In this document: piece after piece, positions 1-64,000 of the stretch | Numbering within the stretch: the first letter of the stretch is position 1 | Layout of the letters: each line of letters begins with the position of its first letter | Assembly: GCA_963665665.1 (NCBI GenBank) | Contig: OY762428.1 | Location: forward strand, 2,400,001 to 2,464,000 | Direction: 5' to 3' | DNA from: Candidatus Kapaibacterium sp. | Lineage (GTDB): Bacteria > Bacteroidota > Ignavibacteria > Kapaibacteriales > UBA2268 | Length of the DNA: 64,000 nucleotides | Notes under the pieces: generated by a model | What the model was told of the DNA's origin: nothing | The model's input: the letters and a program-made list of their open reading frames with translations, nothing else | Database searches by the model: none | Position numbers and translations under genes: made by a program

Positions 1-103
1 GTAATTAGAATTCTACCGGATTGATAAGGTTTTGGGTGGTTGGTCATAATGATTTTGACTGCGGAGAATTGATGCCAGGAATAATAATTAATCGGATTAT
101 TAA

Positions 104-142
104 TAAAAAAAACCAATCCATAATAATACTATGGATTGGTTT
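104..142 (-). terminator. Rho-independent terminator downstream of the PLP lyase gene
   Basis: 13-bp stem AAACCAATCCATA / TATGGATTGGTTT with an A-run on + (U-tract on -), ~65 nt after the stop of the minus-strand CDS. Confidence 0.75.
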
Positions 143-208
143 GATCAATAAACATATCTGCCTGATTTTATTTGGCAATATCTAAATCGACAAATAAAAT
201 TGAAGATC

Positions 209-1408
209 TTATAAAACGCCGGTTTTCTTGGCTGATTCCATAATTCTTTCGAAAGTACGTTCAATATCCTGATCCAGGCCCATTGAAAAGCGCATCAGGC
301 CGGGAGTCATTCCCATTCTGTCCTGTTCTTCCTGCGGAATTTCAGAACTTGTACTGCTGCCCGGCGATGAGAACAATGTTTTGTAGAAACCAAGGCTAAC
401 AGCAAAATATCCGATCTTACGCTCCTGCATATCAACCATGAAGTTGATTGCTGTTTCTTTTTCTTTTGCATCTACTGTTACCATTCCGCTAAAGCCGTAC
501 TGAGGATTGATCATTGTTTTTATCAGTTCATGCTGTGGATGGGAGGGAAGCCCCGGATAGAAAATTTTAACGCCGTTTTTCTCAAGATTTTCAGCAACGT
601 ACATTGCATTGTCGCTGTGTTTTTTCATCCTGAGATGAAGTGTGCGCATATTTTTAAGAATACTTGCAGACCTTAGCGGGTCAAGTACCGGCCCAAGAAG
701 CATTCCGGCGCCGTCGTTAACGGATTTCAGGCTTGAACAGAATTCATGGTCTGCACAGATAGCTCCGCCAAGAGTATCGTTTGTGCCGTTGATAAATTTA
801 GTCATGCTGTAAATAACCACGTGAGCGCCAAGTTTATACGGAGAAACAACCAGCGGGCTGAAAGTATTGTCAACAACCAGTTTGCAGCCATGTTTGTCTG
901 CCATTTCACGAAGTTTCGGAAGGTCGGCAATTTCGAGCAAAGGATTACTGATAGTTTCGCAATAGATAACTTTTGTTTTATCTGTAATAGCTGCTTCAAT
1001 AGCATCAAGGTCAGTAATATTCACAAATTTTGTATTGATACCGAATTTAGGGAAGAAGTTTTTCATAATAGCATAACTGCCGCCATAAATAGTACGGCTG
1101 GATACTATTTCATCGCCCTGGTTGCAAAGTTGCATCAAAGCCACGCTGATAGCGCCCATACCTGAACCAAACACCTGTGCGTCTTCGGTGCCTTCCATTT
1201 TTGCCAATGCTTTTGAAAGGTATTCACTTGATGCATTCAAATGCCTTGAGTATAGAAAACATCCGGGAATTTCTTCGTTGAAGAGCCTTTCCATTGCGTC
1301 GCCCTGAAGAAATGTAAAAGTTGCGGAATCGCATATAGATGGATTAACTCCTCCGAATTCCCCGAAAGCCTGAAAATCCTGTAACTCGTTTGCCGGTTCG
1401 TAAGCCAT
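209..1408 (-). CDS. Cys/Met metabolism PLP-dependent enzyme, probable methionine gamma-lyase
   Basis: SGMGAI, IYGGSY, ETISNP, VDNTFSP and SMTKFING (PLP lysine) motifs, plus C-terminal GLMRFSMG. Confidence 0.9.
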   Translation of the reverse strand: MAYEPANELQDFQAFGEFGGVNPSICDSATFTFLQGDAMERLFNEEIPGCFLYSRHLNASSEYLSKALAKMEGTEDAQVFGSGMGAISVALMQLCNQGDEIVSSRTIYGGSYAIMKNFFPKFGINTKFVNITDLDAIEAAITDKTKVIYCETISNPLLEIADLPKLREMADKHGCKLVVDNTFSPLVVSPYKLGAHVVIYSMTKFINGTNDTLGGAICADHEFCSSLKSVNDGAGMLLGPVLDPLRSASILKNMRTLHLRMKKHSDNAMYVAENLEKNGVKIFYPGLPSHPQHELIKTMINPQYGFSGMVTVDAKEKETAINFMVDMQERKIGYFAVSLGFYKTLFSSPGSSTSSEIPQEEQDRMGMTPGLMRFSMGLDQDIERTFERIMESAKKTGVL

Positions 1409-1585
1409 TTTATTCTCCTGTTAAGTTTAATATAAAATATATTTTTTCAATTTTTCCCATTATTCTTCCTAATTGAAGAAATCAATCCATAACCTTACAA
1501 GATTATTAACATCAAAATTGCATAATATTTTTTACATTAACAATATGAATTGTAATAATTTTAAAATTTCGATCAGAATTATTTA

Positions 1586-2116
1586 TCAATTATATTCCAG
1601 CCACTTCCTTGAAAAATCCTCGAACGAACGATTCTTGGCTTTGGCAGTTTCCACCGAGAATGCCTTCATCAGTTCGTGCATGAAATCAATTCGGGAGCGG
1701 AATTTCCTGTGGTAAAGGCTGTTGAACTCTTCCTTTGTTACATTTTCAGTATTTTCATACTGGTTAATATCGAAATCCAGGGATTTTTGATGGTTCAGCC
1801 CGGCAAGATACCAGCTTTCAATTTCCATTATTACTATCGATATTTTCTTCTTATCAAGGTTGCTGAATTTATGGCGTAATATGCCTTTCTTTTCCCCCAC
1901 GCTATAATCCTCATCCTTATCAGCAGTAAAGATATAATCAAAATCAAGAGTTTGAATGCTAAGCAGGAAAAGGTTCACTTTTTCTTTTTTCATCTGGGCA
2001 TATTTAATAATTTCAACGTCGGCATAATGCTCAAGCAGTATGGGTACTATCAGCTTTTGGAAGAAACGGTGGTCATCGTTTCCTTCAACGAATACATAAA
2101 CTTTATTTAATTTCAT
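1586..2116 (-). CDS. Toprim-fold protein (DUF4435/DUF3226-like), likely start MKLNKVYVFVEG
   Basis: VFVEGNDD (Toprim Glu), ADKD (DxD) and EIESWYL motifs; the ORF-track start at 2182 is probably too far upstream. Confidence 0.65.
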   Translation of the reverse strand: MKLNKVYVFVEGNDDHRFFQKLIVPILLEHYADVEIIKYAQMKKEKVNLFLLSIQTLDFDYIFTADKDEDYSVGEKKGILRHKFSNLDKKKISIVIMEIESWYLAGLNHQKSLDFDINQYENTENVTKEEFNSLYHRKFRSRIDFMHELMKAFSVETAKAKNRSFEDFSRKWLEYN

Positions 2117-2521
2117 TTTATTCTCCCAACAATATACTTTTAGCCGGACGAGCAATAGGCCATTATCGTTTATTTGCCGCAACCTGACCTTTTAAAATAA
2201 AATATTCCTCCGTGCAAATTATCCCGGCAGAAGCCGAGTGTTAACTCAGATAGTTGATTCTTCCCTCTTCATTATTTCAGATATCAATTAATCTGTTTAC
2301 CATGATAGTATAATTACAGGATCGTGATATAATTTATATCAAAATTGCAACATATTATAACTTTTATTGAAAACTGCTGATTCGGAAATGAGTTTGGGGG
2401 CGGGTTAAATTATATCAATACCTTCTATATGAAAATATGCTGATCATATTATATTCCGGGATTGATTTTTTGATGTCTCAACTTATGATTTAATAATTAT
2501 GAATAAAATTAAATATTATAT

Positions 2522-2549
2522 TAAAATTAATTGCATTATTAGCCGATAT
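2522..2549 (+). promoter_or_regulatory. sigma-28 (FliA/SigD)-like promoter
   Basis: TAAA-N16-GCCGATAT ending 33 nt before the ATG at 2583; the consensus is TAAA-N15/16-GCCGATAW. Confidence 0.6.
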
Positions 2550-2582
2550 TAATTATATAAAGCTAATACTATGGAGTGATAT

Positions 2583-2780
2583 ATGAAGAAGTTAATAAAC
2601 GGAAAGCAGATAATAGACCTTAGAGGCCGGGAATCATCGGCTCCGAAAATCGATGAAAACATCAGGAAAAACCTTGATGTTGCAATACAGAAGAATCACA
2701 AATCTGCAATTAAGGTGCTTGTTGACTGGATAAAAAGTGATAAGCAGGAAGACCCTTTCGAAGAATACCGCCGATTCTAA
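2583..2780 (+). CDS. Small hypothetical protein with a FliF C-terminal-like helix
   Basis: 65-aa ORF with GGAG RBS and a sigma-28-like promoter; NLDVAIQKNHKSAIKVLVDWIKSD matches the hydrophobic/Trp pattern of FliF tails. Confidence 0.65.
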   Translation: MKKLINGKQIIDLRGRESSAPKIDENIRKNLDVAIQKNHKSAIKVLVDWIKSDKQEDPFEEYRRF

Positions 2781-2934
2781 GAAAATCCGGCCCTGTACGA
2801 ACAGAACCAATTATTATTAAATGGTTTATAAATAATTGCCCATAGAGCATTTTATTGCTAATTGTATTAATCCCCAAAGCAAACTGTGGGATGGTTCTAT
2901 GATTTTTTTAATGGGGAATTCGGCAAGCCTGATT

Positions 2935-5181
2935 TTATTTAAAGGCATACTCCAAAGACATTATTATTCTTCTGCCCGGCTGCGGGAGAAGAGAACTGAG
3001 CCAGCCGCTGCTTCCATGCCAAACACCGTTTTCGCTGTAATAACCGGGTTCGTTACCGGCATCGGCAGTGCGAATACCAGGATGGAAATAGTGAGTGTCA
3101 AAAATATTTTTCAGCTTGAGTGAAAGGCTGAGCCCGTGTGCCGGAAAATCTGTTATCCGCATATTCATATCTATAATCGAGTATGCATCAACAATGCCAA
3201 CAGGATTAGTAGATACTGTTTCCCGATCAGATACGAAACGCCCGAGTATTGTAAAGAACAGTTTTTCTTTCCAGGCAGCAGTAAGCCCGAAATAAAGTTT
3301 ATGAGGAGCAATATCCCCGATCGGCCCTTCCTGGTATTCGTCTTCTTTTTCAATATAAACTTCATCCCCGTTTGTATGGGTATAAGAATAATAAGCATGA
3401 AGATCAATATCAAAATTGCTAAACAAATTCAGGAAGTAATTTAATTGATAGTCTATACCGAAGATGTTTCTTTCTCCGATATTAGCGCCCCCGATATTGA
3501 AATTCAATATAGTGTTGGTATAAATTGCATGATATGCATTTATTGATTGCCGTAATTTACCGCTACTGTAGGTGATTCCTGTTTCGAAAGTGCTGCCTTC
3601 CTCAGGCTTTAATTCCGGTTCGCTGCCAAGCCCGGACCAGGAACCATAAAGAACTCTCGGGCTTGGTGCCTGGTATGCTTCGCCGTACAGCAATTTAAAA
3701 ACAAAATCAAGCCGGTTATAAATATACCCTGCCCTTAATGTTGTAGAACCGCCATATTCGGATTGATGATCATATCTTACCCCTGCATGGAAAATATGAT
3801 TTTCTGTCAGTGAATACTTCCCATTTACGAAAATTCCTTTTTCCTCGGTTACAACTCTGTTGTCGTATTTATATGCAGGATCGGGAGGATGCGGGAAGTA
3901 ATATTCATCGGCAAATACCGAATCAGGATACATATAGGGCCCGGCATATATTTCGTAAGCTTTCTGAAGGTTTTTCTGCTGATATTCAAAACCACCGGAG
4001 AAAAACAAATCAGCAATAGGGTTATAATTAAAGTTTTGGAAAAATGCCCAGCTTGAATTCACAGATTGCCATAGTTCAAAGTTTATTAGCCGGACAGTAT
4101 CGCCTGTAATTTCATCGATAGCATTGAAGCCCTGTGCCAATGCAGAGTTATTTGGTACATCGCTGCCAAAGTATCTCAGCATACTCAAACTTCTCAATGA
4201 TTCATCAATATTGATATCATAACGGGCATATATGCTGTAATCCTGTTTTGTCCAAACAACATTTGGCAGCACTTTATCGGCAGCGTACTCATTGGCATAA
4301 CCAGATGTCAGTTCATAAAACTGGCCTCCAATTTCAGCATTGCCAAGGTATGTTCTCAGGTCTATAGCCCTGTGTCTGTTCAAAGATTGCAAACCGCCAG
4401 TTGCCTTGCTGTCAACAAAACCACCCCAAAGGTCACGGTTGTTGATATATTTTGATTTAGACCATTCATAAGTTTCATTGGTTTCCGGGAAGTCATCACC
4501 GTTTTCAAAACGGGCAGATAAAGCAACCTTTATATCATCTTTCTTGTAGAAATAGCTTATATCGCCGATATATTTATCATAATTTCCAATCGATGCTTTT
4601 CCGGAAATCTCAGAGCCGTCGCTGATCGCATCTTTTTTTGTAATAATATTGATAACACCTGTAAAAGCATTCGCACCGTATATAACCGAAACCGGGCCGT
4701 AAACAACTTCAATACGTTCAATATTTGAAATCGGACAGGCACGCATTGATTCGGAATCATTATAATAGAGATCAGACCAGACCATTCCGTCTAACATCAT
4801 CAGATACGGGCTGCCGAATGAATTCCTGTAGCCGCGCATATAATTTTTAAATGAAATATCGTTATTCACACGAATAACATCCATACCCGGAAGGTCGTCA
4901 AGAATTTCAGAAAGGTCTGAATAGCCCCGGTTATTTATATCCTCACGCGAAATAACCATAACCGTAGCAGGGGCCTCGGTGGCTGATTCATAAATATTTG
5001 ATGCCGTAATAACTTTCAGGTTCAGCAATTCATCGATTGATAATTCTGATAAAGTCTTTCCGGATACTATTTCATTATCATCAGCAAACAAATTTAAAGC
5101 TGTAAACAAGATAAGGGGTATAAAAATATTTTTAATTCTTCTTATCACTACATTATCCTTTTTAATGAAGCTTAAATTCAT
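2935..5181 (-). CDS. TonB-dependent outer-membrane receptor
   Basis: Plug motifs (APATVMVISREDI, IERIEVVYGPVSVIYGANAFTGVINIITKK), KNIFD near the C-terminus and an aromatic-ending terminal beta strand. Confidence 0.93.
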   Translation of the reverse strand: MNLSFIKKDNVVIRRIKNIFIPLILFTALNLFADDNEIVSGKTLSELSIDELLNLKVITASNIYESATEAPATVMVISREDINNRGYSDLSEILDDLPGMDVIRVNNDISFKNYMRGYRNSFGSPYLMMLDGMVWSDLYYNDSESMRACPISNIERIEVVYGPVSVIYGANAFTGVINIITKKDAISDGSEISGKASIGNYDKYIGDISYFYKKDDIKVALSARFENGDDFPETNETYEWSKSKYINNRDLWGGFVDSKATGGLQSLNRHRAIDLRTYLGNAEIGGQFYELTSGYANEYAADKVLPNVVWTKQDYSIYARYDINIDESLRSLSMLRYFGSDVPNNSALAQGFNAIDEITGDTVRLINFELWQSVNSSWAFFQNFNYNPIADLFFSGGFEYQQKNLQKAYEIYAGPYMYPDSVFADEYYFPHPPDPAYKYDNRVVTEEKGIFVNGKYSLTENHIFHAGVRYDHQSEYGGSTTLRAGYIYNRLDFVFKLLYGEAYQAPSPRVLYGSWSGLGSEPELKPEEGSTFETGITYSSGKLRQSINAYHAIYTNTILNFNIGGANIGERNIFGIDYQLNYFLNLFSNFDIDLHAYYSYTHTNGDEVYIEKEDEYQEGPIGDIAPHKLYFGLTAAWKEKLFFTILGRFVSDRETVSTNPVGIVDAYSIIDMNMRITDFPAHGLSLSLKLKNIFDTHYFHPGIRTADAGNEPGYYSENGVWHGSSGWLSSLLPQPGRRIIMSLEYAFK

Positions 5182-5398
5182 TTTGTAATATATATAATAG
5201 CTAAATTTATTTTAAATAAAAAGAAATATTTAATTTAATTCTGATTATTTTTAATATATATACGATACTCACTGCTGCTTTTCCTCTGTGTACGGAAGAA
5301 AGAATAAAAAAATTATCACCAAAAAAGACATGCTATATATTAATAAATCGATCATATTTAGTATTTTTACGGCATTGAAAAATTTATAAGGATTAGAT

Positions 5399-7156
5399 AT
5401 GAAAATATTTATTACAATTTTTACAATAGTATTTACCCTTGGCACTAACGCCTATTCTAATGATTGGCAGACATTTTTTGAGAAATCCGGGGGAATGGAA
5501 ACACCCAGGCTGAAAGAAACCCTGGAATACTGCTACAGAATGGCTTCTGTTTCGGATATGATTAATATGGTTGAATTTGGCCGGACACCACAGGGCAGGC
5601 CGCTTGTAATGATGATAGTGGACAAAGAAGGGCTGGTTTCACCGGAAGAAATAAGAAAACGAGGCAGGGTTGTTTTACTTGTGGAATCAGCTATTCATCC
5701 CGGCGAGCCGGATGGAAAGGATGCTATGCTGATGCTGGTAAGGGATATTGCTTTAACCCAAAAACACCCCGGCCTTGAGGATAATGTCAGCATACTTTTT
5801 ATACCGGTTTTCAATGCCGACGGCCACGAGAGATTTGGCAAATACAACAGGATAAACCAGAACGGGCCGGTGGAAATGGGCTGGCGCGTAACAGCACAGA
5901 ATTACAACCTTAACCGTGACTTCCTGAAGGCTGATTCCCCGGAAATGCAGGCATGGCTGAAATTATATAATAAATGGCAGCCCGAATTCTTTATCGACTG
6001 CCATACAACCGATGGCGCTGATTACCAATATGTACTGACTTATAAACTTGAAACTTACGGCAATATGCTGCCGGATTTGTCTGATTGGCAGACTGAAAGC
6101 TATCTTCCATATATAATAGAAAAAATGCAATCAGTCAATTATCCGGTTTTTCCTTATGTATATTTTCGTCGCTGGCACGATCCCCGAAGCGGCCTGCATA
6201 CGGGAGCTGCGCCTCCGATGCTTTCGCAGGGATATACAGCGCTCAGGAACAGGCCCGGGCTGCTGATAGAAACCCACATGCTGAAACCTTATAAGCAAAG
6301 GGTGGAAGCTACCTACGAAATGATAAGGTTTACCATGGAATTGCTTGCAAAAGATCATGAAAAACTGATGAGTATTATTGAAAAAGCAGATTTTATCTGT
6401 GCATTCGCTGACTTCAGGAAGAATAAATTTCCGGTAAAATTCAGGACTTCCTATGAAGATTCCGTTATGGTGGATTTTCTCGGGATAGATTATACAATCG
6501 AAGAAAGTGACCTGAGCGGCGGGCTGTGGTTTAAATATAACGGTAAGCCAAAGACTTTCCGCCTTCCGTTTTTTGACCATGTAATTTCTGAAAAGGAAGT
6601 TGAACTGCCCGATGTTTACATAATACCGGCAGAATGGACGGAGGTTATAAAACGCCTTGATTATCACGGGATTGAATATGAAATAACAAAAGACGAGCAG
6701 ACAATTATGGTAGATTCATACAAACTGACCAATCCCGATTGGGCCGGCTCTCCTTACGAAGGGCGTTTCAGGGTGTCGTTTAATACCGAAAAGATAAAAG
6801 AAGAAAGGACCTATCCTCCGGGCTCTGTTATGGTTCCTATGAACCAGCCTTTATCTATGGTGATAGCATACCTTCTTGAACCCGAAGCCAACGGATCGCT
6901 TGCAAGCTGGGGATTTTTCAACTCCATTTTCACTCAAAAGGAATATTCGGAATCCTACGTGATGGAGGAGATGGCTCGCGAGATGCTGGCAAAAGATCCG
7001 GAACTAAAAAAAGAATTTATGAAAAAGATAAAAAGTGATAGCAGCTTTGCCGGGAATACATGGGGCATACTGAACTGGTTCTATAGTAAAACTCCGTATT
7101 GGGACGAAAAGAAAGACAAGTATCCGGTGGGTAAAATATTTATAATTAATAAGTAG
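5399..7156 (+). CDS. Secreted M14-family zinc carboxypeptidase-like protein
   Basis: Signal peptide; IHPGE (HxxE), NADG, NLNRDF and IDCH motifs. Confidence 0.9.
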   Translation: MKIFITIFTIVFTLGTNAYSNDWQTFFEKSGGMETPRLKETLEYCYRMASVSDMINMVEFGRTPQGRPLVMMIVDKEGLVSPEEIRKRGRVVLLVESAIHPGEPDGKDAMLMLVRDIALTQKHPGLEDNVSILFIPVFNADGHERFGKYNRINQNGPVEMGWRVTAQNYNLNRDFLKADSPEMQAWLKLYNKWQPEFFIDCHTTDGADYQYVLTYKLETYGNMLPDLSDWQTESYLPYIIEKMQSVNYPVFPYVYFRRWHDPRSGLHTGAAPPMLSQGYTALRNRPGLLIETHMLKPYKQRVEATYEMIRFTMELLAKDHEKLMSIIEKADFICAFADFRKNKFPVKFRTSYEDSVMVDFLGIDYTIEESDLSGGLWFKYNGKPKTFRLPFFDHVISEKEVELPDVYIIPAEWTEVIKRLDYHGIEYEITKDEQTIMVDSYKLTNPDWAGSPYEGRFRVSFNTEKIKEERTYPPGSVMVPMNQPLSMVIAYLLEPEANGSLASWGFFNSIFTQKEYSESYVMEEMAREMLAKDPELKKEFMKKIKSDSSFAGNTWGILNWFYSKTPYWDEKKDKYPVGKIFIINK

Positions 7157-7361
7157 ATAGCAATAAGTAAATACAAAATTCAGCCCGGTTTGATGTTGTT
7201 TGTCAGGAGATGGATCCGGGAATATCAAAAATAATGAAATTTTTATTCCGGAAAATATTGGTTCCGGAATATCATTATATGGAATCTTAATGTTAAAATA
7301 AGAGTTAATATAATTCGTTAACCCAAATAATAAAATTTTTGCAAACTAAAAATATAATTAG

Positions 7362-7928
7362 ATGAAAATAATAACTACTTTAATAACTTTAAGTATAGTA
7401 TTAATGATGATATCTGCAGCTAATTCCGAAAAAATTGAAACCAATGTTGATTCCGTTTATGAATTTGAAGCAAAAACAATTGACGGAGAAAACAAATCAC
7501 TTTCCGAATACAAAGGCAAAGTAATTTTGATTGTAAATGTTGCAAGCAAATGCGGATTTACAAAGCATTATTCCGGGTTGCAGGAATTATATGAAAAATA
7601 TAAAGATGATGGATTTGTGGTTCTTGGCTTTCCATGCAACCAATTCGGCAGACAGGAACCGGGAACAGAAGCAGAAATAAAAGAGTTCTGCTCTACAAAT
7701 TACGGGGTTGATTTTCCCATGTTCTCAAAAATTGATGTGAATGGCAGCAATGCTCATCCCCTGTACAAATATCTTAAAAGCGAAAAAGGCGGCCTGATTA
7801 CGGACGATATTAAGTGGAATTTTACAAAATTCCTTATAGGCAAAGACGGCAAACCAATTAAGAGATATGCTACAACTACCTCTCCGAAAAGTATCGGCAG
7901 CGATATTGAAACAGCCCTGAATATTTAA
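7362..7928 (+). CDS. Glutathione peroxidase (Cys-type), with signal peptide
   Basis: VNVASKCGFT, GFPCNQFGRQE and WNFTKFL motifs. Confidence 0.95.
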   Translation: MKIITTLITLSIVLMMISAANSEKIETNVDSVYEFEAKTIDGENKSLSEYKGKVILIVNVASKCGFTKHYSGLQELYEKYKDDGFVVLGFPCNQFGRQEPGTEAEIKEFCSTNYGVDFPMFSKIDVNGSNAHPLYKYLKSEKGGLITDDIKWNFTKFLIGKDGKPIKRYATTTSPKSIGSDIETALNI

Positions 7929-7959
7929 AATTTTCATACTTTTAACACCATATCTACTT

Positions 7960-7988
7960 ATGCCCCGCACAATGTGCGGGGTATTTTT
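7960..7988 (+). terminator. Rho-independent terminator
   Basis: ATGCCCCGCAC-AAT-GTGCGGGGTAT followed by a T-run. Confidence 0.75.
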
Positions 7989-8052
7989 AAATATTTCTGA
8001 ATGTTTCACGTTTTATTAAATGATTAAGAAGTATTAATTATATACTTGATTT

Positions 8053-8068
8053 TGGCAGGAAAATTGTT
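8053..8068 (+). promoter_or_regulatory. Possible sigma-54 promoter
   Basis: TGGCAGG-AAAA-TTGTT vs consensus TGGCACG-N4-TTGCW (the -12 GC is GT here), 45 nt upstream of the CDS. Confidence 0.35.
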
Positions 8069-8113
8069 TATTATTGATTATGGAACATATTTTATTCCTG
8101 AAATAAAGGTAAA

Positions 8114-9760
8114 GTGATGGAAAGCAAAAATGTAAAGGCAGTGCTAAAAGATACAAAGAAGTTAAACCTGATGGTTGTTGACGATGACACTTTCTACCTT
8201 AAAGTGCTAAAAAAAATGTTTTCCCGCCTTTACAACGTAGAAGCCTGCTCTTCAGGAATTGATGCTCTTGAGATACTTAAAAATGGTTTTAAACCCGGTG
8301 TAATAATTTCAGACCAGATGATGCCCCAGATGAACGGAGCGGAGTTCCTTGAAAAAAGTATGCTTTATTCACCGGATTCAACAAGGATCATTCTTACGGG
8401 AGCAGATGATTCAAAAACAATTATTTCCTGTATAAATCAGGGGCACGCTTTTATGTTCCTGACAAAACCATCGGATAACCTGGAGTTGTTCCAGGCAGCT
8501 CATATTGGTTTTGACCATTACAAAAACACACTCGACAGGAAAAAAATGCTTACGGGCTCTCGCGGCCAGGTTGATAATATTAAAAATGAGCTTGAAAAGG
8601 CGATAAAAGCTAATGATGACATGTCGCATAAACTTTCTTCTCTTGATGAAGAAAATCAGTCCCACAGAGAAAATATCCAAAAGCTGACCCGTGAGGTCGG
8701 GGAACTAAGTGAAAAAATTGTTGAGCTTGAAGATTTAACGGAATCTCAGAAAGAATTTCCTAACCAGGCAATGGTTACTCTTACTGATTTAATTAAGCAA
8801 AGAGAATGGTTCTACTTTACCGATCATACAAATTCGGTAGTTGAAATTACAAAAGCTATATGTGATGATTTGAATTTCATGCCGGAATTCAGAAACAGCG
8901 TCATGGTTACATCGCTTTTGCACAATATTGCAATACTGGGCATGCCGGATGATATAATGCTTATTGACCCTGCTGTTGCCGAGCTAAATGAAATTTCCCA
9001 ATATATGGATTATTTCCAAAAGGCTGCAAAAACAGTTATTAAGATCAGGCTGTTACGCAGGAATGCTTCTGCAATTTCACAAATATGGGAACGGTGGGAT
9101 GGTTCAGGATTTCCCAATGGCCTGAAAGGCGAGCAAATTTCCAGGGAAGCACAGATTGTAGCCATTGCGAATATCTATCACAACCTTGTTTACAGAATGT
9201 CGCCTGAAGAAATTAAAACTTATATTTCAACGGGAAAGGTTGTACAAACGCCTGCAAGGTCTTTGCATCGCCATAAAGAAGCTATTCGTTTCCTTTATAA
9301 GAAAGGGCGCTGGTTCGATCTTGACATATTCAGGAGTTTTCAGGACCTGCTTAAGCATAAGGAATCGGAAATCCTTATACCGCCAAGAGATGAGCTTGTT
9401 GTTCAAATTGGCATTCACGGACATGAAACAGAACAGAGTGATGATGATATTATCAGGAAGGCACTGGAAGATGAAAAGAAAAGTGATAATGATGATCTGA
9501 TTGAAAGTGAGGATTATAAGGAACAGGAACTAAGTATTAGCGAAGAACCCGAATATATTGAAAAAGAAATCCTTACCGAAGAAGTGCGTCCCGGAATGAT
9601 AAGCCTGCACAGTATTGTTACTGTCAGCGGTATTTTAGTAGTAAGGGGAGATACTTATATTGATGAAAATCTGGTTAGAAAAATCAAGCAATTACACAGC
9701 CGCGAACTGATTTCAGAAAAACTGATGGTAAGGTTTCCTGCTTCGCTTAGCGCGGGATAA
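8114..9760 (+). CDS. Response regulator: REC + coiled coil + degenerate HD-GYP domain
   Basis: VVDDD, ISDQMMP, ILTG and LTKP receiver motifs; HN replaces HD; WERWDGSGFPNGLKGEQIS resembles the HD-GYP signature. Confidence 0.85.
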   Translation: MMESKNVKAVLKDTKKLNLMVVDDDTFYLKVLKKMFSRLYNVEACSSGIDALEILKNGFKPGVIISDQMMPQMNGAEFLEKSMLYSPDSTRIILTGADDSKTIISCINQGHAFMFLTKPSDNLELFQAAHIGFDHYKNTLDRKKMLTGSRGQVDNIKNELEKAIKANDDMSHKLSSLDEENQSHRENIQKLTREVGELSEKIVELEDLTESQKEFPNQAMVTLTDLIKQREWFYFTDHTNSVVEITKAICDDLNFMPEFRNSVMVTSLLHNIAILGMPDDIMLIDPAVAELNEISQYMDYFQKAAKTVIKIRLLRRNASAISQIWERWDGSGFPNGLKGEQISREAQIVAIANIYHNLVYRMSPEEIKTYISTGKVVQTPARSLHRHKEAIRFLYKKGRWFDLDIFRSFQDLLKHKESEILIPPRDELVVQIGIHGHETEQSDDDIIRKALEDEKKSDNDDLIESEDYKEQELSISEEPEYIEKEILTEEVRPGMISLHSIVTVSGILVVRGDTYIDENLVRKIKQLHSRELISEKLMVRFPASLSAG

Positions 9761-9791
9761 GGCATTATCAGACGGAAAACTATCAACAATA

Positions 9792-10196
9792 TTAATTATA
9801 ACGCTTGAAGCTTGTTTTCAGAAATTCCTTGAAAGACAGGGATTTGTTTTCTATTTCCGGCTTAACTGATTTGTCTGTGTTCTGAATGACAGGCGTTTCG
9901 TGCTGCGCACCGAACAATTGCTCATCAACCTTAATGTTTTTATCAGAATCAGTAAGGTCTGCAATTGCATTAACGTTTCTGTCTGTAGCTCCTATAAGTA
10001 TTTTTTTTCCGGAAACTTCAACAATAAAAAGGCTGGTTTTGTTCTGAAGAGGAAGTCTGGAAACAACTTTCATAGCATTGCTTCCGGCAGGGTTTTTCAC
10101 TTTATCGGCAACTTTTTTCAACAGGAAGAATAATCCGGCTATAGCCCCTACTGATGCTATTAGCACTCCAAATGCTTTTACTATCGTATCATCCAT
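9792..10196 (-). CDS. fliO: Flagellar biosynthesis protein FliO
   Basis: N-terminal TM helix, MKVVSRLPL...LFIVEVSGKKILIGAT; lies downstream of fliN. Confidence 0.85.
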   Translation of the reverse strand: MDDTIVKAFGVLIASVGAIAGLFFLLKKVADKVKNPAGSNAMKVVSRLPLQNKTSLFIVEVSGKKILIGATDRNVNAIADLTDSDKNIKVDEQLFGAQHETPVIQNTDKSVKPEIENKSLSFKEFLKTSFKRYN

Positions 10197-10226
10197 GATA
10201 TTCTACTTTTTTTATTCACAGAACAA

Positions 10227-10667
10227 TTATATAAGGTTCCCTCCGCGCCTTGCAGATCTCAGCCTGTCAGCGGGGTCAACCAGGGTTGTAATACGGATAC
10301 CAAAGTGCTTATCGATAACAACCACTTCGCCTTCGGCAACTTTCTTGCCGTTGATCAATACATCAACAGGCTCGCTTACCAGCTTATCAAATTCGATAAC
10401 AGAACCGCGGCCAAGTCGAAGAATATCACGTATAAGCATATTCGTGCGGCCAAGTTCTATCGATACCGGAAGCTGCAGATCATACAATAATTCCAGTTTC
10501 GGATCAAGAGGGGAGTATATTTTATCTTCGGATCCCCCGTCCATTTCCGGGAAATCCGGGGTATCCACCGAAGTAGCTTCAGTTTCAGCTGTCGGCTCTT
10601 CGGTAGCAGCATCCTCGGCGCCTCCACTCGAGATCAAAGCATCAATTTCTTCCTGTGTCATTGACAT
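10227..10667 (-). CDS. fliN: Flagellar motor switch protein FliN
   Basis: [10 protein letters not shown]-terminus; SpoA domain VSIELGRT...GSVIEFDK...[17 protein letters not shown]. Confidence 0.95.
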
Positions 10668-10694
10668 AATTCAAATCCTCTTCATTATGAGAAA

Positions 10695-11729
10695 TTAAAA
10701 TTCCTCGTCTTTATGTGTTATATCTTCATCTACAAGGTCTTCTTCATTTAGTTGCCTTGTAATCCTGATAGCTTTTTTACCTTCAACACTGCCGGGCCTT
10801 CCGGCAAGTTTTCTTTTACCTGCAATAGAAATTTCAATCTCCTGATTAACCCTCTTTCTGGTTTTTATAACATCACCTTCCTTCAGGTCCATTAATTCAC
10901 CTACCGTAACAGATGTTTTGGCAAGCTCTGCAATAATTGGCAGATAAGTAACAGACATTTGCTGGTTGAGTATGGACATGTTCTCTTTCATTCTCTTGGA
11001 AGACTGGGTTACAACTGATGTTGTTACCTGCTGCCTGTTTAGCCTGGCAAGAATTTCCTCGAGAGCAAAAGTCGGGAAACAAAGGTTCATCAGGAAAGTA
11101 TGGACACCAATATTTACATCGAACGAAACAACAACTACAATTTCCGAAGACGGTGCTACCTGAACAAAATCAGCTTCCATTTCAAGGCGTTGGAATGAAA
11201 ATTTCAATTCTGCTATCGAACGCCAGGCATTTCTCATGTCCGATAAAGCATGTTCAACTATACTTCTTATAACAGACTGCTCTATAGGAGTAATCGAACG
11301 GGGCTTTGTCTGGACTTCGGCGCTGCCTCCGAGAAGCCTTTCAACAATTGTCAGGGCAAGTTGCGGACTGATTTCAAGAATTCCGCTTCCGTCAGTGCCT
11401 TCAATATCAAAAACGTAAAGGCAGCTTGGGTTTGAAACAGAAAGGATAAACTCTGAGTAGAATAACTGGTCAACAGAAGTAACAGATATGGAAACCACAG
11501 TCTGCAATTTCGATACAAGGTAATATCCGAACACCTCGGCAAAACTTTCATGAACTGTTTGGAGTGTACGAACCTGGTTTTTTGATATTCTGTTTGGCCT
11601 GCGGAAATCGTAATTTGATATATCGCCCTTGGCAAGCTTCCCGTCAAGGACATCATCAACATCAACCCTTCCGCTCGTCATTTCCGAGAGTAGGCTGTCT
11701 ATCTCATTTTGTGATAAAACATCTGCCAT
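10695..11729 (-). CDS. fliM: Flagellar motor switch protein FliM
   Basis: CheY-binding VLSQNEIDSLL, YDFRRPNR, LLGG and a C-terminal SpoA domain. Confidence 0.97.
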   Translation of the reverse strand: MADVLSQNEIDSLLSEMTSGRVDVDDVLDGKLAKGDISNYDFRRPNRISKNQVRTLQTVHESFAEVFGYYLVSKLQTVVSISVTSVDQLFYSEFILSVSNPSCLYVFDIEGTDGSGILEISPQLALTIVERLLGGSAEVQTKPRSITPIEQSVIRSIVEHALSDMRNAWRSIAELKFSFQRLEMEADFVQVAPSSEIVVVVSFDVNIGVHTFLMNLCFPTFALEEILARLNRQQVTTSVVTQSSKRMKENMSILNQQMSVTYLPIIAELAKTSVTVGELMDLKEGDVIKTRKRVNQEIEISIAGKRKLAGRPGSVEGKKAIRITRQLNEEDLVDEDITHKDEEF

Positions 11730-11767
11730 TGTTCACTTTCAGGTTATCGTCCTACAAGCCTTGAAAA

Positions 11768-12418
11768 TTATTGAATAATAAACTGGTTGATCAATACATT
11801 CCTGAGATACATCCTGTTTTTAAGGAATATTGGTTTCAGATCATGCTTGAATATAACTGAGAGAGAATCCCTGTTCTCATGCAGCTGACTCTCTGACATA
11901 CCGCCAATAATATTATTGATCTTAGATCTCATCTTTGCTTCTACGATCTCTTCAAGTTTAAATTCGCCACCGTGTCCCTCTCCTTCAGCGGCTTCTTCTC
12001 CATCTTCAGCGTGAGGTTTTACCCTGACTTCAAGCCCCAGGTCTATCACAACAATCTTTGTTGACCCCTTGGGGTTTGTCATGATTTTCCCGGTTTTCAG
12101 GAAGTGCACGCCTTCTTTTTCGAACATTAGTTCTTCTTCGGTCTCATCCTCAAACTCGTCTTCGTCGTGAGCTTTTTTTTCTTTTTCGCCGTGGCCTTCT
12201 TCAGCTTCTACCTGTTCGGTTTTATTTCCTGCATTCGGGTTGCCGAGCCCATCGATGAGAAGAGGAATAAAAAGGAAATAAGTAGCTGCGATAAAGATAA
12301 TTACAATACCGAATATTACCCCGAGTACAACAGGTAATTTCATACCATCTCCGGAGGTATTCCTTTTGGGTTTCTTCGGTTTTTGTTTTTCTGTGCCTTC
12401 GTTTTTTTCTTCTGCCAT
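11768..12418 (-). CDS. fliL: Flagellar basal body-associated protein FliL
   Basis: Single N-terminal TM helix, MTNPKG, C-terminal FIIQ; directly upstream of fliM. Confidence 0.88.
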   Translation of the reverse strand: MAEEKNEGTEKQKPKKPKRNTSGDGMKLPVVLGVIFGIVIIFIAATYFLFIPLLIDGLGNPNAGNKTEQVEAEEGHGEKEKKAHDEDEFEDETEEELMFEKEGVHFLKTGKIMTNPKGSTKIVVIDLGLEVRVKPHAEDGEEAAEGEGHGGEFKLEEIVEAKMRSKINNIIGGMSESQLHENRDSLSVIFKHDLKPIFLKNRMYLRNVLINQFIIQ

Positions 12419-12469
12419 ATTTATCTACTAATAAAATAAAACAAAAATGATAAGATAAATATAATGTAT

Positions 12470-12496
12470 AAATCGGCATTAATCCAATAAAATTAA
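12470..12496 (-). promoter_or_regulatory. sigma-28-like promoter of fliL
   Basis: Minus strand TTAA-N15-GCCGATTT about 50 nt upstream of the fliL ATG. Confidence 0.5.
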
Positions 12497-12536
12497 GCCG
12501 CAGTCAATAAAATTGACGAAATAATTATATTTTTAA

Positions 12537-12552
12537 TGAAATTTTCATGCCA
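12537..12552 (-). promoter_or_regulatory. Possible sigma-54 promoter of the fliL operon
   Basis: Minus strand TGGCATG-AAAA-TTTCA; the -24 element is good but the -12 is TC instead of GC. Confidence 0.35.
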
Positions 12553-12811
12553 AACGGGGCCTTATTCAATAAATACAGGCTTAATCTGTAATTACAGGGA
12601 AATCATTTTTTTCGGTAAAAATTATTTTGGCTAAATATATACAACAAGTAAACAATAGTCCGCAAAATGGATATAAATCAAAGAAAGTACAGGATATTTT
12701 GGGTTCCCGGATAACAATATTGCTTTTTTCATTTAACCGGAGAAGTTGATTTTTCCTTCCAAATTATATATGTGGCATTGTGACATACCCGGAACTATAA
12801 AAATTTATCCA

Positions 12812-12844
12812 TCATTCCCATTGGGTTTTAACCGATGGGAATGA
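12812..12844. repeat. Intergenic palindrome (terminator or REP-like hairpin)
   Basis: TCATTCCCATTGG-GTTTTAA-CCGATGGGAATGA, downstream of the guanylyltransferase gene. Confidence 0.55.
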
Positions 12845-12912
12845 ATTAAGTAAATATTTTGGAAGGATTCTTCCATAACTGCTATGAAGCAGTTCCGGAA
12901 TATATTTCAAAA

Positions 12913-14022
12913 TTACAGCAGGGAGCTTATCTTTTTTCTTCTCAGGAAATCAACTACCTCAAGAACGTCGTCTGATTGTCCACGTTTACAAATCAGCATG
13001 GCATCGTCTGTATCAATAACAATCAGATCCTTAACACCCACCAGCCCAATAAGTTTACCTTTTGCACTTACCAGGCAGTTATGGGAATTTACAGGAATCA
13101 CATCCCCTTCAATAACATTGTTTCGAGCGTCCTTCATCGAAAGCCTGTATAGTTCATCCCAGTTTCCCATATCACTCCAGCGGAAGAAAGACTGAACAAC
13201 GAAAACATTGTCGGCCTTTTCAAGCAATGCATAATCGATGGAAAGAGAAGTCACCTGCTTATAAGTCTGTTCCACATTAGCATTGAAGCTGTCCTTGCCG
13301 ACGTGATCATGAAGAATTTTGAATATTGCAGTATCTTCCGGCCAGTGCTTATCCATCGAATCCCAAAATGTCTGGAAAGTCCAGACAAAAATACCGCTGT
13401 TCCACAGGAAATCTCCTGAATCAATAAATCTCTTCGCCGTGGCGGTATCCGGTTTTTCTGCAAAAGTTGTTGAGTATCGAACTCCCTGGCTATATAACTC
13501 GCCAAGGTCTTCCCTTTTATTTCGCTTGAACTGAATATAGCCAAAGCTTTTTTCCGGCCTTGTAGGCTGAATGCCTATAGTTACAATGCCATTGGTTTGT
13601 CCCGCAGCATCGCAGGCAATATTCACGGCCTGGTAAAATTCACCCTTATTGAATATTATATGGTCTGACGGAAAAACAGCCATTACTGTATCCGGTCCGT
13701 ACTTCCGGCTTAATATAACAGCAGAAAGAGCAAGGCATGGCGCTGTATTCCTTATAAACGGCTCAACGATAATATTTTCTTCGGGTAAATCCGGAAGCTG
13801 TTTCTTTATATGATTGACCATTTTTTTGATGGTAACAATATAAATATCTTCCATATCAAATATTTTTGAAACACGATTAATAGTATTTTGTATCATTGTG
13901 CCCTCGCCAAGCAGGTGAATAAACTGCTTGGACATTTTCTCTGTGCTGCGGGGCCAGAGCCTGGCTCCGTATCCGCCTGCCATTACTACTGCTACTCTTT
14001 TTGGTTCTGTATTATTTTCCAT
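12913..14022 (-). CDS. manC: Mannose-1-phosphate guanylyltransferase
   Basis: MAGGYGARLWPRS, RNTAP, PSDH, FAEKP, WNSG, SIDY and WSDMG motifs. Confidence 0.9.
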   Translation of the reverse strand: MENNTEPKRVAVVMAGGYGARLWPRSTEKMSKQFIHLLGEGTMIQNTINRVSKIFDMEDIYIVTIKKMVNHIKKQLPDLPEENIIVEPFIRNTAPCLALSAVILSRKYGPDTVMAVFPSDHIIFNKGEFYQAVNIACDAAGQTNGIVTIGIQPTRPEKSFGYIQFKRNKREDLGELYSQGVRYSTTFAEKPDTATAKRFIDSGDFLWNSGIFVWTFQTFWDSMDKHWPEDTAIFKILHDHVGKDSFNANVEQTYKQVTSLSIDYALLEKADNVFVVQSFFRWSDMGNWDELYRLSMKDARNNVIEGDVIPVNSHNCLVSAKGKLIGLVGVKDLIVIDTDDAMLICKRGQSDDVLEVVDFLRRKKISSLL

Positions 14023-14144
14023 TTTAAAAAATCATTTGTTTAAATTTTGTAGTTTCAGATTATATAAACGAATATATAAGAATTTAGTTAAAATTAATAA
14101 TATTATTCCTTCGTTTTTAATATTATTTGAAATATGAGGCAGGA

Positions 14145-14507
14145 ATGTTCCTGAAACAGAACAGGATAAAAAGAGAAAAGAACACGATTGGCCGGATGAT
14201 AAAAATATATTGCCGGGCTAAGCACGGTAGTAAAAATAATCTTTGTGATGATTGCAAAGAGATGAATAGCTATGCAATGAAAAAGCTGGAAAAATGCCCT
14301 TATAAAAATGAGAAACCTGCCTGTAATAATTGTCCCGTGCATTGCTATAATAATAATATGAGAGACAAAATCCGCGGGGTTATGCAGTATTCAGGCCCCC
14401 GCATGATATTACACCATCCCCTTCTTGCTGTGCTGCACATTATCGATAAGAAATTATACGGCAATCCTGTCCTGGATAATTTTACCGGGAAAAAGAATAT
14501 TCCATAG
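14145..14507 (+). CDS. YgbA family (nitrous oxide-stimulated promoter) protein
   Basis: REKNTIGRMIKIYC, CPY..KPACNNCPVHCY and VMQYSGPRMILHHP; start taken at ATG 14145. Confidence 0.88.
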   Translation: MFLKQNRIKREKNTIGRMIKIYCRAKHGSKNNLCDDCKEMNSYAMKKLEKCPYKNEKPACNNCPVHCYNNNMRDKIRGVMQYSGPRMILHHPLLAVLHIIDKKLYGNPVLDNFTGKKNIP

Positions 14508-14578
14508 TAAGCAGGAAGGGGCTGCACCTGAGATTTTGCAATGTAAAGTATGAACTAAATAAGTTGTTAAAAAAAAAT

Positions 14579-16270
14579 TTACTTGCCGTAGTCAATTATA
14601 TAGCCCTTTACATCAAACCTGGCGCGCAAAGATATTTTGTCCTTAATGATCATAAATGGTTCGGAAAACTCAACTGGTTGGGGATAACCTGAATCATAAC
14701 GGCCGTTTTCATTTAAGTCTTCATAGATCATAAGGCTGTATTCACCCGGAGACATTGGCGGGAAGCTCCAGTTGCCCTCCTTGTCGGGGTGGGTTGTGTT
14801 GCTAAGCTGGTCGGATTGCAGAACAATTATTATCTTTTCTATAGATGTTTCGGTGTGATTGTTCAATACTCCCGAAAAAGCGGCATATTTGCGAGTGTCT
14901 GAAGTAGAGAACCTGGCGGAATACAAAGTATCGGCGCCGGGATAGAAATTGGAAGAGCCAATCGTTCCATTATCGAATTCAATTTTATAGTTGGCAAAAT
15001 TCTTCATCTCATTTTCTGTATGAAGTATGTGCCAAACCGGACTTTTCGTTTCGATTGTAAATCCAACAGAACTGCTGTCTGCCATATCAATAAGGGCAAT
15101 GGAGTTTCTTAGTAATTCCGGATCTACAGGCAGGTTGAAGCGGAATTCGAATACATGGTTTCTATCAATTTTTGCACTACTGTCCTTAAGAAATTTGCTA
15201 TTCAATACAATTTTTCCGGTATCAATAGCGCTGACGGCATAAAAGAAAGCTGAATTGATTGAATCTGCAATATAATTATTACTTGTGTCCCGAATACTAT
15301 TATCTGTTCCCGGAACGGCCCTGATCATCCATTTCTTTGTTGTATCGGAAATGTTATCATGAATAATCTCGATTTTTTTACCGGATCCGTCAAGAAGATA
15401 AGCATATTTGATGTCTATTCTCTCTGTTTCTGCAGAATCAGAAAGTACGAAGGAGGCAGGGTTAATATTTGCAAAATCCAGGTCTTCGCTGAAATTAACT
15501 ACAAGCCTGTTATTGAATAACGCCTCGGCACCATAAACAGCCGGAGCTGAGCGATCCAGCGCAGGCCCGATTCTGATAGCTGCCGGCGTAATTGAATCAT
15601 TTGAAGCAACAACATCGGCAAAAGGAAGCCCGAATCTGTCACCATCGTCAATCAGCTGGTTTTTGAATTTGTCATCGACGGCAATCAATCTGTATAAACC
15701 GGCCTTCAGGGCTTTCAGCTCGAAAATACCATTTGTTCCAACCTGTGTCATATATTTTGGTTTGCTAAGATAAGGATCAAGAGTATCGGGATTGATACCA
15801 TCAAGCGGATAAGCAAAAATATAAACACCATCAAAATCTTCTCCGAATAAATGCCCGGAAATTTTAGCACTGTCCAGTTTGCTTCCTGTCGACATAATAA
15901 AAGTATATGCCTCGCTTGGTTTGTTTTTGTCGTAATAGTCCTGATAATCTGTGCCGATAGTCAGGGCATAAGTGGTATTGCTGTCCAATCCCCCGGGGAA
16001 CTCAATTTCAAGTTCCTTTCCGCTCCAGTTATAATCCATACGGGCCGTAGGCGAAATAAAAACATTTTCGGTTACTTTATTTTTTTCAACCCATTTGTTG
16101 AACTCAAGGCTGATAGATTCTCCCTGGAAATTAATTGAACCCGAGGCCGGTTCCGAATGAATAACAGCTGGTGGAGTCGGATCCGGGGGGCCTCCGGAAG
16201 GAGCTTTCTGCACGGCACATGAATAAGCAATGATAGTGCTGACAATAATTAGCAGGTTTATAGTTTTCAT
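14579..16270 (-). CDS. Lipoprotein with Ig-like (Big_5) domains
   Basis: Lipobox AYSC followed by AVQKAPSGGPPDPTPP; C-terminal DLNENGRYDSG; start taken at MKTINLL. Confidence 0.85.
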   Translation of the reverse strand: MKTINLLIIVSTIIAYSCAVQKAPSGGPPDPTPPAVIHSEPASGSINFQGESISLEFNKWVEKNKVTENVFISPTARMDYNWSGKELEIEFPGGLDSNTTYALTIGTDYQDYYDKNKPSEAYTFIMSTGSKLDSAKISGHLFGEDFDGVYIFAYPLDGINPDTLDPYLSKPKYMTQVGTNGIFELKALKAGLYRLIAVDDKFKNQLIDDGDRFGLPFADVVASNDSITPAAIRIGPALDRSAPAVYGAEALFNNRLVVNFSEDLDFANINPASFVLSDSAETERIDIKYAYLLDGSGKKIEIIHDNISDTTKKWMIRAVPGTDNSIRDTSNNYIADSINSAFFYAVSAIDTGKIVLNSKFLKDSSAKIDRNHVFEFRFNLPVDPELLRNSIALIDMADSSSVGFTIETKSPVWHILHTENEMKNFANYKIEFDNGTIGSSNFYPGADTLYSARFSTSDTRKYAAFSGVLNNHTETSIEKIIIVLQSDQLSNTTHPDKEGNWSFPPMSPGEYSLMIYEDLNENGRYDSGYPQPVEFSEPFMIIKDKISLRARFDVKGYIIDYGK

Positions 16271-16501
16271 ATTTCTTATTCTAATATAATTCATTTACAA
16301 AAAATAGAAGTTCTATTTTAAATAATTAATTCAGCTAAAATAATATAAATTTTATTTAAAAGCGCCTTCAATTTGGATAATTATTGTAAACTCTGTTTCA
16401 AGTGTGGTAGTAAATTATTAATATTTCTTGGGATAACTGGTGTGCTGTTAGAGATAATTGATATATAAATATTATTTATTTCAGCAAGTTGAGCTGTTAT
16501 T

Positions 16502-16528
16502 AAAAAACCCGGCTTGTGGCCGGGTTTT
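16502..16528 (-). terminator. Rho-independent terminator
   Basis: AAAACCCGGC-TTGTG-GCCGGGTTTT with flanking A/T runs, 25 nt after the stop of the 1435-aa gene. Confidence 0.85.
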
Positions 16529-16552
16529 CAAAATAAAATATGATCTGTAGTA

Positions 16553-19500
16553 TTATTTTACAACAACCATCTTGCGGGTTATAGTCTGTCCCTGAACAGT
16601 CATAGTATAATAATATACTCCCGAGCTGAGATTATATTCATCAGCATTCAGGCTTACTTTGTTTTCGCCCAGGGAAGCCATACCGTTGAACAGAACAGCT
16701 ACTTCTTTACCATAGTTGTCTGTTACAACAATCTTAACTTCTGATGCAAAAGGTGCAACAAAGCTGATCTCTGTTTCGCCTGCAACCGGGTTCGGTGTAT
16801 TTGCAAGAAGAGAGAATCCGCCTGCAACCGGGTCATTAACGCCAAGAATACCGCCCATGTTGATTGTAACGTTGATCTCGGGTGATGTCATCTCGCCACA
16901 GTCATTTGTTACTTTACATGTGTATGCGCCTCCATCTGTTACGGTTGCAGATGCTACTGTGTATTCTGCTGCTGTGGCACCGGCAATGTCAGCACCGTTG
17001 AGCATCCACTGGTAAGTCATTGGTTCATAGCCCTGTGCTTCCACTTCGATTGTGAAGGAACGGCTTGATTCTACTGTCAGGTCATCTGATACGCCTGTTA
17101 CAACCGGAAGGGCTTTAACTGTCAGCATTGCGTCGTCTGTTGTTGCCATCAGATCGCCCGGCTGAGCTGTTGCTGTCATTGTATAGATACCGTCGTCGGA
17201 TGGCATCGTGCCTGTTATTGTAAGTGTTTTTGAAGCAGAGCCGGAAATCCTTGCGTCGTCGGCAAGGTCAGTTCCGTCTTTTTTCCACTGGTAAGCTATG
17301 CTTGTTGTATTGTCTGACTGTACGTCTGCTGTAAATACTGCAGTTCCGTTTTCACAGTCTTCAAAGTCAACAGGCTGCTGAGAGATGTTGATCATCGGGC
17401 CTGCACTGATCGAGAAATTGTCTGACTGTACTTCACCGCAGCGGCCTTCTACCATTACGTAATAATCGTCAGCATAATCTGCTGCTGTTATTTCAGAAAT
17501 GGAAAGGATTGATGACTGAGCGCCTGCAATGCGTCCGTCGTCAACAAGAGGGGTTGTTCCGCGATACCACTGGTAGCCGTAACGTTCAACAGGTTCGCCT
17601 TCGTGGTAAACGTGTGCGCGTACTTCAAAGAAGAGGCTTGTACCTTCTGCAGCGGATTTTGAATCAGGATGCCTGAGAATTTCAGGAGTATCAAGAACGT
17701 AAACAAGAATTTCATCTGAATAGATAAAGTGGTCGCTGCCGTCAGCCATTACTTTACATCTGTAAGTAGCTGACATATCGAAATCAAGATCGTCAAAGAA
17801 TATGATGGCGCTGTTTTCACCTTCAATAGCTTCGCCATCGCGTTCCCACTGATATAGAGGAACACTGCCAAAGCTGGCTTCTGCAACTGCTGTAACCATG
17901 TGGTCGGGCACTCCCTGGCAATCAACGATTGGTTCCGGCTGATCAACCATGAATACTTCAGGATAAACATTATCTACGCCAAAGTAGTAATAAGGGCCTC
18001 TTGCTTCGCCCTGCCAGTCATACATTTCAAACATATTGTTATCAACATAGTTTGGCATTTCATTCATTGGTGAAAGCACATACAGTGCCGGATCATACTG
18101 TTCAAGAAGTAGTTCTGCCATATCTTTGAATACCGGCATAACAGAAACTGAGTTTTCATTGCCTGCAAATGCTGCTTTGAGAGTTTCAATATTTGCAATC
18201 TCAGTTCTGTCGAATATTCCAAGAACCGCTCCGTTTGTATAGTAGTTGTTTTCGTCGATATTGAGGCCTTCAATATTCATAATGTCAAAGGTATAGCCCA
18301 TACCTGTATTGATAAACATATTACGCCTGATATCGCAGTCGCCTCCATCAATCATAAGGGTTGGCAATACTCCGTCACAATAAATAGCAAATGAATTATA
18401 ATAAGCGCCGAATGATGAGTTGATCAATTCAAGCCCTGTTGATCCAAGGCCTGCAACCATATTATTTGCAAGGTAACCTGTTGCATTTTCAGCGCCAAAG
18501 GCTGCATAAGCTGATTCAGGAAGATTATCAACGCCAATATAGTTGTTTGTAACTTTGGCCCTTGCATCTTCAATTACGATTCCGTCGCCGTTTTCAACGA
18601 ATACATCATTGTTAAGGATTGTAAAGGGTACGAAACCCTGTCCGTCGCCTTCAACAACGATACCGGCCATATCGGAATTTTCAGGATTGCTGATATCAAT
18701 TTGGTTATCAATAACATCAGAACGTCCCTCACCCGCAGCGATACCAATAACGTTATAACAATTATTGATAGCATTACCGCTGATCACATTTTCATTGCCT
18801 GTCAGGTTTGCGATACCAAATCCTCCCCAGCGAGCGGGGCAATTGATTCCGGAAACACTGTTGTTAATTAATTCGGAAGCTCCGCCGAAGAAACCGTAAG
18901 GAGCTTCAAGATCCTGAGTTGTACGAATAATATTGTTCACAACAGATAAATTTCTGGATCCACCCATATTGATACCGGCGCCGCCAAAATATCTGAATGA
19001 ACAGTCTGTTATATCAAAATCAGAGCAGATAGACATAACTATTGAAGCAAAATCTTCGCCTTCGTTAGGTTCAATTACAAAATTGCCTGTTCCGCCAAGC
19101 TGCGATGAGCCATAGAAAAAGCCGCAATTATCAAATACAAAATCAGTACAAAAATCTAAGCCAAATAGATTATAGTCAGGGTTTTCACCAACGATATTCT
19201 GTACACCGATGAAGGAACATCCTTCAAACACAAAATTATCACAGTTCATACCGCGAATGATTCCGCCGGCCATATTTGCCATTGGTGCGGTTGATTCGAA
19301 AGTCAAATTCAGGAAAGTGATATTTTCGTTACCATCGAATGACCATACGTAGCTTTTTGCAATAGTTGATGCAAATGAAATTGTTACGTCGGATTTGTTA
19401 CCTGTTGATGAACGGAAGATAATATTATTCTCGCCCATTGGGAATTCTTCCATTGTAACCTGTCCGTCATATTCGCCCGGACGGATTTCAAATACCACAT

Positions 19501-20860
19501 CACCGTCACCGATGATACCACTACCACCGAGATATGAAGTTGCTATAACAACGTTATCGAAGTGAGGATTATTACCACCGATATAATATGTACCCGGCAC
19601 AAGAGACGGGCCCATAGCGCCTGTATATTCATCATTTGTTTCGTCTTCGTCCATTACACCGTTAGGTGTGGATGTTGAAGCAACTATCATGTATGCTTCG
19701 AGTGGAGTTTTAAGCTGGAAGTTATAATCACCAACCACCAGGTCAACGGTTTCGCCTGAAGCTACATTAAGGCCTGATATTGAGAATGGAGTTTGATCTA
19801 CACCGTCAACACTCCAGTTTACAGAAACTGATTCCAATGGTTTCGGAGCATAGTTCTGCACCCTTACTCTAACGGGTGTTAAACCGGGAGTAAAGCCTTC
19901 GGGCGGGCCGAAAATTCCAACTACACCGGCATCATTCAGGATCGGTGATACTTCTGTCGACAATCTGTCGTTCGATGCATCGCCGTCAGTACCGCCGTTC
20001 GGCCTTTCAGTCCAGAATTCAACACGGAAAGGATCATAAGGGCCATCTGCCGGGTAAGTAAATGAATAAGTTCCAAGAATTACGTCTTCGCTTTCATCTT
20101 CAGCAAGATCGCCTGACCAGGAAACAGGCTCCTGCATCACGCCGTTTACCATCCACTGGATAGTACATGATGTAAGGTCCAATTCGCTGAAATTATTCAG
20201 GCTTACTATTACAGACTGTGTACCAACACTGAAAGGAGACTGAGGAGATACTACTGAAGTAATACCTGCATCGGGAAGAGGAGGCTGGCCGGTAATCATA
20301 ATATCATCCAGGCAAACACCGTATCCGTAATCACATACTGCTTCAAAGCATATCTGATATGTGCTGTTTACGTTCGGAAGATCGATTGTACGCTGAGTCC
20401 AAGTATCAATACTTGCTGTATATGTTTCAAGTTCTACCCAGCTTCCGGTTTCTGAAGTTCTGTATTTCACAATTAAATTATCCTGGTCACTACCCCAGTC
20501 TTCCTGGGTATGCCAGAAAATAAGTTTTGCATTTTTATCATTAACACCAAAATCCAAAACAGGGGTGATTAATTCAGTTGTTGCACTGCTGCTATAGCAA
20601 CGGGCATTATATGAGCCGGTATGTGCAGCATCCGGGTTGCCGTATTGGCCACCGGAAACATTGAAGACCCAGTCAATGGTATTAGAAACATAGTTCTGAG
20701 ACCATCCTGTTGGTTGAGCACCACCTTCGAATCCTTCGGAAAGAATTGTTACATCCTGGGATGACGCAAAATTGAGTGAGAGGAAAAAAGTAAGGAAAGA
20801 CATTGCAAAAAGCTTTGTAAAAGCTTCGGCAAATGAATTTCGATTATGTTGAGTAGTCAT
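16553..20860 (-). CDS. Large T9SS-secreted protein: adhesin-like jelly-roll, 2 CARDB-like repeats, parallel beta-helix, ~4 Ig domains, type-A CTD
   Basis: Signal peptide; EGFEG...DDI domain; two DAG...ND repeats; repeated YQW...G.Y.C Ig motifs; NTPNP...SGVYYY...RKMVVVK CTD. Confidence 0.85.
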   Translation of the reverse strand: MTTQHNRNSFAEAFTKLFAMSFLTFFLSLNFASSQDVTILSEGFEGGAQPTGWSQNYVSNTIDWVFNVSGGQYGNPDAAHTGSYNARCYSSSATTELITPVLDFGVNDKNAKLIFWHTQEDWGSDQDNLIVKYRTSETGSWVELETYTASIDTWTQRTIDLPNVNSTYQICFEAVCDYGYGVCLDDIMITGQPPLPDAGITSVVSPQSPFSVGTQSVIVSLNNFSELDLTSCTIQWMVNGVMQEPVSWSGDLAEDESEDVILGTYSFTYPADGPYDPFRVEFWTERPNGGTDGDASNDRLSTEVSPILNDAGVVGIFGPPEGFTPGLTPVRVRVQNYAPKPLESVSVNWSVDGVDQTPFSISGLNVASGETVDLVVGDYNFQLKTPLEAYMIVASTSTPNGVMDEDETNDEYTGAMGPSLVPGTYYIGGNNPHFDNVVIATSYLGGSGIIGDGDVVFEIRPGEYDGQVTMEEFPMGENNIIFRSSTGNKSDVTISFASTIAKSYVWSFDGNENITFLNLTFESTAPMANMAGGIIRGMNCDNFVFEGCSFIGVQNIVGENPDYNLFGLDFCTDFVFDNCGFFYGSSQLGGTGNFVIEPNEGEDFASIVMSICSDFDITDCSFRYFGGAGINMGGSRNLSVVNNIIRTTQDLEAPYGFFGGASELINNSVSGINCPARWGGFGIANLTGNENVISGNAINNCYNVIGIAAGEGRSDVIDNQIDISNPENSDMAGIVVEGDGQGFVPFTILNNDVFVENGDGIVIEDARAKVTNNYIGVDNLPESAYAAFGAENATGYLANNMVAGLGSTGLELINSSFGAYYNSFAIYCDGVLPTLMIDGGDCDIRRNMFINTGMGYTFDIMNIEGLNIDENNYYTNGAVLGIFDRTEIANIETLKAAFAGNENSVSVMPVFKDMAELLLEQYDPALYVLSPMNEMPNYVDNNMFEMYDWQGEARGPYYYFGVDNVYPEVFMVDQPEPIVDCQGVPDHMVTAVAEASFGSVPLYQWERDGEAIEGENSAIIFFDDLDFDMSATYRCKVMADGSDHFIYSDEILVYVLDTPEILRHPDSKSAAEGTSLFFEVRAHVYHEGEPVERYGYQWYRGTTPLVDDGRIAGAQSSILSISEITAADYADDYYVMVEGRCGEVQSDNFSISAGPMINISQQPVDFEDCENGTAVFTADVQSDNTTSIAYQWKKDGTDLADDARISGSASKTLTITGTMPSDDGIYTMTATAQPGDLMATTDDAMLTVKALPVVTGVSDDLTVESSRSFTIEVEAQGYEPMTYQWMLNGADIAGATAAEYTVASATVTDGGAYTCKVTNDCGEMTSPEINVTINMGGILGVNDPVAGGFSLLANTPNPVAGETEISFVAPFASEVKIVVTDNYGKEVAVLFNGMASLGENKVSLNADEYNLSSGVYYYTMTVQGQTITRKMVVVK

Positions 20861-21321
20861 AAAAAACCTCTGTACAAGAATTTAAAAAATAGAGCAAATT
20901 AATTTCAAATATTAAATAAAAGGATTTATTTGCATACTTAAATCATCAAATTTTAAAATGTAAACGAGAGTTCGGGTAATATGCTTAGGAAAATAAAGTT
21001 GTTTCAGCATGTATTCCATTAATTAATAATCACACAATAAATCCCAACAACAAGTAATTTATAGAAAAATGATTAGATATACAAGAGAAAGTAAAGCAAT
21101 AATGTTTAATTTTGTCGATTATTAATATTTTAATTATTCCGCTAAGTCTTTATTTAATAATTATGTAATACTTTGAACTACATTCCTTGTGTTTTTATTT
21201 GCACATTTAAAGTTTGATGAATAAATGGTTATTGAATATGGCGGATAAACAATAAAGGAAAGGGGCCCCGAAAATCAAATACACAGAATTTTATAGCGGA
21301 ATTTATTAGGTAGTTATATTC

Positions 21322-21369
21322 CAAATATTGATAAAACTAAATCATCAAATATTGATAAAACTAAATCAT
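21322..21369. repeat. Perfect 24-bp tandem duplication
   Basis: CAAATATTGATAAAACTAAATCAT x2 in a divergent promoter region. Confidence 0.9.
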
Positions 21370-21530
21370 CTGGAAATGTATGCGGGCAGAAATTCAGCCC
21401 GGGAAGTTCACCTGCCTGTTAATGCAATTGATTTATGATCGTGTTGCCTCAAAAAAATATTTTTACTTATTACTTATATTGATTATCTTTAACTAAAATA
21501 TTTTCAATAATATACTACTCCGGGTTTATT

Positions 21531-22529
21531 ATGGAGAATAACATATTAGAACTTCCAGAATTGATAATTCAGAAATCAGTGCATAAGATAATAGCCGATC
21601 CTTCCAGGGTATGGCAAACTGTTTCAGGCAAAAGGCTTCAGATATTGTCTCCGGGCAGGATCAACCCCAATGAAGGCCCTGATTTTGGAGAAACAGCTAT
21701 ATTGCTGAACGGAATGATAATTGTAGGGGATTGCGAATATCATAAAAATGCATCAGATTGGTTTGCTCACGGCCACCATACCGACCCCGAGTACGAAACC
21801 GTGATAATCCATATCGTTAGCCGCCTGACATCTCCGGAAAGATTTGACCATGAATTACTGCTGATCTCTGATGAGGATATTGCCGAAGCTATCAAACGGA
21901 AATCTGCTGATGTCGGGAAGCAGGACTTACGTTCGCTGGAAGAGCTGCAGCAATTTGCTCTGATCAGGTTGCTCAGGAAAAGCATGGATGCCCAGAAGCT
22001 TATTAATCTTTACGGTTTTGAAAGTGCATATAACCGTTTTGCCTGCGATTTCATTAGCAGATACAACAGTAAACGCCGCAGGCCTGTATATTCAACTATT
22101 CAGCTTGCCGACCTGATGAAAAATATTGACAGGATACCCGCTTTTTATTTTTTAAGGGAAATTAGCAACGGAGTTAATATTGAGATTAATGAAAGAATGA
22201 CCTTCCTGCTAAAGCAAAAAGGATATAACGAAGGCAGCCACCTGAGACGTGAGCTGCTGATAAATTGTATATTACCAATGGCTTTGTGCCTTGCCGACGA
22301 AGAAGCACGAATTAATTTGCTCCTTTGGTTCTGGTCGGTTCCGGCATTAAATAAATATGGTATCTTAAACCGAAGGTTCGAGGATATATCCCAGGATTAC
22401 TTATGGCAACAGCAGGGGATGCTGGAATATATAAAGGAAAAAGGACGCACAGGCAACCTGGTAGCCGAAGCATTCAGGAAATATGGTTTTTCGGAAGTGC
22501 TGTCGTTTTACAGGTTCGGATTCCATTAA
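21531..22529 (+). CDS. DUF2851 family protein
   Basis: LQILSPGRINPNEGPDF, GDCEYH, DWFAHGHHTDPEY, VIIHIV and QQQGML. Confidence 0.8.
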   Translation: MENNILELPELIIQKSVHKIIADPSRVWQTVSGKRLQILSPGRINPNEGPDFGETAILLNGMIIVGDCEYHKNASDWFAHGHHTDPEYETVIIHIVSRLTSPERFDHELLLISDEDIAEAIKRKSADVGKQDLRSLEELQQFALIRLLRKSMDAQKLINLYGFESAYNRFACDFISRYNSKRRRPVYSTIQLADLMKNIDRIPAFYFLREISNGVNIEINERMTFLLKQKGYNEGSHLRRELLINCILPMALCLADEEARINLLLWFWSVPALNKYGILNRRFEDISQDYLWQQQGMLEYIKEKGRTGNLVAEAFRKYGFSEVLSFYRFGFH

Positions 22530-22536
22530 AGCTCTA

Positions 22537-23163
22537 CTATATCAATCTGTTACTAAGTGTATATTCAGTTAGTTCATGATTGCTTTTCATGTTCATTTTT
22601 TCAAGAATTCTCTTCCTGTAAGTGCTTACAGTTTTGATACTTAAAAATATTTCCTCGGCAATTTCTTTTTGAGTTTTACCTTTTGCCAGCATTGTCATTA
22701 CCTGGAATTCCCTGTCAGAAAGAATTTCATGCGGAAGTTTCCTGCTGTCCATGGCCAGGATTTTTTCTGTAACTTCAGGTGAGAAGTAACGCCTGCCATT
22801 GGTAACTGTTTGTATTGCAGTAACAAGTTCGTCTATCTGATTGTTTTTTCGTACATAGCCCATGGCTCCGGCTTTCAGCACACGAATCGCATATTGCTCT
22901 TCGCTGTGAGTACTAAGAATAAGCACAGGTATCATTGGATGTTCGTTTCTTAAGTCTTTCAATGTTTCAAGGCCGTCTTTCCCGGGCATGGAAATATCCA
23001 ATATAATCAGGTCGTATTTGTCCCTACGTAATTTTTCAAGAAGTTCCAGTCCGGAATCAGCTTCATCAATCCTGCTTAATTCCAGGTTTTCCTCAATTTC
23101 GAGTATCTGCACCAGGCCTTTTCTTACTATTGCATGGTCATCGGCTATTATCATTCTAAGCAT
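22537..23163 (-). CDS. NarL/LuxR-family DNA-binding response regulator
   Basis: ADDHAIVRKG and LDISMPG receiver; LSDREFQV...SIKTVSTYR HTH. Confidence 0.95.
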   Translation of the reverse strand: MLRMIIADDHAIVRKGLVQILEIEENLELSRIDEADSGLELLEKLRRDKYDLIILDISMPGKDGLETLKDLRNEHPMIPVLILSTHSEEQYAIRVLKAGAMGYVRKNNQIDELVTAIQTVTNGRRYFSPEVTEKILAMDSRKLPHEILSDREFQVMTMLAKGKTQKEIAEEIFLSIKTVSTYRKRILEKMNMKSNHELTEYTLSNRLI

Positions 23164-24629
23164 TATGTATAGTCTCCCGAAGGAATTAATAATTCAACTT
23201 TCGTGCCTCTTCCTGAAACACCGTTAATTCTGATTGATCCGCCAATAGTAGAAGCTCTTTCGCTGATTCCGATAAGGCCGAACGATCCGGGTGCATTGAT
23301 TTCCTTTTCGGAAATTCCAATACCATTATCCTCGACAACAAGTTTCAGCAGATTATTTTCTTCCTTTAGCGTAAAAACTGCTTTGTCAGCTTTAGAATGC
23401 CTGATAATGTTGGTCAGCAATTCCTGAAATATTCTGAAAACTACAACCGAAACCTGCTCTCCCGGGGATATCTCCTTTGGGTCAACATTCAGCTCGTGCC
23501 GTATTCCCGAACGTTTGCTAAAATCATCGGCCTGCCATTCCAGGGCAGATACAAGCCCGAAATGATCGAGTATTGAAGGCCTGAGCCTTGAGGTAATATT
23601 GCAAACGGCATCAGATGTATGGTCTATCAATTCATGCATCTGCCTGATTTTTTGGGAAACATCTTCATCACTGGGTTTTATCTTTTTTTTAAGCCAGGAT
23701 AGATCGAGCGAAAGTGCCGTTAGTGCCTGCCCGAGTTGATCGTGAATTTCCACGGCTATTCTTTTTCTTTCCTCTTCGCGTACTTTTTGAATATGCTTTG
23801 TAAGGCTTCTCAATTTTTCCCGCGATTCTCTTAGTTTGTCCTCGGCAACTTTCCTGTCGCTGATGTTTCTTGCGATTATCGAAACACCGTGGATTTTCGA
23901 ATTTGAATCGCTGATCCTGGAAATTGTAAGCGAAACATATACTAACCTGCCAAGAATATTCTTGCATTCCTTATCAAAACGTTCGATATTTTCGCCACAG
24001 ATTATATCCTCGACTATTGTCTGAAATTTTGCCGGTGCTTCCGGAGATAGTATTATAGATATAGGTTTGGATATTGCCTCGGAAGAAAGATAGCCAAATA
24101 TTTTCTCTGCACCTTTGTTCCATGTTTGAACAATACCAAGGGAATTTGTGCTGATTATAGCAGCATCAGAAGTATTTACCAGGTTAACCATTCTCAGCAT
24201 ATTTTCCCGGGACAATTCATCCTCGGGTACAATACGTGCTTCGGTAACCACGAAATCCCCACCACCGGCTTTAACGTTCAGAGATTCAAATTCAACATTG
24301 AGCCTTTTGCCAGTTTTAGTGATAAGAATTATGTCCCCAGAAAAACGGCCTTTTTCTCTGATAGCGGCATTCATTTCATTAATTTCCAAAATTGATTCCG
24401 GAGCGGCAATTTCCGCCGGACTCAGCCTTAGCAATTCATCTTTTTCATATTCCAGTTTTTCTATTGCCACTTTGTTCAGGTCGATAAACCTGGCAGTTTT
24501 GATATTAGCTTCGTTATGTTGCAGAAAAACAAAGTCAGGAGAGTTTTCGAGTATAGCCCCATAAAGCGAAGCCCTGTCGAAATCAATGTTATATTTCCCG
24601 GCAAATTGATATTTTTTTTCCTTTTCCAT
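23163..24629 (-). CDS. PAS-domain sensor histidine kinase (HisKA_3)
   Basis: Two PAS domains; EEERKRIAVEIHDQLGQ, QELLTNIIRH, DNGIG and GRGT; overlaps the regulator start by 1 nt. Confidence 0.95.
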   Translation of the reverse strand: MEKEKKYQFAGKYNIDFDRASLYGAILENSPDFVFLQHNEANIKTARFIDLNKVAIEKLEYEKDELLRLSPAEIAAPESILEINEMNAAIREKGRFSGDIILITKTGKRLNVEFESLNVKAGGGDFVVTEARIVPEDELSRENMLRMVNLVNTSDAAIISTNSLGIVQTWNKGAEKIFGYLSSEAISKPISIILSPEAPAKFQTIVEDIICGENIERFDKECKNILGRLVYVSLTISRISDSNSKIHGVSIIARNISDRKVAEDKLRESREKLRSLTKHIQKVREEERKRIAVEIHDQLGQALTALSLDLSWLKKKIKPSDEDVSQKIRQMHELIDHTSDAVCNITSRLRPSILDHFGLVSALEWQADDFSKRSGIRHELNVDPKEISPGEQVSVVVFRIFQELLTNIIRHSKADKAVFTLKEENNLLKLVVEDNGIGISEKEINAPGSFGLIGISERASTIGGSIRINGVSGRGTKVELLIPSGDYT

Positions 24630-24800
24630 CCGTCAAATTCCGATAAATCTTTCCATTTCAAAAAAATAATTTAAAAAATTACAACAATACCACCAAAATC
24701 TAAATAATATTATTGGTAAAGCGCGCGTTACCCGGCATGATTAGCGAATAAATACAGTTCAACCTGCTGCCTTATCTGTTAGCGAAATTTACTTTGGTTT

Positions 24801-25991
24801 TTATGCCCGTGGCTTATAAATATTATTATAACTTATTGAACCCAAAACAACTTCGCTGTAAGCTCCCGTAACGGCAGGCACATTCCCCGGAAGGCCGCCA
24901 AGTGTTCTGTATGCCAGATAAGCAAAGCACAGAGCTTCCTTTGCATCAGCTGATATAGATTTTTTTCTTGTTGATTCCAGGCCGGCATGAAAAATTTCAA
25001 TATCCAAATGCTCCATGATAAATTTGTTTTTAGCGCCGCCACCGGAAGCATATATGAAATTCGGCTCGGCAGGCAATTTTTTGATCCCCAGGGCAATCGA
25101 TTCAGCTGTTAACATTGTAAGGGTGTTTATCATGTCTTCCGGTCTCTCTGATTTCCAACGGGGCCAGATATCAAAAATCAGTTTGGGATTAAAATATTCA
25201 CGACCCGTAGATTTTGGGTATGGCCTGGCAAAATATTCCAGTTTTAATAACTTCTCAAGTAATTCAGGTATTATTTTTCCGGATAAGGCAATCTTCCCGT
25301 TTCGATCAAATTTTTTACCATAATATAAATTCATGAAATAATCAATAAGCGTATTGCCCGGCCCCGTATCGAAAGCAATAATATCGTCAATATCGCCACC
25401 ATCCTGAAGCCAGGTAATATTAGCTATACCGCCAATATTCAGCATACAAACATCCGCATATTTTTCTGAAAAATACTCATAATCAAAAATTGGTACAAGG
25501 GGCGCTCCCTGTCCGCCAAGAGCAATATCAGCGCTCCTGAAATCACTAACAACGGGCTTTTGTAAATATGCAGAAAGCATTGAAGCCGATGCAATTTGCA
25601 AGGTTGACGGAAAAGGATAATAGCAGGCATCAGGATCATGCCAGACGGTTTGCCCGTGGATACCGATAGCATCTATATCAATATTTTTTCGTTTATCGAG
25701 AAAATTCTCTATCGCATCGCGGTATAAATTTGCCAGCCTGCTGTTCAATCCTGAAATATAATCAGCCCCGGCATCCAGGGAAACAACTCTGCTTATATCC
25801 TGCCGGAGTTCCTCATCAACAGGGTACTCGCCGGATGCAAGAACTCTCATTGATATTTTGCCTGATTTATTCCTTCTAAACCTTGCTACAGCAAGGTCTA
25901 CGGAATCAACAGATGTACCGGTCATAATACCAAGAACAATTCTCGGTTCATTTAGCCACTCCTGATTTGCCGAAGCAAATATATCTTTCAT
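24801..25991 (-). CDS. anmK: Anhydro-N-acetylmuramic acid kinase
   Basis: GIMTGTSVD, HGQTVWH, DFRSADIALGGQGAPLVP, FDTGPGN, KSTGRE and KEALCFA. Confidence 0.95.
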   Translation of the reverse strand: MKDIFASANQEWLNEPRIVLGIMTGTSVDSVDLAVARFRRNKSGKISMRVLASGEYPVDEELRQDISRVVSLDAGADYISGLNSRLANLYRDAIENFLDKRKNIDIDAIGIHGQTVWHDPDACYYPFPSTLQIASASMLSAYLQKPVVSDFRSADIALGGQGAPLVPIFDYEYFSEKYADVCMLNIGGIANITWLQDGGDIDDIIAFDTGPGNTLIDYFMNLYYGKKFDRNGKIALSGKIIPELLEKLLKLEYFARPYPKSTGREYFNPKLIFDIWPRWKSERPEDMINTLTMLTAESIALGIKKLPAEPNFIYASGGGAKNKFIMEHLDIEIFHAGLESTRKKSISADAKEALCFAYLAYRTLGGLPGNVPAVTGAYSEVVLGSISYNNIYKPRA

Positions 25992-26048
25992 ATCCTTTTT
26001 CCGATAATGTCAATTTCACTATCGGAAGTTACAAAATTACTTTCCATT

Positions 26049-26720
26049 TCAAAACATCAGAAGTGAAACCGCAAGGCGAAAATGCTCATCATTTTTAAAA
26101 CTGTTGAAACTATAAGAATAACCAATCTCTACGCCGAACCATTTGGCAAGATAAAACTCCATTGATATTTCCAGGGGCAGTACAAAGGCAGATATCTCTT
26201 TTTCCATGATATCACAGGTGCATTTTGTCACTTCCCTATAAACCAGAAGGGGAATTCCTTCGGAATATTTTTTACTTTGTTCGTTCACCGCGTATCTTGA
26301 TATACCCCAGCCATGGCCTAATCCTGCGGATAACTTAAGCCTTAACCAGCTTCCAATTGCATATTTTTTTATAGCGGTTGCACATAATTGATTGTATTCT
26401 GTCGGGTTTGCACATCCTGACTTTTGTTCGTGATAAGACGGAATTAATGTTACCATCCCGATTGTTACAATTCTTTCCCTTGCCAGGCCGTCATCAGCGC
26501 CAGTTATTCTTGTATAGTTCACTCCAATTTCAAACATATTAATTCCCAGGTTTATATCATACCTGTTGCCACTTCCCTCCCATGTGGAACTGACAAACGA
26601 CATTCCTGTCCGAAGGTAGTAATCCTTTTTATTGGCATTTACCGAATTTAGAGTCTTTCCGTTAGCAATTAGCAGGGTTGCGTTTAGAAGTGCAATTATT
26701 ATTATTGTAAACTTTTTCAT
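26049..26720 (-). CDS. Hypothetical exported protein, possibly a small outer-membrane beta-barrel
   Basis: Signal peptide, alternating beta-strand pattern and C-terminal Phe. Confidence 0.6.
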   Translation of the reverse strand: MKKFTIIIIALLNATLLIANGKTLNSVNANKKDYYLRTGMSFVSSTWEGSGNRYDINLGINMFEIGVNYTRITGADDGLARERIVTIGMVTLIPSYHEQKSGCANPTEYNQLCATAIKKYAIGSWLRLKLSAGLGHGWGISRYAVNEQSKKYSEGIPLLVYREVTKCTCDIMEKEISAFVLPLEISMEFYLAKWFGVEIGYSYSFNSFKNDEHFRLAVSLLMF

Positions 26721-26925
26721 TTTTATTCTCCCGAATATTGTTTAACATTCAGCAGAAATGTATGGATTTCCTTATTGCCGGTTGTCATACCATAATAATA
26801 ATGATGTCAAAAAAATGTAATATAATTTTGCCGGTATATGGTTTTTCGATTGCATTCTTTCTGTTGGAAATAATATTAAACTTAGTAATACAGCTGCTTT
26901 GCTTTGGAATTTCAGTTCTTCAAAT

Positions 26926-26955
26926 AAAAAAAACCCGGACATTATGCCCGGGCTT
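26926..26955 (-). terminator. Rho-independent terminator
   Basis: Minus strand AAGCCCGGGCATAATGTCCGGG followed by T8. Confidence 0.75.
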
Positions 26956-27093
26956 CGCTTTATTTTAAGCTGCCGTTTTCCCAATTTTCTATTGCCCTAT
27001 GAAAAGAACCGACACTATTTTTTGAAGGATTGGAGCTTATGAACGTGTTTTATTTATCGATTCATGGTACTCCGGCAGCCTGCACTATGGATA

Positions 27094-27723
27094 TTAGTAA
27101 ATAGGTCCGAGGAAAATACTGTTATTCCTTGCTATATATCTGTTCCATACTTCCGTTTGCTCTTCGTTGAGCATATCTTTCACTTTGCCGTTAAATTCAA
27201 ACCTTGAGTGGTAAACATCCCTTTCGAAATCCGCGTATATTCCTGTTTCGTCCATATCATTTCTTACTTCAGCATTCAATGCTGTTATCTTCACTGTCGC
27301 GGTTTCGTCATCGATCATTTCATTCTTCAGTTCATTAAGAATGTTTTGCCTTTCAATGTTTGCGTCAATTATCCTGGCATTTTCCTCGTTCGCTAAATCT
27401 GAAGTTTTTGTTACAATAAATTCTTTATGTTCGTTAAGGTACAACCTTATCTGTTCTTTCTGAGTATCTGTAAGACCGAGTGTTTCGATAATCTGGTTAA
27501 AATTGTAATTTCCGTTTGTTACAGCTGAATTAACAATCGACATCTCGTTTTCGATTGTTGCATCTTTGATGTCGGCTTTCTGAATGTCGATAACCGGCAT
27601 TTCAAAGTTGAAATCGTTCTCATTGTTTACCGGGTTTGTAATTCCAGATTCTGAACATGCTGAAAAAATCAGAGCAGCCATCATCATTATCATGCTTGCT
27701 AATTTAAAGTTTGCTTTTTTCAT
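27094..27723 (-). CDS. Hypothetical alpha-helical lipoprotein (Spy/CpxP-like C-terminus)
   Basis: GGAGG RBS, lipobox FSAC, LGLTDTQK and MLNEEQ motifs. Confidence 0.7.
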   Translation of the reverse strand: MKKANFKLASMIMMMAALIFSACSESGITNPVNNENDFNFEMPVIDIQKADIKDATIENEMSIVNSAVTNGNYNFNQIIETLGLTDTQKEQIRLYLNEHKEFIVTKTSDLANEENARIIDANIERQNILNELKNEMIDDETATVKITALNAEVRNDMDETGIYADFERDVYHSRFEFNGKVKDMLNEEQTEVWNRYIARNNSIFLGPIY

Positions 27724-28214
27724 TTTGGCCTCCCGGCTTTATTAATAATCGTTTCAATCACTGTGTGCAATATAGAGCATAGCATACAAGAAAAAAATAG
27801 CTGAAATCGTGATTAATCTGTAGTTTTTGAAAAACGGCATGTAGTAATTTTCCTACAATTGTGTAAAAACGATTTTATGAATTCATATTAATATTTATCA
27901 GAAAGCATGTATCCATGAATATTTATAACTACTACCACTTGTAGTAGTTTTTGTGAAATATCCCCATTTTTCTTAATTTATTTGAGTAAAAGACGCAAAT
28001 TATTTTATATTTTTTTTTGAATATTTTCTTTTTCTTTTAAAATTTCCTTCATTTCATTGTTCATGAAGGAAACGTTATTTCTCAGAAGATTGTATGGGAG
28101 TGATAGGTTTTAATGCCCCCCTTTATCCGATGCATCAAATCCGGCTTGCAAGTGCGGGGAATCTTTGTTATTTTTATTTTTTACGTGAAAACCATTGGCA
28201 GAAAGAGTTTTAAT

Positions 28215-29231
28215 ATGATTAACGAGATCAAAGAACTGAAAGATACAATGGCCGCAAGGCTGGAAAATGTGAAGAATACCGCAGGGCTTGAGGATTTCAG
28301 GCTGGAATTCCTTGTTAAAAAAGGAAAGGTGCAGGCCCTTTTCGACAGGATGAAAGAAGTTCCAAAGGAAGAAAAGCCGCTCGTGGGTAAAGAACTGAAC
28401 ATTATGAAGAAATTCGCCGAAGCAGCTTTCAAAGATCTGAAAGAAAAACTGGAAAGTGCCGGCGAAACTGAACCGGATATCGACCTGTCGCTGCCTGGAA
28501 AGAAATCTTTCCACGGTACTTATCACCCCATCTACCAGGTTGTGGATGAGATGATAGATATTTTCACCCGTATGGGCTTTACCGTGGCAGAAGGCCCCGA
28601 GCTTGAGGACGAAACCCATAACTTCGACAAAGTGAATTTTGCTCCCGACCATCCGGCAAGGGATATGCAGGATACTTTCTTTATCAAATCCGAGGATAAA
28701 GACCTGCTGCTAAGGACGCATACAACTCCTATGCAGATCAGGGTGATGAACGCCATGAAGCCGCCTATCCGCTGCCTGATGCCCGGCAGGGTTTACCGCA
28801 ACGAGGCAATAAATGCCCGCTCACTGGCGGAATTCCACCAGATAGAAGGCCTTTATATCGACAAGAATGTTACTTTTGCCCAGCTGAAGGGAACGATCAT
28901 GGCATTTGCAAAGCAGATGTACGGCGAAAACTCCAAGTTCAGGTTCAGGCCGTCCTACTTCCCATTCACCGAGCCGAGCGCCGAGGTGGATATAAGCTGC
29001 TACCTTTGCGGAGGCGAAGGCTGCCGTATTTGTAAATATACCGGCTGGCTGGAAATTGCAGGCTGCGGAATGGTTCACCCCAACGTGCTTCGCGCAGGCG
29101 GAATCGATCCCGAGGAATACACCGGCTTTGCATTCGGGTTCGGCATAGAGCGCGTGGCAATGCTGCGCTCAGGAATAACCGATATACGGCTCTTCTACGA
29201 GAACGACGCCCGCTTCCTTGAGCAGTTCTAA
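28215..29231 (+). CDS. pheS: Phenylalanine--tRNA ligase alpha subunit
   Basis: HPARDMQDTF, LRTHT, FHQIEGL, FRPSYFPFTEPS and GFAFGFGIER; start taken at MINEIK. Confidence 0.98.
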   Translation: MINEIKELKDTMAARLENVKNTAGLEDFRLEFLVKKGKVQALFDRMKEVPKEEKPLVGKELNIMKKFAEAAFKDLKEKLESAGETEPDIDLSLPGKKSFHGTYHPIYQVVDEMIDIFTRMGFTVAEGPELEDETHNFDKVNFAPDHPARDMQDTFFIKSEDKDLLLRTHTTPMQIRVMNAMKPPIRCLMPGRVYRNEAINARSLAEFHQIEGLYIDKNVTFAQLKGTIMAFAKQMYGENSKFRFRPSYFPFTEPSAEVDISCYLCGGEGCRICKYTGWLEIAGCGMVHPNVLRAGGIDPEEYTGFAFGFGIERVAMLRSGITDIRLFYENDARFLEQF

Positions 29232-29421
29232 AAGATTTACCAGGCCCCGCTTTTGCGGGGTTTTTTTATTGAACGATATCGTCTGATAAGCTATTTATAG
29301 CCGGATAAACCCAATAGGGAAAAATCATCCTTAATTTTTAAAAATCAATTGGATAAAGAAAATATTTTATTTATATTTTCGATATATTTTTTATATTTAA
29401 AAGTTGGCGGTCATGCAAGGA
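29208..29421 (+). repeat. Direct repeat copy 1 (pheS 3' end + terminator + downstream ~150 bp)
   Basis: Matches 32672-32886 with about 7 differences by manual alignment. Confidence 0.95.
29243..29270 (+). terminator. pheS terminator (a second copy lies near 32707-32735)
   Basis: GCCCCGC-TTTT-GCGGGG followed by T7. Confidence 0.85.
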
Positions 29422-29612
29422 AAGACTGCACAAAAAGTTAAGTAGAGTATTGAAATTGCAACAGCACAATTTGTATTTTTCACGAGCAAATGTTTACCTA
29501 AAAAAAGAAAAAGAAATAATCAAAAAAATATTATATTATTGTAAATTGCGGTTTTAGACAAATTGATTTGTAAAATTTGTATTAGATTGAGGTTTTTGTA
29601 AAAAAAGTATAA

Positions 29613-30113
29613 ATGACAGAAGAGCATATAAAAGAAGCCATATCATTGAGATATTTAGAGCTAATAGCTGCTTATAGAGGTTATGATGTCTCAAATTCTA
29701 AGAAAGATTATGGGCGTGATTTACAGATTGATGAAGTTGATCAATTTAATGGTAGGTTGTTAAGCACAAATCGCTCTCTTTATTTTCAAGTAAAATCTAC
29801 AACACAAAAAACAATTATTGAAAATGACAATTCAATTAAATATGATTTAAAAACAAAAAACTATAACGATTTAATAACTCTTAGAGATACTGCAAATCCT
29901 TTAATATTAATTGTTTTTGTTTTACCGGAAAACAAAAATGAATGGATAGAATTATCAAAAGACGAATTAATTGCACGAAAGTGCGCATACTGGTATATGC
30001 CTTCTGATAAAGCAAGTCAGTCTGATAATAGTATTTCAACAAGAATTGAGATTGATAAAAATCATTTAGTTGATTTAAAGACATTTGATTTATTATTTAA
30101 TAAGTATTTATAA
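29613..30113 (+). CDS. DUF4365 family PD-(D/E)xK nuclease-like protein
   Basis: KEAISLRYL, DYGRD, YFQVKST, YDLKTKNYNDL, PLILIV and CAYW. Confidence 0.8.
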   Translation: MTEEHIKEAISLRYLELIAAYRGYDVSNSKKDYGRDLQIDEVDQFNGRLLSTNRSLYFQVKSTTQKTIIENDNSIKYDLKTKNYNDLITLRDTANPLILIVFVLPENKNEWIELSKDELIARKCAYWYMPSDKASQSDNSISTRIEIDKNHLVDLKTFDLLFNKYL

Positions 30114-31210
30114 TGAAAAATCAAATAATATATAAAAATATAACCGACCTTTTGCTTAATAGAAACTGGGTGAAATCAGAAAGCAAATCTAAATTTGATG
30201 TTTTTCTACCTCCTGCTGACTTGGGTATTGAGAAAAGTTATTGTTTTTATTTATATAACAAAATAAATAATACAGATTTTGAAAAAACAATATTGAAAAG
30301 CATTGATGTATTAACTCAAATTTATTCCAATGATGACATTGATGATTTAGGGTCAATAATTATTGATGATAGACAAGTGTTGTCATTGCATATTCATAAT
30401 GACGAAATTAAAAATGGAAAACCGAGTATTCGATTTTTTGAACTTTTGCTTCATAATTCAAAAAGTTTATTAGAGCAAATAGCTAATTTTAGTGTGATAA
30501 ATAAACCTCATTTTTTTGACAATAGAGAAGAGGCAGAAAGATATTTGAATTATTGTAATTTTTTAAAGAATGATGTTGGTAGTCTAATTACTAAAATTCA
30601 ATTGCCTAATAACGAAGATATAATAGAAAAGACATTGTTTGATAGTGCTTTAAAAGCTAATCAAATTAATAAAAACTTAATAAATATTACAGATTTTGTA
30701 AATAATGAAATATTGGCTCAGGAGAATTTTGAGCCTGACGATGACTTTATTATAAACAATAAAAAATATATAAGTGTCAATGTTTCTGATAAACTGAAAA
30801 GTTTATATAAAGATATAGAATACTCAGATATTGAATTTTCGTTAAAAGGTGTTGACACTTTTGAAACAACAAAAGCGATTGATTTAAGTCGTGAGAAGGT
30901 AAATAATTTAGGTTCATTTTCTCGCAAAATACGAGAAAAGATGAAAGAGATTTCCGAAGATTTTGTTGACTTGACTGGAAAAATAGTAAAATTACAATCA
31001 AAAGATGTTGATAGTGATAAGAATACAATCACAATAGAAAGTATCATTAATAATGTTAAGAAAGATGTGTCGGTAAAATTAAGTTCTGACCAAATAAAAT
31101 TAGCAGCAGAAGCATTTAAGGATAGTAAAACAATCACATTAAATTGTAAATTAGAAAAAGAAAAAACTAAATATAAAGTAACAGAGTTAAACGATTTTAG
31201 AATTAAATAG
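30113..31210 (+). CDS. Hypothetical protein translationally coupled to the DUF4365 gene
   Basis: TAATG stop/start overlap; 365 aa, AT-rich; C-terminal OB-fold-like region (LTGKIVKL...VSVKL...AAEAFK). Confidence 0.75.
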   Translation: MKNQIIYKNITDLLLNRNWVKSESKSKFDVFLPPADLGIEKSYCFYLYNKINNTDFEKTILKSIDVLTQIYSNDDIDDLGSIIIDDRQVLSLHIHNDEIKNGKPSIRFFELLLHNSKSLLEQIANFSVINKPHFFDNREEAERYLNYCNFLKNDVGSLITKIQLPNNEDIIEKTLFDSALKANQINKNLINITDFVNNEILAQENFEPDDDFIINNKKYISVNVSDKLKSLYKDIEYSDIEFSLKGVDTFETTKAIDLSREKVNNLGSFSRKIREKMKEISEDFVDLTGKIVKLQSKDVDSDKNTITIESIINNVKKDVSVKLSSDQIKLAAEAFKDSKTITLNCKLEKEKTKYKVTELNDFRIK

Positions 31211-31258
31211 CCAGCTCCAGTTCCAAATCCAATAGGATAGTAAGGACTAAGCACGAAA

Positions 31259-31388
31259 ACCTAACAAAAGCTATACGTAATTTGGGTAAGGTGCTAAAAT
31301 TGAAGTTTATAGCATTAAATGAAATTAGTGGTAGATTGGAAATTAATCGTTTCGAAATCCCGCACTACGCATATTCGAGCCGTTGTGA
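31259..31388 (+). other. attC-like imperfect palindromic recombination site
   Basis: ACCTAAC...TATACGTAATTTGGG...CCCGCACTACGCATA...GTTGTGA; the inner arms pair 11/15. Confidence 0.65.
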
Positions 31389-31401
31389 GTAATTAGGAAA
31401 A

Positions 31402-32613
31402 ATGAGCATCAGGACTATAAATATCATTCTTTTAGTTATTTGTTTTAATTCGGTTTTCGGACAAACAAATTTGATTATTCCAAATAAAGGCATTGAAGGG
31501 ATTTCTATTGTAATTGACTCATCAAAAATTTCGGATGTAATAGCAATATTTGGAACAGATTATACTTTAACCGAAAAGACTTTAATTACAAATTATCAAT
31601 ACGACAAGCTCGGACTGACTTTTCAAATAGACCCTTATGACAAAAACCAAATTGTTAGGTCCATTTCAGTTGAATCACCTTTTAAAGCAAAAACAGAAAA
31701 TGGAATTGTACTTAATGAAAGTACAATGAATGATGTTTGGAACACATTCAACGACAAAGGGTGTTTCACATCAAAATCTTATGCTTGGAATACTCAAAAA
31801 GGAATTTCTTTTTACATCAAAAAAGACCCTAATGAAAAAGGATATGACACAGACGAAAAAATCTATAAAATCGAAATAAATAATGATAGCGATTTTGGAA
31901 TTTCTTCAAGAGTAAATTTCGAGTTTAACGATATACCTGTAAACAAAAAAGTAAACAGTTTAATCGCTATTCTTCAAACAGACAATTTTGACTTTAAAAG
32001 TTTGGATGCTTTTTGGAGTAAAGAGAAAACTACCGAAAAAAAGCCTTATGGACTTGAAAAACGGACAAATTTTATTAGAAAAATTGAAAATAATTTAACT
32101 CAAGAAAGTTCTGAAATATGGCTTGTAGGGAGCTCTTATAGTCTCAACATCATAAAATCCGAAAATGAATTAGTTTATTTAAAACTAACAGACAATAATG
32201 AGCAAAAAACGCTAATTGAAAGAATAGAAAACCCTCAATTCGAAAAAATCGATTTAAACGTTTACACATACGGAACATTTTGTGGAATCGCAGGAACACC
32301 ACCAGATAAATGCCAAGTAATGCTTGAATTAGTCAATGAGAAGAATTACGACCAATTGGCAAATTGGTTAAAATCGATAAATCCTGAAATTGCTACTTAC
32401 GGTTATGTTGGACTTGAATTTCTAAAGAAAAAAGGAATTACAATCGAAAGAGTTGAATTAGAAAGAATGACAATATTAAGTGAATCTGAAATACAACTTA
32501 ATACTTGTCAAGGTTGCATTTTCGGAGTGACTGAAAAGATAAAAGACGTTTTAAAAAATAAAAATATTAATCAAATTTATCGTTCGTTTCAACAAAGCGG
32601 ATGGATAAAATAA
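31402..32613 (+). CDS. Hypothetical secreted protein (gene-cassette cargo)
   Basis: Signal peptide; YGTFCGIAG and CQGC motifs; tightly bounded by complementary GTT.../...AAC ends. Confidence 0.75.
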   Translation: MSIRTINIILLVICFNSVFGQTNLIIPNKGIEGISIVIDSSKISDVIAIFGTDYTLTEKTLITNYQYDKLGLTFQIDPYDKNQIVRSISVESPFKAKTENGIVLNESTMNDVWNTFNDKGCFTSKSYAWNTQKGISFYIKKDPNEKGYDTDEKIYKIEINNDSDFGISSRVNFEFNDIPVNKKVNSLIAILQTDNFDFKSLDAFWSKEKTTEKKPYGLEKRTNFIRKIENNLTQESSEIWLVGSSYSLNIIKSENELVYLKLTDNNEQKTLIERIENPQFEKIDLNVYTYGTFCGIAGTPPDKCQVMLELVNEKNYDQLANWLKSINPEIATYGYVGLEFLKKKGITIERVELERMTILSESEIQLNTCQGCIFGVTEKIKDVLKNKNINQIYRSFQQSGWIK

Positions 32614-32680
32614 CTACACACAACAATGTATATACAAAATGGACGAGATAGTAGAAAATTCAACGGTTGTAGCCCGCTTC
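32611..32680 (+). other. Truncated second attC-like site (left arm only)
   Basis: CACAAC-AATGTATATACAAAATGG...AAAATTCAACGGTTGTAGC, homologous to the left half of the 31259 site, then fused to repeat copy 2. Confidence 0.55.
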
Positions 32681-32886
32681 CTTGAGCAGTTCTAAAAGAT
32701 TTACCAAGCCCCGCTATTTGCGGGGTTTTTTTATTGAACGATATCGTCTGATAAGCTATTCATAGGCGGATAAAGCCAATAGGGAAAAATCATCATTAAT
32801 TTTTAAAAATCAATTGGATAAAGAAAATATTTTATTTATATTTTCGATATGTTTTTTATATTTAAAAGTTGGCGGTCATGCAAGGA
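32672..32886 (+). repeat. Direct repeat copy 2
   Basis: About 97% identical to 29208-29421. Confidence 0.95.
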
Positions 32887-33140
32887 CAGAGCTATAAGTA
32901 TGAAATGCTCCCTATTGCTTAGACAAATAAAAGTATAGTTTATGGTGTTTATTAATCTATACTTCTTCTCTAATAAAATAAGAAAAAAATATGTAATAAT
33001 ATTAATTTTTCTTTTTTTTGCTACTTTTTTTTCTTTTTGTTAACAACCTGGAAATTGTGGATAACTTTCACTCTCCTTTCTATTTCTTTTTTTATCAATT
33101 GCTTACCGGATTACATTTTTTCACTTTTCCAACAAAGTTT

Positions 33141-33986
33141 TCAATTAACGAACCGCTGTTCGTTCATATATTTTTCAGCCGGAATCTGGTATTCAATTCC
33201 TGCGTGCGGCCTCGTGTTGTTATACCAATCGACATAAGCCTTTATACCGCCATAGAGCTCTTTTCCGTCTTCGTAAGACTTCAGATACAGGTCTTCGTAT
33301 TTAAAGCTCCGCCAGAAGCGTTCTATGTAAACATTGTCCAAGGCGCGGCCCTTGCCGTCCATGCTTACCTTAACATCAGCATCCAGAATCGTTTTCACAA
33401 AATCATTGCTCGTGAACTGACTGCCCTGATCCGTGTTTGTTATTTCCGGTTTCCTGGTTTTCAAAGACCTTTTTATTGTATCTATGCAGAACTCCTTCTC
33501 AAGGTTATTCGATAATTCCCAGTCGACGATATACCTGCTATAAACATCTATAATTGCTATAAGATACATAAATCCTTTACGCATCGGAATATATGTTATA
33601 TCCAGGCTCCAAACCTGATCCGGACGACTTATTTTCATATCCCTCAACAGGTATGGATAAATTTTGTGCTCCTTGTTCGGTTTGCTCGTGTCCGGTTGGG
33701 GATATATTGCCCGAAGTCCCAATAATTTCATTAATCGCCTGATTCGTTTATAGTTAACATGGTATCCCAAAGAACGTAAGTGTGCTGTCATTTTTCTGGC
33801 TCCATAAAATGGAGTAATCGCGAATTGTTCTTTGATCAGCTTCATATATAGAATATTTGCTTCACTTTCACCCTTGGGTTTGTAATAATAACAGCTCCTG
33901 CTAATACCCAAAAGCTCGCACTGCCGGCTTATGCTAATTTCTTTATTATCAGCATCTACCATCTTCCTGCGTTCTTCTTTACTCAC
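33141..33986 (-). CDS. IS3-family transposase OrfB (HTH_21 + rve DDE)
   Basis: WSLDITYI, NTDQGSQFTS, DNVYIERFWRSFKYE and YNNTRPH. Confidence 0.95.
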   Translation of the reverse strand: MSKEERRKMVDADNKEISISRQCELLGISRSCYYYKPKGESEANILYMKLIKEQFAITPFYGARKMTAHLRSLGYHVNYKRIRRLMKLLGLRAIYPQPDTSKPNKEHKIYPYLLRDMKISRPDQVWSLDITYIPMRKGFMYLIAIIDVYSRYIVDWELSNNLEKEFCIDTIKRSLKTRKPEITNTDQGSQFTSNDFVKTILDADVKVSMDGKGRALDNVYIERFWRSFKYEDLYLKSYEDGKELYGGIKAYVDWYNNTRPHAGIEYQIPAEKYMNEQRFVN

Positions 33987-34266
33987 GGCCCAATTTTTTT
34001 TTTAACCAGTCTAATTCAATTTTTAGCCGGCCTATTTCTTCATATAATACTGATTCGTCTTTTTCTTTTTTATTCTTCCCTGGCCCACGCTTGTTTTCAA
34101 ATACTTCCTTTTCACTTTCTTTTAAATGCTTTTTCCACATGCTTATCTGGTTTGGATGAACCCCGTACTCCGATGCCAGCTCGGTTATTGTTTTTCTCTC
34201 TTGGACTGCCTCCAGGGCTACCTGCATTTTGAATTTTGAACTGTAATTTCTTCGTTTGTTTGCCAT
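33979..34266 (-). CDS. IS3-family transposase OrfA (HTH)
   Basis: RRNYSSKFKMQVAL, YGVHPNQISMWKK and LYEEIGRLKIELDWLKKK. Confidence 0.93.
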   Translation of the reverse strand: MANKRRNYSSKFKMQVALEAVQERKTITELASEYGVHPNQISMWKKHLKESEKEVFENKRGPGKNKKEKDESVLYEEIGRLKIELDWLKKKLGRE

Positions 34267-34352
34267 TTGATGCTCCTTTTGATTTTTTGCAAGTTAAGAT
34301 TATTTCACCTTAAATCGCTGTTTTTTTTAAAGGAAGCCGTTCATATAAAATC

Positions 34353-34620
34353 AATCAAAAAACAACCACCCCTTTAATCCCCTCCAGTGGAGGGGAATGC
34401 TAATTATAAGGTATATAGGGAGATAAGCTCTTCCGGCGGAGGGGTGGCCGAAGGCCGGGGTGGCGTTTGTCCTCCTTCAAAAGCCCTGCTTAGGAAGGCA
34501 ACCACCACAAAGCATAATTGATACTGCATATCTAAGCAGGGGCTTAGATACGAGGAAGAAAATTATTATAGAATCAAAAACAACCACCCCTTTAATCCCC
34601 TCCAATGGAGGGGAATGCTA
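34353..34620. repeat. Cluster of REP-like GC-rich palindromes
   Basis: AACCACCCCTTTAATCCCCTCC-x-TGGAGGGGAATGCTA at 34353-34402 and 34572-34620, with an oppositely oriented relative at 34427-34465. Confidence 0.75.
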
Positions 34621-34783
34621 TTTGCATGATATGAATGAAGACCCGGAGTTGAGGAACAGGGGATTAAAATCAACTTTGGGTTAAATCTGATTACAATTCT
34701 TAATCAGTTAATAATTTACTGGCTTTAAATTTGCATTTTTCTTATCTTCAAAATTGTTAGTGTAGCAAATAAAAGAATTAAAG

Positions 34784-36061
34784 ATGGAAAAATCAGATAT
34801 ATTGGCAAGTGCAAAGGCTTTTGTAAAAACTATTTTTACAGAAAATATTCCGGGGGAATATCTTTATCACAATTACGACCATACAAAAAGAGTTGTCAGG
34901 AATACCGCAAAAATTGCCGAAGGCTCGGGGCTAAGCGAAAAAGAGACTGAAATTGCCCTGCTTGCTGCATATTTCCACGATTCAGGATTTTCTGTCAGGT
35001 ATAAGGATAACGAGAAAGACGGAGCTGAAATTGCTGAAACATTTCTTAAAAAATCGGGATACCCCGATGAAAAGATCGCTTTGGTAAAAGAAGCCGTGCT
35101 TGCTACGGCGATGCCGCAGAATCCCAAAAATAAAATATCCATGGTGCTTTGCGATGCTGACCTTGCAAATCTGGGAAAGAAATACTTTTTTGAAGTAAAC
35201 GAGCTTATTCGATTGGAGTATGGATTTGTTAAGGGTAAGGATGTTGACAGGGAAGAATGGTGCAGACAAACATTGAAACTGATGGAAACTCACCGCTATC
35301 ATACTGATTTTGCTAATGAAACACTCGGCCCGAGAAAATTGAAAAACCATAAGAAACTTAAGGAAAGGCTTGCCGGAGGTGATGTGAACAATATCGATCC
35401 AATTAAAGAGATGCAGAAAAAAAAGGATAAGAAAAAAAATAAAGAAAAAAAACCGGGTGTTTTTACTCCGCCGGTAACGAAATCAAAAGAAGATCTTGTA
35501 CAGGAATTCCTGAACAAACCACCCAGCAGGGGAATTGAAACAATGTTCCGTAATAACCTGCGGGGGCATTTGGAACTTAGCGGGCTTGCGGACAACAAAG
35601 CCAATATAATGCTCAGTATCAATGCTGTTGTGCTTTCAATTATTGTTTCGGTAATGATTCCTGAAGTAACCCGCACGCCGGTACTGGGGCTTCCGACCCT
35701 TATACTTGTGCTAACATGTGTTACTACGATTGTTTTTGCCACCATTTCCACCCGCCCCAAAGTAACCAGCGGAACATTCAAAAAGGAAGACATCAGGAAT
35801 AAAACAGCCAACCTGTTGTTTTTCGGGAATTTCCATAATATGAATATCGATGATTTTCAGTGGGGTATGACAGAAATGATGAAGGATAAGGAATTTCTTT
35901 ATGGCTCCATGATCCGTGATTTTTATTATCTCGGGCTTGTGCTGAACAAGAAATACAGGTATCTGAGATTTACTTACTCGATATTTATGTTCGGAATAGT
36001 GATCTCTGCTATTGCCTATATTATTACATTTGTATTTATGCACAGCCAAAACCCTTTGTAA
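34784..36061 (+). CDS. HD-domain phosphohydrolase fused to a Pycsar-effector-like (DUF5706) membrane domain
   Basis: YHNYDH, FHDSG and CDADL; RGIETMFR...ADNKANIMLS, NLLFFGNF and KKYRYLR; three TM helices. Confidence 0.88.
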   Translation: MEKSDILASAKAFVKTIFTENIPGEYLYHNYDHTKRVVRNTAKIAEGSGLSEKETEIALLAAYFHDSGFSVRYKDNEKDGAEIAETFLKKSGYPDEKIALVKEAVLATAMPQNPKNKISMVLCDADLANLGKKYFFEVNELIRLEYGFVKGKDVDREEWCRQTLKLMETHRYHTDFANETLGPRKLKNHKKLKERLAGGDVNNIDPIKEMQKKKDKKKNKEKKPGVFTPPVTKSKEDLVQEFLNKPPSRGIETMFRNNLRGHLELSGLADNKANIMLSINAVVLSIIVSVMIPEVTRTPVLGLPTLILVLTCVTTIVFATISTRPKVTSGTFKKEDIRNKTANLLFFGNFHNMNIDDFQWGMTEMMKDKEFLYGSMIRDFYYLGLVLNKKYRYLRFTYSIFMFGIVISAIAYIITFVFMHSQNPL

Positions 36062-36078
36062 TTCAAATGCATTGCTCT

Positions 36079-36744
36079 ATGAAATTAAAAACAGAAAAAT
36101 TCAGGATATCAGAGATATTCCACTCCATTCAGGGAGAAGGTATCAAAGCAGGACTTCCCTGCGTGTTTGTCCGCCTTCAGGGTTGCAATATGAATTGCAG
36201 CTGGTGCGATACAAAACATGCAATCCCCCCGAAAAAAGGGATCGGAATGTCCCGGGAACAAATTATTTGCGAAGTGGAAAAGTATGAATGCAATTTTATC
36301 GAGTTTACCGGTGGTGAACCCTTATATCAGCCAAATATCCACTGTCTGATGAAATATTTTTGTGATAATGGTTATGATGTTTCGATTGAAACTAACGGGC
36401 ATTATGATATTTCAGCAATTGATGCACGTATCAATATAATTATGGATATAAAATGCCCCGGTTCCAAAATGATTCATAAAAATAATTATAAAAACATTGA
36501 ATTTCTGAAGCCAAAGGACGAGGTGAAATTCGTTATTGCCAGCGATGAGGATTTTGATTTTGCAATTGATTTGGTAAATAAACACCATATTTGCAATAAA
36601 ACACCAAATATTGTTTTTTCTCCGGCTTTTGGCTCTATGCCTGCGGAAAGACTTGCAAACCTTGTACTTAGTTCTGGCTTGCCTGTGCGAATGCAGCTTC
36701 AGATGCATAAGTTTATCTGGCATCCGGACAAACGCGGAGTATAA
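36079..36744 (+). CDS. queE: 7-carboxy-7-deazaguanine synthase (radical SAM)
   Basis: EIFHSIQGEG, CNMNCSWCDT, FTGGEP, ETNG and QLQMHKFIW. Confidence 0.92.
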   Translation: MKLKTEKFRISEIFHSIQGEGIKAGLPCVFVRLQGCNMNCSWCDTKHAIPPKKGIGMSREQIICEVEKYECNFIEFTGGEPLYQPNIHCLMKYFCDNGYDVSIETNGHYDISAIDARINIIMDIKCPGSKMIHKNNYKNIEFLKPKDEVKFVIASDEDFDFAIDLVNKHHICNKTPNIVFSPAFGSMPAERLANLVLSSGLPVRMQLQMHKFIWHPDKRGV

Positions 36745-36823
36745 TAATTTGTAACCATTCTTTTTTACAGGTGTAATATCAGCAGAAGCATATTTCTTAT
36801 TATCACAAGTAAAGGAGGGCACT

Positions 36824-38434
36824 ATGTCTGCGAAAATTAATATATTAACAATTGTTTTAATATTCAGCCTGTCAGCAAATATTGTTTATTCTGTGGACTT
36901 TGAAGAAGAAACCGAAAACAGAGCCGGTAATTATGATCTGCAAACAAACAATCTTGGAATGGTATTCAAATCAGCATCATTCCTTAGTTCAGTGTATTGG
37001 CCAAAGGATTCTGATAACGGCTATATCTACGGAACAGGGTATTGGTTTGGAGCTCAAAAATGGAATGATCAGGATCAGGAAATGAAAAAACTTTGCTTCT
37101 TAACTTATGACCCCCGGAACGGAATGTCCTGGGCAATACCCGGCTATTATTCTTATGATGCCACAGATACCATCGGCCCGGATTTTGATACTGACCTTTA
37201 TGGCATTTACAGTTCAATGGATTATAATGAAAATGGCACACCGGCAGGAGATGAAAAATATAACTGGCCATGGCTGGCCCCCTATCCCACACCTGAGTAT
37301 AATATGGGGGACTATATTGCCAACCCGGATAACCGGCAGAATAATTCCTCCCGAAGGGCATTGGTGGTTTCTGACGAGGATATATCTACTGTTTTCAAGG
37401 ATAGCGACCTGTCCCGTTATTACAATGATGGAGAAAACTTAGAAGCAAAAGGCTATCCGCTGGGAATACAGTTTGAACAGAGAATATTGAACTGGGATAA
37501 CGGGTATATGAAAGATTGTATCATAATTATGATATCGTATAAGAATATCTCGGCTGATACTTTGTATAACTGCTTTATGTCCCCGGTATTTGATTTTGAT
37601 ATTGGAGGCCCGGCCAATGACCGGTTGAGATATTATGACAGCGATCCGAGTATTGAAACTGTTGCATCATGGTCCAACAGCGATATGGGTGATGCAGGAA
37701 AAGGATTCGGGTACATGGGTATCAGCCAGCTGTTGTCTCCTAAAGTAATAAAAGTATATGACGGCAGTGTAGAAATTGAAACTGACAGTACTGATTTTAT
37801 CAGGCAGGATGTATTGCCATATTCCCCGAAGAATAATATTGGGCTGGGAGCAGTCAGAAATTGGTCGATTGCAGAGGATTTCAATGATGACATGTCCCGC
37901 TATAATTTTATCTCATCCGGCCTGGCAGACGGAGATAACGGCCCCGGTGATAAAAGAACGATCCTTTCAACAGGCCCATTCCACATGCGGCCCGGTGATG
38001 AAGCTGTTTGCGCTTATATGGTAAGCTTTGCACTTCCTTCAAACGGGGAAGAAGCTGACGGCAGTGATGCAGATATGAACGGTTTGATTGACCTGATCAA
38101 GAAAGCACGGCTGTTCTTCTATCAGGATGTGCTTACTTCTGTTGAGAACGAGGGCAAAGCTCCGGAAGGAAAAGGGCTTGTGTTATATGATCCGTCACCC
38201 AATCCGGCAGATATTCAATCAGAATTTTACTTCAGAGTTTATGATTCCGGAAGTGTTGATTTTTCTGTTTGGGATTTAAACGGAAACAGGGTAATGGATA
38301 TCGGCTCTGCGGTTTATGGGGAAGGAGTGGCTTCAAAAGTGGTTAATACTTCAACTCTTGCACCAGGTACTTACTTTATTATGGGCAAAACCAAGAATGA
38401 TATATCAACGCTAAAACTAACAGTAGTAAGATAA
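36824..38434 (+). CDS. T9SS-secreted hypothetical protein with type-A CTD
   Basis: Signal peptide; C-terminal PSPNPA...LAPGTYFI...KLTVVR. Confidence 0.8.
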   Translation: MSAKINILTIVLIFSLSANIVYSVDFEEETENRAGNYDLQTNNLGMVFKSASFLSSVYWPKDSDNGYIYGTGYWFGAQKWNDQDQEMKKLCFLTYDPRNGMSWAIPGYYSYDATDTIGPDFDTDLYGIYSSMDYNENGTPAGDEKYNWPWLAPYPTPEYNMGDYIANPDNRQNNSSRRALVVSDEDISTVFKDSDLSRYYNDGENLEAKGYPLGIQFEQRILNWDNGYMKDCIIIMISYKNISADTLYNCFMSPVFDFDIGGPANDRLRYYDSDPSIETVASWSNSDMGDAGKGFGYMGISQLLSPKVIKVYDGSVEIETDSTDFIRQDVLPYSPKNNIGLGAVRNWSIAEDFNDDMSRYNFISSGLADGDNGPGDKRTILSTGPFHMRPGDEAVCAYMVSFALPSNGEEADGSDADMNGLIDLIKKARLFFYQDVLTSVENEGKAPEGKGLVLYDPSPNPADIQSEFYFRVYDSGSVDFSVWDLNGNRVMDIGSAVYGEGVASKVVNTSTLAPGTYFIMGKTKNDISTLKLTVVR

Positions 38435-38462
38435 TTTCAAATACAATTATATGTAAAATTTG

Positions 38463-38492
38463 AAAAGCTCTTCCGGAACCGGAAGAGCTTTT
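38463..38492. terminator. Bidirectional terminator between convergent genes
   Basis: AAAAGCTCTTCCGG-AA-CCGGAAGAGCTTTT. Confidence 0.85.
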
Positions 38493-38582
38493 TATGTATA
38501 TATCGCATTTTCTCTGTCAAAACAATTTCTTGTAAACACACTCAGTGTGAAACCATGCCTAAAGAGAAGGGCTCAGCATTGT

Positions 38583-39857
38583 CTATTCTGCATCCCTTTT
38601 GATAACCACGAGTGTTTTGTCATCAGTAAAAGGGGAATTTGCAGTAAACTTCTGCACAGCATCAATAATATGATATGCAATTTTCTTCGGTGTTTCTTTA
38701 TAATGCTTCCTTATTAATTCCTGCAGCCTGTCTTCTCCGAACATTTCACCTTCATTATTATGTCCTTCAGTTATTCCGTCCGAGAAAAGCACGAGAATAT
38801 CGCCAGGCAGCATCCTGGTATTTTCCACACCGAATTTTTGCTTGCGGACAAGCCCGAGTAAACCACCTGTACTTTCAAGCAGCCTGATCCTGTCTTCGGA
38901 CGGGCGGTAGTGTATTGGTTCGCAGTGCCCGGCATTGGCATAAAGAACCAGGCGGTTTGAAGAAGTGGTTAATTCGCAATAGACCATTGTAACAAAGCGT
39001 TCGTAAGGAAAAGTATCGAATATCAATGTGTTCAGCGAAGATATCAGGTGTGCTATTCTTGTCGAGAATCTTTTACCCATACGGATAGCACCGGATACGA
39101 ACAGTGCCTGGATTGCTGCCGGAAGTCCTTTGCTTGCAGCATCGCTGACTACTATACTGAGCCGTTCATCTTCGTCATTTTCTTTTTCAGGCAGGAAATA
39201 ATCAAAGTAATCGCCTCCTACTTCTTTATCCGGAATACAAGCGCCGAAAATTTTATAATCTTTGAATTCAATATAATGTTTCGGCAGAAGATTCCTTTGG
39301 ATTTCAGCGGCCTGGACTAAATCCTGGTTAAGCTTTTCTTCTCTTTCTTTAGCCTGGATGTTTCTAATTGCAATTGTGGCTACAGAGGAAATAACCGTAA
39401 GGGTTTCATAGAAAGACTGAAGAATCTGCGGAGCGTTAAATCCCAGGGCATATTTATAATAAATGTCTTTACCAACTTTTATCAGGTCGCCGACAGCTGT
39501 AACTGAATATACGTTAATACCTTTTTCTTTCAGAAGCTGATCTGTTTCCTTATTCAGGAAAGTTCTTTCCTTGGCAAGCTTTTTGAAAATTTCTTTCTGA
39601 TCGTCAATATTCAGATAATAATCTTCAGGGATTTCTCGAACTTCACCGTATTGGAATTTAAGTTCGTATCTTCGTTTATCCGGATTCAGTTCCCAAATTC
39701 TGCCGCCGTTAATCTCAAATTCCGGGTTATTTACCGTATCCTGTATTAGTGCCGTGAGAAGTGATATCTCATTATCGAATTCACCGGATACAATGCTCCC
39801 GACTAATTTGTATGTGTCTCTCTGGCTGGTAGAGCCTGTAATATTTTGGTCATTCAT
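38583..39857 (-). CDS. GAF-like + PP2C (SpoIIE/RsbU) protein phosphatase
   Basis: AAEIQRNLLP, VGGDYFD, SDAASKG, NAGH, FSDGITE and DDKTL. Confidence 0.92.
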   Translation of the reverse strand: MNDQNITGSTSQRDTYKLVGSIVSGEFDNEISLLTALIQDTVNNPEFEINGGRIWELNPDKRRYELKFQYGEVREIPEDYYLNIDDQKEIFKKLAKERTFLNKETDQLLKEKGINVYSVTAVGDLIKVGKDIYYKYALGFNAPQILQSFYETLTVISSVATIAIRNIQAKEREEKLNQDLVQAAEIQRNLLPKHYIEFKDYKIFGACIPDKEVGGDYFDYFLPEKENDEDERLSIVVSDAASKGLPAAIQALFVSGAIRMGKRFSTRIAHLISSLNTLIFDTFPYERFVTMVYCELTTSSNRLVLYANAGHCEPIHYRPSEDRIRLLESTGGLLGLVRKQKFGVENTRMLPGDILVLFSDGITEGHNNEGEMFGEDRLQELIRKHYKETPKKIAYHIIDAVQKFTANSPFTDDKTLVVIKRDAE

Positions 39858-39874
39858 ATTATTAATACCGATAA

Positions 39875-40768
39875 TTATTTAATCAACCCGACATTCTTCA
39901 TTTCATATTCAATAAGTTTTTTATTGCCCTCTGTCAGAGGAACAAGCGGAAGCCTTACCTGCTCTTCAATCATTCCCATGATATTAAGGATAGCTTTTAC
40001 GGGTACGGGATTCGATTCTACAAAGTTCAGTTTCATCATTTCGAACAGCTGTTTCTGAATTTCCCTTGCCTTGTCAAATTTACCCTTCAAAGCAAATCTT
40101 ACCAGGTCGCCGTATTGTTTTGGAGCATAATTGGATATTACTGATATTACTCCTGAACCTCCGGAAGCTATGATTGGCAGTGTCAAAGCGTCATCACCCG
40201 AGTACAGCATGAACCCCTCCGGCGCATTATGAACTATTACCATCATCTGCTCCAGGTTGCCCGAGGCTTCTTTGCTAGCAACTATATTGGGGCAATCCTC
40301 TGCCAGCTTCAGTTGTGTTTCCGGCTGGATATTCATCGCTGTTCTGCCGGGAACATTATAAATTATCTGTGGTATGTCAACTGCATCGGCGATAGTTTTA
40401 TAATGATAATATAATCCTTCCTGTGTTGGCTTGTTGTAATACGGGCCCACCAGCAGAATTGCATCGGCTCCGTGTTCTTTTGCAACAAGTGAAAGATCGA
40501 TGGAGGCCTGGGTGGAGTTCGATCCCGTTCCGGCAATGATAGGTACTCTGCCTGCAGAATATTCAACAGCCTGAATAATAAGAGACAGTTTTTCCTTAAC
40601 TGTAAGGGTAGCGCTCTCTCCTGTTGAACCGCAAACAATTATGGCTTCAACTTTATTTTTAATTTGAAATTCAAGTAATTTTTTGAATGCATTATAATCA
40701 ATTGTCCCATCCTTGTGGAATGGTGTGACTATTGCAGTTCCGGTACCTTTAAATATTTGATTTTTCAT
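39875..40768 (-). CDS. dapA: 4-hydroxy-tetrahydrodipicolinate synthase
   Basis: GSTGES, PYYNKP, YNVPGRT, KEASG, SGDD and ESNPVPVK. Confidence 0.97.
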   Translation of the reverse strand: MKNQIFKGTGTAIVTPFHKDGTIDYNAFKKLLEFQIKNKVEAIIVCGSTGESATLTVKEKLSLIIQAVEYSAGRVPIIAGTGSNSTQASIDLSLVAKEHGADAILLVGPYYNKPTQEGLYYHYKTIADAVDIPQIIYNVPGRTAMNIQPETQLKLAEDCPNIVASKEASGNLEQMMVIVHNAPEGFMLYSGDDALTLPIIASGGSGVISVISNYAPKQYGDLVRFALKGKFDKAREIQKQLFEMMKLNFVESNPVPVKAILNIMGMIEEQVRLPLVPLTEGNKKLIEYEMKNVGLIK

Positions 40769-41008
40769 AATATATCCTGATAATTTATCATAAATTTTAT
40801 TTGTTCAGTTTCGTCATGAATATTAATAAAATTTCACTTTGACTTTTTTCTAAGCTAAATTATAATTGCAAGTTATGTGTTTTGATCCTAAATGAAAAGA
40901 AATAAATCCAAAAATCTTTGATTCTGTTGAAAAAAACAGGAAATTAATTTATTTTAATTCCCTCTGATCAAGCTTCGGGCTCCAATTCTCTGCTTTCAAA
41001 AAGTCAAG

Positions 41009-41024
41009 TGGCACGGTAATTGAA
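41009..41024 (+). promoter_or_regulatory. Possible sigma-54 promoter
   Basis: TGGCACG-GTAA-TTGAA: perfect -24, -12 is GA instead of GC; ~190 nt upstream of the 2037-aa gene. Confidence 0.4.
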
Positions 41025-41214
41025 AAAATCAGCTTTGAGGACTGGCTAAAGTGCCGGTGCGAAGCTGACGAAAATAGAAAAAAACAGGTTCGTCGATCGC
41101 GTAAGTTCCTCGGATTACTGCGAAAATCCAATATCCCGGGGGGGATGTTGCAGCCATCGCGGGCGGCGGGCTGTTATATGAAAAGTAGAATATTGAAACA
41201 CCACGGGGCTATAT

Positions 41215-44200
41215 ATGACCAACATGTGCGATTTTCGACTTCCCCCTTTAAGAGGTAAATGGATATTTTCTTCCTTAATTGCCTTTTTTATTCTTTTCGG
41301 GGAATTAATTTCTGCCAATTATAATTTCTACCTGAACCAGCGCCGCCGGTTCGACCAGGTTCATGTGGAAGTTTGGTGTCGTGCCGATACTACAAGCAGG
41401 GCCAGGCTTGGTTACGGTTCGCTTGTTATCAGGTATAATTCGGATTTTCTAAGTCCCGCCGTGGATCAATCGCCTACTGCAACTGATTCAATAAATTTTG
41501 ATATTGACAGAAGCAACCCGATAGATGCCATAACATCCGGATTCAATTCTTCAAACGGATACTCCGGGCTGGGTACAAGGTCCTACGGAAACGGATATTA
41601 TTCACTTGAGCTTAACCTTAATAATATAGGAGAGGGTGGATTAACACCTTCCCAGGACGGCAGGGGAAGTTTTATCGGTAAGATAATTTTTGATATTGTT
41701 AATTCTCCGGCCGATACGAATATGACCGGCATTGAGTGGAGCAGAAGCGATACTAACCAGGCCGGAGCCATCAGGCTGTTCGACTTCGAGGGCGAAGATG
41801 TTCTTGCCAATTCTGAATTTAACGACCCCGGTGATTTCACTATTGTGGGTATTGAAGTTTTATCACCCGATCATTTCGGGCAGGTGGTACACAGAAATTA
41901 TAATTATGCATCGCTTGCGGGATGGTATGCCGAAGGTGGTTATCCGATATATTTCGAGCGTAGTGTTAATCCTTCGGAATATACTCCGCCAACAGGAAAT
42001 GCCCCTGCACTGGACGAGGACCTTGGTTACATTTTTGAGTTTTCTGTTGATGCCGGTACATCGTTTACCGAGTTCGGGCGTATTTCCGAATCGGACAGAT
42101 ATGCCAATATAGTCGGAAAGAATCTTAAATATCTTGCCGGTGAAATGTATAATCCAGCAAGAACTAATACATATATCATTACAGATTATAATGGCAGCCA
42201 GATAAACAGGCTTAATTATCGGAATCCTGTGCGTGTTATATGGGCCAAGGACCCGAATTTTAATTATCAGACAAAAACAGGAAGGATCCGGATAAGGATA
42301 CTTGACGGAGAACTTGATGACGGACTTCCGCTTAGGGAACCGGGAGATATATTTGATGTCAGCGATGAAGATTTTGTTATTGGCAAACTCTTCTACCTCC
42401 AGTTCAACGGAACAAACGAATATCTGAAAACTGCAAAAAACTATAGTAATTCCACTCAGCTTACTGTTGAAGCATGGGTTAACCTGAATGAATACAAGAC
42501 AGAAGAAGGCCTTGAGCCCGGAATTGTTGTTTCCAGCGCCGGGCCTGATGCAGCCCCGATAAACGGATCCAAAGAAGGTGCCTGGATGCTTTACCTTGAG
42601 GATGGAAAATATCCTGCTTTCAGGGTAAGAGAATTCGAAGGCCGCGGCCCGGAAGGCTATCTTGCAAAAATAATTGCATATGACGCGCTTGATACTGTCA
42701 GCGCAGATCAGAATCTGACTAAGAAATTCTCGGATAATTGGGTTCATCTCGCCGCCACGGTCAGGAACAATGTGGTAACATTATATATAAACGGTGAGAT
42801 TTCCGATCAGGTAACAAATAATCAGGATATTGATATCAGGATGCGAACAACGAATCATCCAATATGGGTTGCAGTTAATCCTACCGCCAGCCCGGACGGA
42901 CTGGTGCATCTTCCCGCAGGAATCAAAGGGGTGAAAATTTGGCGTGTTGCCATGACACAGCAGCAGGTAAGAGAACGTGTTGCCGGTGTTGTTGATCCAT
43001 CCGATGTATCCGTTTACGGCGATCTGCGCAGAGGGCTTGAGATTTATGCCCCGCTTACCGGCGACCTGAAAGATAAAGCTACCGATAATGTATATCAAAA
43101 TGCAGCTTCGGATTTTGATTTTTATTTGGATGAAGAAATTGATAACCAGGCAACAAGCTTCAGGCCGGATATGGCACACCTGAAATTAACAGCGCCACTT
43201 GAAGGTGTTGGAGTATCCAATGCCCAGGATAAAAATTTCCAGGTAAGATGGGTTTCTTATGGTGTTGGTAATATTGCAAATGCAGGTTCCAAAGATATTG
43301 AAATTGAGTACAGCCTGGACGGTGGAAATACATGGAATGCTGCAAAGAATCCGGCAAACGATCCTCTCGCCGGAAATACTGCTCCCGATGTAGAATTCGG
43401 TAACACGAGCTGGGAGCCATACCTGAACAATGATGAAGGTTTTAATCTCAGGGATATCAGCGCTTCCGATAAAGATCTGTATTTAAGGATCAGGGGGCGC
43501 GAGGACAACGGACAATTTGAAATAAATGATATTGAAGGGCCTTTCAGAACCGGATTATATTTTTCGATTAAAAAGACTGAAGGCTCGATTCTTTACATGA
43601 AGCCTTCCTTCGGTATGAATATCAGTGGAAATACCGCATATATCGAGGCATGGATAAGGCCTTACCGCTTCCCGACTACCACGGAACAGTTTTTTCCGAT
43701 AGTATGCAAAATGGATACTGTTACAGGAGCAGAACATTACTCGCTTCTGCTTCTTGAAGACGGCAGGCTTCGTTTCAGGCTGATGGATGAAAACGGCAAC
43801 GTGAAATATGCCGACAGCGATCCGGAATATCCCGTGGTTGCGCCGAACTCCATTTCTGTTGATTCCGCCTGGACTCATGTAGGGGTTTATGTATTTCTGA
43901 ATAATGGCAATGGCCCGAGCGAAGTAAGATTTTTTGTAGATGGTATTCCGCAAAGAGATGATTCCCTGTCGGCTCAGCTTGGAGATGACCTTGTTCTGAA
44001 TACCCTGAACGAATACCCCGTGTATTTTGGATATCATTCATCGGATGGAATTTCAACCGGTTTTGTCGGAGAAATCAGAGAACTCAGATTCTGGAGCGGT
44101 GCTCCTAATTCCGAATTTCCTTCGGGACAGGAACCGACACCCATGAGTCTTTTCATTCAGGGTGCACAGTCTGTTCGTGCCGGAGAGCTTGAAGCAGGAT

Positions 44201-47200
44201 TTAAATCAAACCTCTATCTCTGGTATTCCTTCAACGGAGGCTCTTTTGTTAATAATGGCTATTTGCGTTCGCTGGCATCATCAACGAATAATGCGATAAT
44301 TGCCCGTTACTATGGCGAACCCATTTCATATATCCCGACGAAACCATATATTAAACTTGTTGAACCGGAATTTCGCCAGCAGGTTACAAATTCAAATAAA
44401 AATGTTCGTGTACGCTGGGTTGGTTTTGATTATGACAAAACAGAATTTTATTCAGGAAAATCCGGGCAGCCTCCTTCCGTTGAATTTTCAATACAGGGCG
44501 GCGGCGGAAATATTATCCAGCCTTATCAGTTTGTTGCGGGCGGATATTGGTCCGGCAACAGGATTAATGCACTGACTTTCCCGGATGATGACAAATATAT
44601 ATTTAAAGGAATTGGCGATGATGTTATAATTGCCGGTAAAATGGATGCCTCGGTTGCCGATCCCGATGATAATGACGACGGACAATTCAATGACCAGGGG
44701 CCTCTTGCTGCGTCTCTGACAAATGCAAGATTGCGCCTGACCGGGCAATACACTATTTACGGAACAACAAGAAAGCTTACCAGCGAAGGCCCTCTGTTTA
44801 CTGTAATGCCATCAAGCAATTTCACGATCAGGGCATTGCTTGAGGGATTCCACGACGGTGAATATACCGGCAGGCAGATCAGGGATATCGGAAAGTCTTA
44901 TGATGAGGGCGGCCTGAGGATATGGCTGTACAGGGATAATTCCGGAGCTCCGGGCGAGCTTGTTGATTCAGCCGATTCCAAAGAAGGATATGAAAATCGT
45001 ATGCCTGAGGACAGGGCAAGAAATACTAATAATTTTGCCAATGTAAACTTTATATTTCCCGATCTGACAGACGGCAGCTACTGGGTTGTGGTAGATCATT
45101 TAAACCATCTGCCGGTTATGTCTCGTTTTGCTGCCCCGTTTATCTACGAGGGCGATGTTCATAATACCTGGGCAATAGAATCGGGATGGGACTTCCAGGC
45201 ATGGAACGGAGAGGAAGACAATGTACTTCCCGCTGCCGCGGCCAATCCTTATACAAATGGATACTTTACAGCTTACGGCCCGGCAGTAACGGATATTAAC
45301 GATCCGCTCTATTCAAATTCAGGACTAATATTTAACGAGGGTATGGGCGGCGGTAAGAACCGATCCTTACCGGCACTGACCGGGGGGGATGTTGACGGTA
45401 ACGGTCAGATTGACGCCGCCGACCGTGTCCGCGTCAGACTTAATGATGGAACAGGAACTATTAGCTCGGATGTTACGGGCGACGGCGTGGTTAATGCTGA
45501 CGACCGTACAGTAACTGACAGGAATTTCGGAAAAATTTCCTCGATAAAGGAAGTTGAATTTGATGGTGGTATTATTCCCGTGCCGAATGACAATTATGTC
45601 AATGACCCGTTTTCATCAATTTCTGAAGTAAATCCGGGGCTTAGTACAAAATTCAACGAAGCCGCGAAAAAAGTAAATTATTCAATACCGGTGAAATTTA
45701 AAGACAGAACTCAGGCGGTATTTGATTTTGACCTTACTGCCGAGGCCCTGAAAAATGGAAATACAATTGAACTATCATTATATATAAAGAACAATGCAGA
45801 TACTTTTGCCCTGGCAAATTGTACTTTCGCAGTCAGCTACAACTCTTCGGTTCTGAAATATAAAGACCTGAAGGGTGAGGAAAATGTTATTTTCAGCGAC
45901 GATGCCGTTCATGGTTATTCAAGGATAAGGTCGGCTCCGGAAGAAGGAGCATCGAACCCTATACCTGATGTCAGGACTATTGAAGTGGACTATGATGCAT
46001 TTTCCAATCCCGGTGGTTTGAATGTACCCTGGGAAAAAACTTTCCTCGGAACCCTGGTTTTTGAAATCACAAACGAGCAGGCTGCTGTGTCATTTGGCTG
46101 GCATTCCAGCACTTCAATCCACAGCGTGGCTCAGGGCGTGATGACAGATTACGCTGATATGCAGGATATTGAACCTATTCTGCTTTACAATGCTGCCGTG
46201 GTAGTTCCGAACGGAGGCGAAAGTTACGCTCCGGGCAAACAGGTTGACGTAAGCTGGAGCGGCGAGGGAACTGCAAATGTTATTCTGGAATATTCCACTA
46301 ACGGCGGTTTCAACTGGTTCGACCTTACGGAAAATCCGGTTCCGGTTAACCAGAATACTTATGTATGGACAACACCTTCAACTGCATCATCCGAATGCTT
46401 AGTCAGGATTCTTGACAGCGAGACCGGCAAGGAAGTTGACCGCAGCGATGATGAGTTTTCCATCATGCCCAACTTTGCACAGATCATACGGCCTTCATCG
46501 GGCGATCCGATTTACCAGGGCGGTGCAAGCGATTATATTCGCTGGGTAACTCAGGGCTATACACGCGTAAGGTTTGAATTTTCGGAAGATGCAGGAGCAA
46601 GCTGGAAATCCGTATCCGGCAGGGTGGAGGCCAAAGAAGGCATGTATACCTGGAAACTTCCCAACGTTACCACCAAGACAGCATTGATCAGAATGATTGA
46701 TTACGAGACCGACGAGGTTATAGCCAGTTCCGGCGTATTTAAAATATTGAACGGCAGCCTTAGCTTCCGTGAGCCACGTGCCGGCGATGAATATAAACTT
46801 GGCAGGGTAAGGCGAATTCGCTGGATAGCCGAGGAACTTGATGAATTTGACCTGGATATAAGTTATAACGGCGGCGATAGCTGGGAGCGTCTTCAGTCAT
46901 CCGTGGATGCCATTCGCGGCTATATGGACTGGACAGTCGAGGGTGAGGAAACCACCAAAGCTATGCTGAGGGCTTTATGGAATGGCGACGCTGTTATGGA
47001 ATACGACCGCTCGCCTTTATTCAGTATAGTTCCGGATCCGGGTTTTGTATATGACAAACTGCCGGCCGGCTGCTCGGTATCCGAAACCTATCCGAACCCG
47101 GCAGGAGCTAAAGTTTATATTGATATTAAAGTTAACGAGACAGAAAAAATTGATATTCAGATAAAAGATATTGCCGGCAGGACGATACTCAGGCCGGCGC

Positions 47201-47328
47201 CGCGCACCATTATTCCCGGCGAGGCTAAACTTGAAATTGACCTGAGCGGCCTTGTGCCCGGCAGGTATTTTATTACTCTCAGTTCCGGGCGTATCAGGGC
47301 TGCGAGAGCAATAGAAATTGTACGTTGA
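41215..47328 (+). CDS. Giant T9SS protein: cohesin-like, 2 LamG, dockerin-like, cohesin-like, 3 Ig-like, type-A CTD (paralog A)
   Basis: Signal peptide; TVEAWV...WVHLAAT and EAWIRP...WTHVG LamG motifs; DVDGNGQIDAAD...DVTGDGVVNADD; PNGGE/EYSTNGG Ig repeats; YPNPA...PGRYF...IEIVR. Confidence 0.85.
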   Translation: MTNMCDFRLPPLRGKWIFSSLIAFFILFGELISANYNFYLNQRRRFDQVHVEVWCRADTTSRARLGYGSLVIRYNSDFLSPAVDQSPTATDSINFDIDRSNPIDAITSGFNSSNGYSGLGTRSYGNGYYSLELNLNNIGEGGLTPSQDGRGSFIGKIIFDIVNSPADTNMTGIEWSRSDTNQAGAIRLFDFEGEDVLANSEFNDPGDFTIVGIEVLSPDHFGQVVHRNYNYASLAGWYAEGGYPIYFERSVNPSEYTPPTGNAPALDEDLGYIFEFSVDAGTSFTEFGRISESDRYANIVGKNLKYLAGEMYNPARTNTYIITDYNGSQINRLNYRNPVRVIWAKDPNFNYQTKTGRIRIRILDGELDDGLPLREPGDIFDVSDEDFVIGKLFYLQFNGTNEYLKTAKNYSNSTQLTVEAWVNLNEYKTEEGLEPGIVVSSAGPDAAPINGSKEGAWMLYLEDGKYPAFRVREFEGRGPEGYLAKIIAYDALDTVSADQNLTKKFSDNWVHLAATVRNNVVTLYINGEISDQVTNNQDIDIRMRTTNHPIWVAVNPTASPDGLVHLPAGIKGVKIWRVAMTQQQVRERVAGVVDPSDVSVYGDLRRGLEIYAPLTGDLKDKATDNVYQNAASDFDFYLDEEIDNQATSFRPDMAHLKLTAPLEGVGVSNAQDKNFQVRWVSYGVGNIANAGSKDIEIEYSLDGGNTWNAAKNPANDPLAGNTAPDVEFGNTSWEPYLNNDEGFNLRDISASDKDLYLRIRGREDNGQFEINDIEGPFRTGLYFSIKKTEGSILYMKPSFGMNISGNTAYIEAWIRPYRFPTTTEQFFPIVCKMDTVTGAEHYSLLLLEDGRLRFRLMDENGNVKYADSDPEYPVVAPNSISVDSAWTHVGVYVFLNNGNGPSEVRFFVDGIPQRDDSLSAQLGDDLVLNTLNEYPVYFGYHSSDGISTGFVGEIRELRFWSGAPNSEFPSGQEPTPMSLFIQGAQSVRAGELEAGFKSNLYLWYSFNGGSFVNNGYLRSLASSTNNAIIARYYGEPISYIPTKPYIKLVEPEFRQQVTNSNKNVRVRWVGFDYDKTEFYSGKSGQPPSVEFSIQGGGGNIIQPYQFVAGGYWSGNRINALTFPDDDKYIFKGIGDDVIIAGKMDASVADPDDNDDGQFNDQGPLAASLTNARLRLTGQYTIYGTTRKLTSEGPLFTVMPSSNFTIRALLEGFHDGEYTGRQIRDIGKSYDEGGLRIWLYRDNSGAPGELVDSADSKEGYENRMPEDRARNTNNFANVNFIFPDLTDGSYWVVVDHLNHLPVMSRFAAPFIYEGDVHNTWAIESGWDFQAWNGEEDNVLPAAAANPYTNGYFTAYGPAVTDINDPLYSNSGLIFNEGMGGGKNRSLPALTGGDVDGNGQIDAADRVRVRLNDGTGTISSDVTGDGVVNADDRTVTDRNFGKISSIKEVEFDGGIIPVPNDNYVNDPFSSISEVNPGLSTKFNEAAKKVNYSIPVKFKDRTQAVFDFDLTAEALKNGNTIELSLYIKNNADTFALANCTFAVSYNSSVLKYKDLKGEENVIFSDDAVHGYSRIRSAPEEGASNPIPDVRTIEVDYDAFSNPGGLNVPWEKTFLGTLVFEITNEQAAVSFGWHSSTSIHSVAQGVMTDYADMQDIEPILLYNAAVVVPNGGESYAPGKQVDVSWSGEGTANVILEYSTNGGFNWFDLTENPVPVNQNTYVWTTPSTASSECLVRILDSETGKEVDRSDDEFSIMPNFAQIIRPSSGDPIYQGGASDYIRWVTQGYTRVRFEFSEDAGASWKSVSGRVEAKEGMYTWKLPNVTTKTALIRMIDYETDEVIASSGVFKILNGSLSFREPRAGDEYKLGRVRRIRWIAEELDEFDLDISYNGGDSWERLQSSVDAIRGYMDWTVEGEETTKAMLRALWNGDAVMEYDRSPLFSIVPDPGFVYDKLPAGCSVSETYPNPAGAKVYIDIKVNETEKIDIQIKDIAGRTILRPAPRTIIPGEAKLEIDLSGLVPGRYFITLSSGRIRAARAIEIVR

Positions 47329-47339
47329 AATAAAATTTT

Positions 47340-47470
47340 ATTCCCCTCCTTTGGAGGGGATCAAAGGGGTGGTTTTTTATTCTTGAATTTGGTCTTTATA
47401 CAATTCTTCGCCACCCCGGCTTGCCCCGATTTATCGGGGCCCTACGGGCACCCCTCCGCCGGAGGGGAAT
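47340..47470. repeat. Inverted pair of REP-like elements of the same family as 34353-34620
   Basis: ATTCCCCTCCTTTGGAGGGGATCAAAGGGGTGGTT and CGCCACCCCGGC...CACCCCTCCGCCGGAGGGGAAT. Confidence 0.75.
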
Positions 47471-47573
47471 GACAGGAAGAATTTAACCAGTACTTTGAAA
47501 ATTGAAATAAATATGTTTATCGGAGCTTTATCCATATCATCCGAGAGAAAAAATATGGTAAAAGATATTTAAG

Positions 47574-47846
47574 ATGAGGCAAACCATTGCTCGGATGAGA
47601 CAGACCATCGCTCGGAAAGGGCAAACCATCGCTCGGAAAGGGCAGATCATCGCTCAGATGAGACAAACCATCGCTCAGATGAGACAGACCATCGCTCGGA
47701 AGAGGCAAACCATCGCTCGGAAGAGGCAAACCATCGCTCGGAAGAGGCAGATCATCGCTCGGAAAGGGCAAACCATCGCTCGGAAAGGGCAGATCATCGC
47801 TCAGATGAGACAAACCATCGCTCAGATGAGACAGACCATCGCTCGG
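47574..47846. repeat. Tandem repeat, 13 x 21 bp, open in frame on both strands
   Basis: Variants of ATGAGACAGACCATCGCTCGG / AAAGGGCAAACCATCGCTCGG / AAGAGGCAAACCATCGCTCGG; units 3-6 equal units 10-13. Confidence 0.95.
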
Positions 47847-47877
47847 AAGCATTAAATTGACAATTTTTCGAAATATA

Positions 47878-47998
47878 TGTCACTCTGAGCGCAGCGAAGA
47901 GTCCATTCTTCAGGAAAAGCAGAAGAAAGATGTATTCTTCACTTCGGAAGCCTGCCCTTGCCTGCCCCGATTTATCGGGGACGAGTCGGGGAATGACA
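47878..47998. repeat. Second REP-like family element with a nested palindrome
   Basis: TGTCACTCTGAGCGCAGCGAAGAGTC ... ATTCTTCACTTCG[insert]GAATGACA; the insert contains CCCCGATTTATCGGGG. Confidence 0.6.
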
Positions 47999-48095
47999 AG
48001 AACGGTTGACAATAAGAAAAGAGAATCGAAGAAAAATTATGAAAAATGGCGGAAAAGCAGTACAGCAGAAGCTTGCAAGCTATAAGGGCGGCCAG

Positions 48096-48122
48096 TCAGT
48101 TATTCGGTAGAAATACCGACTA
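48096..48122 (+). promoter_or_regulatory. Upstream weaker sigma-28-like promoter
   Basis: TCAG-N15-ACCGACTA, sharing the spacer core GGTAGAAAT with the 48187 site. Confidence 0.35.
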
Positions 48123-48186
48123 CAAACAGCCCAAAAAAAAGGGGTTTGTAAAGTTCCAAAGAAGAAGAAATTTTAAGCGGAAAGGC

Positions 48187-48213
48187 TAAAGTTTGGTAGA
48201 AATTAACCGATAA
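48187..48213 (+). promoter_or_regulatory. sigma-28 (FliA) promoter of the giant adhesin operon
   Basis: TAAAGTTT-N11-ACCGATAA, one mismatch from the extended consensus TAAAGTTT-N11-GCCGATAA. Confidence 0.7.
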
Positions 48214-48516
48214 ACAATTACGAGAAAGCATCCAAGCGTTGGCTTGGAAGTGTTAATTTGATAACAGGAAAACAATGATTAGTTTATACGAAATAAATAA
48301 AATATACCACAGGAAGTGCATTATTATTCAACCAATTATGGAGGATTCATGGAAAGAAACATACTCCCGACAAACCGCTCCCCCGGATAGGCAAGGGCGA
48401 AGATGCAGCGAAGGGAAATCAGCCCTTAATTCGCTGAATTTTCTTTGCTTGCACGCACACGATACGAGAAATAAAGCGATACGTAAATATTTTACAAACA
48501 TTAACAGGAAATTATC

Positions 48517-51500
48517 ATGAAAAAGAAAAATCGATTATTGAGAATTGGGATTTTTCTCGCTTTCTTTTTTGCATTGTCCCTTGGCACCGAGGCCTGGGCG
48601 GCGACCATTGTCACGAATACAAGTGGTAATTGGTCCGATCCTGATACTTGGGTAGGCGGGGCTTTGCCAACGGCAAGTGATGTTGTTCAAATAGAACATG
48701 ATTTGACTCTTGATGGTGATTATACTTGTGCTGGAATTGTTATCGATAATGATGATGATGGAGATATTGATCTTAAGCCAGCAACAACAGGTACTTACAC
48801 CTTGACTGTCAATGGTAATATCACAATGGCTTCAACAACAGATAAAGACGGAATATTATACAATAACACTAACGGACGCCTTAATTTAAAAATTACAGGT
48901 ACTAGTGTTATTACAACATCTGTTGCTGCTGACGGAGCTGATGGTATTCAGGTAAATGATTTAATAATTTCCGGTACTGTTACCCATACCGGAGCACATC
49001 AAATTGATATATATAACAATATGTATGTCAACGGTGGAGGTTCATTCACTGATGGAACGTCTGCCGGTAATATTATAAGTTTTGCGGGTGCTGATTCTTA
49101 TATTTACAATACTTCTTCAGCTTCTGCCCCGCTTGTTTTTTATGATCTTACTTTTGCTGCTGCTGCAACAGATGCAGAAACAAATGCAAGTTTCACTGTT
49201 AAAGGTACTTTAACAACTGCGGGAGGCTCAGCTTTAACAGCTACGGCAGGAACAATTACTTTTAGTCCAATTGCTAATGATGTGGTAATAGCTTCAAGTG
49301 GTACAACTACTTTGAACAATATTGTAATAGCAAATACCACATATGATGTTACTTCTACCGGCGATATTTCCATCGATGGTAGTTATACACAGTCTGGAAC
49401 AACCGGAACTGTTATTCACGCTGCCGCCGGACGAATAACTTTTTCAGGATCAGGTACAATTACTGTACCTACAACAGCCTCAACACCTGATTTCGGATTC
49501 GTTACTATTGATGGTACTTATGTGTTGGAAGGTAGTATTGATGTTCTTGGAGCAAGTGGCACTGATGACTTCAATGTAGATGCAAGTGATTCATTTATTG
49601 CAAATTCAGGAACAGTTAGTGTTACCTCAAATGGTGCTCAGATTGATGTTGAAGCTAATGCTACATGTACATTTTATGACCTTTCAATTGGTACTGGAAC
49701 AGCAGCTGAAACACAGGAAATCACTGCAACATCAATTATTACTGTTACGAATGATTTAACTGTTGCTGAATCTGGTGTTGCTGTAGCATCAAGTGATGCA
49801 AATTCTCCAGCACCGAGCATAACAATGACTGGTGGTACTGCAATTGGAAGTGCAGTTACCCTTGATCTTTCAGGAATTGATCCTGCAGATGTCGGGTTCT
49901 TCAATCCAGGTAATCTTTATATTGGATCTGGTGCGTTTGTAGAAATAAACACACACGCTAGCGGATGGGAACTTGAAGAAACAACAGATGATACATTACA
50001 TGTTCGCGGTACTTTTATTGTACCTCTTGGAAACAAAATACTAGGTGATGCAGATGCAGGTGATGTTCATGAATTTGTTTATATTTATAGTGGTGCAACT
50101 TTAGCAACCTCTTGTATAGGAGGTTTATTCGATGATTCAAATACTGGAGATGCCGCTGCTTTTGATACTGACGACGGTACAGCTGACTTAACTTTTGCAT
50201 TTGAAGATATATCAGCTACTAATTTTTATTTCTATCCTGTTGGTACAAATTTTATTCAATTTGGTGATGATTTGCCTTCTCAACAATGTGGTAATCTGAC
50301 ATTGGCCCCAACCGGATCAGCTATGGATGCTACATTTACACAGGGTAATTTTACTGTAAATGGTAACTTTATTACTGCGGGAACGCAGGATGTAGTTTTT
50401 ACTGCAACAACAGATTTGACATTAGCCGGGAGTAATAACACAATTACTCACGGAAGCTCAGGAAATCTGACATTTGGTTTGTTGTCAATAACCGGTAGTT
50501 ATTCTACAGATGATGATTTTGAAGTTGCTGCCGCCGGTGCTGCCGCTTTTGATGCTACAGGCGGTACTTTTTTAGCTACAACACCCTCGAATATCACATT
50601 GACTGGTGCAGCTCCCCAAATTGATGCCGGAACTATTACCTTCTACGATTTGACTATAGGTGATGGTACTGCCGCATGTGCCGCTGTACTGAATAATGAT
50701 ATTACAATTACAGGTGATTTAATTCTTGGTGATGATAGCGGGGTCGGTGTGCTTGATGGTTCACTTACTGCTGCATCACAAGCAAGAGTAACTTTTGATA
50801 ACACAGCTTCGGCAGTTTCTCCGAATCATATTACTGTCGGTGCAGAGAATGATATTGATCCATGTATTACATTCAATAATCTGACAATTGCTGCTAATTC
50901 TCATATTGATGTAACAACTGCTACATCGAATATTCTTTTTACAGATGGAGGTGCAGCAGCAGGTATTACTTTGGGTTCTGGTTCTTCTTTTGTCTGGTCT
51001 GCTGGTACGTTGCAGATCGGCTCAGGAACAACTGCCTTTGGAACGACAATAACAGTTGCTTCTGATGCTACATTGACTCTTTTCAATATTGATATTTTTG
51101 ATATTGCTAATAATGCTATAACAACAGATGACAGTTTCATTATTAATGGTGCTATAACTTCAACTGGAGATGCTGCTGCAACATCTTTTACTGCTAGTTC
51201 TCCTTCAGTTATAACATTTGGCGGCTCAACAACAATGGATATTGCTGTTGGTGCTACCGGTTCTTTGACTTTCTATGATGTTATTGTAAATAACACGAGC
51301 ACTTTGGGGCTTACAATTACAACCGGAGACGCTCTTACAATTTCAGGAGATTTAACAGTTAATTCTTCCGCAAAATTTATACCTGCTGCGGATGCAACTG
51401 TAACATTTTCCGGTACTGATAATACAATTGTTAATAACGGAACATTAACCCTGGGACTTACTACATTTGCAGCTAGTTCCGATTATAGTTTAACAGGAAA

Positions 51501-54500
51501 TGCAAAATTTGCCGGCGGAGCAGGTACTTTAACTCTCGGAGCAAATGCAAGTCTAACTCAGGATGAAGGTGCAGGTACAATTACTATAGAAAATGCTCTT
51601 GCCACAATAGTAATACCGGCTACAGCTTCATTAGCAGTTGATAATTTAACAATCACGAACGCTGCTCCACAGGTGACTACAGGTGATCTTACTATTAAAG
51701 GAGATATTACAAATAGTGATGCTGCAAATGCCGGACTTGACGGGACAACAACATTTTCAGGTACTGAAAATCAGTCGATTAGTGGAAATGCAGTTGATTT
51801 TGAAACAATTATTGTTAACAAAGCATCCGGTGATTTAAAATTATCAACTGATATTGTTTTAAATTCCGGAGCTGATGGTGATTTAACATTAACCAGTGGT
51901 AATCTTGACCTTAATGGTGATAATACTGTTACAATACCACAGACCAATTCATTGGCAACACTTAGCGAAACAGCAGGAGCAATGGTAATAAATTCCAATA
52001 CCAGTGCAACTTCTGGATATATAGAAGCTGAAAGTGGTGGTACCGACGGCAATGTTGGTGGCCTTGGACTGTCACTCGTTGATGTTGATGCTACTGATAT
52101 TGTAAGAAGGTATCCAATTGCCGACCTCAATTCAACAAGAAATCTTGCAGGTTCCGATGCAGTTGGTATATCAAGATATTATTACGTCCAGGAGGTAGCA
52201 GGAAACGGCATTACCTCTGTTGGGTCAGTATTCAGATATGATGATTCTGAAATAAATGGCGGTTCCGAAGCAAATCTCAGCCTTTATCATAGCGATAATA
52301 ATGCAGCATATGCTGTTGTTTCTAACGCTTCTGTAAATACTAGTACAAATTCATTTACAGGCCCAGCAGGAATGACTGCAATTACTGCTTCCCAGACAGA
52401 TTACTTTACTTTCGGAGTTGCATCAGGAATTAAATACTCGGATGTAACAACATCGGGTAATTGGAATGATGCCAGTTCTTGGTCACCAACAGGTGTACCA
52501 ACTTCAACAGATTTGGTAGTTATTAAAAATACTCATACCATTTTATTGAATACTGACGCAACTGTTTCCGGCCTTGAAATTCAGGGAACTGGCGCTTTAA
52601 AACCGGCTGCAACAGGAGAATATGATCTTACATGTTCTGGTAATGTTTTCTTTTCTAATGCAAGCGCAGTTCTATATGCAACAAACGGCGCCGGTAAGCT
52701 TAACCTGACAATGACAGGCGGAAACGCAACTACACCAAAGAAAATTAAACTTCTCGCAAATGCTAACTTCAATGTTAACGACCTTACTGTTACAGGTTAC
52801 TTAGAACAGGACGGAGCATATACAATTGACGTAAGCGGCGATCTTTATACAAGCGGCGCATCTTCATTTGTTCAGAGAGTAGGTTCAACCAACTTTAACG
52901 GAACAATACAGCAGACAGTTACAAGAGACGACGCTGCCACACTTACATTCAATAATGTGGTAGTTGCCGACAATGCTAATGTTACTACAAGCGATTCCTT
53001 CACAGTTCTTGGCAACTTCACAAACGGAAGCGCCGGTACTGCAACATTTGAATCAACAGGCGGAACAATAACATTAAGCGGTACAACTGCTATTACAAAT
53101 GCAACAAGCAGCACTCTTGAATTTTACGGGCTTAGCTTCCCTGCAAATGCAGCAGCTACCACATCAAGCAACTTTACGGTGCATGGTGATTTCACACTTG
53201 CAGCCGATGCAACATTTGCAGCAAGTGCGGGAGCTGTAACATTCGATAATACTGCAACAGCAGATATTACAAATAACAGCTCAAACAGCGCTTCCGACCT
53301 GACATTCTGGAATGTGAAAGTTACTACCGGTTCCAAAGTGGAAACAGCATCTGACTTCTACTACAATGGAACAGGTACAAGTATTGAAATCCAGGGTACA
53401 GGTTCTTACAAGCAGACATCAGGTACAACATACTTCTCTGCTTCAAGTGCTATCAGCAATTCATCTGCCGGTACGCTGGAATTCTCGAATATCAGCATTC
53501 CAACAGGTGTAGCAATGACTACAACATCAGATTTCTCGATCAAAGGTAATCTGACAGTAGCCAGTACAGGTACGCTTGTAGCAAGTAATCCTTCAAATAT
53601 TACATTTGATAATACTACTGCTGCAATTAATTTGGATGCTGATGATTTAATTGATTTTTGGAGTTTAACGGTTGCAGATGAAACAGAATTAACTGTTTCC
53701 GATTGGAATTATGATATACAGGGCAATTTAACAGTTCTTGGATCTGGAAGTCTTGTAAACTCTAATAATTTGGTAAAATTTATTGAACCAGTAACTAAAA
53801 CTATTACTAATAATGGTACTCTTGAATTTTACGATTTAGAAATAGAGAATAATACTAGTAGAGTAGTAAATACAACAAGTGATTTTACAATTAATGGAAC
53901 TCTTACTGTTGGTGTAGATGCAACTACAGGTTCACTTATTTGCTCAGGAAACAGTACAATTACTTTGAACTATGCAGGAGCTTCACCAACAACCAATGGT
54001 AATTTAGAAGGTGAACAATTAGCTCTTCAGTTCCAAAACGTTAAATTTACTGCTGCTGCAACACCAGCAGCATATTATGTTGTTAGCGGCGATTTTATTT
54101 CAAATGATTCTTATCACGCTACTGCCGGTGAAATATTATTCGACGGATCATCAGAGCAGACTATTAAAGGTTCAACAGCTCCTTACTTTGACGAGATTGA
54201 AGTGGACGGTTCAGGCGTAAAACTTGAAGTAAGCATTTACATTGACGGTACAATTGACGCTCTTCTTCTTACAGACGGCGATATGGATCTTAACGGTGAT
54301 AATATCATCACTTTCACTGCTACCGGAGCTGAACTTGATGAATCTGATGCCAACACAGTTAAAAATACTGGTATTGGTTCAGGTTATATCACAACTGTTA
54401 CATCTGGTGATTCTGAACCAAATATTGAAGCTTCAGGTTTTGGCCTTACATTCGATGCCGGCTCCCCAACAGGTATTGTAGTAAGGCGTTATCATAATGC

Positions 54501-57500
54501 TCTCAATATTAACACAACATCTACCGTTGAGAGATATTATTATATTACATTTACAGGCGGCGCAGTAACAGGCGTTACATTTGATTATGACAATACAGAA
54601 TTGAATGGTAACACTGCTACTAACCTGTCACTATACAAGGCTTCTGCTTCAACAGCAACAAGCTGGACAGGCATCGGCGGTACTGCAAATGGCGGTACTT
54701 ATACCGGTAACATAGCAAAAACATCAGGCATAAGTGGATTAACAACAGGCGATTTTCTTGCAGCAACTTCACAGGCTGTTACAATAGCAGCACATCCTAC
54801 TGAAGGTGTTCATGAAAATAATCTTATGGCTGCTTCACCACTTATTGCAAGCGCACAGAATAAGAATATACTTGGTTTCTCGCTAACATCTACAGGTACA
54901 ACTGACTTTACCGGAATTGATATGACATTGAATATCGATCCTTCGGCAAAACTCAGCAATTTTGAACTTTATGTAGATGATGATAATGATCTCAGTTCCT
55001 ACGGAATGACGAAGATCGGAAACGTTACACAGAACGGAACTTCACTTCAGTTCACAGGATTTACACAGACTTTATCAGCAGCAACAGCAAAATACTATTT
55101 CCTCGTTGCCGATGTATCATCTGTAGTAAGTTCATCAACTCCTCAGATCTTTGCATCATTCACTCAGGATGACCTAACATTATCAGCAGGCACTGCAAAT
55201 TCAAACAATTTCCAGGGTACAGCTTATTCATTCGATCAGCTCCTGGTAACAGTTGCAACTGATAATGCACCTTCAGCAGGTTCATTAACTCAGGCATTAG
55301 CTGACCAGGCAATTTTCGGATTTAATTTAACTCCGAACCTGAACAGCCCGAATGTATCATTCACAGCTATTACTATTGACGCAGATCTTGATGGTGGAGC
55401 TCCAACTTCTGACTTCACAACATTCAAGCTCTATCGCGACAGGAATAATAATGGTGTTAAAGATGATTATGATATTCTGCTTAGCACAGTTGGCGCTATG
55501 CCTGGTAACCAGCAGATAGCATTCACAGGATTAAGCGAATCATTTAATGAAGAAATTAATTACATTGTTGTATGTACTATTATCAGTTCTGCAACTGATA
55601 ACGGAACAATACAGATGCAGATTTCTGACATTAATAATATAACTCTGACAAGTCCTGCTTTATTAGATGACGACGCTCCTTATGAAGGAAATGTAATGAC
55701 AATAGCAGCTGTTGCAGCAGCAACAAAACTCGTTATTACAGATGTTTCACCTGATATTTCATTTGCAGCAAACCAGGGATTAGCAGAGAATACACTTGTT
55801 GACGGACAATTGTTTACGGTAACAGTACAGGCACAGGATGCAAGTGGCAATCCACAGAAACTTACTGCTGCGAATAATGTTACAATTAGTAATACCGGTG
55901 CTTCATCTCTTGGTGGTACATTAACACAAGATATGAATGGCTTAAATTCATATACATTCTATGATTTAATACTTCACAACAGTGGTAAGGGCGAATCAGG
56001 TATTGTTCTATCGGCAGCAGACGTAGAAACACTAACCGATGCTACAAGTTCAGCTCTTACACTGCTTTCAAAAGAACAGACAACATCACTAAGCGGTTTG
56101 GCAATATCTGCTATTCAGCCTACTCAGGTAACAGCAAGCTGGACAAACACACTTCAAGATGAATGTATATTAGTAGTTAAAGCCGGTAGCGCACCTACTG
56201 ATCCGACAGACGGAACTGAATACGGTCAGGCAACTGCTAATAACTTCTCGACTCCTAATGCCGTTAACGGTACAACTGGAACCGGAAGCGTAGTTGTTTA
56301 CAAAGGTACAGGCGAAACAGTAAACGTTACTGGCCTTACAGCTGGTACAACATATTACTTTGCGTTGTATAATTATTATGATCAGGCAAATGTAATTAAT
56401 TACAGAATAACAGCGGAACCGGAAAACAGTATAATTCTTGTATCCGAAACAACACTGGATACAGAACCAACTGTACCGGCAAGTTCAATTGCATACTCAG
56501 GTGTTACTTCCACAAGTATGAGGCTTACATGGACACGCGGTAACGGTGAAAACAATATCGTTGTTGCAAGAGCAGGTTCGGCAGCTCCAAGCCCGACAGA
56601 CGGAACAACTTATGGTTCCAGCACAGCTTATGGCGCTGCAACTGCAGCAATAAGTACTGGCTATGTAGTTTATGATGGTACTGCTAACACAGCAGAAATA
56701 ACAAACCTAATTCCGAATACAGAGTATTACTTTGCTATATATGAATATTCAGGATCAGGCGACGATATTAACTATCTGACAACAGGAGCTGTAACAGGAA
56801 ATCGCTACACATTGGTTAGCGAACCTACAGCTCAGGCTCATGATATTACTTTCAGTGAAATGACACAGGGTACTAATAACGAGTTTAAAGTAAACTGGGT
56901 TAATGGTAATGGAGATTACAGAATAGTTGTTGCAAAAGCAGCTTCCGCTATTACTGCATCTGAAACACCTGTTGACGCTTCAATCTATACATCAAATGTT
57001 GTTGCTGATCCGGTTACTTACGGTACTACTGAAGCCATTGGCGACGGTTATATTATCTATAATAACTACGGTTCAAGTAATACAAACAATTATATAACAC
57101 TCCAGGGTCTTACATACGGCCAGACTTATTACTTCAAAGTATTTGAATTTAACGGTACAGGTACAACTGCAGACGATTCTAAATTCAATTATCTGACTGA
57201 CGATGCTACGGATAATCCAAGCAGCCGCGAAGCAGATTCTTATGAAGATAATAACACACTCGCAAATGCAGTTCAGATTACTGCCGACGGTACTCTCTAC
57301 CAGGGTATTATCAGCTCTGCAACTGACGAGGACTGGCTATACTTTACTCCGGATATTGCAAATAACCTGAACAATGTAAGGATCAAACTTACATCACTTC
57401 CTAAAGACTATACAATCGAAGTTTACACTTCTGCCGGAAGATTGGTCAGGAGTTCAAAACGTACAGGCACAACTGACGAGATCATCGTTATCAACAACCT

Positions 57501-57615
57501 GCCTGTTGGCGATTACTATATCAAGATATACAGCCCGAGTGGTGACTACAGCCTTACTCCTTACAGGGTGAACGCTGTATCCAGCACTGCGGATTATAAG
57601 AGCGATACCCCGTAA
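48517..57615 (+). CDS. 3032-aa secreted adhesin-like protein: two beta-helical modules, Ig-like domains, 3 FN3-like domains, C-terminal PPC-like domain
   Basis: Signal peptide ending AWA; two SGNW...W...P caps; Thr/Gly/Ala/Asn-rich solenoid repeats; GLTAGTTYYF, LIPNTEYYF and GLTYGQTYYF; DSYEDNNT...DEDWLYF...GDYYIKI. Confidence 0.85.
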   Translation: MKKKNRLLRIGIFLAFFFALSLGTEAWAATIVTNTSGNWSDPDTWVGGALPTASDVVQIEHDLTLDGDYTCAGIVIDNDDDGDIDLKPATTGTYTLTVNGNITMASTTDKDGILYNNTNGRLNLKITGTSVITTSVAADGADGIQVNDLIISGTVTHTGAHQIDIYNNMYVNGGGSFTDGTSAGNIISFAGADSYIYNTSSASAPLVFYDLTFAAAATDAETNASFTVKGTLTTAGGSALTATAGTITFSPIANDVVIASSGTTTLNNIVIANTTYDVTSTGDISIDGSYTQSGTTGTVIHAAAGRITFSGSGTITVPTTASTPDFGFVTIDGTYVLEGSIDVLGASGTDDFNVDASDSFIANSGTVSVTSNGAQIDVEANATCTFYDLSIGTGTAAETQEITATSIITVTNDLTVAESGVAVASSDANSPAPSITMTGGTAIGSAVTLDLSGIDPADVGFFNPGNLYIGSGAFVEINTHASGWELEETTDDTLHVRGTFIVPLGNKILGDADAGDVHEFVYIYSGATLATSCIGGLFDDSNTGDAAAFDTDDGTADLTFAFEDISATNFYFYPVGTNFIQFGDDLPSQQCGNLTLAPTGSAMDATFTQGNFTVNGNFITAGTQDVVFTATTDLTLAGSNNTITHGSSGNLTFGLLSITGSYSTDDDFEVAAAGAAAFDATGGTFLATTPSNITLTGAAPQIDAGTITFYDLTIGDGTAACAAVLNNDITITGDLILGDDSGVGVLDGSLTAASQARVTFDNTASAVSPNHITVGAENDIDPCITFNNLTIAANSHIDVTTATSNILFTDGGAAAGITLGSGSSFVWSAGTLQIGSGTTAFGTTITVASDATLTLFNIDIFDIANNAITTDDSFIINGAITSTGDAAATSFTASSPSVITFGGSTTMDIAVGATGSLTFYDVIVNNTSTLGLTITTGDALTISGDLTVNSSAKFIPAADATVTFSGTDNTIVNNGTLTLGLTTFAASSDYSLTGNAKFAGGAGTLTLGANASLTQDEGAGTITIENALATIVIPATASLAVDNLTITNAAPQVTTGDLTIKGDITNSDAANAGLDGTTTFSGTENQSISGNAVDFETIIVNKASGDLKLSTDIVLNSGADGDLTLTSGNLDLNGDNTVTIPQTNSLATLSETAGAMVINSNTSATSGYIEAESGGTDGNVGGLGLSLVDVDATDIVRRYPIADLNSTRNLAGSDAVGISRYYYVQEVAGNGITSVGSVFRYDDSEINGGSEANLSLYHSDNNAAYAVVSNASVNTSTNSFTGPAGMTAITASQTDYFTFGVASGIKYSDVTTSGNWNDASSWSPTGVPTSTDLVVIKNTHTILLNTDATVSGLEIQGTGALKPAATGEYDLTCSGNVFFSNASAVLYATNGAGKLNLTMTGGNATTPKKIKLLANANFNVNDLTVTGYLEQDGAYTIDVSGDLYTSGASSFVQRVGSTNFNGTIQQTVTRDDAATLTFNNVVVADNANVTTSDSFTVLGNFTNGSAGTATFESTGGTITLSGTTAITNATSSTLEFYGLSFPANAAATTSSNFTVHGDFTLAADATFAASAGAVTFDNTATADITNNSSNSASDLTFWNVKVTTGSKVETASDFYYNGTGTSIEIQGTGSYKQTSGTTYFSASSAISNSSAGTLEFSNISIPTGVAMTTTSDFSIKGNLTVASTGTLVASNPSNITFDNTTAAINLDADDLIDFWSLTVADETELTVSDWNYDIQGNLTVLGSGSLVNSNNLVKFIEPVTKTITNNGTLEFYDLEIENNTSRVVNTTSDFTINGTLTVGVDATTGSLICSGNSTITLNYAGASPTTNGNLEGEQLALQFQNVKFTAAATPAAYYVVSGDFISNDSYHATAGEILFDGSSEQTIKGSTAPYFDEIEVDGSGVKLEVSIYIDGTIDALLLTDGDMDLNGDNIITFTATGAELDESDANTVKNTGIGSGYITTVTSGDSEPNIEASGFGLTFDAGSPTGIVVRRYHNALNINTTSTVERYYYITFTGGAVTGVTFDYDNTELNGNTATNLSLYKASASTATSWTGIGGTANGGTYTGNIAKTSGISGLTTGDFLAATSQAVTIAAHPTEGVHENNLMAASPLIASAQNKNILGFSLTSTGTTDFTGIDMTLNIDPSAKLSNFELYVDDDNDLSSYGMTKIGNVTQNGTSLQFTGFTQTLSAATAKYYFLVADVSSVVSSSTPQIFASFTQDDLTLSAGTANSNNFQGTAYSFDQLLVTVATDNAPSAGSLTQALADQAIFGFNLTPNLNSPNVSFTAITIDADLDGGAPTSDFTTFKLYRDRNNNGVKDDYDILLSTVGAMPGNQQIAFTGLSESFNEEINYIVVCTIISSATDNGTIQMQISDINNITLTSPALLDDDAPYEGNVMTIAAVAAATKLVITDVSPDISFAANQGLAENTLVDGQLFTVTVQAQDASGNPQKLTAANNVTISNTGASSLGGTLTQDMNGLNSYTFYDLILHNSGKGESGIVLSAADVETLTDATSSALTLLSKEQTTSLSGLAISAIQPTQVTASWTNTLQDECILVVKAGSAPTDPTDGTEYGQATANNFSTPNAVNGTTGTGSVVVYKGTGETVNVTGLTAGTTYYFALYNYYDQANVINYRITAEPENSIILVSETTLDTEPTVPASSIAYSGVTSTSMRLTWTRGNGENNIVVARAGSAAPSPTDGTTYGSSTAYGAATAAISTGYVVYDGTANTAEITNLIPNTEYYFAIYEYSGSGDDINYLTTGAVTGNRYTLVSEPTAQAHDITFSEMTQGTNNEFKVNWVNGNGDYRIVVAKAASAITASETPVDASIYTSNVVADPVTYGTTEAIGDGYIIYNNYGSSNTNNYITLQGLTYGQTYYFKVFEFNGTGTTADDSKFNYLTDDATDNPSSREADSYEDNNTLANAVQITADGTLYQGIISSATDEDWLYFTPDIANNLNNVRIKLTSLPKDYTIEVYTSAGRLVRSSKRTGTTDEIIVINNLPVGDYYIKIYSPSGDYSLTPYRVNAVSSTADYKSDTP

Positions 57616-57691
57616 TAATTCGACCTTGACGGACGAATGATCGCTTAAAATTGAAAATAGTATTATCATAAATATTTAAAGGAAAATAGAA

Positions 57692-60600
57692 ATGTTAAAG
57701 AAAACATCAATATCAGGCAGACGGGGAATCAAATCCATTATGACGCTCTTGATGAGTGTAACGGTGGCGTTGGTGATGTTTGCAACTGATGTGTTGGCGC
57801 AGGACTACGACTTCTCGTTGCGCCTTCGCAGGATGGGCGACAAGATCGGGGCTGAACTTTGGGTGCGCTCTTTGAACTCCTCGGCTCCTAAGCTTGGTTC
57901 CTTCACTTACTCTGTTGTTTACAACAGCAGTTACCTGCAGCCGGCAGCCACAACTTACGATGCCGGCGTTACAGACTCGGTTGACTATAATGTTAACCAG
58001 GCCGCAGACCTTCCCTACAGGGAAATCGAATCTTCCTTCGACGGAACAAACGGCTACAGCGCTATCCAGGTCGGTAACGGTTCGGGATACGCAGAACTTG
58101 AAATCACATTTACCGGGAACGCCTCATCAGAAGGCGTTCAACCCGGTACGACAGGGCGCGGTACTTTCGTGGGACGTGTTCTGTTCGATATAATTAACCA
58201 TGCCAGTCTGAGCGATTCAGATCAGACCGGTATCATCACAAACCAGACAGGTATTCCCAGCATTGTAATATATGATGCTAATGAAAACCTTCTGGATAAT
58301 ACAACTGATATTACATTTACAGATCCTTCTGCAATGAATATCAGGGGTATTACAATTCTTAATCCTAACGGCCCGAGCGAAGCTGTAAACAGGACTTCAA
58401 CATACCTTTCTCTTTCAGTTGCCGGATACCCGGTATATTTTGAAAGATCAGGACTTGTTAATCCTTCAACATACAGCTATGGTACAGACGGCCTTGCTTA
58501 TGCAATGGATTACTCACTTGACGGCGGCAGCAACTGGACAACAAACGTAATGCGCTTTGCTGAAACAACAGCACAGGCAACAGCTGCTACTTTTGACAAT
58601 CTTGCAAGCGGTGAAATCGAAACATCCAATGGTTCGGTTCCCGGCTATACAATCACAAAAGCTGACGGTAACCCGCTTACATCAAGTGGCGACGGTTACG
58701 GTGGCATTGTAAGAGTAATCTGGGAAGATAACCAGACATTTGCATACCGCTCAGAAGAAGCACGCCTTCGTATATATCAGCTTGAATCAGCAGGTTCAGG
58801 TTCTGATATTGACAATCGCGACAGGGATGATATATATGACATAAGTGACTTTGACTTTGTTCTTTCATCTCTCTTCTTCGTACAGCTTAACGGAAGTGAC
58901 GAATACTTCCGCACAACAGGAAACTACAGCAATGCTACTCAGCTTACTGTTGAAGCATGGCTTAACCTGAATGAATACGGAGCAAGTTCAAGCGAGCCCG
59001 GTATCGTTGCTTCAAGTGGCGGCCCTGCTTCTCCCGAAGAAGGCGCCTGGATTCTTTACCTGGAAGATGGTAAATATCCAGCATTCCGTGCCCGTGAATT
59101 TGACGACCGTGGTACAAATGGTTACATTGCCGAGCTGGTTTCACCCTATGCTCTGGATGTAGCTAACTCGGATATCACTCTTGGCAGTGATGCAGCAAGT
59201 GAAACTCACAGGAAAAACTGGACACATGTTGCAGCTACTGTTGCAAACAATGTTGTTACACTTTATGTTGACGGCCAGATTGTTGACCAATACACAAATA
59301 CCGCAGCTCAGGATATCAGGATGAAAACATTCAGCCATCCTATCTGGATTGGTGTTAATCCTAATATCTCGATTGATGCAGAAGATTATCTTAAAGCAGG
59401 CTTCAAAGAAGTACGCGTTTGGAGATATGCTCTTACACAGGCTGAAGTTCTTGAAAACGCAGCCGGTGTTTATGACATCATTGGAACTACATCAGCAATA
59501 AATCCGAACCCGAATGGTTCAGACATTCGTGCAGCTATCGAGATAGACTGGCCCTTCCAGGGTGCCAGAACAGATGCTGCTTCAGATGTTACTTTCCAGA
59601 ACGGTTTGAATACAATTGACTTCTACGATGGCGGTTCAATTGATAATACAGCTATCAACTATCGTCCCGACCGCGCTCATATCACACTGGTTACTCCAAC
59701 CGGCGGCGAAGGTATCAGCAATATCGAGGACAATACTTATGATATCAGCTGGATTGGTTACGGCCTTGGATCAACATCTCCGAGCTCGGAAGACCTTATG
59801 ATAGAATACAGCCGCGACGGTGGTACAAGTTGGGCAAATGCTCTTGATAACACTGCTGCACCGGCTGGCTTGCCTCTTAATGAAGTAGAAATTGAAGCAG
59901 GTTCGGCTACATGGGAACCTTATAACAGTGTTACCGAATCAGGCGCTTACCATGACCTTCAGGGTGTTGGTAACTCGATTGAAACAAACTATGTTAAGCA
60001 GGTTTATGTAAGGATCAGCGGTACATCAGGCAACGCACAGACAGATATCTATGATATGTCGGGCATGGTTTATGTTGCTCCTTACTTCTCACTGAGAAAT
60101 AATGGTGATGCTATCGTATCAATCGACGGAACCACATCACTTAACCTTTCAACAGGCGTAACATTCATGGAAGCATGGGTTCGCCCATATCGCTTCCCGA
60201 CAACAACTGAAGGTTACTTCCCGATCATCTCTAAAGTTGACAGTACATCAGGTGATGTACATTACATGCTGAAACTCAGGTCAGACGGAAGGCTTCAGTT
60301 TGATATTACACCATCAAGCGGAACTGTAGTGTCAGCTTATTCAGCTGCTGATTCACCGCTTTGGGAACCGAATGTTGAAATTCTTGACTCAGTATGGTTC
60401 CACGTTGGTGTATACGTTAATCTTGCAAGCGGAACAGGCGCAAGCGCTGTACGCTTCTATATTGACGGTGTTCCGCAGTATGTTGATTCAATTTCAACAC
60501 AGTATGGTTCGAATGTAAGCGTACCTGTTACCAATACATACCCGGCTTATATCGGTTATGAACCGTCAAACGGCGTTGATAACAGCAAAGCTTTCATCGG

Positions 60601-63600
60601 TGAAATGAGAGAAGTTCGCTTCTGGAACGGATACCCGGCAGGTATGGATATCTCCGGTACAGAGTCAATTGCCAACCCGACTGATATGACTAAGTTTATC
60701 CAGGGTGCTCTTGCAATTCATGCTGATGATCTGCTTACAACACCTACAAATTACCAGGAAAATCTTGTTGCAGCATTTACATTCGAAAATGGCGGTTATG
60801 TAAGTAATGGCTATCAGAGAACAATTGCTTCGACAAACTCAAATATTAAAGCTTATGTCCGCGGTGATATTGGTATCTCGACAGACGGTGTGGCTTATGT
60901 TCCTACAAAACCTTACCTGAAACTTGTTGAGCCTGTAACCCGCCAGGCAGTAGCTAACTCAGAAACATCACTGCGCTTGCGCTGGGCTGGTTTCGATTAT
61001 GACGAAGCCGGTTTCCGCTCAGGTTCGGCAGCCCTTTCACAGGATGCTGATATTGAGTATTCAATCCGCGGTGGCGGTGACGTTATTGTACAGCCATGGC
61101 AGGCAGTAGCAAGCACCAACTATGCCGGCGCTTATACTAATGCTCTTGGCCTTACAGCTACAGACGAATATAACTTTGCAGGCGTTACAAGCGGCATTCA
61201 GTATGGCGCTGAACTTAACGTTAGCATTAGTGATCCGGATGAAAATGATGACGGAACATACAATGATCAGGGACCGATCTACTCAGCTCTGACTAATGCA
61301 AGAATGGCTCTTACTGGAAGGGCAACTATCAACAGCCTGACACCATTTGAATATACAGATATTCTTACACTCAGGTCTGAAGGTAATCTCTTTACAGTAA
61401 CTCCTCCTTCAAACTTTACTGTACGTATGCTTCTTGAAGGTTTCCACAGCGGATCTGACGAAGATGTTACTGATATCGGTGAATCTTATGAAGGACTTGG
61501 AATTAAAATCAGGCTCTTTAATGAAATAGCAGGCGGACCGGGTACAGTAGTTGATTCAGCAGAATCAGTTTACGGTTACGATTCCGATGCTTCCGCTCTG
61601 AATGCAGGTACTGCTCCTGTTCGCGGTACAGACGGATCAATGTTCGCATCAGTACCGTTTATCTTCACTTCACTTGCAGACGGTGATTACTATGTAGTAG
61701 TTGAACACCTGAACCACCTTCCTGTAATGTCACGTTTCACAGCTAACTACCAGTTTGATGGTGATGATCTTGATACATGGACTATCGAATCTGGTTGGGA
61801 CTTCCAGTCCTGGGGCCAGAATGCAACTCCTACTTCAAGCAATTACATGAGCATGTCAACAGACGACATCTACTCAGGTAACGGCCTCTTCAGCGCCTAT
61901 GGCCAGACAGAATTAGACGAAGACGAAGTTGGCTACGATAAAACAGGCCTTATCTTTAACCAGGGTCAGGAAACTGCAACATCCAACAGGATGGCAGCTC
62001 TTGTAGCCGGTGATGTTTACCGTGACGGCCAGATCAACTCTTCAGACCGTATCAGGGTTCGTGACGATGCATCTTCAAATGTTAATCGTTCTGATGTTAC
62101 TGGCGACGGCCTTGTAAACGCTGTTGACCGTGATATCGTTGACAGGAACTTTAACAAGTTGTCTTCACTTATCGACCTTACTGTAGTTGACTATCCAACA
62201 GGCCAGGAAGTACCGATGTTCCCTTGGGTATCAGATGAGAAACCTTTGGAGCACGTATCCGACCTTAATCCTGAAAGAGCTATGGCAATGAACGCTGCTG
62301 CTAAAGAATTCATTGAAAATGGTTCGGTTCAGGCAGCACCTGTTGTAATGAGTTCTAAAAAAGGCGATCACACACTTGCAGGATTCAGTTACAGAGTATT
62401 TGCAGAACCACAGCTTAAAGACGGTAAAATGTTCGTAACAATGAGCATTGAAAACCTTGGCCAGGAATGGGCACCGGGTAACTGTACTTTTGCTCTTAAA
62501 TATGATAACAGAAATCTTGATTTCGTTGGCCTTACAGCTACAGACGAAAATCTCTTCAGCAGCGATGCAGCAGCAGGTTATTCAGCAGCTTATTCAGCAC
62601 CTGAAGAAAATGCTGACAACCCGGTTGTAAACGTCAGGACAATTGAAATTGACTATGACGGTTATTCAAGGCCGGTTGGTAACAACGTTCCTAATTCAAA
62701 AACAAAACTTGGTACACTCGTATTTGATGTAACAGGTTCAGCTGACGAATATGAATTCTCATGGCACAAACTTAGTGTAGTTCTTACAACAGACGGCCGC
62801 AACATCACTGGCGAAGGCGACTTCGTAACAGTTGAGCCGGTTAATGTTATCCGCTTTGCTTCTATCACTGTTCCTAACGGTGGTGAAGAATGGCGTTCAG
62901 GTAAGCTTTACACTGTAACATGGACAACACCAACTGTAAGCCAGATGGTTTACGTTGAATATTCAACTGACAACGGCGCAACATGGGGCAGAATTGCAGA
63001 AGAACCGGTAGACGCTATGAGCGCTATCTACAACTGGAAAACTCCGAGCATCCGTTCAACAGAATGTTTGATAAGGATTGTAAGAGTTGACGACGGTACG
63101 GAAGTTGACCGCTCAGATGCAAGCTTTGCTCTTCTTCCTGCTCCGGCAGAAATTACACGCCCGAGCGCAGCAGATCCGATCTACACTGGCGGCGCTAACG
63201 ACTTTATCCGCTGGAATGTTGACGATCCTACAAACGTTCGCTTCGAATTCTCAGACAACGGCGAAAGCGGCTGGGTTCCTGTAACAGCTACAGTAAACTC
63301 ACAGACTGGCGAAGTTGACTGGGTACTTCCTGCAGTAAATACTAAGAATGCTGTTGTTCGCATGATCAACTCTGAAACAAACGAGATCATGACACAGTCT
63401 CAGCAGTTCAAAGTTCTTGCCGGTGGCGTTACAATTACCAGCCCGCGTGCAGGTGATGTAGTTAACACTGGTGAACTTAAAGATGTTCGCTGGACTTATG
63501 ACAATGTTTCTAGGTTCGACCTTCACCTCAGCTTCGACGGTGGCGAAACATGGGTGGAAATGTCGAGAGAAGTTAACGCTCTTCCGCGTAACTACGAATG

Positions 63601-64000
63601 GACAGTTCCTACTTATAAGAACACAAAACATGCTATTATCCGTGCTCTCTGGAACAACGATCCGGACATGGAATACAGCCGTACACCGGAATTCGAGATT
63701 GCCGGCCCGGTTTCAGCCGAAGACCTCGAAAACCTTGGCTACGCATTCAACAGGCCTGTTCCTAACCCGTTCACTGATGAAACAAGGATTGAATTTACAC
63801 TTCCTAACACAGAAAATGTAACAATCACTGTATTCAGCAGCACAGGCCAGCAGGTTGCAGTACTCGCAGACAGTAAATCATTCGACGAAGGTACACACCA
63901 CGTATTCTTCCAGGCAAATGAACTCCCGGCAGGCGTATATATCGTACACCTCAGGGCAGGAACCTACAGCGAAGTACGCGAAGCAATTCTCGTTAAATAA
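57692..64000 (+). CDS. Giant T9SS protein, full-length paralog of 41215-47328 (paralog B)
   Basis: Collinear similarity (e.g. NYSNATQLTVEAWLNLNEY, EGAWILYLEDGKYPAFR, HLNHLPVMSRF); DVYRDGQINSSD...DVTGDGLVNAVD; PVPNPF...AGVYIVHL...AILVK; stop at 63998-64000. Confidence 0.88.
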   Translation: MLKKTSISGRRGIKSIMTLLMSVTVALVMFATDVLAQDYDFSLRLRRMGDKIGAELWVRSLNSSAPKLGSFTYSVVYNSSYLQPAATTYDAGVTDSVDYNVNQAADLPYREIESSFDGTNGYSAIQVGNGSGYAELEITFTGNASSEGVQPGTTGRGTFVGRVLFDIINHASLSDSDQTGIITNQTGIPSIVIYDANENLLDNTTDITFTDPSAMNIRGITILNPNGPSEAVNRTSTYLSLSVAGYPVYFERSGLVNPSTYSYGTDGLAYAMDYSLDGGSNWTTNVMRFAETTAQATAATFDNLASGEIETSNGSVPGYTITKADGNPLTSSGDGYGGIVRVIWEDNQTFAYRSEEARLRIYQLESAGSGSDIDNRDRDDIYDISDFDFVLSSLFFVQLNGSDEYFRTTGNYSNATQLTVEAWLNLNEYGASSSEPGIVASSGGPASPEEGAWILYLEDGKYPAFRAREFDDRGTNGYIAELVSPYALDVANSDITLGSDAASETHRKNWTHVAATVANNVVTLYVDGQIVDQYTNTAAQDIRMKTFSHPIWIGVNPNISIDAEDYLKAGFKEVRVWRYALTQAEVLENAAGVYDIIGTTSAINPNPNGSDIRAAIEIDWPFQGARTDAASDVTFQNGLNTIDFYDGGSIDNTAINYRPDRAHITLVTPTGGEGISNIEDNTYDISWIGYGLGSTSPSSEDLMIEYSRDGGTSWANALDNTAAPAGLPLNEVEIEAGSATWEPYNSVTESGAYHDLQGVGNSIETNYVKQVYVRISGTSGNAQTDIYDMSGMVYVAPYFSLRNNGDAIVSIDGTTSLNLSTGVTFMEAWVRPYRFPTTTEGYFPIISKVDSTSGDVHYMLKLRSDGRLQFDITPSSGTVVSAYSAADSPLWEPNVEILDSVWFHVGVYVNLASGTGASAVRFYIDGVPQYVDSISTQYGSNVSVPVTNTYPAYIGYEPSNGVDNSKAFIGEMREVRFWNGYPAGMDISGTESIANPTDMTKFIQGALAIHADDLLTTPTNYQENLVAAFTFENGGYVSNGYQRTIASTNSNIKAYVRGDIGISTDGVAYVPTKPYLKLVEPVTRQAVANSETSLRLRWAGFDYDEAGFRSGSAALSQDADIEYSIRGGGDVIVQPWQAVASTNYAGAYTNALGLTATDEYNFAGVTSGIQYGAELNVSISDPDENDDGTYNDQGPIYSALTNARMALTGRATINSLTPFEYTDILTLRSEGNLFTVTPPSNFTVRMLLEGFHSGSDEDVTDIGESYEGLGIKIRLFNEIAGGPGTVVDSAESVYGYDSDASALNAGTAPVRGTDGSMFASVPFIFTSLADGDYYVVVEHLNHLPVMSRFTANYQFDGDDLDTWTIESGWDFQSWGQNATPTSSNYMSMSTDDIYSGNGLFSAYGQTELDEDEVGYDKTGLIFNQGQETATSNRMAALVAGDVYRDGQINSSDRIRVRDDASSNVNRSDVTGDGLVNAVDRDIVDRNFNKLSSLIDLTVVDYPTGQEVPMFPWVSDEKPLEHVSDLNPERAMAMNAAAKEFIENGSVQAAPVVMSSKKGDHTLAGFSYRVFAEPQLKDGKMFVTMSIENLGQEWAPGNCTFALKYDNRNLDFVGLTATDENLFSSDAAAGYSAAYSAPEENADNPVVNVRTIEIDYDGYSRPVGNNVPNSKTKLGTLVFDVTGSADEYEFSWHKLSVVLTTDGRNITGEGDFVTVEPVNVIRFASITVPNGGEEWRSGKLYTVTWTTPTVSQMVYVEYSTDNGATWGRIAEEPVDAMSAIYNWKTPSIRSTECLIRIVRVDDGTEVDRSDASFALLPAPAEITRPSAADPIYTGGANDFIRWNVDDPTNVRFEFSDNGESGWVPVTATVNSQTGEVDWVLPAVNTKNAVVRMINSETNEIMTQSQQFKVLAGGVTITSPRAGDVVNTGELKDVRWTYDNVSRFDLHLSFDGGETWVEMSREVNALPRNYEWTVPTYKNTKHAIIRALWNNDPDMEYSRTPEFEIAGPVSAEDLENLGYAFNRPVPNPFTDETRIEFTLPNTENVTITVFSSTGQQVAVLADSKSFDEGTHHVFFQANELPAGVYIVHLRAGTYSEVREAILVK

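Follow-up and report, generated by a model that had tools for sequence, protein, structure and literature searches.

The stretch of DNA considered here (the window, 64,000 nucleotides in length) covers positions 2,400,001-2,464,000 of a genome which consists of one contig with 5,458,198 bases and 38.6% G+C, and holds, close to its beginning, a short gene that stands alone. According to the open reading frame (ORF) listing, this ORF extends over 2583-2780 on the plus strand, with its ATG at 2583 and its stop codon, included in this range, at 2778-2780; the encoded 65-aa microprotein is referred to as mp65. A ribosome-binding site GGAG can be read directly at 2573-2576 (+), the ATG following 6 nt further on. 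Two promoter-like elements, likewise read directly on the plus strand, are located upstream thereof: a -35-like element TAAA of the sigma-28/FliA type at 2522-2525 and, after a 16-nt spacer, a -10-like element GCCGATAT at 2542-2549, which ends 33 nt before the ATG, a workable distance. An earlier, sequence-only reading of this DNA had described a solitary 65-aa ORF with GGAG and TAAA-N16-GCCGATAT just upstream, and each of these elements was indeed found in place. The gene is solitary in that its neighbours on both sides lie on the opposite strand. Upstream, these are a 198-aa ORF without Pfam family (1586-2182, minus strand; ORF listing and Pfam) and, on the same strand, a gene for a Cys/Met-metabolism PLP enzyme. 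The downstream neighbour, a gene for a TonB-dependent receptor (2935-5181, minus strand; ORF listing and family scan), is convergent with mp65. Between the two convergent genes, just past the mp65 stop, a pattern scan located a 10-bp hairpin at 2787-2810 (found on the minus strand), which, judged from its sequence, is a possible two-way terminator.

Within mp65, two parts can be distinguished. Residues 1-24 (2583-2654, plus strand) form a basic N-terminal part which is poorly conserved in the only paralog, as delimited by an AF2 monomer model and the paralog alignment. Residues 20-53 (2640-2741, plus strand) constitute an amphipathic helix-hinge-helix core and the segment predicted to contact the N-terminal domain of the flagellar rotor protein FliG (FliG-N), based on a complex model, the columns invariant between the paralogs and the helix of the monomer model. 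This core carries the invariant residues L31, A34, I35, A42, V45, L46, W49 and I50, with N38-H39 at the hinge. In the AF2 monomer, which reached a mean pLDDT of 70.5, the protein appears as one long helix over residues 25-52 without a hinge; no helix precedes residue 25, block-mean pLDDT values are 47 and 50 over residues 1-20, and the sole segment with pLDDT below 50 comprises residues 1-9. Family databases offered no assignment for this protein. No Pfam family was matched at E values up to 10, and the only NCBIfam match, to a model of Mre11, was noise with its 12.6 bits (cut-off 500). In a sequence search of the PDB with the profile of the two paralogs, E values of 0.03-0.16 were obtained for RecA, aspartate dehydrogenase and Pho23, which were judged to be chance matches.

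The sole paralog was detected by a tblastn search of the host genome. It is a 61-aa ORF (also called mp61) at genome positions 1940716-1940898 on the minus strand, preceded by AAGGAGG before its ATG, followed by a G+C-rich hairpin after the stop (read by eye), and flanked by a YicC-like gene on one side and, on the other, by an ORF of 386 aa that has no Pfam family. Neither mp65 nor its paralog is located in a flagellar locus. Among the columns invariant between the two proteins are I23, D24, I27, K29, N30, L31, A34, I35, K37, N38, H39, S41, A42, V45, L46, W49, I50, K51, D53, P58, F59 and F65. The tryptophan motif, whose loss would have counted against the sequence-only reading by its own account, is kept in the only homolog available. 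Given that a 65-aa ORF may feasibly arise by chance in DNA of 39% G+C, both ORFs could in principle be untranslated, their promoters driving small RNAs or nothing. This explanation is very improbable in light of the paralog comparison, since the two proteins share 52% identity over 42 residues at an E value of 1.5e-8 (next match in the genome, E 0.11), and since conservation is lowest at the third position of the codons (identity of 0.69/0.76/0.45 for the three positions of the 42 aligned codons), with 12 of the 22 identical residues being specified by different codons. Moreover, GGAG and AAGGAGG are positioned at proper distance in the two ORFs, and both have been entered as proteins in a public collection. 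At the level of codons, this pattern of divergence indicates a translated protein under selection.

Outside the host genome, mp65 has hardly any relatives. A contig of a second strain, obtained in another study at a depth of 3.2, covers window positions 2477-2718 with four changes; over the 136 nt of the mp65 ORF contained therein, two of them are synonymous and one results in A20V, the paralog also carrying V at this position. The only change upstream of the ORF is at 2541, the last base of the promoter spacer, so that TAAA and GCCGATAT are both unchanged. Runs X1-X3 contain the window in full and may be its source. Run X4 showed no cover at window positions 2372-2467 and 2732-2899, from which nothing was concluded. 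In a word-indexed search of 5.8 billion proteins, the mp65 query alone was returned, and 1.84 billion representatives, scanned in full with HMMER, gave the query, its paralog and two long repeat proteins, with no further homolog. The latter two, of 1906 aa and 496 aa, are by our reading ankyrin-type and PPR-type repeat proteins whose scores are sums of 4-5 weak stretches, and they were rejected; mp65 itself consists of one unit without Pfam match and does not belong to the ankyrin or PPR repeat proteins. Six-frame searches of 60 related genomes reached a best E value of 0.017, all matches being situated within long frames or interrupted by stops, and yielded no homolog. Likewise, in scans of genome and metagenome contigs, none of 533 and none of 586 pattern matches, respectively, could be confirmed. 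The family is thus confined to the host genome and one near-identical strain. The sequence-only reading had asked whether homologs are restricted to flagellated organisms and keep the promoter, and the only one found resides in the same flagellated genome behind its own TAAA-N15-GCCGATAA. Together, mp65 and its paralog are a real and new gene pair. Any role of mp65 has to be a dispensable one, however, because FliG-N is encoded in 46 of the 60 relatives (31 of the 36 within the same family) and none of these has a homolog.

The host is a flagellated member of the Ignavibacteria/Kapaibacteria neighbourhood which encodes FliA (208.2 bits, cut-off 189.6), FliF (224 bits, 599 residues, of which the curated FliF model aligns only those up to residue 498) and one copy of FliG (340 aa), and in which a flagellin N-domain is present in four ORFs. 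Its fliF gene is part of a cluster of the order flgC...fliF-fliG-next ORF. The FliG relatives come from Ignavibacteria bacterium, Candidatus Kapaibacterium and Chlorobiota entries at 62-87% identity, one distant match excepted. With FliA being available, the promoter elements upstream of mp65 can be put into context. The paralog carries TAAA-N15-GCCGATAA, 44 nt before its start, and apart from these two promoter elements the upstream DNA of the two genes has little in common. Additionally, TAAA-N15-GCCGATA precedes a 91-aa FlgM-like ORF (TIGR03824 at E 0.0013; 19.5 bits, under the cut-off of 40.75) which closes a flagellin-FliS-FliD-FlaG-FliT-like cluster, and a form with one mismatch, GCCGAAA, is found 74 nt upstream of a flagellin gene. 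As FliA is encoded, the motif marks late flagellar genes and an independent paralog keeps it, the sigma-28 (FliA) reading of the mp65 promoter, already proposed in the sequence-only reading, is well supported at the level of sequence. That mp65 and its paralog depend on sigma-28 in vivo is what we infer from these observations.

The motif taken alone proves nothing, because exact TAAA-N15/16-GCCGATA occurs at 19 sites genome-wide, as compared to about 19 expected from the 1061 copies of GCCGATA, so that no enrichment is apparent; in its exact form it is also found upstream of non-flagellar ORFs, among them a Nif11-like one. The genes of mp65 and mp61 might be a young, lineage-specific gene pair without any flagellar role, with promoter-like motifs arisen by chance or belonging to a FliA regulon not restricted to motility. 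The orphan status of the pair among the 60 relatives, the 1.84 billion representatives and the genome and metagenome contig scans would fit this explanation, as would the non-flagellar surroundings of both loci. It is the placement of the motif, not its genome-wide frequency, which argues for function: by chance, only about 3 of 10,000 genes should have an exact motif on the right strand in the 150 nt upstream of them, both paralogs carry it despite their diverged flanking DNA, and purifying selection is visible between the two proteins.

If mp65 belongs to the late flagellar genes, its sequence may hint at its partner. [quoted passage not shown] For comparison, the last 55 residues of FliF from the host genome and 16 relatives (17 tails) were used. 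With hhalign, residues 25-60 of mp65 were placed without gaps on tail columns 25-60, corresponding to FliF residues 39 to 4 as counted from the C-terminal end, at a score of 17.9, a P value of 0.0039 and a probability of 8.7%. None of 200 column shuffles reached this score (maximum 17.4), and the reversed alignment scored 9.3. In a control with 55 natural windows, each 60 columns wide, from the FliF and FliG alignments, however, a periplasmic FliF stretch exceeded the tail with a score of 21.2-22.2, and one FliG stretch scored 15.0-15.2; since a natural control window outscores the tail, the hhalign P value is too generous for a profile of two rows. In the recovered register, hydrophobic tail residues lie opposite 11 of the 13 hydrophobic residues of the interface, and D-T/P lies opposite the N38-H39 hinge, a descriptive figure and no independent test as the register was picked by the aligner. 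At the position of W49, 16 of the tails carry L, M, F, I, V or Y and one carries W, and H39 is opposite to T in 12 tails and to P in five. The FliF likeness described in the sequence-only reading is confirmed in part.

Other sequence methods did not recover the relationship. BLASTP of mp65 against the host FliF gave no tail segment (best E 0.20 at FliF 209-230), that of the paralog E values of 7.8 or worse, and a hidden Markov model of the 17 tails, searched against 88,733 six-frame ORFs at E up to 1000, returned 986 matches with neither mp65 nor its paralog among them. By sequence statistics alone, the likeness of mp65 to FliF tails is therefore weak and within chance, and the ungapped alignment claimed earlier stands as a register which one aligner recovers, without being confirmed by BLASTP or the tail model. 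These negative results are softened by the fast divergence of FliF tails: true tails from other phyla likewise escape the family tail profile, which picked up none of the FliF chains in the PDB at E values up to 1, and the curated FliF model ends before the tail. It was also considered whether mp65 might have arisen from two pieces of fliF, its N-terminal part resembling FliF 208-230 (hhalign P 0.0004, BLASTP E 0.20) and its C-terminal part the tail, but this was rejected for now since the paralog shows no such likeness in its N-terminal part. A different type of comparison was provided by protein language-model neighbours. With mp65 as query, the first-ranked cluster (68 aa) bears the name 'flagellar M-ring protein FliF family protein' and the third-ranked one (72 aa) the name 'putative Flagellar M-ring protein FliF', both at a score of 0.89. 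With the paralog, FliF-named clusters of 69 aa and 68 aa took ranks 2 and 3 at a score of 0.88. Scores below 0.9 are rated as leads only, the two paralogs are not independent queries, and the clusters are known by their label.

Measured against FliF itself, mp65 lacks detectable tail homology and, being free-standing, is not a membrane protein with the ring-building domains PF01514 and PF08345; it shares with FliF the helix-hinge-helix layout with the hydrophobic register of the tail. Free tail-like small proteins do exist in its lineage, as another ORF of the host genome shows by sequence comparison. This ORF, K61, encodes 61 aa at genome positions 4736818-4737000 on the minus strand and, hence, outside the window. 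It is the best non-FliF match of the 17-tail model in the host genome (E 0.11), and the best non-self match of its own profile in this genome is FliF (E 0.035), so that K61 and FliF are reciprocal best non-self matches; hhalign of K61 against the FliF tails gave a probability of 58% and a P value of 1e-4. Small-ORF homologs of K61, labelled as hypothetical proteins in public sources, were found in 11 of 36 genomes of the family with the single query and in 31 of 36 with the profile, and in none of 24 genomes from other families of the order with the profile. Of the 36 family genomes, 30 hold both K61 and FliG-N and four hold neither, with one genome (82% complete) having K61 without FliG-N and another one (86% complete) FliG-N without K61; this co-occurrence is a pattern and no test, as related genomes are not independent. 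No sigma-28 motif was seen by eye upstream of K61. Like mp65, K61 is a standalone protein (58-88 aa) of helix-hinge-helix layout with an acidic end, and aligning K61 with mp65 yields the same register; in contrast to mp65, it is demonstrably closer to FliF tails. A kinship between the two small proteins themselves was not supported (hhalign P 0.084; a K61 model ranked the paralog 166th at E 250 and did not list mp65).

In known flagellar motors, FliG-N and the FliF tail fold together (PMC8956890, PMC6079021, PMC7355467; consulted in part), the tail forming two helices with a hinge (PMC6079021). Isolated FliG-N collapsed in simulations and requires the FliF tail to fold, according to the parts consulted of PMC8956890. 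Binding of mp65 at this site, which the sequence-only reading had proposed to examine by structure prediction, was modelled with FliG-N 1-105 of the host (17-row alignment) and mp65 18-65 (2-row alignment). The three complex models gave ipSAE values of 0.71, 0.71 and 0.69, as compared to 0.02 for the best of three controls, with at least 93% of contacts agreeing between runs and a partner pLDDT of at least 70. In calibration, solved complexes attained the ipSAE mark applied in 116 of 157 cases and mismatched pairs in 2 of 215, counts that are only rough for mp65 because custom alignments were used. The two partners substituted in the controls were themselves modelled at low confidence (pLDDT 39 and 52). 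On the mp65 side, the predicted interface includes residues 20-24, 27-28, 31-32, 34-36, 38-50 and 52-53, and on the FliG side residues 12-77. W49 is predicted to contact FliG residues 13, 14, 16 and 17 within a motif conserved across the family, L46 residues 17, 20, 21 and 32, and V45 residues 66, 69 and 70. The mp65 residues predicted to make contact, the tryptophan included, are those invariant between the paralogs. Since host FliG residue n corresponds to n-5 in the 5TDY chain and to n-7 in the Salmonella chain, the contacted stretch falls mostly into Salmonella domain D1 (1-67), around which the FliF C-terminus is wrapped, as described in the accessible part of PMC11087270.

The docking of mp65 on FliG-N is, thus, a predicted one that agrees with what the sequence-only reading had expected. 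Such a pass supports binding and does not demonstrate it, and it may reflect likeness to solved FliF-FliG complexes. At the same time, the groove of FliG-N, being built for an amphipathic helix pair, might accept other helix pairs in silico. If so, the docking would be a false positive of a helix-accepting groove, as the explanation by a gene pair without flagellar role requires. The rarity with which mismatched pairs reach the complex-score mark speaks against this, and together with the placement of the promoters it makes that explanation quite improbable.

Alternatively, mp65 and mp61 could be microproteins of the late flagellar or chemotaxis class whose partner is not FliG, e.g., a modulator acting on FliA or on the FlgM-like protein, a chaperone-like factor of a late export substrate or a flagellar export substrate itself, by way of its disordered basic N-terminus. 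Sigma-28-type promoters at both paralogs are equally expected in this case, late genes do include small regulators and chaperones (in the host, FliS, FliT-like and FlgM-like ORFs), and the 24 N-terminal residues are without regular structure in the model, with low confidence over residues 1-20; in addition, the sequence similarity of mp65 to FliF tails is not significant. FlgM offers the most obvious comparison, as it is likewise small and partly disordered, expressed from a sigma-28-type promoter and would, as proposed for mp65, feed back on flagellar assembly. In contrast to mp65, however, for which FliG is the proposed target, FlgM targets FliA, and mp65 matches neither of the FlgM models PF04316 and TIGR03824, its paralog matching none in NCBIfam. 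More generally, there is no match to FlgM, FliS, FliT or any other Pfam or NCBIfam family, FliG as the one partner modelled passed in silico by a wide margin, and the language-model neighbours are labelled FliF and not FlgM or chaperones. Hence, a partner other than FliG is considered rather unlikely, albeit the foremost of the rival explanations.

The reading preferred here, to be taken as a tentative one that falls just short of an even chance, is that mp65 and its paralog are sigma-28-timed surrogates of the FliF tail which cap free FliG. Both would be translated as cytoplasmic microproteins from sigma-28 (FliA) promoters and should, on account of these promoters, appear with the late flagellar genes after completion of the hook-basal body. 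The core of mp65 (residues ~20-53) would then fold onto the N-domain of FliG at the site of the FliF C-terminal tail. Being produced once FliA has been released, such a free tail-like peptide would meet FliG molecules not yet on a ring and fill their docking site, and FliG capped in this way would be unable to dock on a new MS ring. In case binding does occur, the more probable outcome would be that free FliG is titrated, which would act as a late negative feedback on the initiation of new motors. A holdase function, by which unassembled FliG is kept folded for exchange, is a serious possibility under the same premise, and fewer new motors are ranked somewhat above it. Stripping of finished C-rings is the least likely outcome, because the FliF C-terminus is tightly tethered to FliG D1 (PMC11087270, as far as accessible). 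Limiting of new basal bodies and disengaging of C-rings, both suggested in the sequence-only reading, are effects which we purely infer, and a FliG holdase fits the same data.

Among known systems, the closest analogue is FliF's C-terminal tail co-folded with the N-domain of FliG, as seen in PDB entries 5TDY and 5WUJ and in the cryo-EM C-ring of Salmonella. Both the tail and, by prediction, mp65 consist of two amphipathic helices with a hinge within about 35 residues. They differ in that mp65 is a free 65-aa protein without membrane segments or ring-building domains, in that it carries His where tails have Thr or Pro, and in that mp65 has a late promoter of sigma-28 type, whereas fliF sits in the fliF-fliG gene cluster. 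Despite lacking detectable homology and the domain content of FliF, mp65 may work like the FliF tail. A related competition logic is found in eukaryotic microProteins, which are small copies of one interaction domain and titrate the partner of a larger protein. They belong to another domain of life and to different families, and for mp65 common descent from FliF is not demonstrated.

Soluble regulators that bind FliG have been described with the EpsE clutch of Bacillus subtilis and the YcgR brake of E. coli and Salmonella, which act on rotor-stator coupling, YcgR being responsive to c-di-GMP (PMC13432727, a 2026 review consulted in part). In the portion consulted, the known soluble FliG binders affect torque or switching and not the joint between MS-ring and C-ring (PMC13432727). 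The word 'mimic' is absent from this review. Like EpsE and YcgR, mp65 is soluble and would, as predicted, act through FliG on an assembled or assembling rotor. Unlike what is proposed for mp65, these two do not copy the segment by which a structural partner binds, and they have no sequence relation to mp65, and the predicted site of mp65 is the domain of FliG used for MS-ring attachment. A search of full-text literature, confined to listings and abstracts and with subscription journals largely outside its reach, returned no free FliF-tail decoy, mimic or dominant-negative fragment, and within the same limits no free FliF-tail decoy was found in literature on FliG sequestration and flagellar number. 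To this extent, the statement of the sequence-only reading that no regulator of such kind has been described agrees with the sources covered.

On a broader scale, one may speculate that flagellar control includes a layer made up of free MS-ring tail copies, in which mp65/mp61 and K61 compete with FliF for FliG-N and thereby set motor starts as well as FliG storage and exchange, the FliF-labelled clusters of ~70 aa from Thermodesulfobacteriota being independent inventions; in this extended form the proposal is doubtful. How bacteria limit their number of motors and handle FliG that is off the ring is only partly understood. If the proposed docking is true, a late peptide on the FliF site of FliG would represent a new regulatory principle for the flagellum and, additionally, a natural tool for obtaining folded, soluble FliG-N.

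Likeness to the C-terminal, FliG-binding segment of the MS-ring protein FliF (the FliF tail) is, judged by profile comparison, seen more clearly in another small ORF of the same genome than in mp65, the 65-aa microprotein encoded at 2583-2780 on the plus strand of the window. This ORF, here termed K61, encodes 61 aa and lies outside the window on the minus strand at genome positions 4736818-4737000 (2816-3001 of the genome stretch labelled L121). K61 and FliF are reciprocal best non-self HMM matches (E 0.11 and 0.035), and alignment of K61 with FliF tails using hhalign gave a probability of 58% and a P of 1e-4. In profile searches, K61 was present in 31 of 36 genomes of the same family and in none of 24 genomes from other families of the order. 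Its distribution can also be set against that of the FliG N-terminal domain (FliG-N): among the 36 family genomes, 30 carry both and four carry neither, while K61 alone and FliG-N alone occur in one genome each. Public sources label the K61 members as hypothetical proteins. K61 is preceded by a 427-aa ORF, which was read as a putative dihydroorotase. At L121:1760-2500 (genome about 4735760-4736500), five to six overlapping frames are open on both strands with short periodic peptide patterns, which suggests a tandem DNA repeat.

A periplasmic FliF stretch (residues about 208-230), used as a natural control, weakens the hhalign statistics, since residues 9-31 of mp65 (window 2607-2675) resemble it with 9 identities over 22-23 residues, a BLASTP E of 0.20 and an hhalign P of 0.0004. 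The N-terminal part of the 61-aa mp65 paralog (genome 1940716-1940898, minus strand) has no resemblance to this FliF stretch, and the likeness in mp65 is probably due to chance. Directly upstream of mp65, a 198-aa ORF (window 1586-2182, minus strand) gave no Pfam match within an E limit of 1e-4. Short proteins named after FliF also occur elsewhere: ESM Atlas clusters of 50-74 proteins, mostly from Thermodesulfobacteriota, were automatically named FliF family at 68-72 aa, far below FliF length. Their members could be either fragments of genes or small stand-alone proteins that resemble FliF.

The exact motif TAAA-N15-GCCGATA, of the sigma-28 (FliA) type that also precedes mp65 (with a 16-nt spacer) and its paralog (15 nt), stands just upstream of small ORFs at four genome sites outside the window, about 2224981 and 2238078 (both minus strand), 5252985 and 4220269 (both plus strand). 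These ORFs encode a 79-aa protein without family, a 73-aa protein with a Nif11 domain, and proteins of 65 and 54 aa; the motif makes them additional candidates for the FliA regulon. A different element, TGGCAC-N5-TTGT, which resembles a sigma-54 promoter, was found outside the window upstream of a flagellin-like gene (genome 1460112, minus strand). Hence, two sigma factors may each serve part of this genome's flagellin genes.

Follow-up and report, generated by a model that had tools for sequence, protein, structure and literature searches.

The 64,000-nt stretch of a Candidatus Kapaibacterium genome analyzed here (the window) contains, downstream of pheS, a low-GC block of genes flanked by repeats, which raises the question of whether this block is a gene-cassette array of the integron type and, if so, which enzyme would have moved its cassettes. 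The original prediction had read it as a cassette-shuffling system of this phylum group; that interpretation is supported and proved largely right with respect to the sites, the GTT boundaries, and the recombinase, the latter found in relatives. We consider it likely that this region is what remains, in short form and without a recombinase, of a gene-cassette array resembling an integron.

All features are on the forward strand unless stated otherwise. The upstream host gene pheS (positions 28113 to 29231) encodes the phenylalanine-tRNA ligase alpha subunit (Pfam tRNA-synt_2d, E = 5e-101, and Phe_tRNA-synt_N) and has a GC content of 0.46 to 0.53, compared to 0.22 to 0.33 in the repeat-flanked block. 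The last 24 nt of the gene are part of the left copy (29208 to 29425) of a 218-bp direct repeat, which spans the pheS 3' end, a terminator hairpin, and the array head; the right copy (32672 to 32890), 96% identical, contains the head once more, there with GTT at 32868 to 32870. The first head (29290 to 29405), a putative attI-like platform recognized by its likeness to other heads, contains GGATAAA-type boxes and ends with GTT at 29403 to 29405. Positions 29403 to 32680 hold two cassettes, with one full site between them and a half site after the second. The first cassette consists of gene A (29613 to 30113), encoding a DUF4365 protein (Pfam E = 4.6e-19) that matches PDC-M02 component A of PADLOC (E = 2e-42), and gene B (30113 to 31210), which matches component B (E = 1.3e-22) and has no Pfam family. 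The genes overlap by a single base and, being adjacent and matched by both component models as PDC-M02 requires, represent a candidate defense system according to the PADLOC models. The second cassette (31402 to 32613) encodes a protein of 403 amino acids with a predicted N-terminal signal-like segment and without a Pfam or PADLOC family. An IS3-family insertion sequence with rve/HTH_21 and HTH_Tnp_1 ORFs (32901 to 34343, reverse strand) begins 10 nt past the right repeat and bounds the array from outside; the genome harbors 17 more copies with 98.6 to 100% identity.

The full attC-like site comprises 134 nt (31257 to 31390), with AAC at 31263 to 31265 and GTT at 31382 to 31384, and scores 95.4 bits with R1, our own covariance model of the site family. 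A profile made from relatives only still matches it (E = 5.4e-17). The arms of its stem lie at approximately 31269 to 31284 and 31361 to 31376, and the two A x C mismatches that had been pointed out, A31275 x C31370 and A31280 x C31365, are the two conserved mismatches of the family. The imperfect palindrome itself is present as described, but on its own it folds no better than shuffled sequences, with z-scores of -0.72 for the top DNA strand (43/200 shuffles equally good), -0.12 for the bottom strand (79/200), and -0.25 as RNA. This weak fold counts against an array, as does the greater stability of the top strand, which differs from most family members; despite the weak single-sequence fold, the full-length site aligns within the covarying family.

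Inverted ends had also been proposed for the second cassette, and these were found: GTTGTGAGTAATTA starts at 31382, the ATG of the ORF follows at 31402, and TAACTACACACAAC occupies 32611 to 32624, with an inverted match at 12 of 14 positions. As controls, pairs of 44-nt zones with the same spacing were compared: at least 12/14 was reached at 11 of 2,000 random places in the window and in 9 of 1,000 shuffles of the island. The left arm of the site recurs behind the second cassette (32612 to 32680, AAC at 32622 to 32624; E = 5.4e-11), but only model positions 3 to 65 of 134 are represented, so that the claim of a repeated site holds for its left half. This half site is cut in its center, at the start of the right-hand repeat copy; the 9-nt string GCCCGCTTC at the cut is also present at the pheS 3' end, and other full copies of the site run on past the cut point. 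The truncation counts against an array. A DNA search of the genome with the window palindrome returned a single copy only; such a search was insufficient, and the family was found via profile searches of the genome.

Covariance modeling and scanning, as suggested in the original prediction, revealed a real family with covariation, invariant AAC and GTT, and arrays of co-oriented ORFs. This genome has eight full copies with an AAC-to-GTT span of 121 to 125 nt, among them those of a four-cassette array with a site directly behind each ORF. The hallmarks of the family are the invariant AAC...GTT, two conserved A x C mismatches, and a covarying 14-bp stem. Across 70 sites of relatives (66 of them distinct), this stem is 94% paired with compensatory changes in all 14 pairs, and double-change cells number 316 versus 114 ± 8.5 in shuffles, while slid controls are 24 to 33% paired. 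G-U pairs are nearly absent from the stem. The first mismatch has A in 70/70 and C in 66/70 sites, the second A in 56/70 and C in 53/70; on the bottom strand both become G.T, and there are no conserved bulges. The bottom strand gives the more stable fold in 51 of the 66 distinct sites, and the folded strand may be the substrate of recombination. Altogether, the sites are imperfect palindromes with AAC/GTT boxes outermost, paired boxes further in, and variable sequence at the center, and they lie behind an ORF on its coding strand, as is typical of attC.

Sites of this family occur in 74 of 130 genomes (39 of 55 genera) at the family level and in 65 of 151 genomes (40 of 89 genera) of a phylum sample. 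One interior type is nearly identical phylum-wide and reaches 134 bits in another class. Same-family sites also stand behind resistance genes on plasmids of Riemerella and Myroides, which are animal and human pathogens; on a Riemerella anatipestifer plasmid, lnu(I), relE/HTH, blaOXA, tet(X), estT, and APH(3') genes have R1-type sites behind them. No match was found in the phage collection searched with the site.

The palindromes could instead be terminator- or REP-like and play no role in recombination, with the 3.46-kb low-GC block being an island that entered or was duplicated via the flanking repeats. Such an origin would account for the 218-bp direct repeat with the pheS 3' end around a block of GC 0.22 to 0.33, for the 9-nt common string at the junction of half site and repeat, and for the position of the sites, always directly behind stop codons (the site profile begins a median of 10 nt after the ORF stop). 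We give it the slimmest of chances: the near-absence of G-U pairs and the invariant AAC and GTT are unlike RNA terminators, the Rfam search yielded only chance matches to the terminator and none for the site, the block lacks an integrase, similarity breaks on GTT, the sites are linked with a recombinase, and integration data have been published for Riemerella. Nor does the block qualify as an integrase-borne genomic island next to a housekeeping gene, which would carry its own integrase gene and direct repeats restoring the 3' end of the target; the repeats are there, but an integrase is absent from 29426 to 32671.

The boundaries of the cassettes were compared across genomes and metagenomes. 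Other copies of the site bracket ORFs, and close homologs of the 403-aa ORF keep their boundaries elsewhere, both of which had been named in advance as points on which the cassette interpretation could fail. The block of this ORF (ORF3) is common to six metagenome contigs, where homologs with 79 to 87% amino acid identity lie between same-family sites. Similarity starts at 31381 in two of the three contigs that reach the 5' end and at 31360 in the third, and the upstream sites there are unrelated. The lnu(I) cassette of the Riemerella plasmid array is 96.3% identical over 1,068 nt to the first cassette beside the recombinase in genome G158, and this identity spans GTT to GTT, including the whole site. 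Two congeneric species share a common head up to GTT and diverge thereafter. By these comparisons cassette ends fall on GTT, as crossover at G/TT and GTT-to-GTT cassettes would require, and extra breaks occur at AAC too.

These additional breaks count against an array: in all six ORF3 contigs and in one inter-genus pair (G194/G151), similarity stops just after the AAC of the downstream site and the site interiors beyond are unrelated, a pattern not foreseen by the classical cassette model. They would be expected if the approximately 122-nt AAC-GTT interiors were small mobile palindromic elements that enter short palindromic targets behind genes, the "cassettes" being simply the stretches in between. 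The ORF3 block meets at least four unrelated interiors at its AAC, and the G194/G151 pair behaves likewise; one interior type is near-identical throughout the phylum; and the cassette ends form an inverted repeat of 12 to 13 of 14 positions, which is a palindrome if the interior is removed. Yet the genes on both sides of the shared block differ, and therefore blocks move, not interiors alone. Moreover, within one interior type, ORF and interior are shared up to a break at GTT, followed by three different downstream neighbors, the lnu(I) unit carries its whole site, and the head/cassette break falls on GTT where an interior is absent. We regard mobile interiors as an improbable explanation and retain that of moving cassettes.

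Further searches for the genes of the window were less productive. Homologs of ORF2 (gene B of cassette 1) were detected in five genomes of a 400-genome phylum sample, all with at most 37% identity, and none of the five has an adjacent site, which counts against an array. The first 220 loci examined contained no homologs of ORF1 to ORF3, and in the atlas ORF3 matched nothing but "hypothetical protein" clusters with low scores (best 0.77, Bacteroidota). In the sequencing runs, all of them available as contigs, no joint in the covered stretches showed excision or a circle.

The original prediction had noted the lack of intI and proposed service in trans by a tyrosine recombinase. IntI is indeed absent, from the window and from the whole one-contig genome (best TIGR02249 score 90.5 bits; cut-off 265), but service in trans has no candidate here because the array-recombinase clade is not represented in this genome. 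At array heads of relatives, a tyrosine recombinase other than canonical IntI was found, as had been anticipated. Arrays there start beside a gene for a PF00589 + PF13495 protein, which matches TIGR02249 in two pieces with 180 to 217 bits (cut-off 265) and has NF040815 as its best NCBIfam match (214 to 241 bits). The approximately 40-aa IntI-specific insertion is missing from these proteins in the alignment. The gene is patchily distributed (31/130 family genomes), and by our reading 14 of 23 testable family recombinase genes have a site within 5.2 kb on the divergent side. Five of the 23 have no nearby site and four are otherwise arranged, and elsewhere in Bacteroidota the recombinase gene frequently runs in the same direction as the array; both observations count against an array. 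The contig scan for the recombinase, a sample of its spread rather than a measurement, did not include the window's own family among the matches listed. That recombinase and arrays go together in relatives was observed, as were the arrays, the GTT boundaries, and the family membership and structure of the site; that this recombinase catalyzes cassette movement is what the sequences suggest.

Ordinary CALIN, i.e., classical attC sites left and recombined by a canonical IntI, would be another account. Site anatomy and the orientation of the ORF relative to the site match attC, 4 of 254 genomes from the order, including one from the same family, encode an IntI above the TIGR02249 cut-off, and the available part of PMC9024848 documents integrons in Chlorobi, Ignavibacteriae, and Salinibacter. 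In the other genomes of the family, however, sites occur in 73/129 and IntI in only 1/129, and five IntI loci gave no R1 match at E ≤ 1 (15 kb upstream for one, 2.7 to 4 kb for the others). The arrays are headed by the insertion-less recombinase, and a quick tree, the only recombinase phylogeny made, separates the five IntI rows from all array recombinases with a support of 99. An origin by canonical IntI is unlikely in our view, and a remnant of an array served by the insertion-less recombinase is preferred.

Two observations on the head had been made beforehand and were reproduced: the strings at 29403 and 31251 to 31265 are present with weak complementarity, and the copies of the 218-bp repeat (29208 to 29425 and 32672 to 32890) diverge about 19 nt past GTT. 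Divergence 19 nt after GTT, and not at GTT, counts against an array. The window head is identical at 28 of 29 nt, and at 71% over 133 nt, to the head of the four-cassette array of this genome (2760512 to 2760643), and it aligns, at motif level, with the recombinase-proximal region of relative G121. BLAST of the window head against heads and platforms of relatives gave no match, which again counts against an array. In relatives, a conserved head ending in GTT adjoins the recombinase, and the window head resembles it in motifs, without a recombinase. Based on its likeness to one other head in this genome and the motif-level likeness to relatives, the window head may be the equivalent of attI. 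The region downstream of pheS contained no site in 19 loci of relatives, so that none of the relatives searched has an array at this location. The present explanation does not account for the 218-bp duplication of pheS end and head, which adjoins the half site at a shared 9-nt string.

As rebuilt from relatives, the system would consist of a tyrosine recombinase gene beside a conserved head ending in GTT, followed by cassettes of one to four co-oriented genes, each closed by an approximately 134-nt site. The site would run from AAC through an imperfect hairpin stem of 14 bp, in which two A x C mismatches are fixed, and an interior of about 75 nt to GTT. Cassettes would be cut and joined at GTT, and therefore the unit would be one GTT to the next. 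The window would then contain the head (GTT at 29403), the PDC-M02 pair, the intact site (GTT at 31382), the putatively secreted 403-aa protein, and the half site, so that cassette 1 alone would, in principle, have retained both ends. Since canonical IntI and the array-type recombinase are both missing from the genome, the array is probably frozen and now inactive.

Integrons are considered rare among Bacteroidota. In the available part of PMC9024848, only a few are reported by IntegronFinder 2.0, and the accessible sections of PMC4889954 and PMC8138268 define IntI by an additional domain described as essential. The site family presented here, which has the anatomy of integron sites, is present in about 4 of 10 phylum-sample genomes, and the recombinase linked with it lacks that domain; the window itself is a decayed, recombinase-less example. 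On balance, we favor the view that Bacteroidota have their own, largely unrecognized class of integron, with an integrase of an Xer-like clade lacking the IntI additional domain, approximately 134-nt sites marked by two A x C mismatches that are fixed, and crossovers that can take place at both GTT and AAC (on either strand). Such integrons would stockpile defense and accessory genes in environmental genomes and resistance genes on Riemerella and Myroides plasmids and would be missed by IntI-defined tools. If the recombinase is the catalyst, cassette shuffling would be separable from the IntI insertion, providing a natural test of strand choice, and a large, unsearched cassette pool including defense systems would be opened.

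Among known systems, CALIN resembles the window in combining sites and cassettes with an integrase neither nearby nor elsewhere in the genome, but it is defined by at least two attC sites called with the attC model of IntegronFinder, whereas the window has one whole and one half site by R1. Xer proteins function in chromosome dimer resolution at dif. Simple Xer-type recombinases (NF040815, XerA-like) share with the array recombinases an architecture of two domains, SAM-like N-terminal and catalytic, but the array genes differ in heading cassette arrays and in their patchy occurrence (31/130 family genomes). An "integron-like" subgroup of simple Xer-type recombinases, in which the IntI insertion is not fully conserved, is mentioned in the accessible portion of PMC8138268.

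For Riemerella anatipestifer, homology-independent integration of aph(3')-IVb, lnu(H), and blaRATA was reported in 2026 (PMC13148043). The unit consists of the gene, a short 5' flank, and a 3' stem-loop region of about 140 bp termed attC-like by the authors, and it integrates site-specifically beside a relE/HTH pair (PMC13148043). No recombinase is named there, and the mechanism is termed "not yet elucidated"; the site family, the head, and the phylum-wide spread presented here are not described in that paper (PMC13148043). If the array recombinase is the catalyst of cassette movement, it would be a candidate for the integration of these resistance genes.

Classical integrons are alike in having a recombinase gene beside the head site and arrays of co-oriented, mostly promoter-poor cassettes, each closed by an imperfect palindrome running from ...AAC to GTT... 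with crossover on GTT. Also shared are the complementarity of a cassette's first bases to the start of its own site, the accessory, defense, and resistance cargo, and the strand asymmetry of the fold. In contrast, the recombinase here lacks the IntI-specific insertion and scores below the cut-off of the IntI model, the site length is nearly fixed (121 to 125 nt) with a partly conserved interior sequence, and two conserved A x C mismatches take the place of bulged extrahelical bases. Many cassettes of the present system contain two to four genes and reach up to about 7 kb, and their breaks fall also at AAC.

In the window, pheS ends at position 29231, and a 3.46-kb block beside it is enclosed by a 218-bp direct repeat (29208 to 29425 and 32672 to 32890, 96% identical) that contains the last 24 nt of pheS, the terminator, and the next 170 nt. 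The GC content of the block is 0.22 to 0.33, compared to 0.46 to 0.53 in pheS, and its three ORFs all have the same orientation. ORF1 (29613 to 30113), encoding a DUF4365 protein, and ORF2 (30113 to 31210) match PADLOC PDC-M02A (E = 2e-42) and PDC-M02B (E = 1.3e-22), respectively, and make up cassette 1. Cassette 2 consists of ORF3 (31402 to 32613), whose 403-amino-acid product has a signal-like N terminus and is without a family match. A 1,443-bp IS3-family element (32901 to 34343), with 17 more copies in the genome at 98.6 to 100% identity, begins 10 nt beyond the right repeat. Just past the array, a gene for an HD-domain and Pycsar-effector transmembrane protein (PycTM, E = 1.3e-33) and a radical-SAM gene (34784 to 36744) may represent another defense module. 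Also, a 66-nt repeat containing a GC-rich hairpin (34358 to 34423 and 34576 to 34641), present in dozens of partial copies genome-wide, looks like a REP-like element, and a 21-nt unit is repeated 12 times in tandem (47531 to 47891) between a 2,037-amino-acid ORF directly upstream (41215 to 47328) and a 3,032-amino-acid ORF (48517 to 57615).

The original prediction had interpreted this block as an integron-like cassette array without an integrase. The four sequence strings on which it was based were all found where it had placed them, as was the inverted match of 12/14 positions between 31382 and 32611, which is unusual, not extreme (reached in 11 of 2,000 random zone pairs and 9 of 1,000 shuffles). 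Both described A·C mismatches (A31275 × C31370 and A31280 × C31365) are present in the window's site. Overall, the observation was confirmed, and its interpretation as an integron-like system is supported by the analyses below. Folded alone, the 130-nt palindrome was at the level of shuffled sequences (z = −0.72 and −0.12), and DNA searches found one copy in the genome. The 51 nt past the ORF3 stop codon are repeated elsewhere in the genome. Profile searches assigned both intergenic elements of the window to one family, represented in the genome by eight complete copies and about six left halves. A profile built from relatives' sites only recovered 31260 to 31388 (E = 5.4e-17) and 32618 to 32680 (E = 5.4e-11), the latter matching profile positions 3 to 65 only.

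In full copies, AAC and GTT are 121 to 125 nt apart. Just inside these boxes lies a stem that is 77% paired in the eight copies of the genome, versus 28 to 40% in slid controls, with covariation equalled by 0 of 500 shuffles. Among relatives, 70 sites (66 distinct) were aligned to the covariance model without having gone into it, and their pairing reached 94% versus 24 to 33% in slid controls. Compensatory changes occurred at all 14 stem pairs, with 316 double-change cells compared to 114 ± 8.5 after shuffling. G-U pairs are almost absent from the stem, which fits a DNA rather than an RNA structure. The stem also harbors two fixed mismatches, with A in 70/70 sites facing C in 66/70 and A in 56/70 facing C in 53/70, which would correspond to G·T in the bottom strand. 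Under DNA folding parameters, it was this strand that was more stable in 51 of 66 sites (mean, 1.5 kcal/mol); the window's site is a weak folder with the top strand being the more stable of the two. Rfam contained no match for the site family. A site with the AAC, stem, and GTT layout in a relative (G151, locus L072, reverse strand, about 11725 to 11869) was not reported by the covariance model at the thresholds used, and site counts are therefore lower bounds.

The second site of the window breaks off in its center at the 9-nt string GCCCGCTTC, which also occurs where the right repeat begins, at the 3′ end of pheS. This junction indicates that the repeat is a duplicate of the pheS end, terminator, and head (the putatively attI-like sequence ending in GTT at the array start) and not the product of a crossover at GTT. 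Two more half sites in the genome run into head-like sequence. At these loci (2049206 to 2049273 and 1834133 to 1834207), left site halves are joined to head-like sequence with a GATAAAC box and TTTTGTATATT, the same layout as in the window's half site and right repeat. Three half sites are located 0.1 to 1.5 kb from IS3 copies. Our guess is that unequal recombination at the short string common to both places would have produced the duplication and that an IS-mediated loss came afterward.

Analysis of the genome for the canonical integron integrase IntI revealed none (best TIGR02249 score, 90.5 bits; cutoff, 265). IntI was listed at E ≤ 1e-40 in 4/254 genomes of the order and 1/129 in the family, and five fetched IntI loci had no site of this family. 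Array heads in relatives carry a tyrosine recombinase of 265 to 275 amino acids with the Pfam domains PF00589 and PF13495, a top NCBIfam match to NF040815 (214 to 241 bits), and a match in two pieces to the IntI model (180 to 217 bits). Aligned with true IntI, it lacks an insertion of about 40 amino acids but retains the catalytic residues. It was found 34 times in 31 of 130 family genomes and is absent from the window's genome, where the closest proteins are encoded by Xer-like genes (33 to 37% identity). When these 34 genes were sorted by hand with ±7-kb flanks, 14 had a site no more than 5.2 kb away on the divergent side, 5 had no nearby site, 4 showed another arrangement, and 11 were undecidable due to a contig end too close. 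Among the matches listed for named genomes (80 loci; recombinase identity, ≤49%; site cutoff, E ≤ 0.01), a site stood beside the gene in 11/34 Bacteroidota-named, 1/2 unnamed, and 0/44 loci of other phyla, and recombinase and array often had the same orientation. A quick-search tree with SH-aLRT support only separated five IntI rows from all others (support, 99) and placed 13 array recombinases inside one 18-row clade (support, 96). The system is integron-like, having a site family of its own and a recombinase other than IntI. In the window, it is represented by a decayed array, and the genome has no such recombinase.

Elsewhere in the genome (2760512 to 2764336), a head resembling the window's repeat (28/29 nt; 71% over 133 nt) is followed by four ORFs, each directly abutted 3′ by a site, with products including HEAT-repeat and RhuM-family proteins. 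Relatives' arrays contain up to seven sites and units of one to four co-oriented genes; they carry, among other cargo, a Wadjet (JetABCD-like) set, restriction/methylase genes, and genes for Fic, SnoaL, and RibD_C proteins. The median distance from ORF stop to site profile start was 10 nt (n = 101 site-adjacent ORFs). Sites were present in 74/130 genomes and 39/55 genera of the family (E ≤ 0.001) and in 65/151 genomes and 40/89 genera of an even phylum sample (E ≤ 1e-4); among the matches listed, all named site-bearing records are Bacteroidota.

Nine plasmid records, from Riemerella anatipestifer, Myroides odoratimimus, Persicobacter, Fulvitalea, and Chondrinema, also contain the site. Genes followed by sites on pRCAD0416RA-1 are lnu(I), relE/HTH, blaOXA, tet(X), estT, a phosphotransferase gene, and an APH(3′) gene. 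Myroides p63039 carries a divergent tyrosine recombinase (35 to 43% identity to the array clade) paired with an IS91 transposase upstream of GNAT, blaOXA, and MYO-1 genes, with a site behind each. On the M. odoratimimus plasmid NZ_CP013691 (49336 to 63464), a module of tyrosine recombinase and IS91-family transposase is present in three copies within 14 kb, all of them ahead of resistance genes, and may mobilize the array head. According to PMC13148043, aph(3′)-IVb integrates site-specifically into the R. anatipestifer chromosome without flanking homology, bringing along 27 bp of 5′ flank and 140 bp of 3′ flank, the latter with an attC-like fold; lnu(H) and blaRATA behave in the same way, and the authors describe the mechanism as not elucidated. 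The Fig. 3 legend of PMC13148043 shows a cdf gene and a relE/HTH pair on the flanks of the integration locus. In one relative (G137, locus L074, 18068 to 18955), the array also adjoins a cation-diffusion-facilitator gene at its far end, which may be coincidence or a common chromosomal site. Our literature search, covering few subscription journals, returned no description of the site family, its head, or its recombinase.

Cassette boundaries were defined by comparing related loci. In two congeneric species (G196 and G194), the recombinase-proximal heads are identical up to GTT, after which the first cassettes are unrelated. The lnu(I) unit of an R. anatipestifer plasmid has a counterpart in G158, which belongs to the window's family, as the first cassette next to the recombinase; the two are 96.3% identical over 1,068 nt, from the G of the preceding GTT to the GTT in the site that belongs to the unit. 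The cassette 1 region (29396 to 31383) differs at 2 of 1,988 nt from a contig of a sequencing run with another organism label, versus 20 differences plus 3 gaps over the 597 nt of the pheS end and left repeat (28829 to 29425), and is thus closer to that run than the host gene is. ORF3 homologs (79 to 87% amino acid identity) were found on six metagenome contigs, each between sites of the same family. Of the three contigs that extend to the 5′ end, two show DNA similarity to the window from 31381 onward and one from 31360 onward; the upstream sites are all unrelated. In all six contigs, similarity stops at 32632 to 32634, about 10 nt beyond AAC. The interiors (AAC to GTT) that follow are of at least four unrelated types; for one type, the contigs sharing it have ORF and site in common, break at GTT, and differ in their downstream neighbors. 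Likewise, a G194/G151 pair (91% over 807 nt) breaks at GTT on the left and at AAC on the right. These comparisons indicate that interiors are swapped at AAC too, which we infer to be a crossover on the other strand, and that units move from GTT to GTT, a mode of movement that this site family has in common with integrons.

Follow-up and report, generated by a model that had tools for sequence, protein, structure and literature searches.

Predicted cohesin and dockerin modules share one chain in a family of giant, enzyme-free Kapabacteria proteins

Two collinear giant genes flank a gene for a 3,032-aa protein

The window, by which we mean the whole 64-kb stretch of DNA analysed here, ends with three long genes, here called A, central and B:

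41215..47328, + strand: gene A, 2037 aa
47346..47369, + strand: terminator-like hairpin and T run directly 3′ of gene A
48517..57615, + strand: gene of the central protein, 3032 aa
57283..57612, + strand: C-terminal domain of the central protein (Pfam PPC in 8/8 homologs, best 1.9e-7)
57692..64000, + strand: gene B, 2102 aa, with the same architecture as A; the window ends with its stop codon

Proteins A and B align from end to end with 40% identity, which bears out the first-pass annotation of this DNA, where they were described as collinear paralogs. From its N terminus, A is composed of a putative signal peptide, a cohesin, a beta-sandwich, a LamG domain, a second beta-sandwich, a second LamG domain and a third beta-sandwich, followed by a pre-dockerin domain, a dockerin, a tether, another cohesin, three repeats and a T9SS C-terminal domain (CTD). 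The putative signal peptides of A, B and the central protein are hydrophobic N termini judged by eye. Profile searches found no catalytic family in A or B, in line with the earlier reading of both proteins as lacking a catalytic domain.

The central protein comprises a putative signal peptide, two G8-like beta-helix-type units, a repeat region, FN3 domains and a C-terminal beta-sandwich resembling PPC and CTD domains. This terminal domain is matched by Por_Secre_tail in 4/8 homologs, and in the window its sorting-domain scores of 24.6 and 19.6 bits fall below the respective cut-offs of 27 and 23. Neither the family HMMs nor a Ca-loop scan found a cohesin or dockerin in the central protein, which leaves the earlier proposal that it is recruited by cohesin-dockerin contact without a basis.

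Only 76 bp separate the stop of the central gene from the start of B, and wherever upstream DNA of a B-type gene is visible (8/8), a homolog of the central protein lies immediately upstream, at a measured distance of no more than about 110 bp in the loci where this was determined. Gene A is followed by its terminator-like hairpin (3 such sites were found versus 1.5 expected from shuffles) and by a 1.19-kb gap to the central gene. The central gene is a conserved neighbour of B, probably co-transcribed with it, and its product is probably a functional partner in adhesion, albeit not via cohesin-dockerin contact. As for the three-gene arrangement put forward at first pass, it recurs in full in three other loci (L004, L005 and L025); it does not extend to many relatives, since at least 20 loci with ~10 kb of DNA on each side contain a single family gene and lack any homolog of the central protein there. 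The family must therefore work without a twin close by.

LamG domains, tandem repeats and a T9SS sorting domain

Outside the candidate binding modules, the following features were delimited:

42406..42969, + strand: A, first LamG domain (Laminin_G_3), aa 398-585, Pfam E 2.9e-26
43582..44214, + strand: A, second LamG domain, aa ~790-1000, a second Laminin_G_3 stretch with bounds approximated from the family alignment
46186..47034, + strand: A, three tandem ~95-aa Asp-box repeats, aa 1658-1940, from mutual matches
47089..47295, + strand: A, T9SS type A sorting domain, aa 1959-2027 (PF18962 40.8 bits, TIGR04183 32.2 bits)
62858..63697, + strand: B, three tandem repeats, aa 1723-2002, from mutual matches
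63761..63979, + strand: B, T9SS type A sorting domain, aa 2024-2096 (PF18962 38.2 bits, TIGR04183 33.7 bits)

The LamG family (PF13385) scored above its cut-off in both proteins (E 7.8e-27 in B), with two stretches in each, and the three C-terminal repeats, putatively Ig-like in the first-pass annotation, are likewise found in A and B. In A, the repeats at aa 1658-1752, 1755-1845 and 1851-1940 match one another at E 1e-11 to 1e-19, and also show weak similarity to Reelin_subrepeat-B and Kre9_KNH. Protein A has, in addition, three Asp-box beta-sandwich-like segments (aa 215-392, 655-778 and 1046-1195); these, and the family-specific pre-dockerin domain, were absent from the first-pass annotation.

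The sorting domains of A and B exceed the cut-offs of both models (27 bits for PF18962, 23 bits for TIGR04183), so that the T9SS CTD proposed for each stands. Assignment of the two proteins as putative non-catalytic T9SS cargo is supported, and we infer that they are anchored at the surface and act in adhesion. Another cargo-like gene that includes a sorting domain occupies 16553-20860, and none of the window ORFs that were scanned was recognisable as a T9SS machinery gene.

Two cohesin-fold modules and a dockerin in one chain

The candidate binding modules, and the segments that adjoin them, are located as follows:

41317..41856, + strand: A, N-terminal cohesin-fold module, aa 35-214 (AF2 and Foldseek)
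44800..45363, + strand: A, family-specific pre-dockerin domain, aa 1196-1383, no Pfam match
45364..45549, + strand: A, dockerin, aa 1384-1445, two Ca-loop/helix segments (Pfam, family alignment and PDB profile)
45550..45726, + strand: A, variable tether from the dockerin to the second cohesin
45694..46170, + strand: A, second cohesin-fold module, aa 1494-1652 (AF2 and Foldseek)
57803..58354, + strand: B, N-terminal cohesin-fold module (family HMM 184 bits and family alignment)
61988..62173, + strand: B, dockerin (Pfam Dockerin_1 E 7e-4; family HMM 94 bits)
62357..62833, + strand: B, second cohesin-fold module (family HMM 185 bits and family alignment)

Cohesins are nine-stranded jelly-roll beta-sandwiches that bind a dockerin on their 8-3-6-5 face; dockerins consist of two tandem segments of ~22 residues, each with a Ca-binding loop of 12 residues, rich in Asp and Asn, that leads into a helix. 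The first-pass annotation had called the N-terminal beta-sandwich and a second domain cohesin-like and had suggested AlphaFold models and Foldseek searches as a check, which returned the cohesin fold for both. The AF2 models of the two modules of A reach a pLDDT of 93.6 (N-terminal) and 93.9 (second), with 43 and 62 Foldseek matches in the PDB, respectively, at E<=0.001; the matches listed are all cohesins or cohesin-like (best E 5.5e-6 with TM 0.50-0.74, and best E 4.1e-6 with TM 0.5-0.7). Superposition on solved cohesins gives a moderate fit (TM 0.5-0.74, rmsd 4-8 Å, 8-16% identity), and in the second-cohesin model the region expected to form strands 5 and 6 of the canonical dockerin-binding face contains little regular strand.

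Pfam Cohesin (PF00963) recognised the second module in 19/39 relatives at E<=0.1 (best 4.9e-6), the window copy scoring 21.7 bits, under the cut-off of 24.1; for the N-terminal module it recognised 3/37 relatives (best 0.011) and not the window copy. Profile searches of the PDB with either module placed cohesins at the top, but at E 0.18-0.6. The two modules, ~1,300 residues apart in each chain, are homologous to one another (hhalign probability 96.9%, E 1.9e-10). As modelled, both adopt a cohesin fold of the nine-stranded jelly-roll type, and the modules of A and B are divergent cohesins.

The duplicated Ca-loop motif between them, already described as dockerin-like at these positions in both proteins, is, as judged from sequence, a dockerin. 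Pfam Dockerin_1 (PF00404) matched 39/39 relatives at E<=0.1 (best E 8.4e-11), the window copies scoring 21.6 (A) and 20.2 bits (B), just under the gathering score of 22.9, and the family dockerin profile retrieved solved dockerins from the PDB sequences at E 1.6e-6. An alignment of 39 members reads GDVxxDGQINAADR ... SDVTGDGxVNAxDR, with invariant Asp and Gly positions.

Might these folds have been kept without any cohesin-dockerin binding, the dockerin serving as a Ca-binding stalk element and the cohesin folds as spacers or glycan-binding modules of a LamG adhesin? The divergence of the cohesin folds (TM 0.5-0.74) and the sub-threshold Pfam scores of the window copies would fit such a protein, as would the rest of the chain, in which beta-sandwich and lectin-type modules follow one another in the manner typical of adhesins. 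Against this stands the conservation of the dockerin, the most conserved part examined, with a mean column identity of 70% versus 46-51% in the cohesins, and including surface-type Arg, Asp and Asn positions on both helices.

The family is narrow, and its members were the only carriers found nearby

A family search yielded 125 matches, nearly all 1,960-2,340 aa long and bearing generic names only; the organisms named are Kapabacteria/Kapaibacterium, and Bacteroidota for two partial entries. A profile of the pre-dockerin domain plus dockerin, run against 1.84 billion representatives, gave 51 clusters at E<=1e-30, and its full-length matches were only ~2000-aa proteins with this unit at the family position, or fragments of those. 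The order N-terminal cohesin, dockerin, second cohesin is kept in all complete family ORFs (window plus 56 loci). A and B thus belong to a narrow, undescribed family of giant enzyme-free proteins whose named members are Kapabacteria.

Recruitment of other dockerin-bearing proteins, a further element of the earlier proposal, found no candidate across the window and 1.01 Mb of related loci: the family HMMs for dockerin and cohesin matched only family members there, and paired Ca loops occurred in 16/4765 ORFs, all of them family members. With no other carrier in this DNA, the partner of the dockerin is most simply a family cohesin.

The alternative is that the partners are encoded elsewhere in the genome, the cohesins being docking ports and/or the dockerin plugging into a separate cohesin anchor, much as in adaptor scaffoldins. 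Cellulosome scaffoldins with both module types do bind other proteins rather than themselves. Furthermore, 1017 proteins match the pre-dockerin plus dockerin profile at E<=0.001, and the non-family ones among the 150 listed, of many lengths, match mostly in the dockerin part; the tip cohesin also shows no covariation with its own dockerin (see below). Two reports give precedents in related phyla (PMC8542988; bioRxiv 10.64898/2026.03.19.712371). We nevertheless consider outside partners doubtful, as none appeared in the window or in the 1.01 Mb of Kapabacteria DNA surrounding family genes, a Pirellulaceae MAG was the sole organism given for the ten closest non-family matches that were looked up, and the invariant set of one dockerin and two cohesins per complete member is simpler as an internal partnership.

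Covariation points weakly to the adjacent cohesin

Across 121 non-redundant family members, mean-field DCA ranked residue 143 of the second cohesin with dockerin column 46 as the top pair of 23,436. Within the second repeat, this column has relative position 11; dockerin specificity is known to be determined at positions 10 and 11 (PMC8063739). The paired states are chemically matched, with Asp facing His 44 times, Ile/Val/Leu facing Leu/Ile 37 times and Thr facing His/Tyr/Trp 28 times. Of phylogenetically independent pairs, 7.7/9 changed in the same direction and 0 in the opposite one (p ~0.008, a post hoc value for a pair chosen from the same data). Under a branch-rate-corrected null, dockerin and second cohesin came first of 45 domain pairs, and five of their top 10 residue pairs clustered at cohesin 141/143 with dockerin 46/49, that is, positions 11/14 of repeat 2.

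After correction the covariation is not significant, the best p of 1.1e-4 over 9,858 pairs corresponding to 1.1 expected by chance. With a simpler null, four other domain pairs did equally well or better, and DCA of the LamG1 control domain gave an outlier of comparable magnitude (z 9.3 versus 10.1). Between the N-terminal cohesin and the dockerin, no covariation above controls was found. Taken together, the sequence covariation points weakly to the dockerin contacting the adjacent second cohesin, and is as compatible with a clasp inside one molecule as with a polymer. For a stalk element that binds no cohesin, the loss of significance upon correction is a point in favour, and the location of the strongest coupling at a known recognition position, with matched chemistry, a point against; we regard this reading as unlikely.

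The same residue pair bears on the mixed assembly proposed at first pass, in which A and B would cross-link by cohesin-dockerin contacts into a Ca-dependent lattice or sheath and recruit the central protein and other dockerin proteins. Each chain holds both module types, the A-central-B array recurs in the three loci named above, and in three other contigs the paralogs share one pair state (Asp/His in L004 and P0010/P0076; Thr/His in P0037/P0077), so that cross-binding may take place there. In the window, however, A has Asp/His and B has Val/Leu, which speaks against cross-linking of the two here. The absence of either module from the central protein, the lack of another dockerin gene in the window and related loci, the many loci with a single family gene, and the hairpin and long gap that set gene A apart all weigh in the same direction, and we judge a mixed lattice improbable.

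A proposed arrangement of the modules at the cell surface

Building on the folds, family, architecture and synteny established for A and B, our best guess is that dockerin and cohesin pair within the family's own protein type, in cis or between copies. Specifically, the dockerin of these giant non-catalytic, predicted surface proteins would engage the adjacent second cohesin of its own type, a reading based on sequence to which we assign a probability of roughly 0.45. The N-terminal cohesin would sit at the far tip, followed by the LamG and beta-sandwich modules, the dockerin, a flexible tether and a membrane-proximal second cohesin. Binding, presumably Ca-dependent, could close a clasp in cis, with the chain folded back on itself, or could link a chain to the next copy on the surface they share; both are permitted by the tether, which spans 27-118 aa (median 68.5) across 170 family members. 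This would leave the LamG domains and the tip cohesin facing outward as ligand-binding parts.

An extension that we think rather unlikely is that each dockerin binds the membrane-proximal cohesin of the next copy, giving a daisy-chained, Ca-dependent and enzyme-free surface array. Such T9SS-anchored chains, with specificity co-evolving within each protein type, would present the N-terminal cohesins and LamG domains outward, where partner cells or the co-encoded beta-helix protein could dock. If true, this would amount to a cohesin-dockerin scaffold that is non-cellulosomal, assembles itself and sits on the outer membrane of a Gram-negative bacterium.

Comparison with known cohesin-dockerin systems

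The A/B system is not a cellulosome. No dockerin-bearing carbohydrate-active enzymes were found in the window or the 1.01 Mb of related loci, and A and B carry neither tandem cohesins nor a CBM family, with LamG domains instead.

The scaffoldins and adaptor scaffoldins of Clostridia share with A and B the two module folds, a non-catalytic chain with cohesin and dockerin and, as inferred here, surface display; cohesins of Acetivibrio cellulolyticus ScaA/ScaB and Clostridium thermocellum CipA head the Foldseek lists. In contrast to them, A and B have LamG domains and Asp-box sandwiches in place of tandem cohesins, nearby CBMs or dockerin enzymes, come from Gram-negative MAGs with a Kapabacteria label, end in a T9SS sorting domain rather than using SLH or sortase anchoring, and have modules only 8-16% identical to solved cohesins. 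Cohesin and dockerin folds outside cellulose degradation, joining large secreted proteins, are also known from glycoside hydrolases of Clostridium perfringens, modules of which (PDB 2jh2, 2w1n, 2ozn) are among the structure and profile matches. There, the modules belong to enzymes and connect different proteins, whereas A and B hold no enzyme and their likely partner is the same protein type.

Closer in lineage is Candidatus Stygibacter (Cloacimonadota), a member of the same superphylum for which a T9SS-anchored cellulosome-like system is known by sequence prediction only. Its scaffoldin-like protein has cohesins and a conserved C-terminal sorting domain, and is distinguished by tandem cohesins, CBM2/CBM3 and separate dockerin-bearing hydrolases and peptidases (PMC8542988); A and B instead unite cohesins and dockerin in one chain, and no dockerin enzymes were seen in the window and 1.01 Mb. 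In Chlorobium chlorochromatii, of a Kapabacteria-related lineage, a role in cell-cell contact has been proposed for the non-cellulosomal pair Cag_2037/Cag_2038, which consists of a giant surface protein whose N terminus carries a type II cohesin and, next to it, a giant protein of Ig repeats that bears the dockerin, with type I secretion and an RTX domain (bioRxiv 10.64898/2026.03.19.712371). Compared with that pair, A and B combine both modules and a T9SS sorting domain in a single chain, and their giant neighbour has neither module. The building kit of the cellulosome, cohesin plus dockerin with putative binding, is found here in an enzyme-free family of predicted Kapabacteria surface proteins.

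Domain organization of the two giant paralogs

Three large genes on one strand run up to the end of the window:

41215-47328, same strand as the central gene and gene B: gene A, 2037 aa
48517-57615, same strand as genes A and B: central gene, 3032 aa
57692-64000, same strand as gene A and the central gene: gene B, 2102 aa, its stop being the last codon of the window

The products of genes A and B align over their full length at 40% identity, in keeping with the first-pass annotation, which had described them as collinear. As it had likewise proposed, each contains two LamG stretches (Laminin_G_3, E about 1e-26) and a T9SS type A sorting domain exceeding both curated cutoffs, while Pfam and NCBIfam revealed no catalytic family in either protein. 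In the same libraries, Cohesin was matched in A and Dockerin_1 in B, both below threshold. Of the three C-terminal repeats described as Ig-like, the repetition is borne out: they are genuine tandem repeats. Beyond the modules already described, we recognized three Asp-box segments and a family-specific domain ahead of the dockerin, here called the pre-dockerin domain. Rfam gave no match within 40700-64000.

For module identity, each module was excised from 37 to 39 relatives taken from genome contigs and aligned. The motif previously noted as dockerin-like is a dockerin: it shows the classic duplicated calcium loop and helix, is the best conserved of the parts examined (mean column identity, 70%), matches Dockerin_1 in all 39 family members (best E, 8.4e-11), and as a family profile finds solved dockerins among PDB sequences (E 1.6e-6). 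Between the dockerin and the second cohesin lies a variable tether (A aa 1446-1504, window 45550-45726), within which A and its relatives share a short stretch that is conserved (family consensus, LSxxFNxxA).

For the cohesins, sequence evidence was weak. Of the second modules, 19 of 39 matched Pfam Cohesin, as did 3 of 37 at the N terminus. Profile matches of the cohesin alignments to PDB sequences were to cohesins at nonsignificant E values (0.18 to 0.6), and the cohesin assignment therefore required fold comparison. AlphaFold2 (AF2) models of the N-terminal and second modules reached pLDDT values of 93.6 and 93.9, and all PDB matches listed by Foldseek were to cohesin or cohesin-like structures (best E, 5.5e-6 and 4.1e-6; E<=0.001 was reached by 43 and 62 of them, respectively), so that the beta-sandwiches suspected of being cohesin-like indeed have cohesin folds. 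Since TM-scores were moderate (0.5-0.74) and identities 8-16%, we regard both as divergent cohesins. An hhalign comparison further shows that the two modules are homologs (probability 96.9%, E 1.9e-10). The presence of two cohesins and one dockerin in both A and B is thus well supported.

A family with a constant module order

A word-indexed search returned 125 relatives, nearly all of 1,960-2,340 aa. Their names are generic, either "LamG-like jellyroll fold domain-containing protein" or "T9SS type A sorting domain-containing protein"; where an organism is given, it is Candidatus Kapabacteria/Kapaibacterium, or Bacteroidota for two partial entries. In the parts of the literature that our search reached, no description of a cohesin-dockerin-cohesin LamG family was found. 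We scanned six-frame open reading frames (ORFs) from the window and from 56 loci carrying family genes (1.01 Mb). Every complete member has the order N-terminal cohesin, dockerin, second cohesin. Family HMMs matched only family members, and paired calcium loops occurred in 16 of 4765 ORFs, all 16 of them family members. The idea that the paralogs might recruit other dockerin-bearing proteins thus found no candidates outside the family in this material.

In a tree of 39 full-length members, A-type and B-type proteins form one clade each, and a third clade stands beside them. One A-type subgroup (ORFs of 2318-2327 aa; loci L002, L003, L006, L007, L009, L011, L012, L014, and L018) carries an insertion of ~280 residues near the position of A residue ~945; for several proteins of such length in the databases, PF07559 appears in the precomputed Pfam listing.

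The pre-dockerin domain and dockerin were also considered as a mobile "X-dockerin" unit. An exhaustive search of 1.84 billion representatives with a joint profile gave 51 clusters at E<=1e-30 and 1017 matching proteins at E<=0.001. End-to-end matches were confined to proteins of ~2000 aa, at the family position, or their fragments; among the 150 listed of the 1017, nonfamily matches mostly covered the dockerin part, a few covering only positions ~83-133. For the ten closest nonfamily matches, database entries offered little taxonomy, a Pirellulaceae MAG being the sole organism given. An Atlas feature search gave only subthreshold leads (0.76). The mobile unit was therefore rejected.

The central protein and the gene neighborhood

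The central protein starts with a signal-peptide-like sequence and comprises two units opening with a G8-like motif, the second matching Pfam G8 (E 3e-5), together with FN3 domains and a terminal beta-sandwich. The sandwich matches PPC in eight of eight homologs, whereas its matches to the T9SS sorting domain stay under the cutoff. From this composition we infer that the protein may be an adhesin. It looks internally duplicated (48517-52400 versus 52400-57615, with the second G8-like start at aa ~1321). Most homologs are ~1,800 aa long (1769-1845 aa) and align only to its C-terminal half (aa ~1299-3031); one other has 3043 aa. The central protein contains neither a cohesin nor a dockerin, so that its proposed recruitment by A and B through such modules is not supported.

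Central-protein homologs are present in 10 of the 56 loci, the underlying scan having kept the 80 best of 171 matching stretches. Wherever DNA ahead of a B-type gene is visible, in eight loci (L004, L005, L025, L041, L045, L047, L051, and L054), such a homolog immediately precedes that gene; the measured gaps do not exceed ~110 bp, and the gap in the window is 76 bp. The arrangement suggests that the central gene and B are cotranscribed. With a terminator-like hairpin and 1.19 kb of spacer behind it, gene A looks like a transcription unit of its own. Downstream of A-type genes, central homologs were seen in L003, L004, L005, L010, and L025. Conservation of the three-gene arrangement holds in part: the complete array recurs in L004, L005, and L025, but in at least 20 loci with ~10 kb of flank on both sides, one family gene stands alone and homologs of the central protein are absent.

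The spacer between A and the central gene contains a 21-bp tandem repeat (47576-47849; 13 copies, 84% match; consensus GAGGCAAACCATCGCTCGGAA), giving rise to spurious repeat ORFs on both strands. Upstream of A, DapA-like and SpoIIE-phosphatase-like genes (38583-40768) appear conserved upstream of A-type orthologs (L001, L002, L003, and L005), where minus-strand ORFs of ~303-313 and 412-446 aa occupy the same positions, matched by size and position only.

Around the three genes, the window encodes flagellar switch proteins, PheS, DapA, and another sorting-domain protein; flagellar genes and T9SS sorting domains thus occur in the same genome. Positions 29613-38434 are likely a defense and mobile island, to which the last five entries belong:

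9792-12418, minus strand: flagellar genes fliL, fliM, fliN, and fliO
16553-20860, minus strand: large protein of 1435 aa that combines a T9SS sorting domain with MAM and immunoglobulin I-set/Ig_3 domains; family HMMs match neither cohesin nor dockerin in it
29613-30113: DUF4365 protein
33141-33986, minus strand: IS3-type integrase
34784-36061: HD and PycTM (Pycsar effector-like) protein
36067-36744: radical SAM protein
36824-38434: 536-aa protein without Pfam match

Covariation hints at the second cohesin as a possible dockerin partner

In 121 nonredundant family members, mean-field direct coupling analysis (DCA) placed one interdomain pair, second-cohesin residue 143 and dockerin column 46, at the top of all 23,436 pairs. 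Other top pairs cluster nearby, linking cohesin 141/143 to dockerin 46/49. In the second dockerin repeat, column 46 corresponds to relative position 11, and positions 10 and 11 are established specificity determinants according to one report (PMC8063739). The paired residues are chemically matched: Asp with His in 44 members, aliphatic with aliphatic in 37, and Thr with His, Tyr, or Trp in 28. Among contrasts that are phylogenetically independent, aliphatic states changed jointly in 7.7 of 9 pairs and oppositely in none (p about 0.008, post hoc). A LamG control yielded a DCA outlier of similar size.

For the dockerin and second cohesin, a hypergeometric co-change test gave p 5e-7, which we no longer treat as decisive: in an all-against-all comparison under the simple null, four other domain pairs equaled or exceeded this one, and under a branch-rate-corrected null it ranked first of 45 domain pairs at a nonsignificant p of 1.1e-4 over 9,858 pairs. 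Taken together, covariation is suggestive of a contact between the dockerin and the second cohesin; for the N-terminal cohesin, the same 121 members gave no support.

As both modules reside in one chain, covariation fits a cis clasp and copy-to-copy chaining alike, and the tether (27-118 residues) is long enough for both. In the window, the covarying pair is Asp/His in A and Val/Leu in B, which argues against A-B cross-binding there; the A-B lattice originally envisaged is not supported by these data. The two states are not always orthogonal, as three other paralog pairs examined each share one state. Self-assembly is plausible as a hypothesis; should the modules prove not to interact, the locus would simply encode two LamG adhesins of large size and, next to them, one of the beta-helix kind.

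Comparison with known cohesin-dockerin systems

As protein connectors, cohesin-dockerin pairs rank with the tightest known, and synthetic biology makes wide use of them. To our knowledge, almost all characterized pairs come from Gram-positive cellulosomes. Noncellulosomal modules are known as well, with Peer et al. 2009 reportedly the standard reference. If the predicted contact is real, this enzyme-free and putatively T9SS-exported family would bring the connector into the architecture of outer-membrane surfaces in the Bacteroidota-Chlorobiota group. It would also supply candidate specificity pairs that have diverged in nature (Asp/His, aliphatic/aliphatic, and Thr/aromatic) and open a way to study the attachment of uncultured Kapabacteria to surfaces or to partner cells.

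Because no dockerin enzymes were found in the window or the 1.01 Mb of family loci, and neither a CBM nor tandem cohesins, the family is not a cellulosome. Two related systems are described: in Cloacimonadota, a predicted scaffoldin-like protein that carries cohesins and is sorted by the T9SS, with dockerins on separate enzymes (PMC8542988), and in Chlorobium chlorochromatii, a giant protein whose N-terminal type II cohesin was modeled to bind the dockerin of a giant neighbor (bioRxiv 10.64898/2026.03.19.712371). The Kapabacteria family differs in that its giant gene neighbor lacks cohesin and dockerin, in an architecture that is fixed family-wide, and in uniting cohesin, dockerin, and cohesin with LamG lectin domains in one enzyme-free chain.
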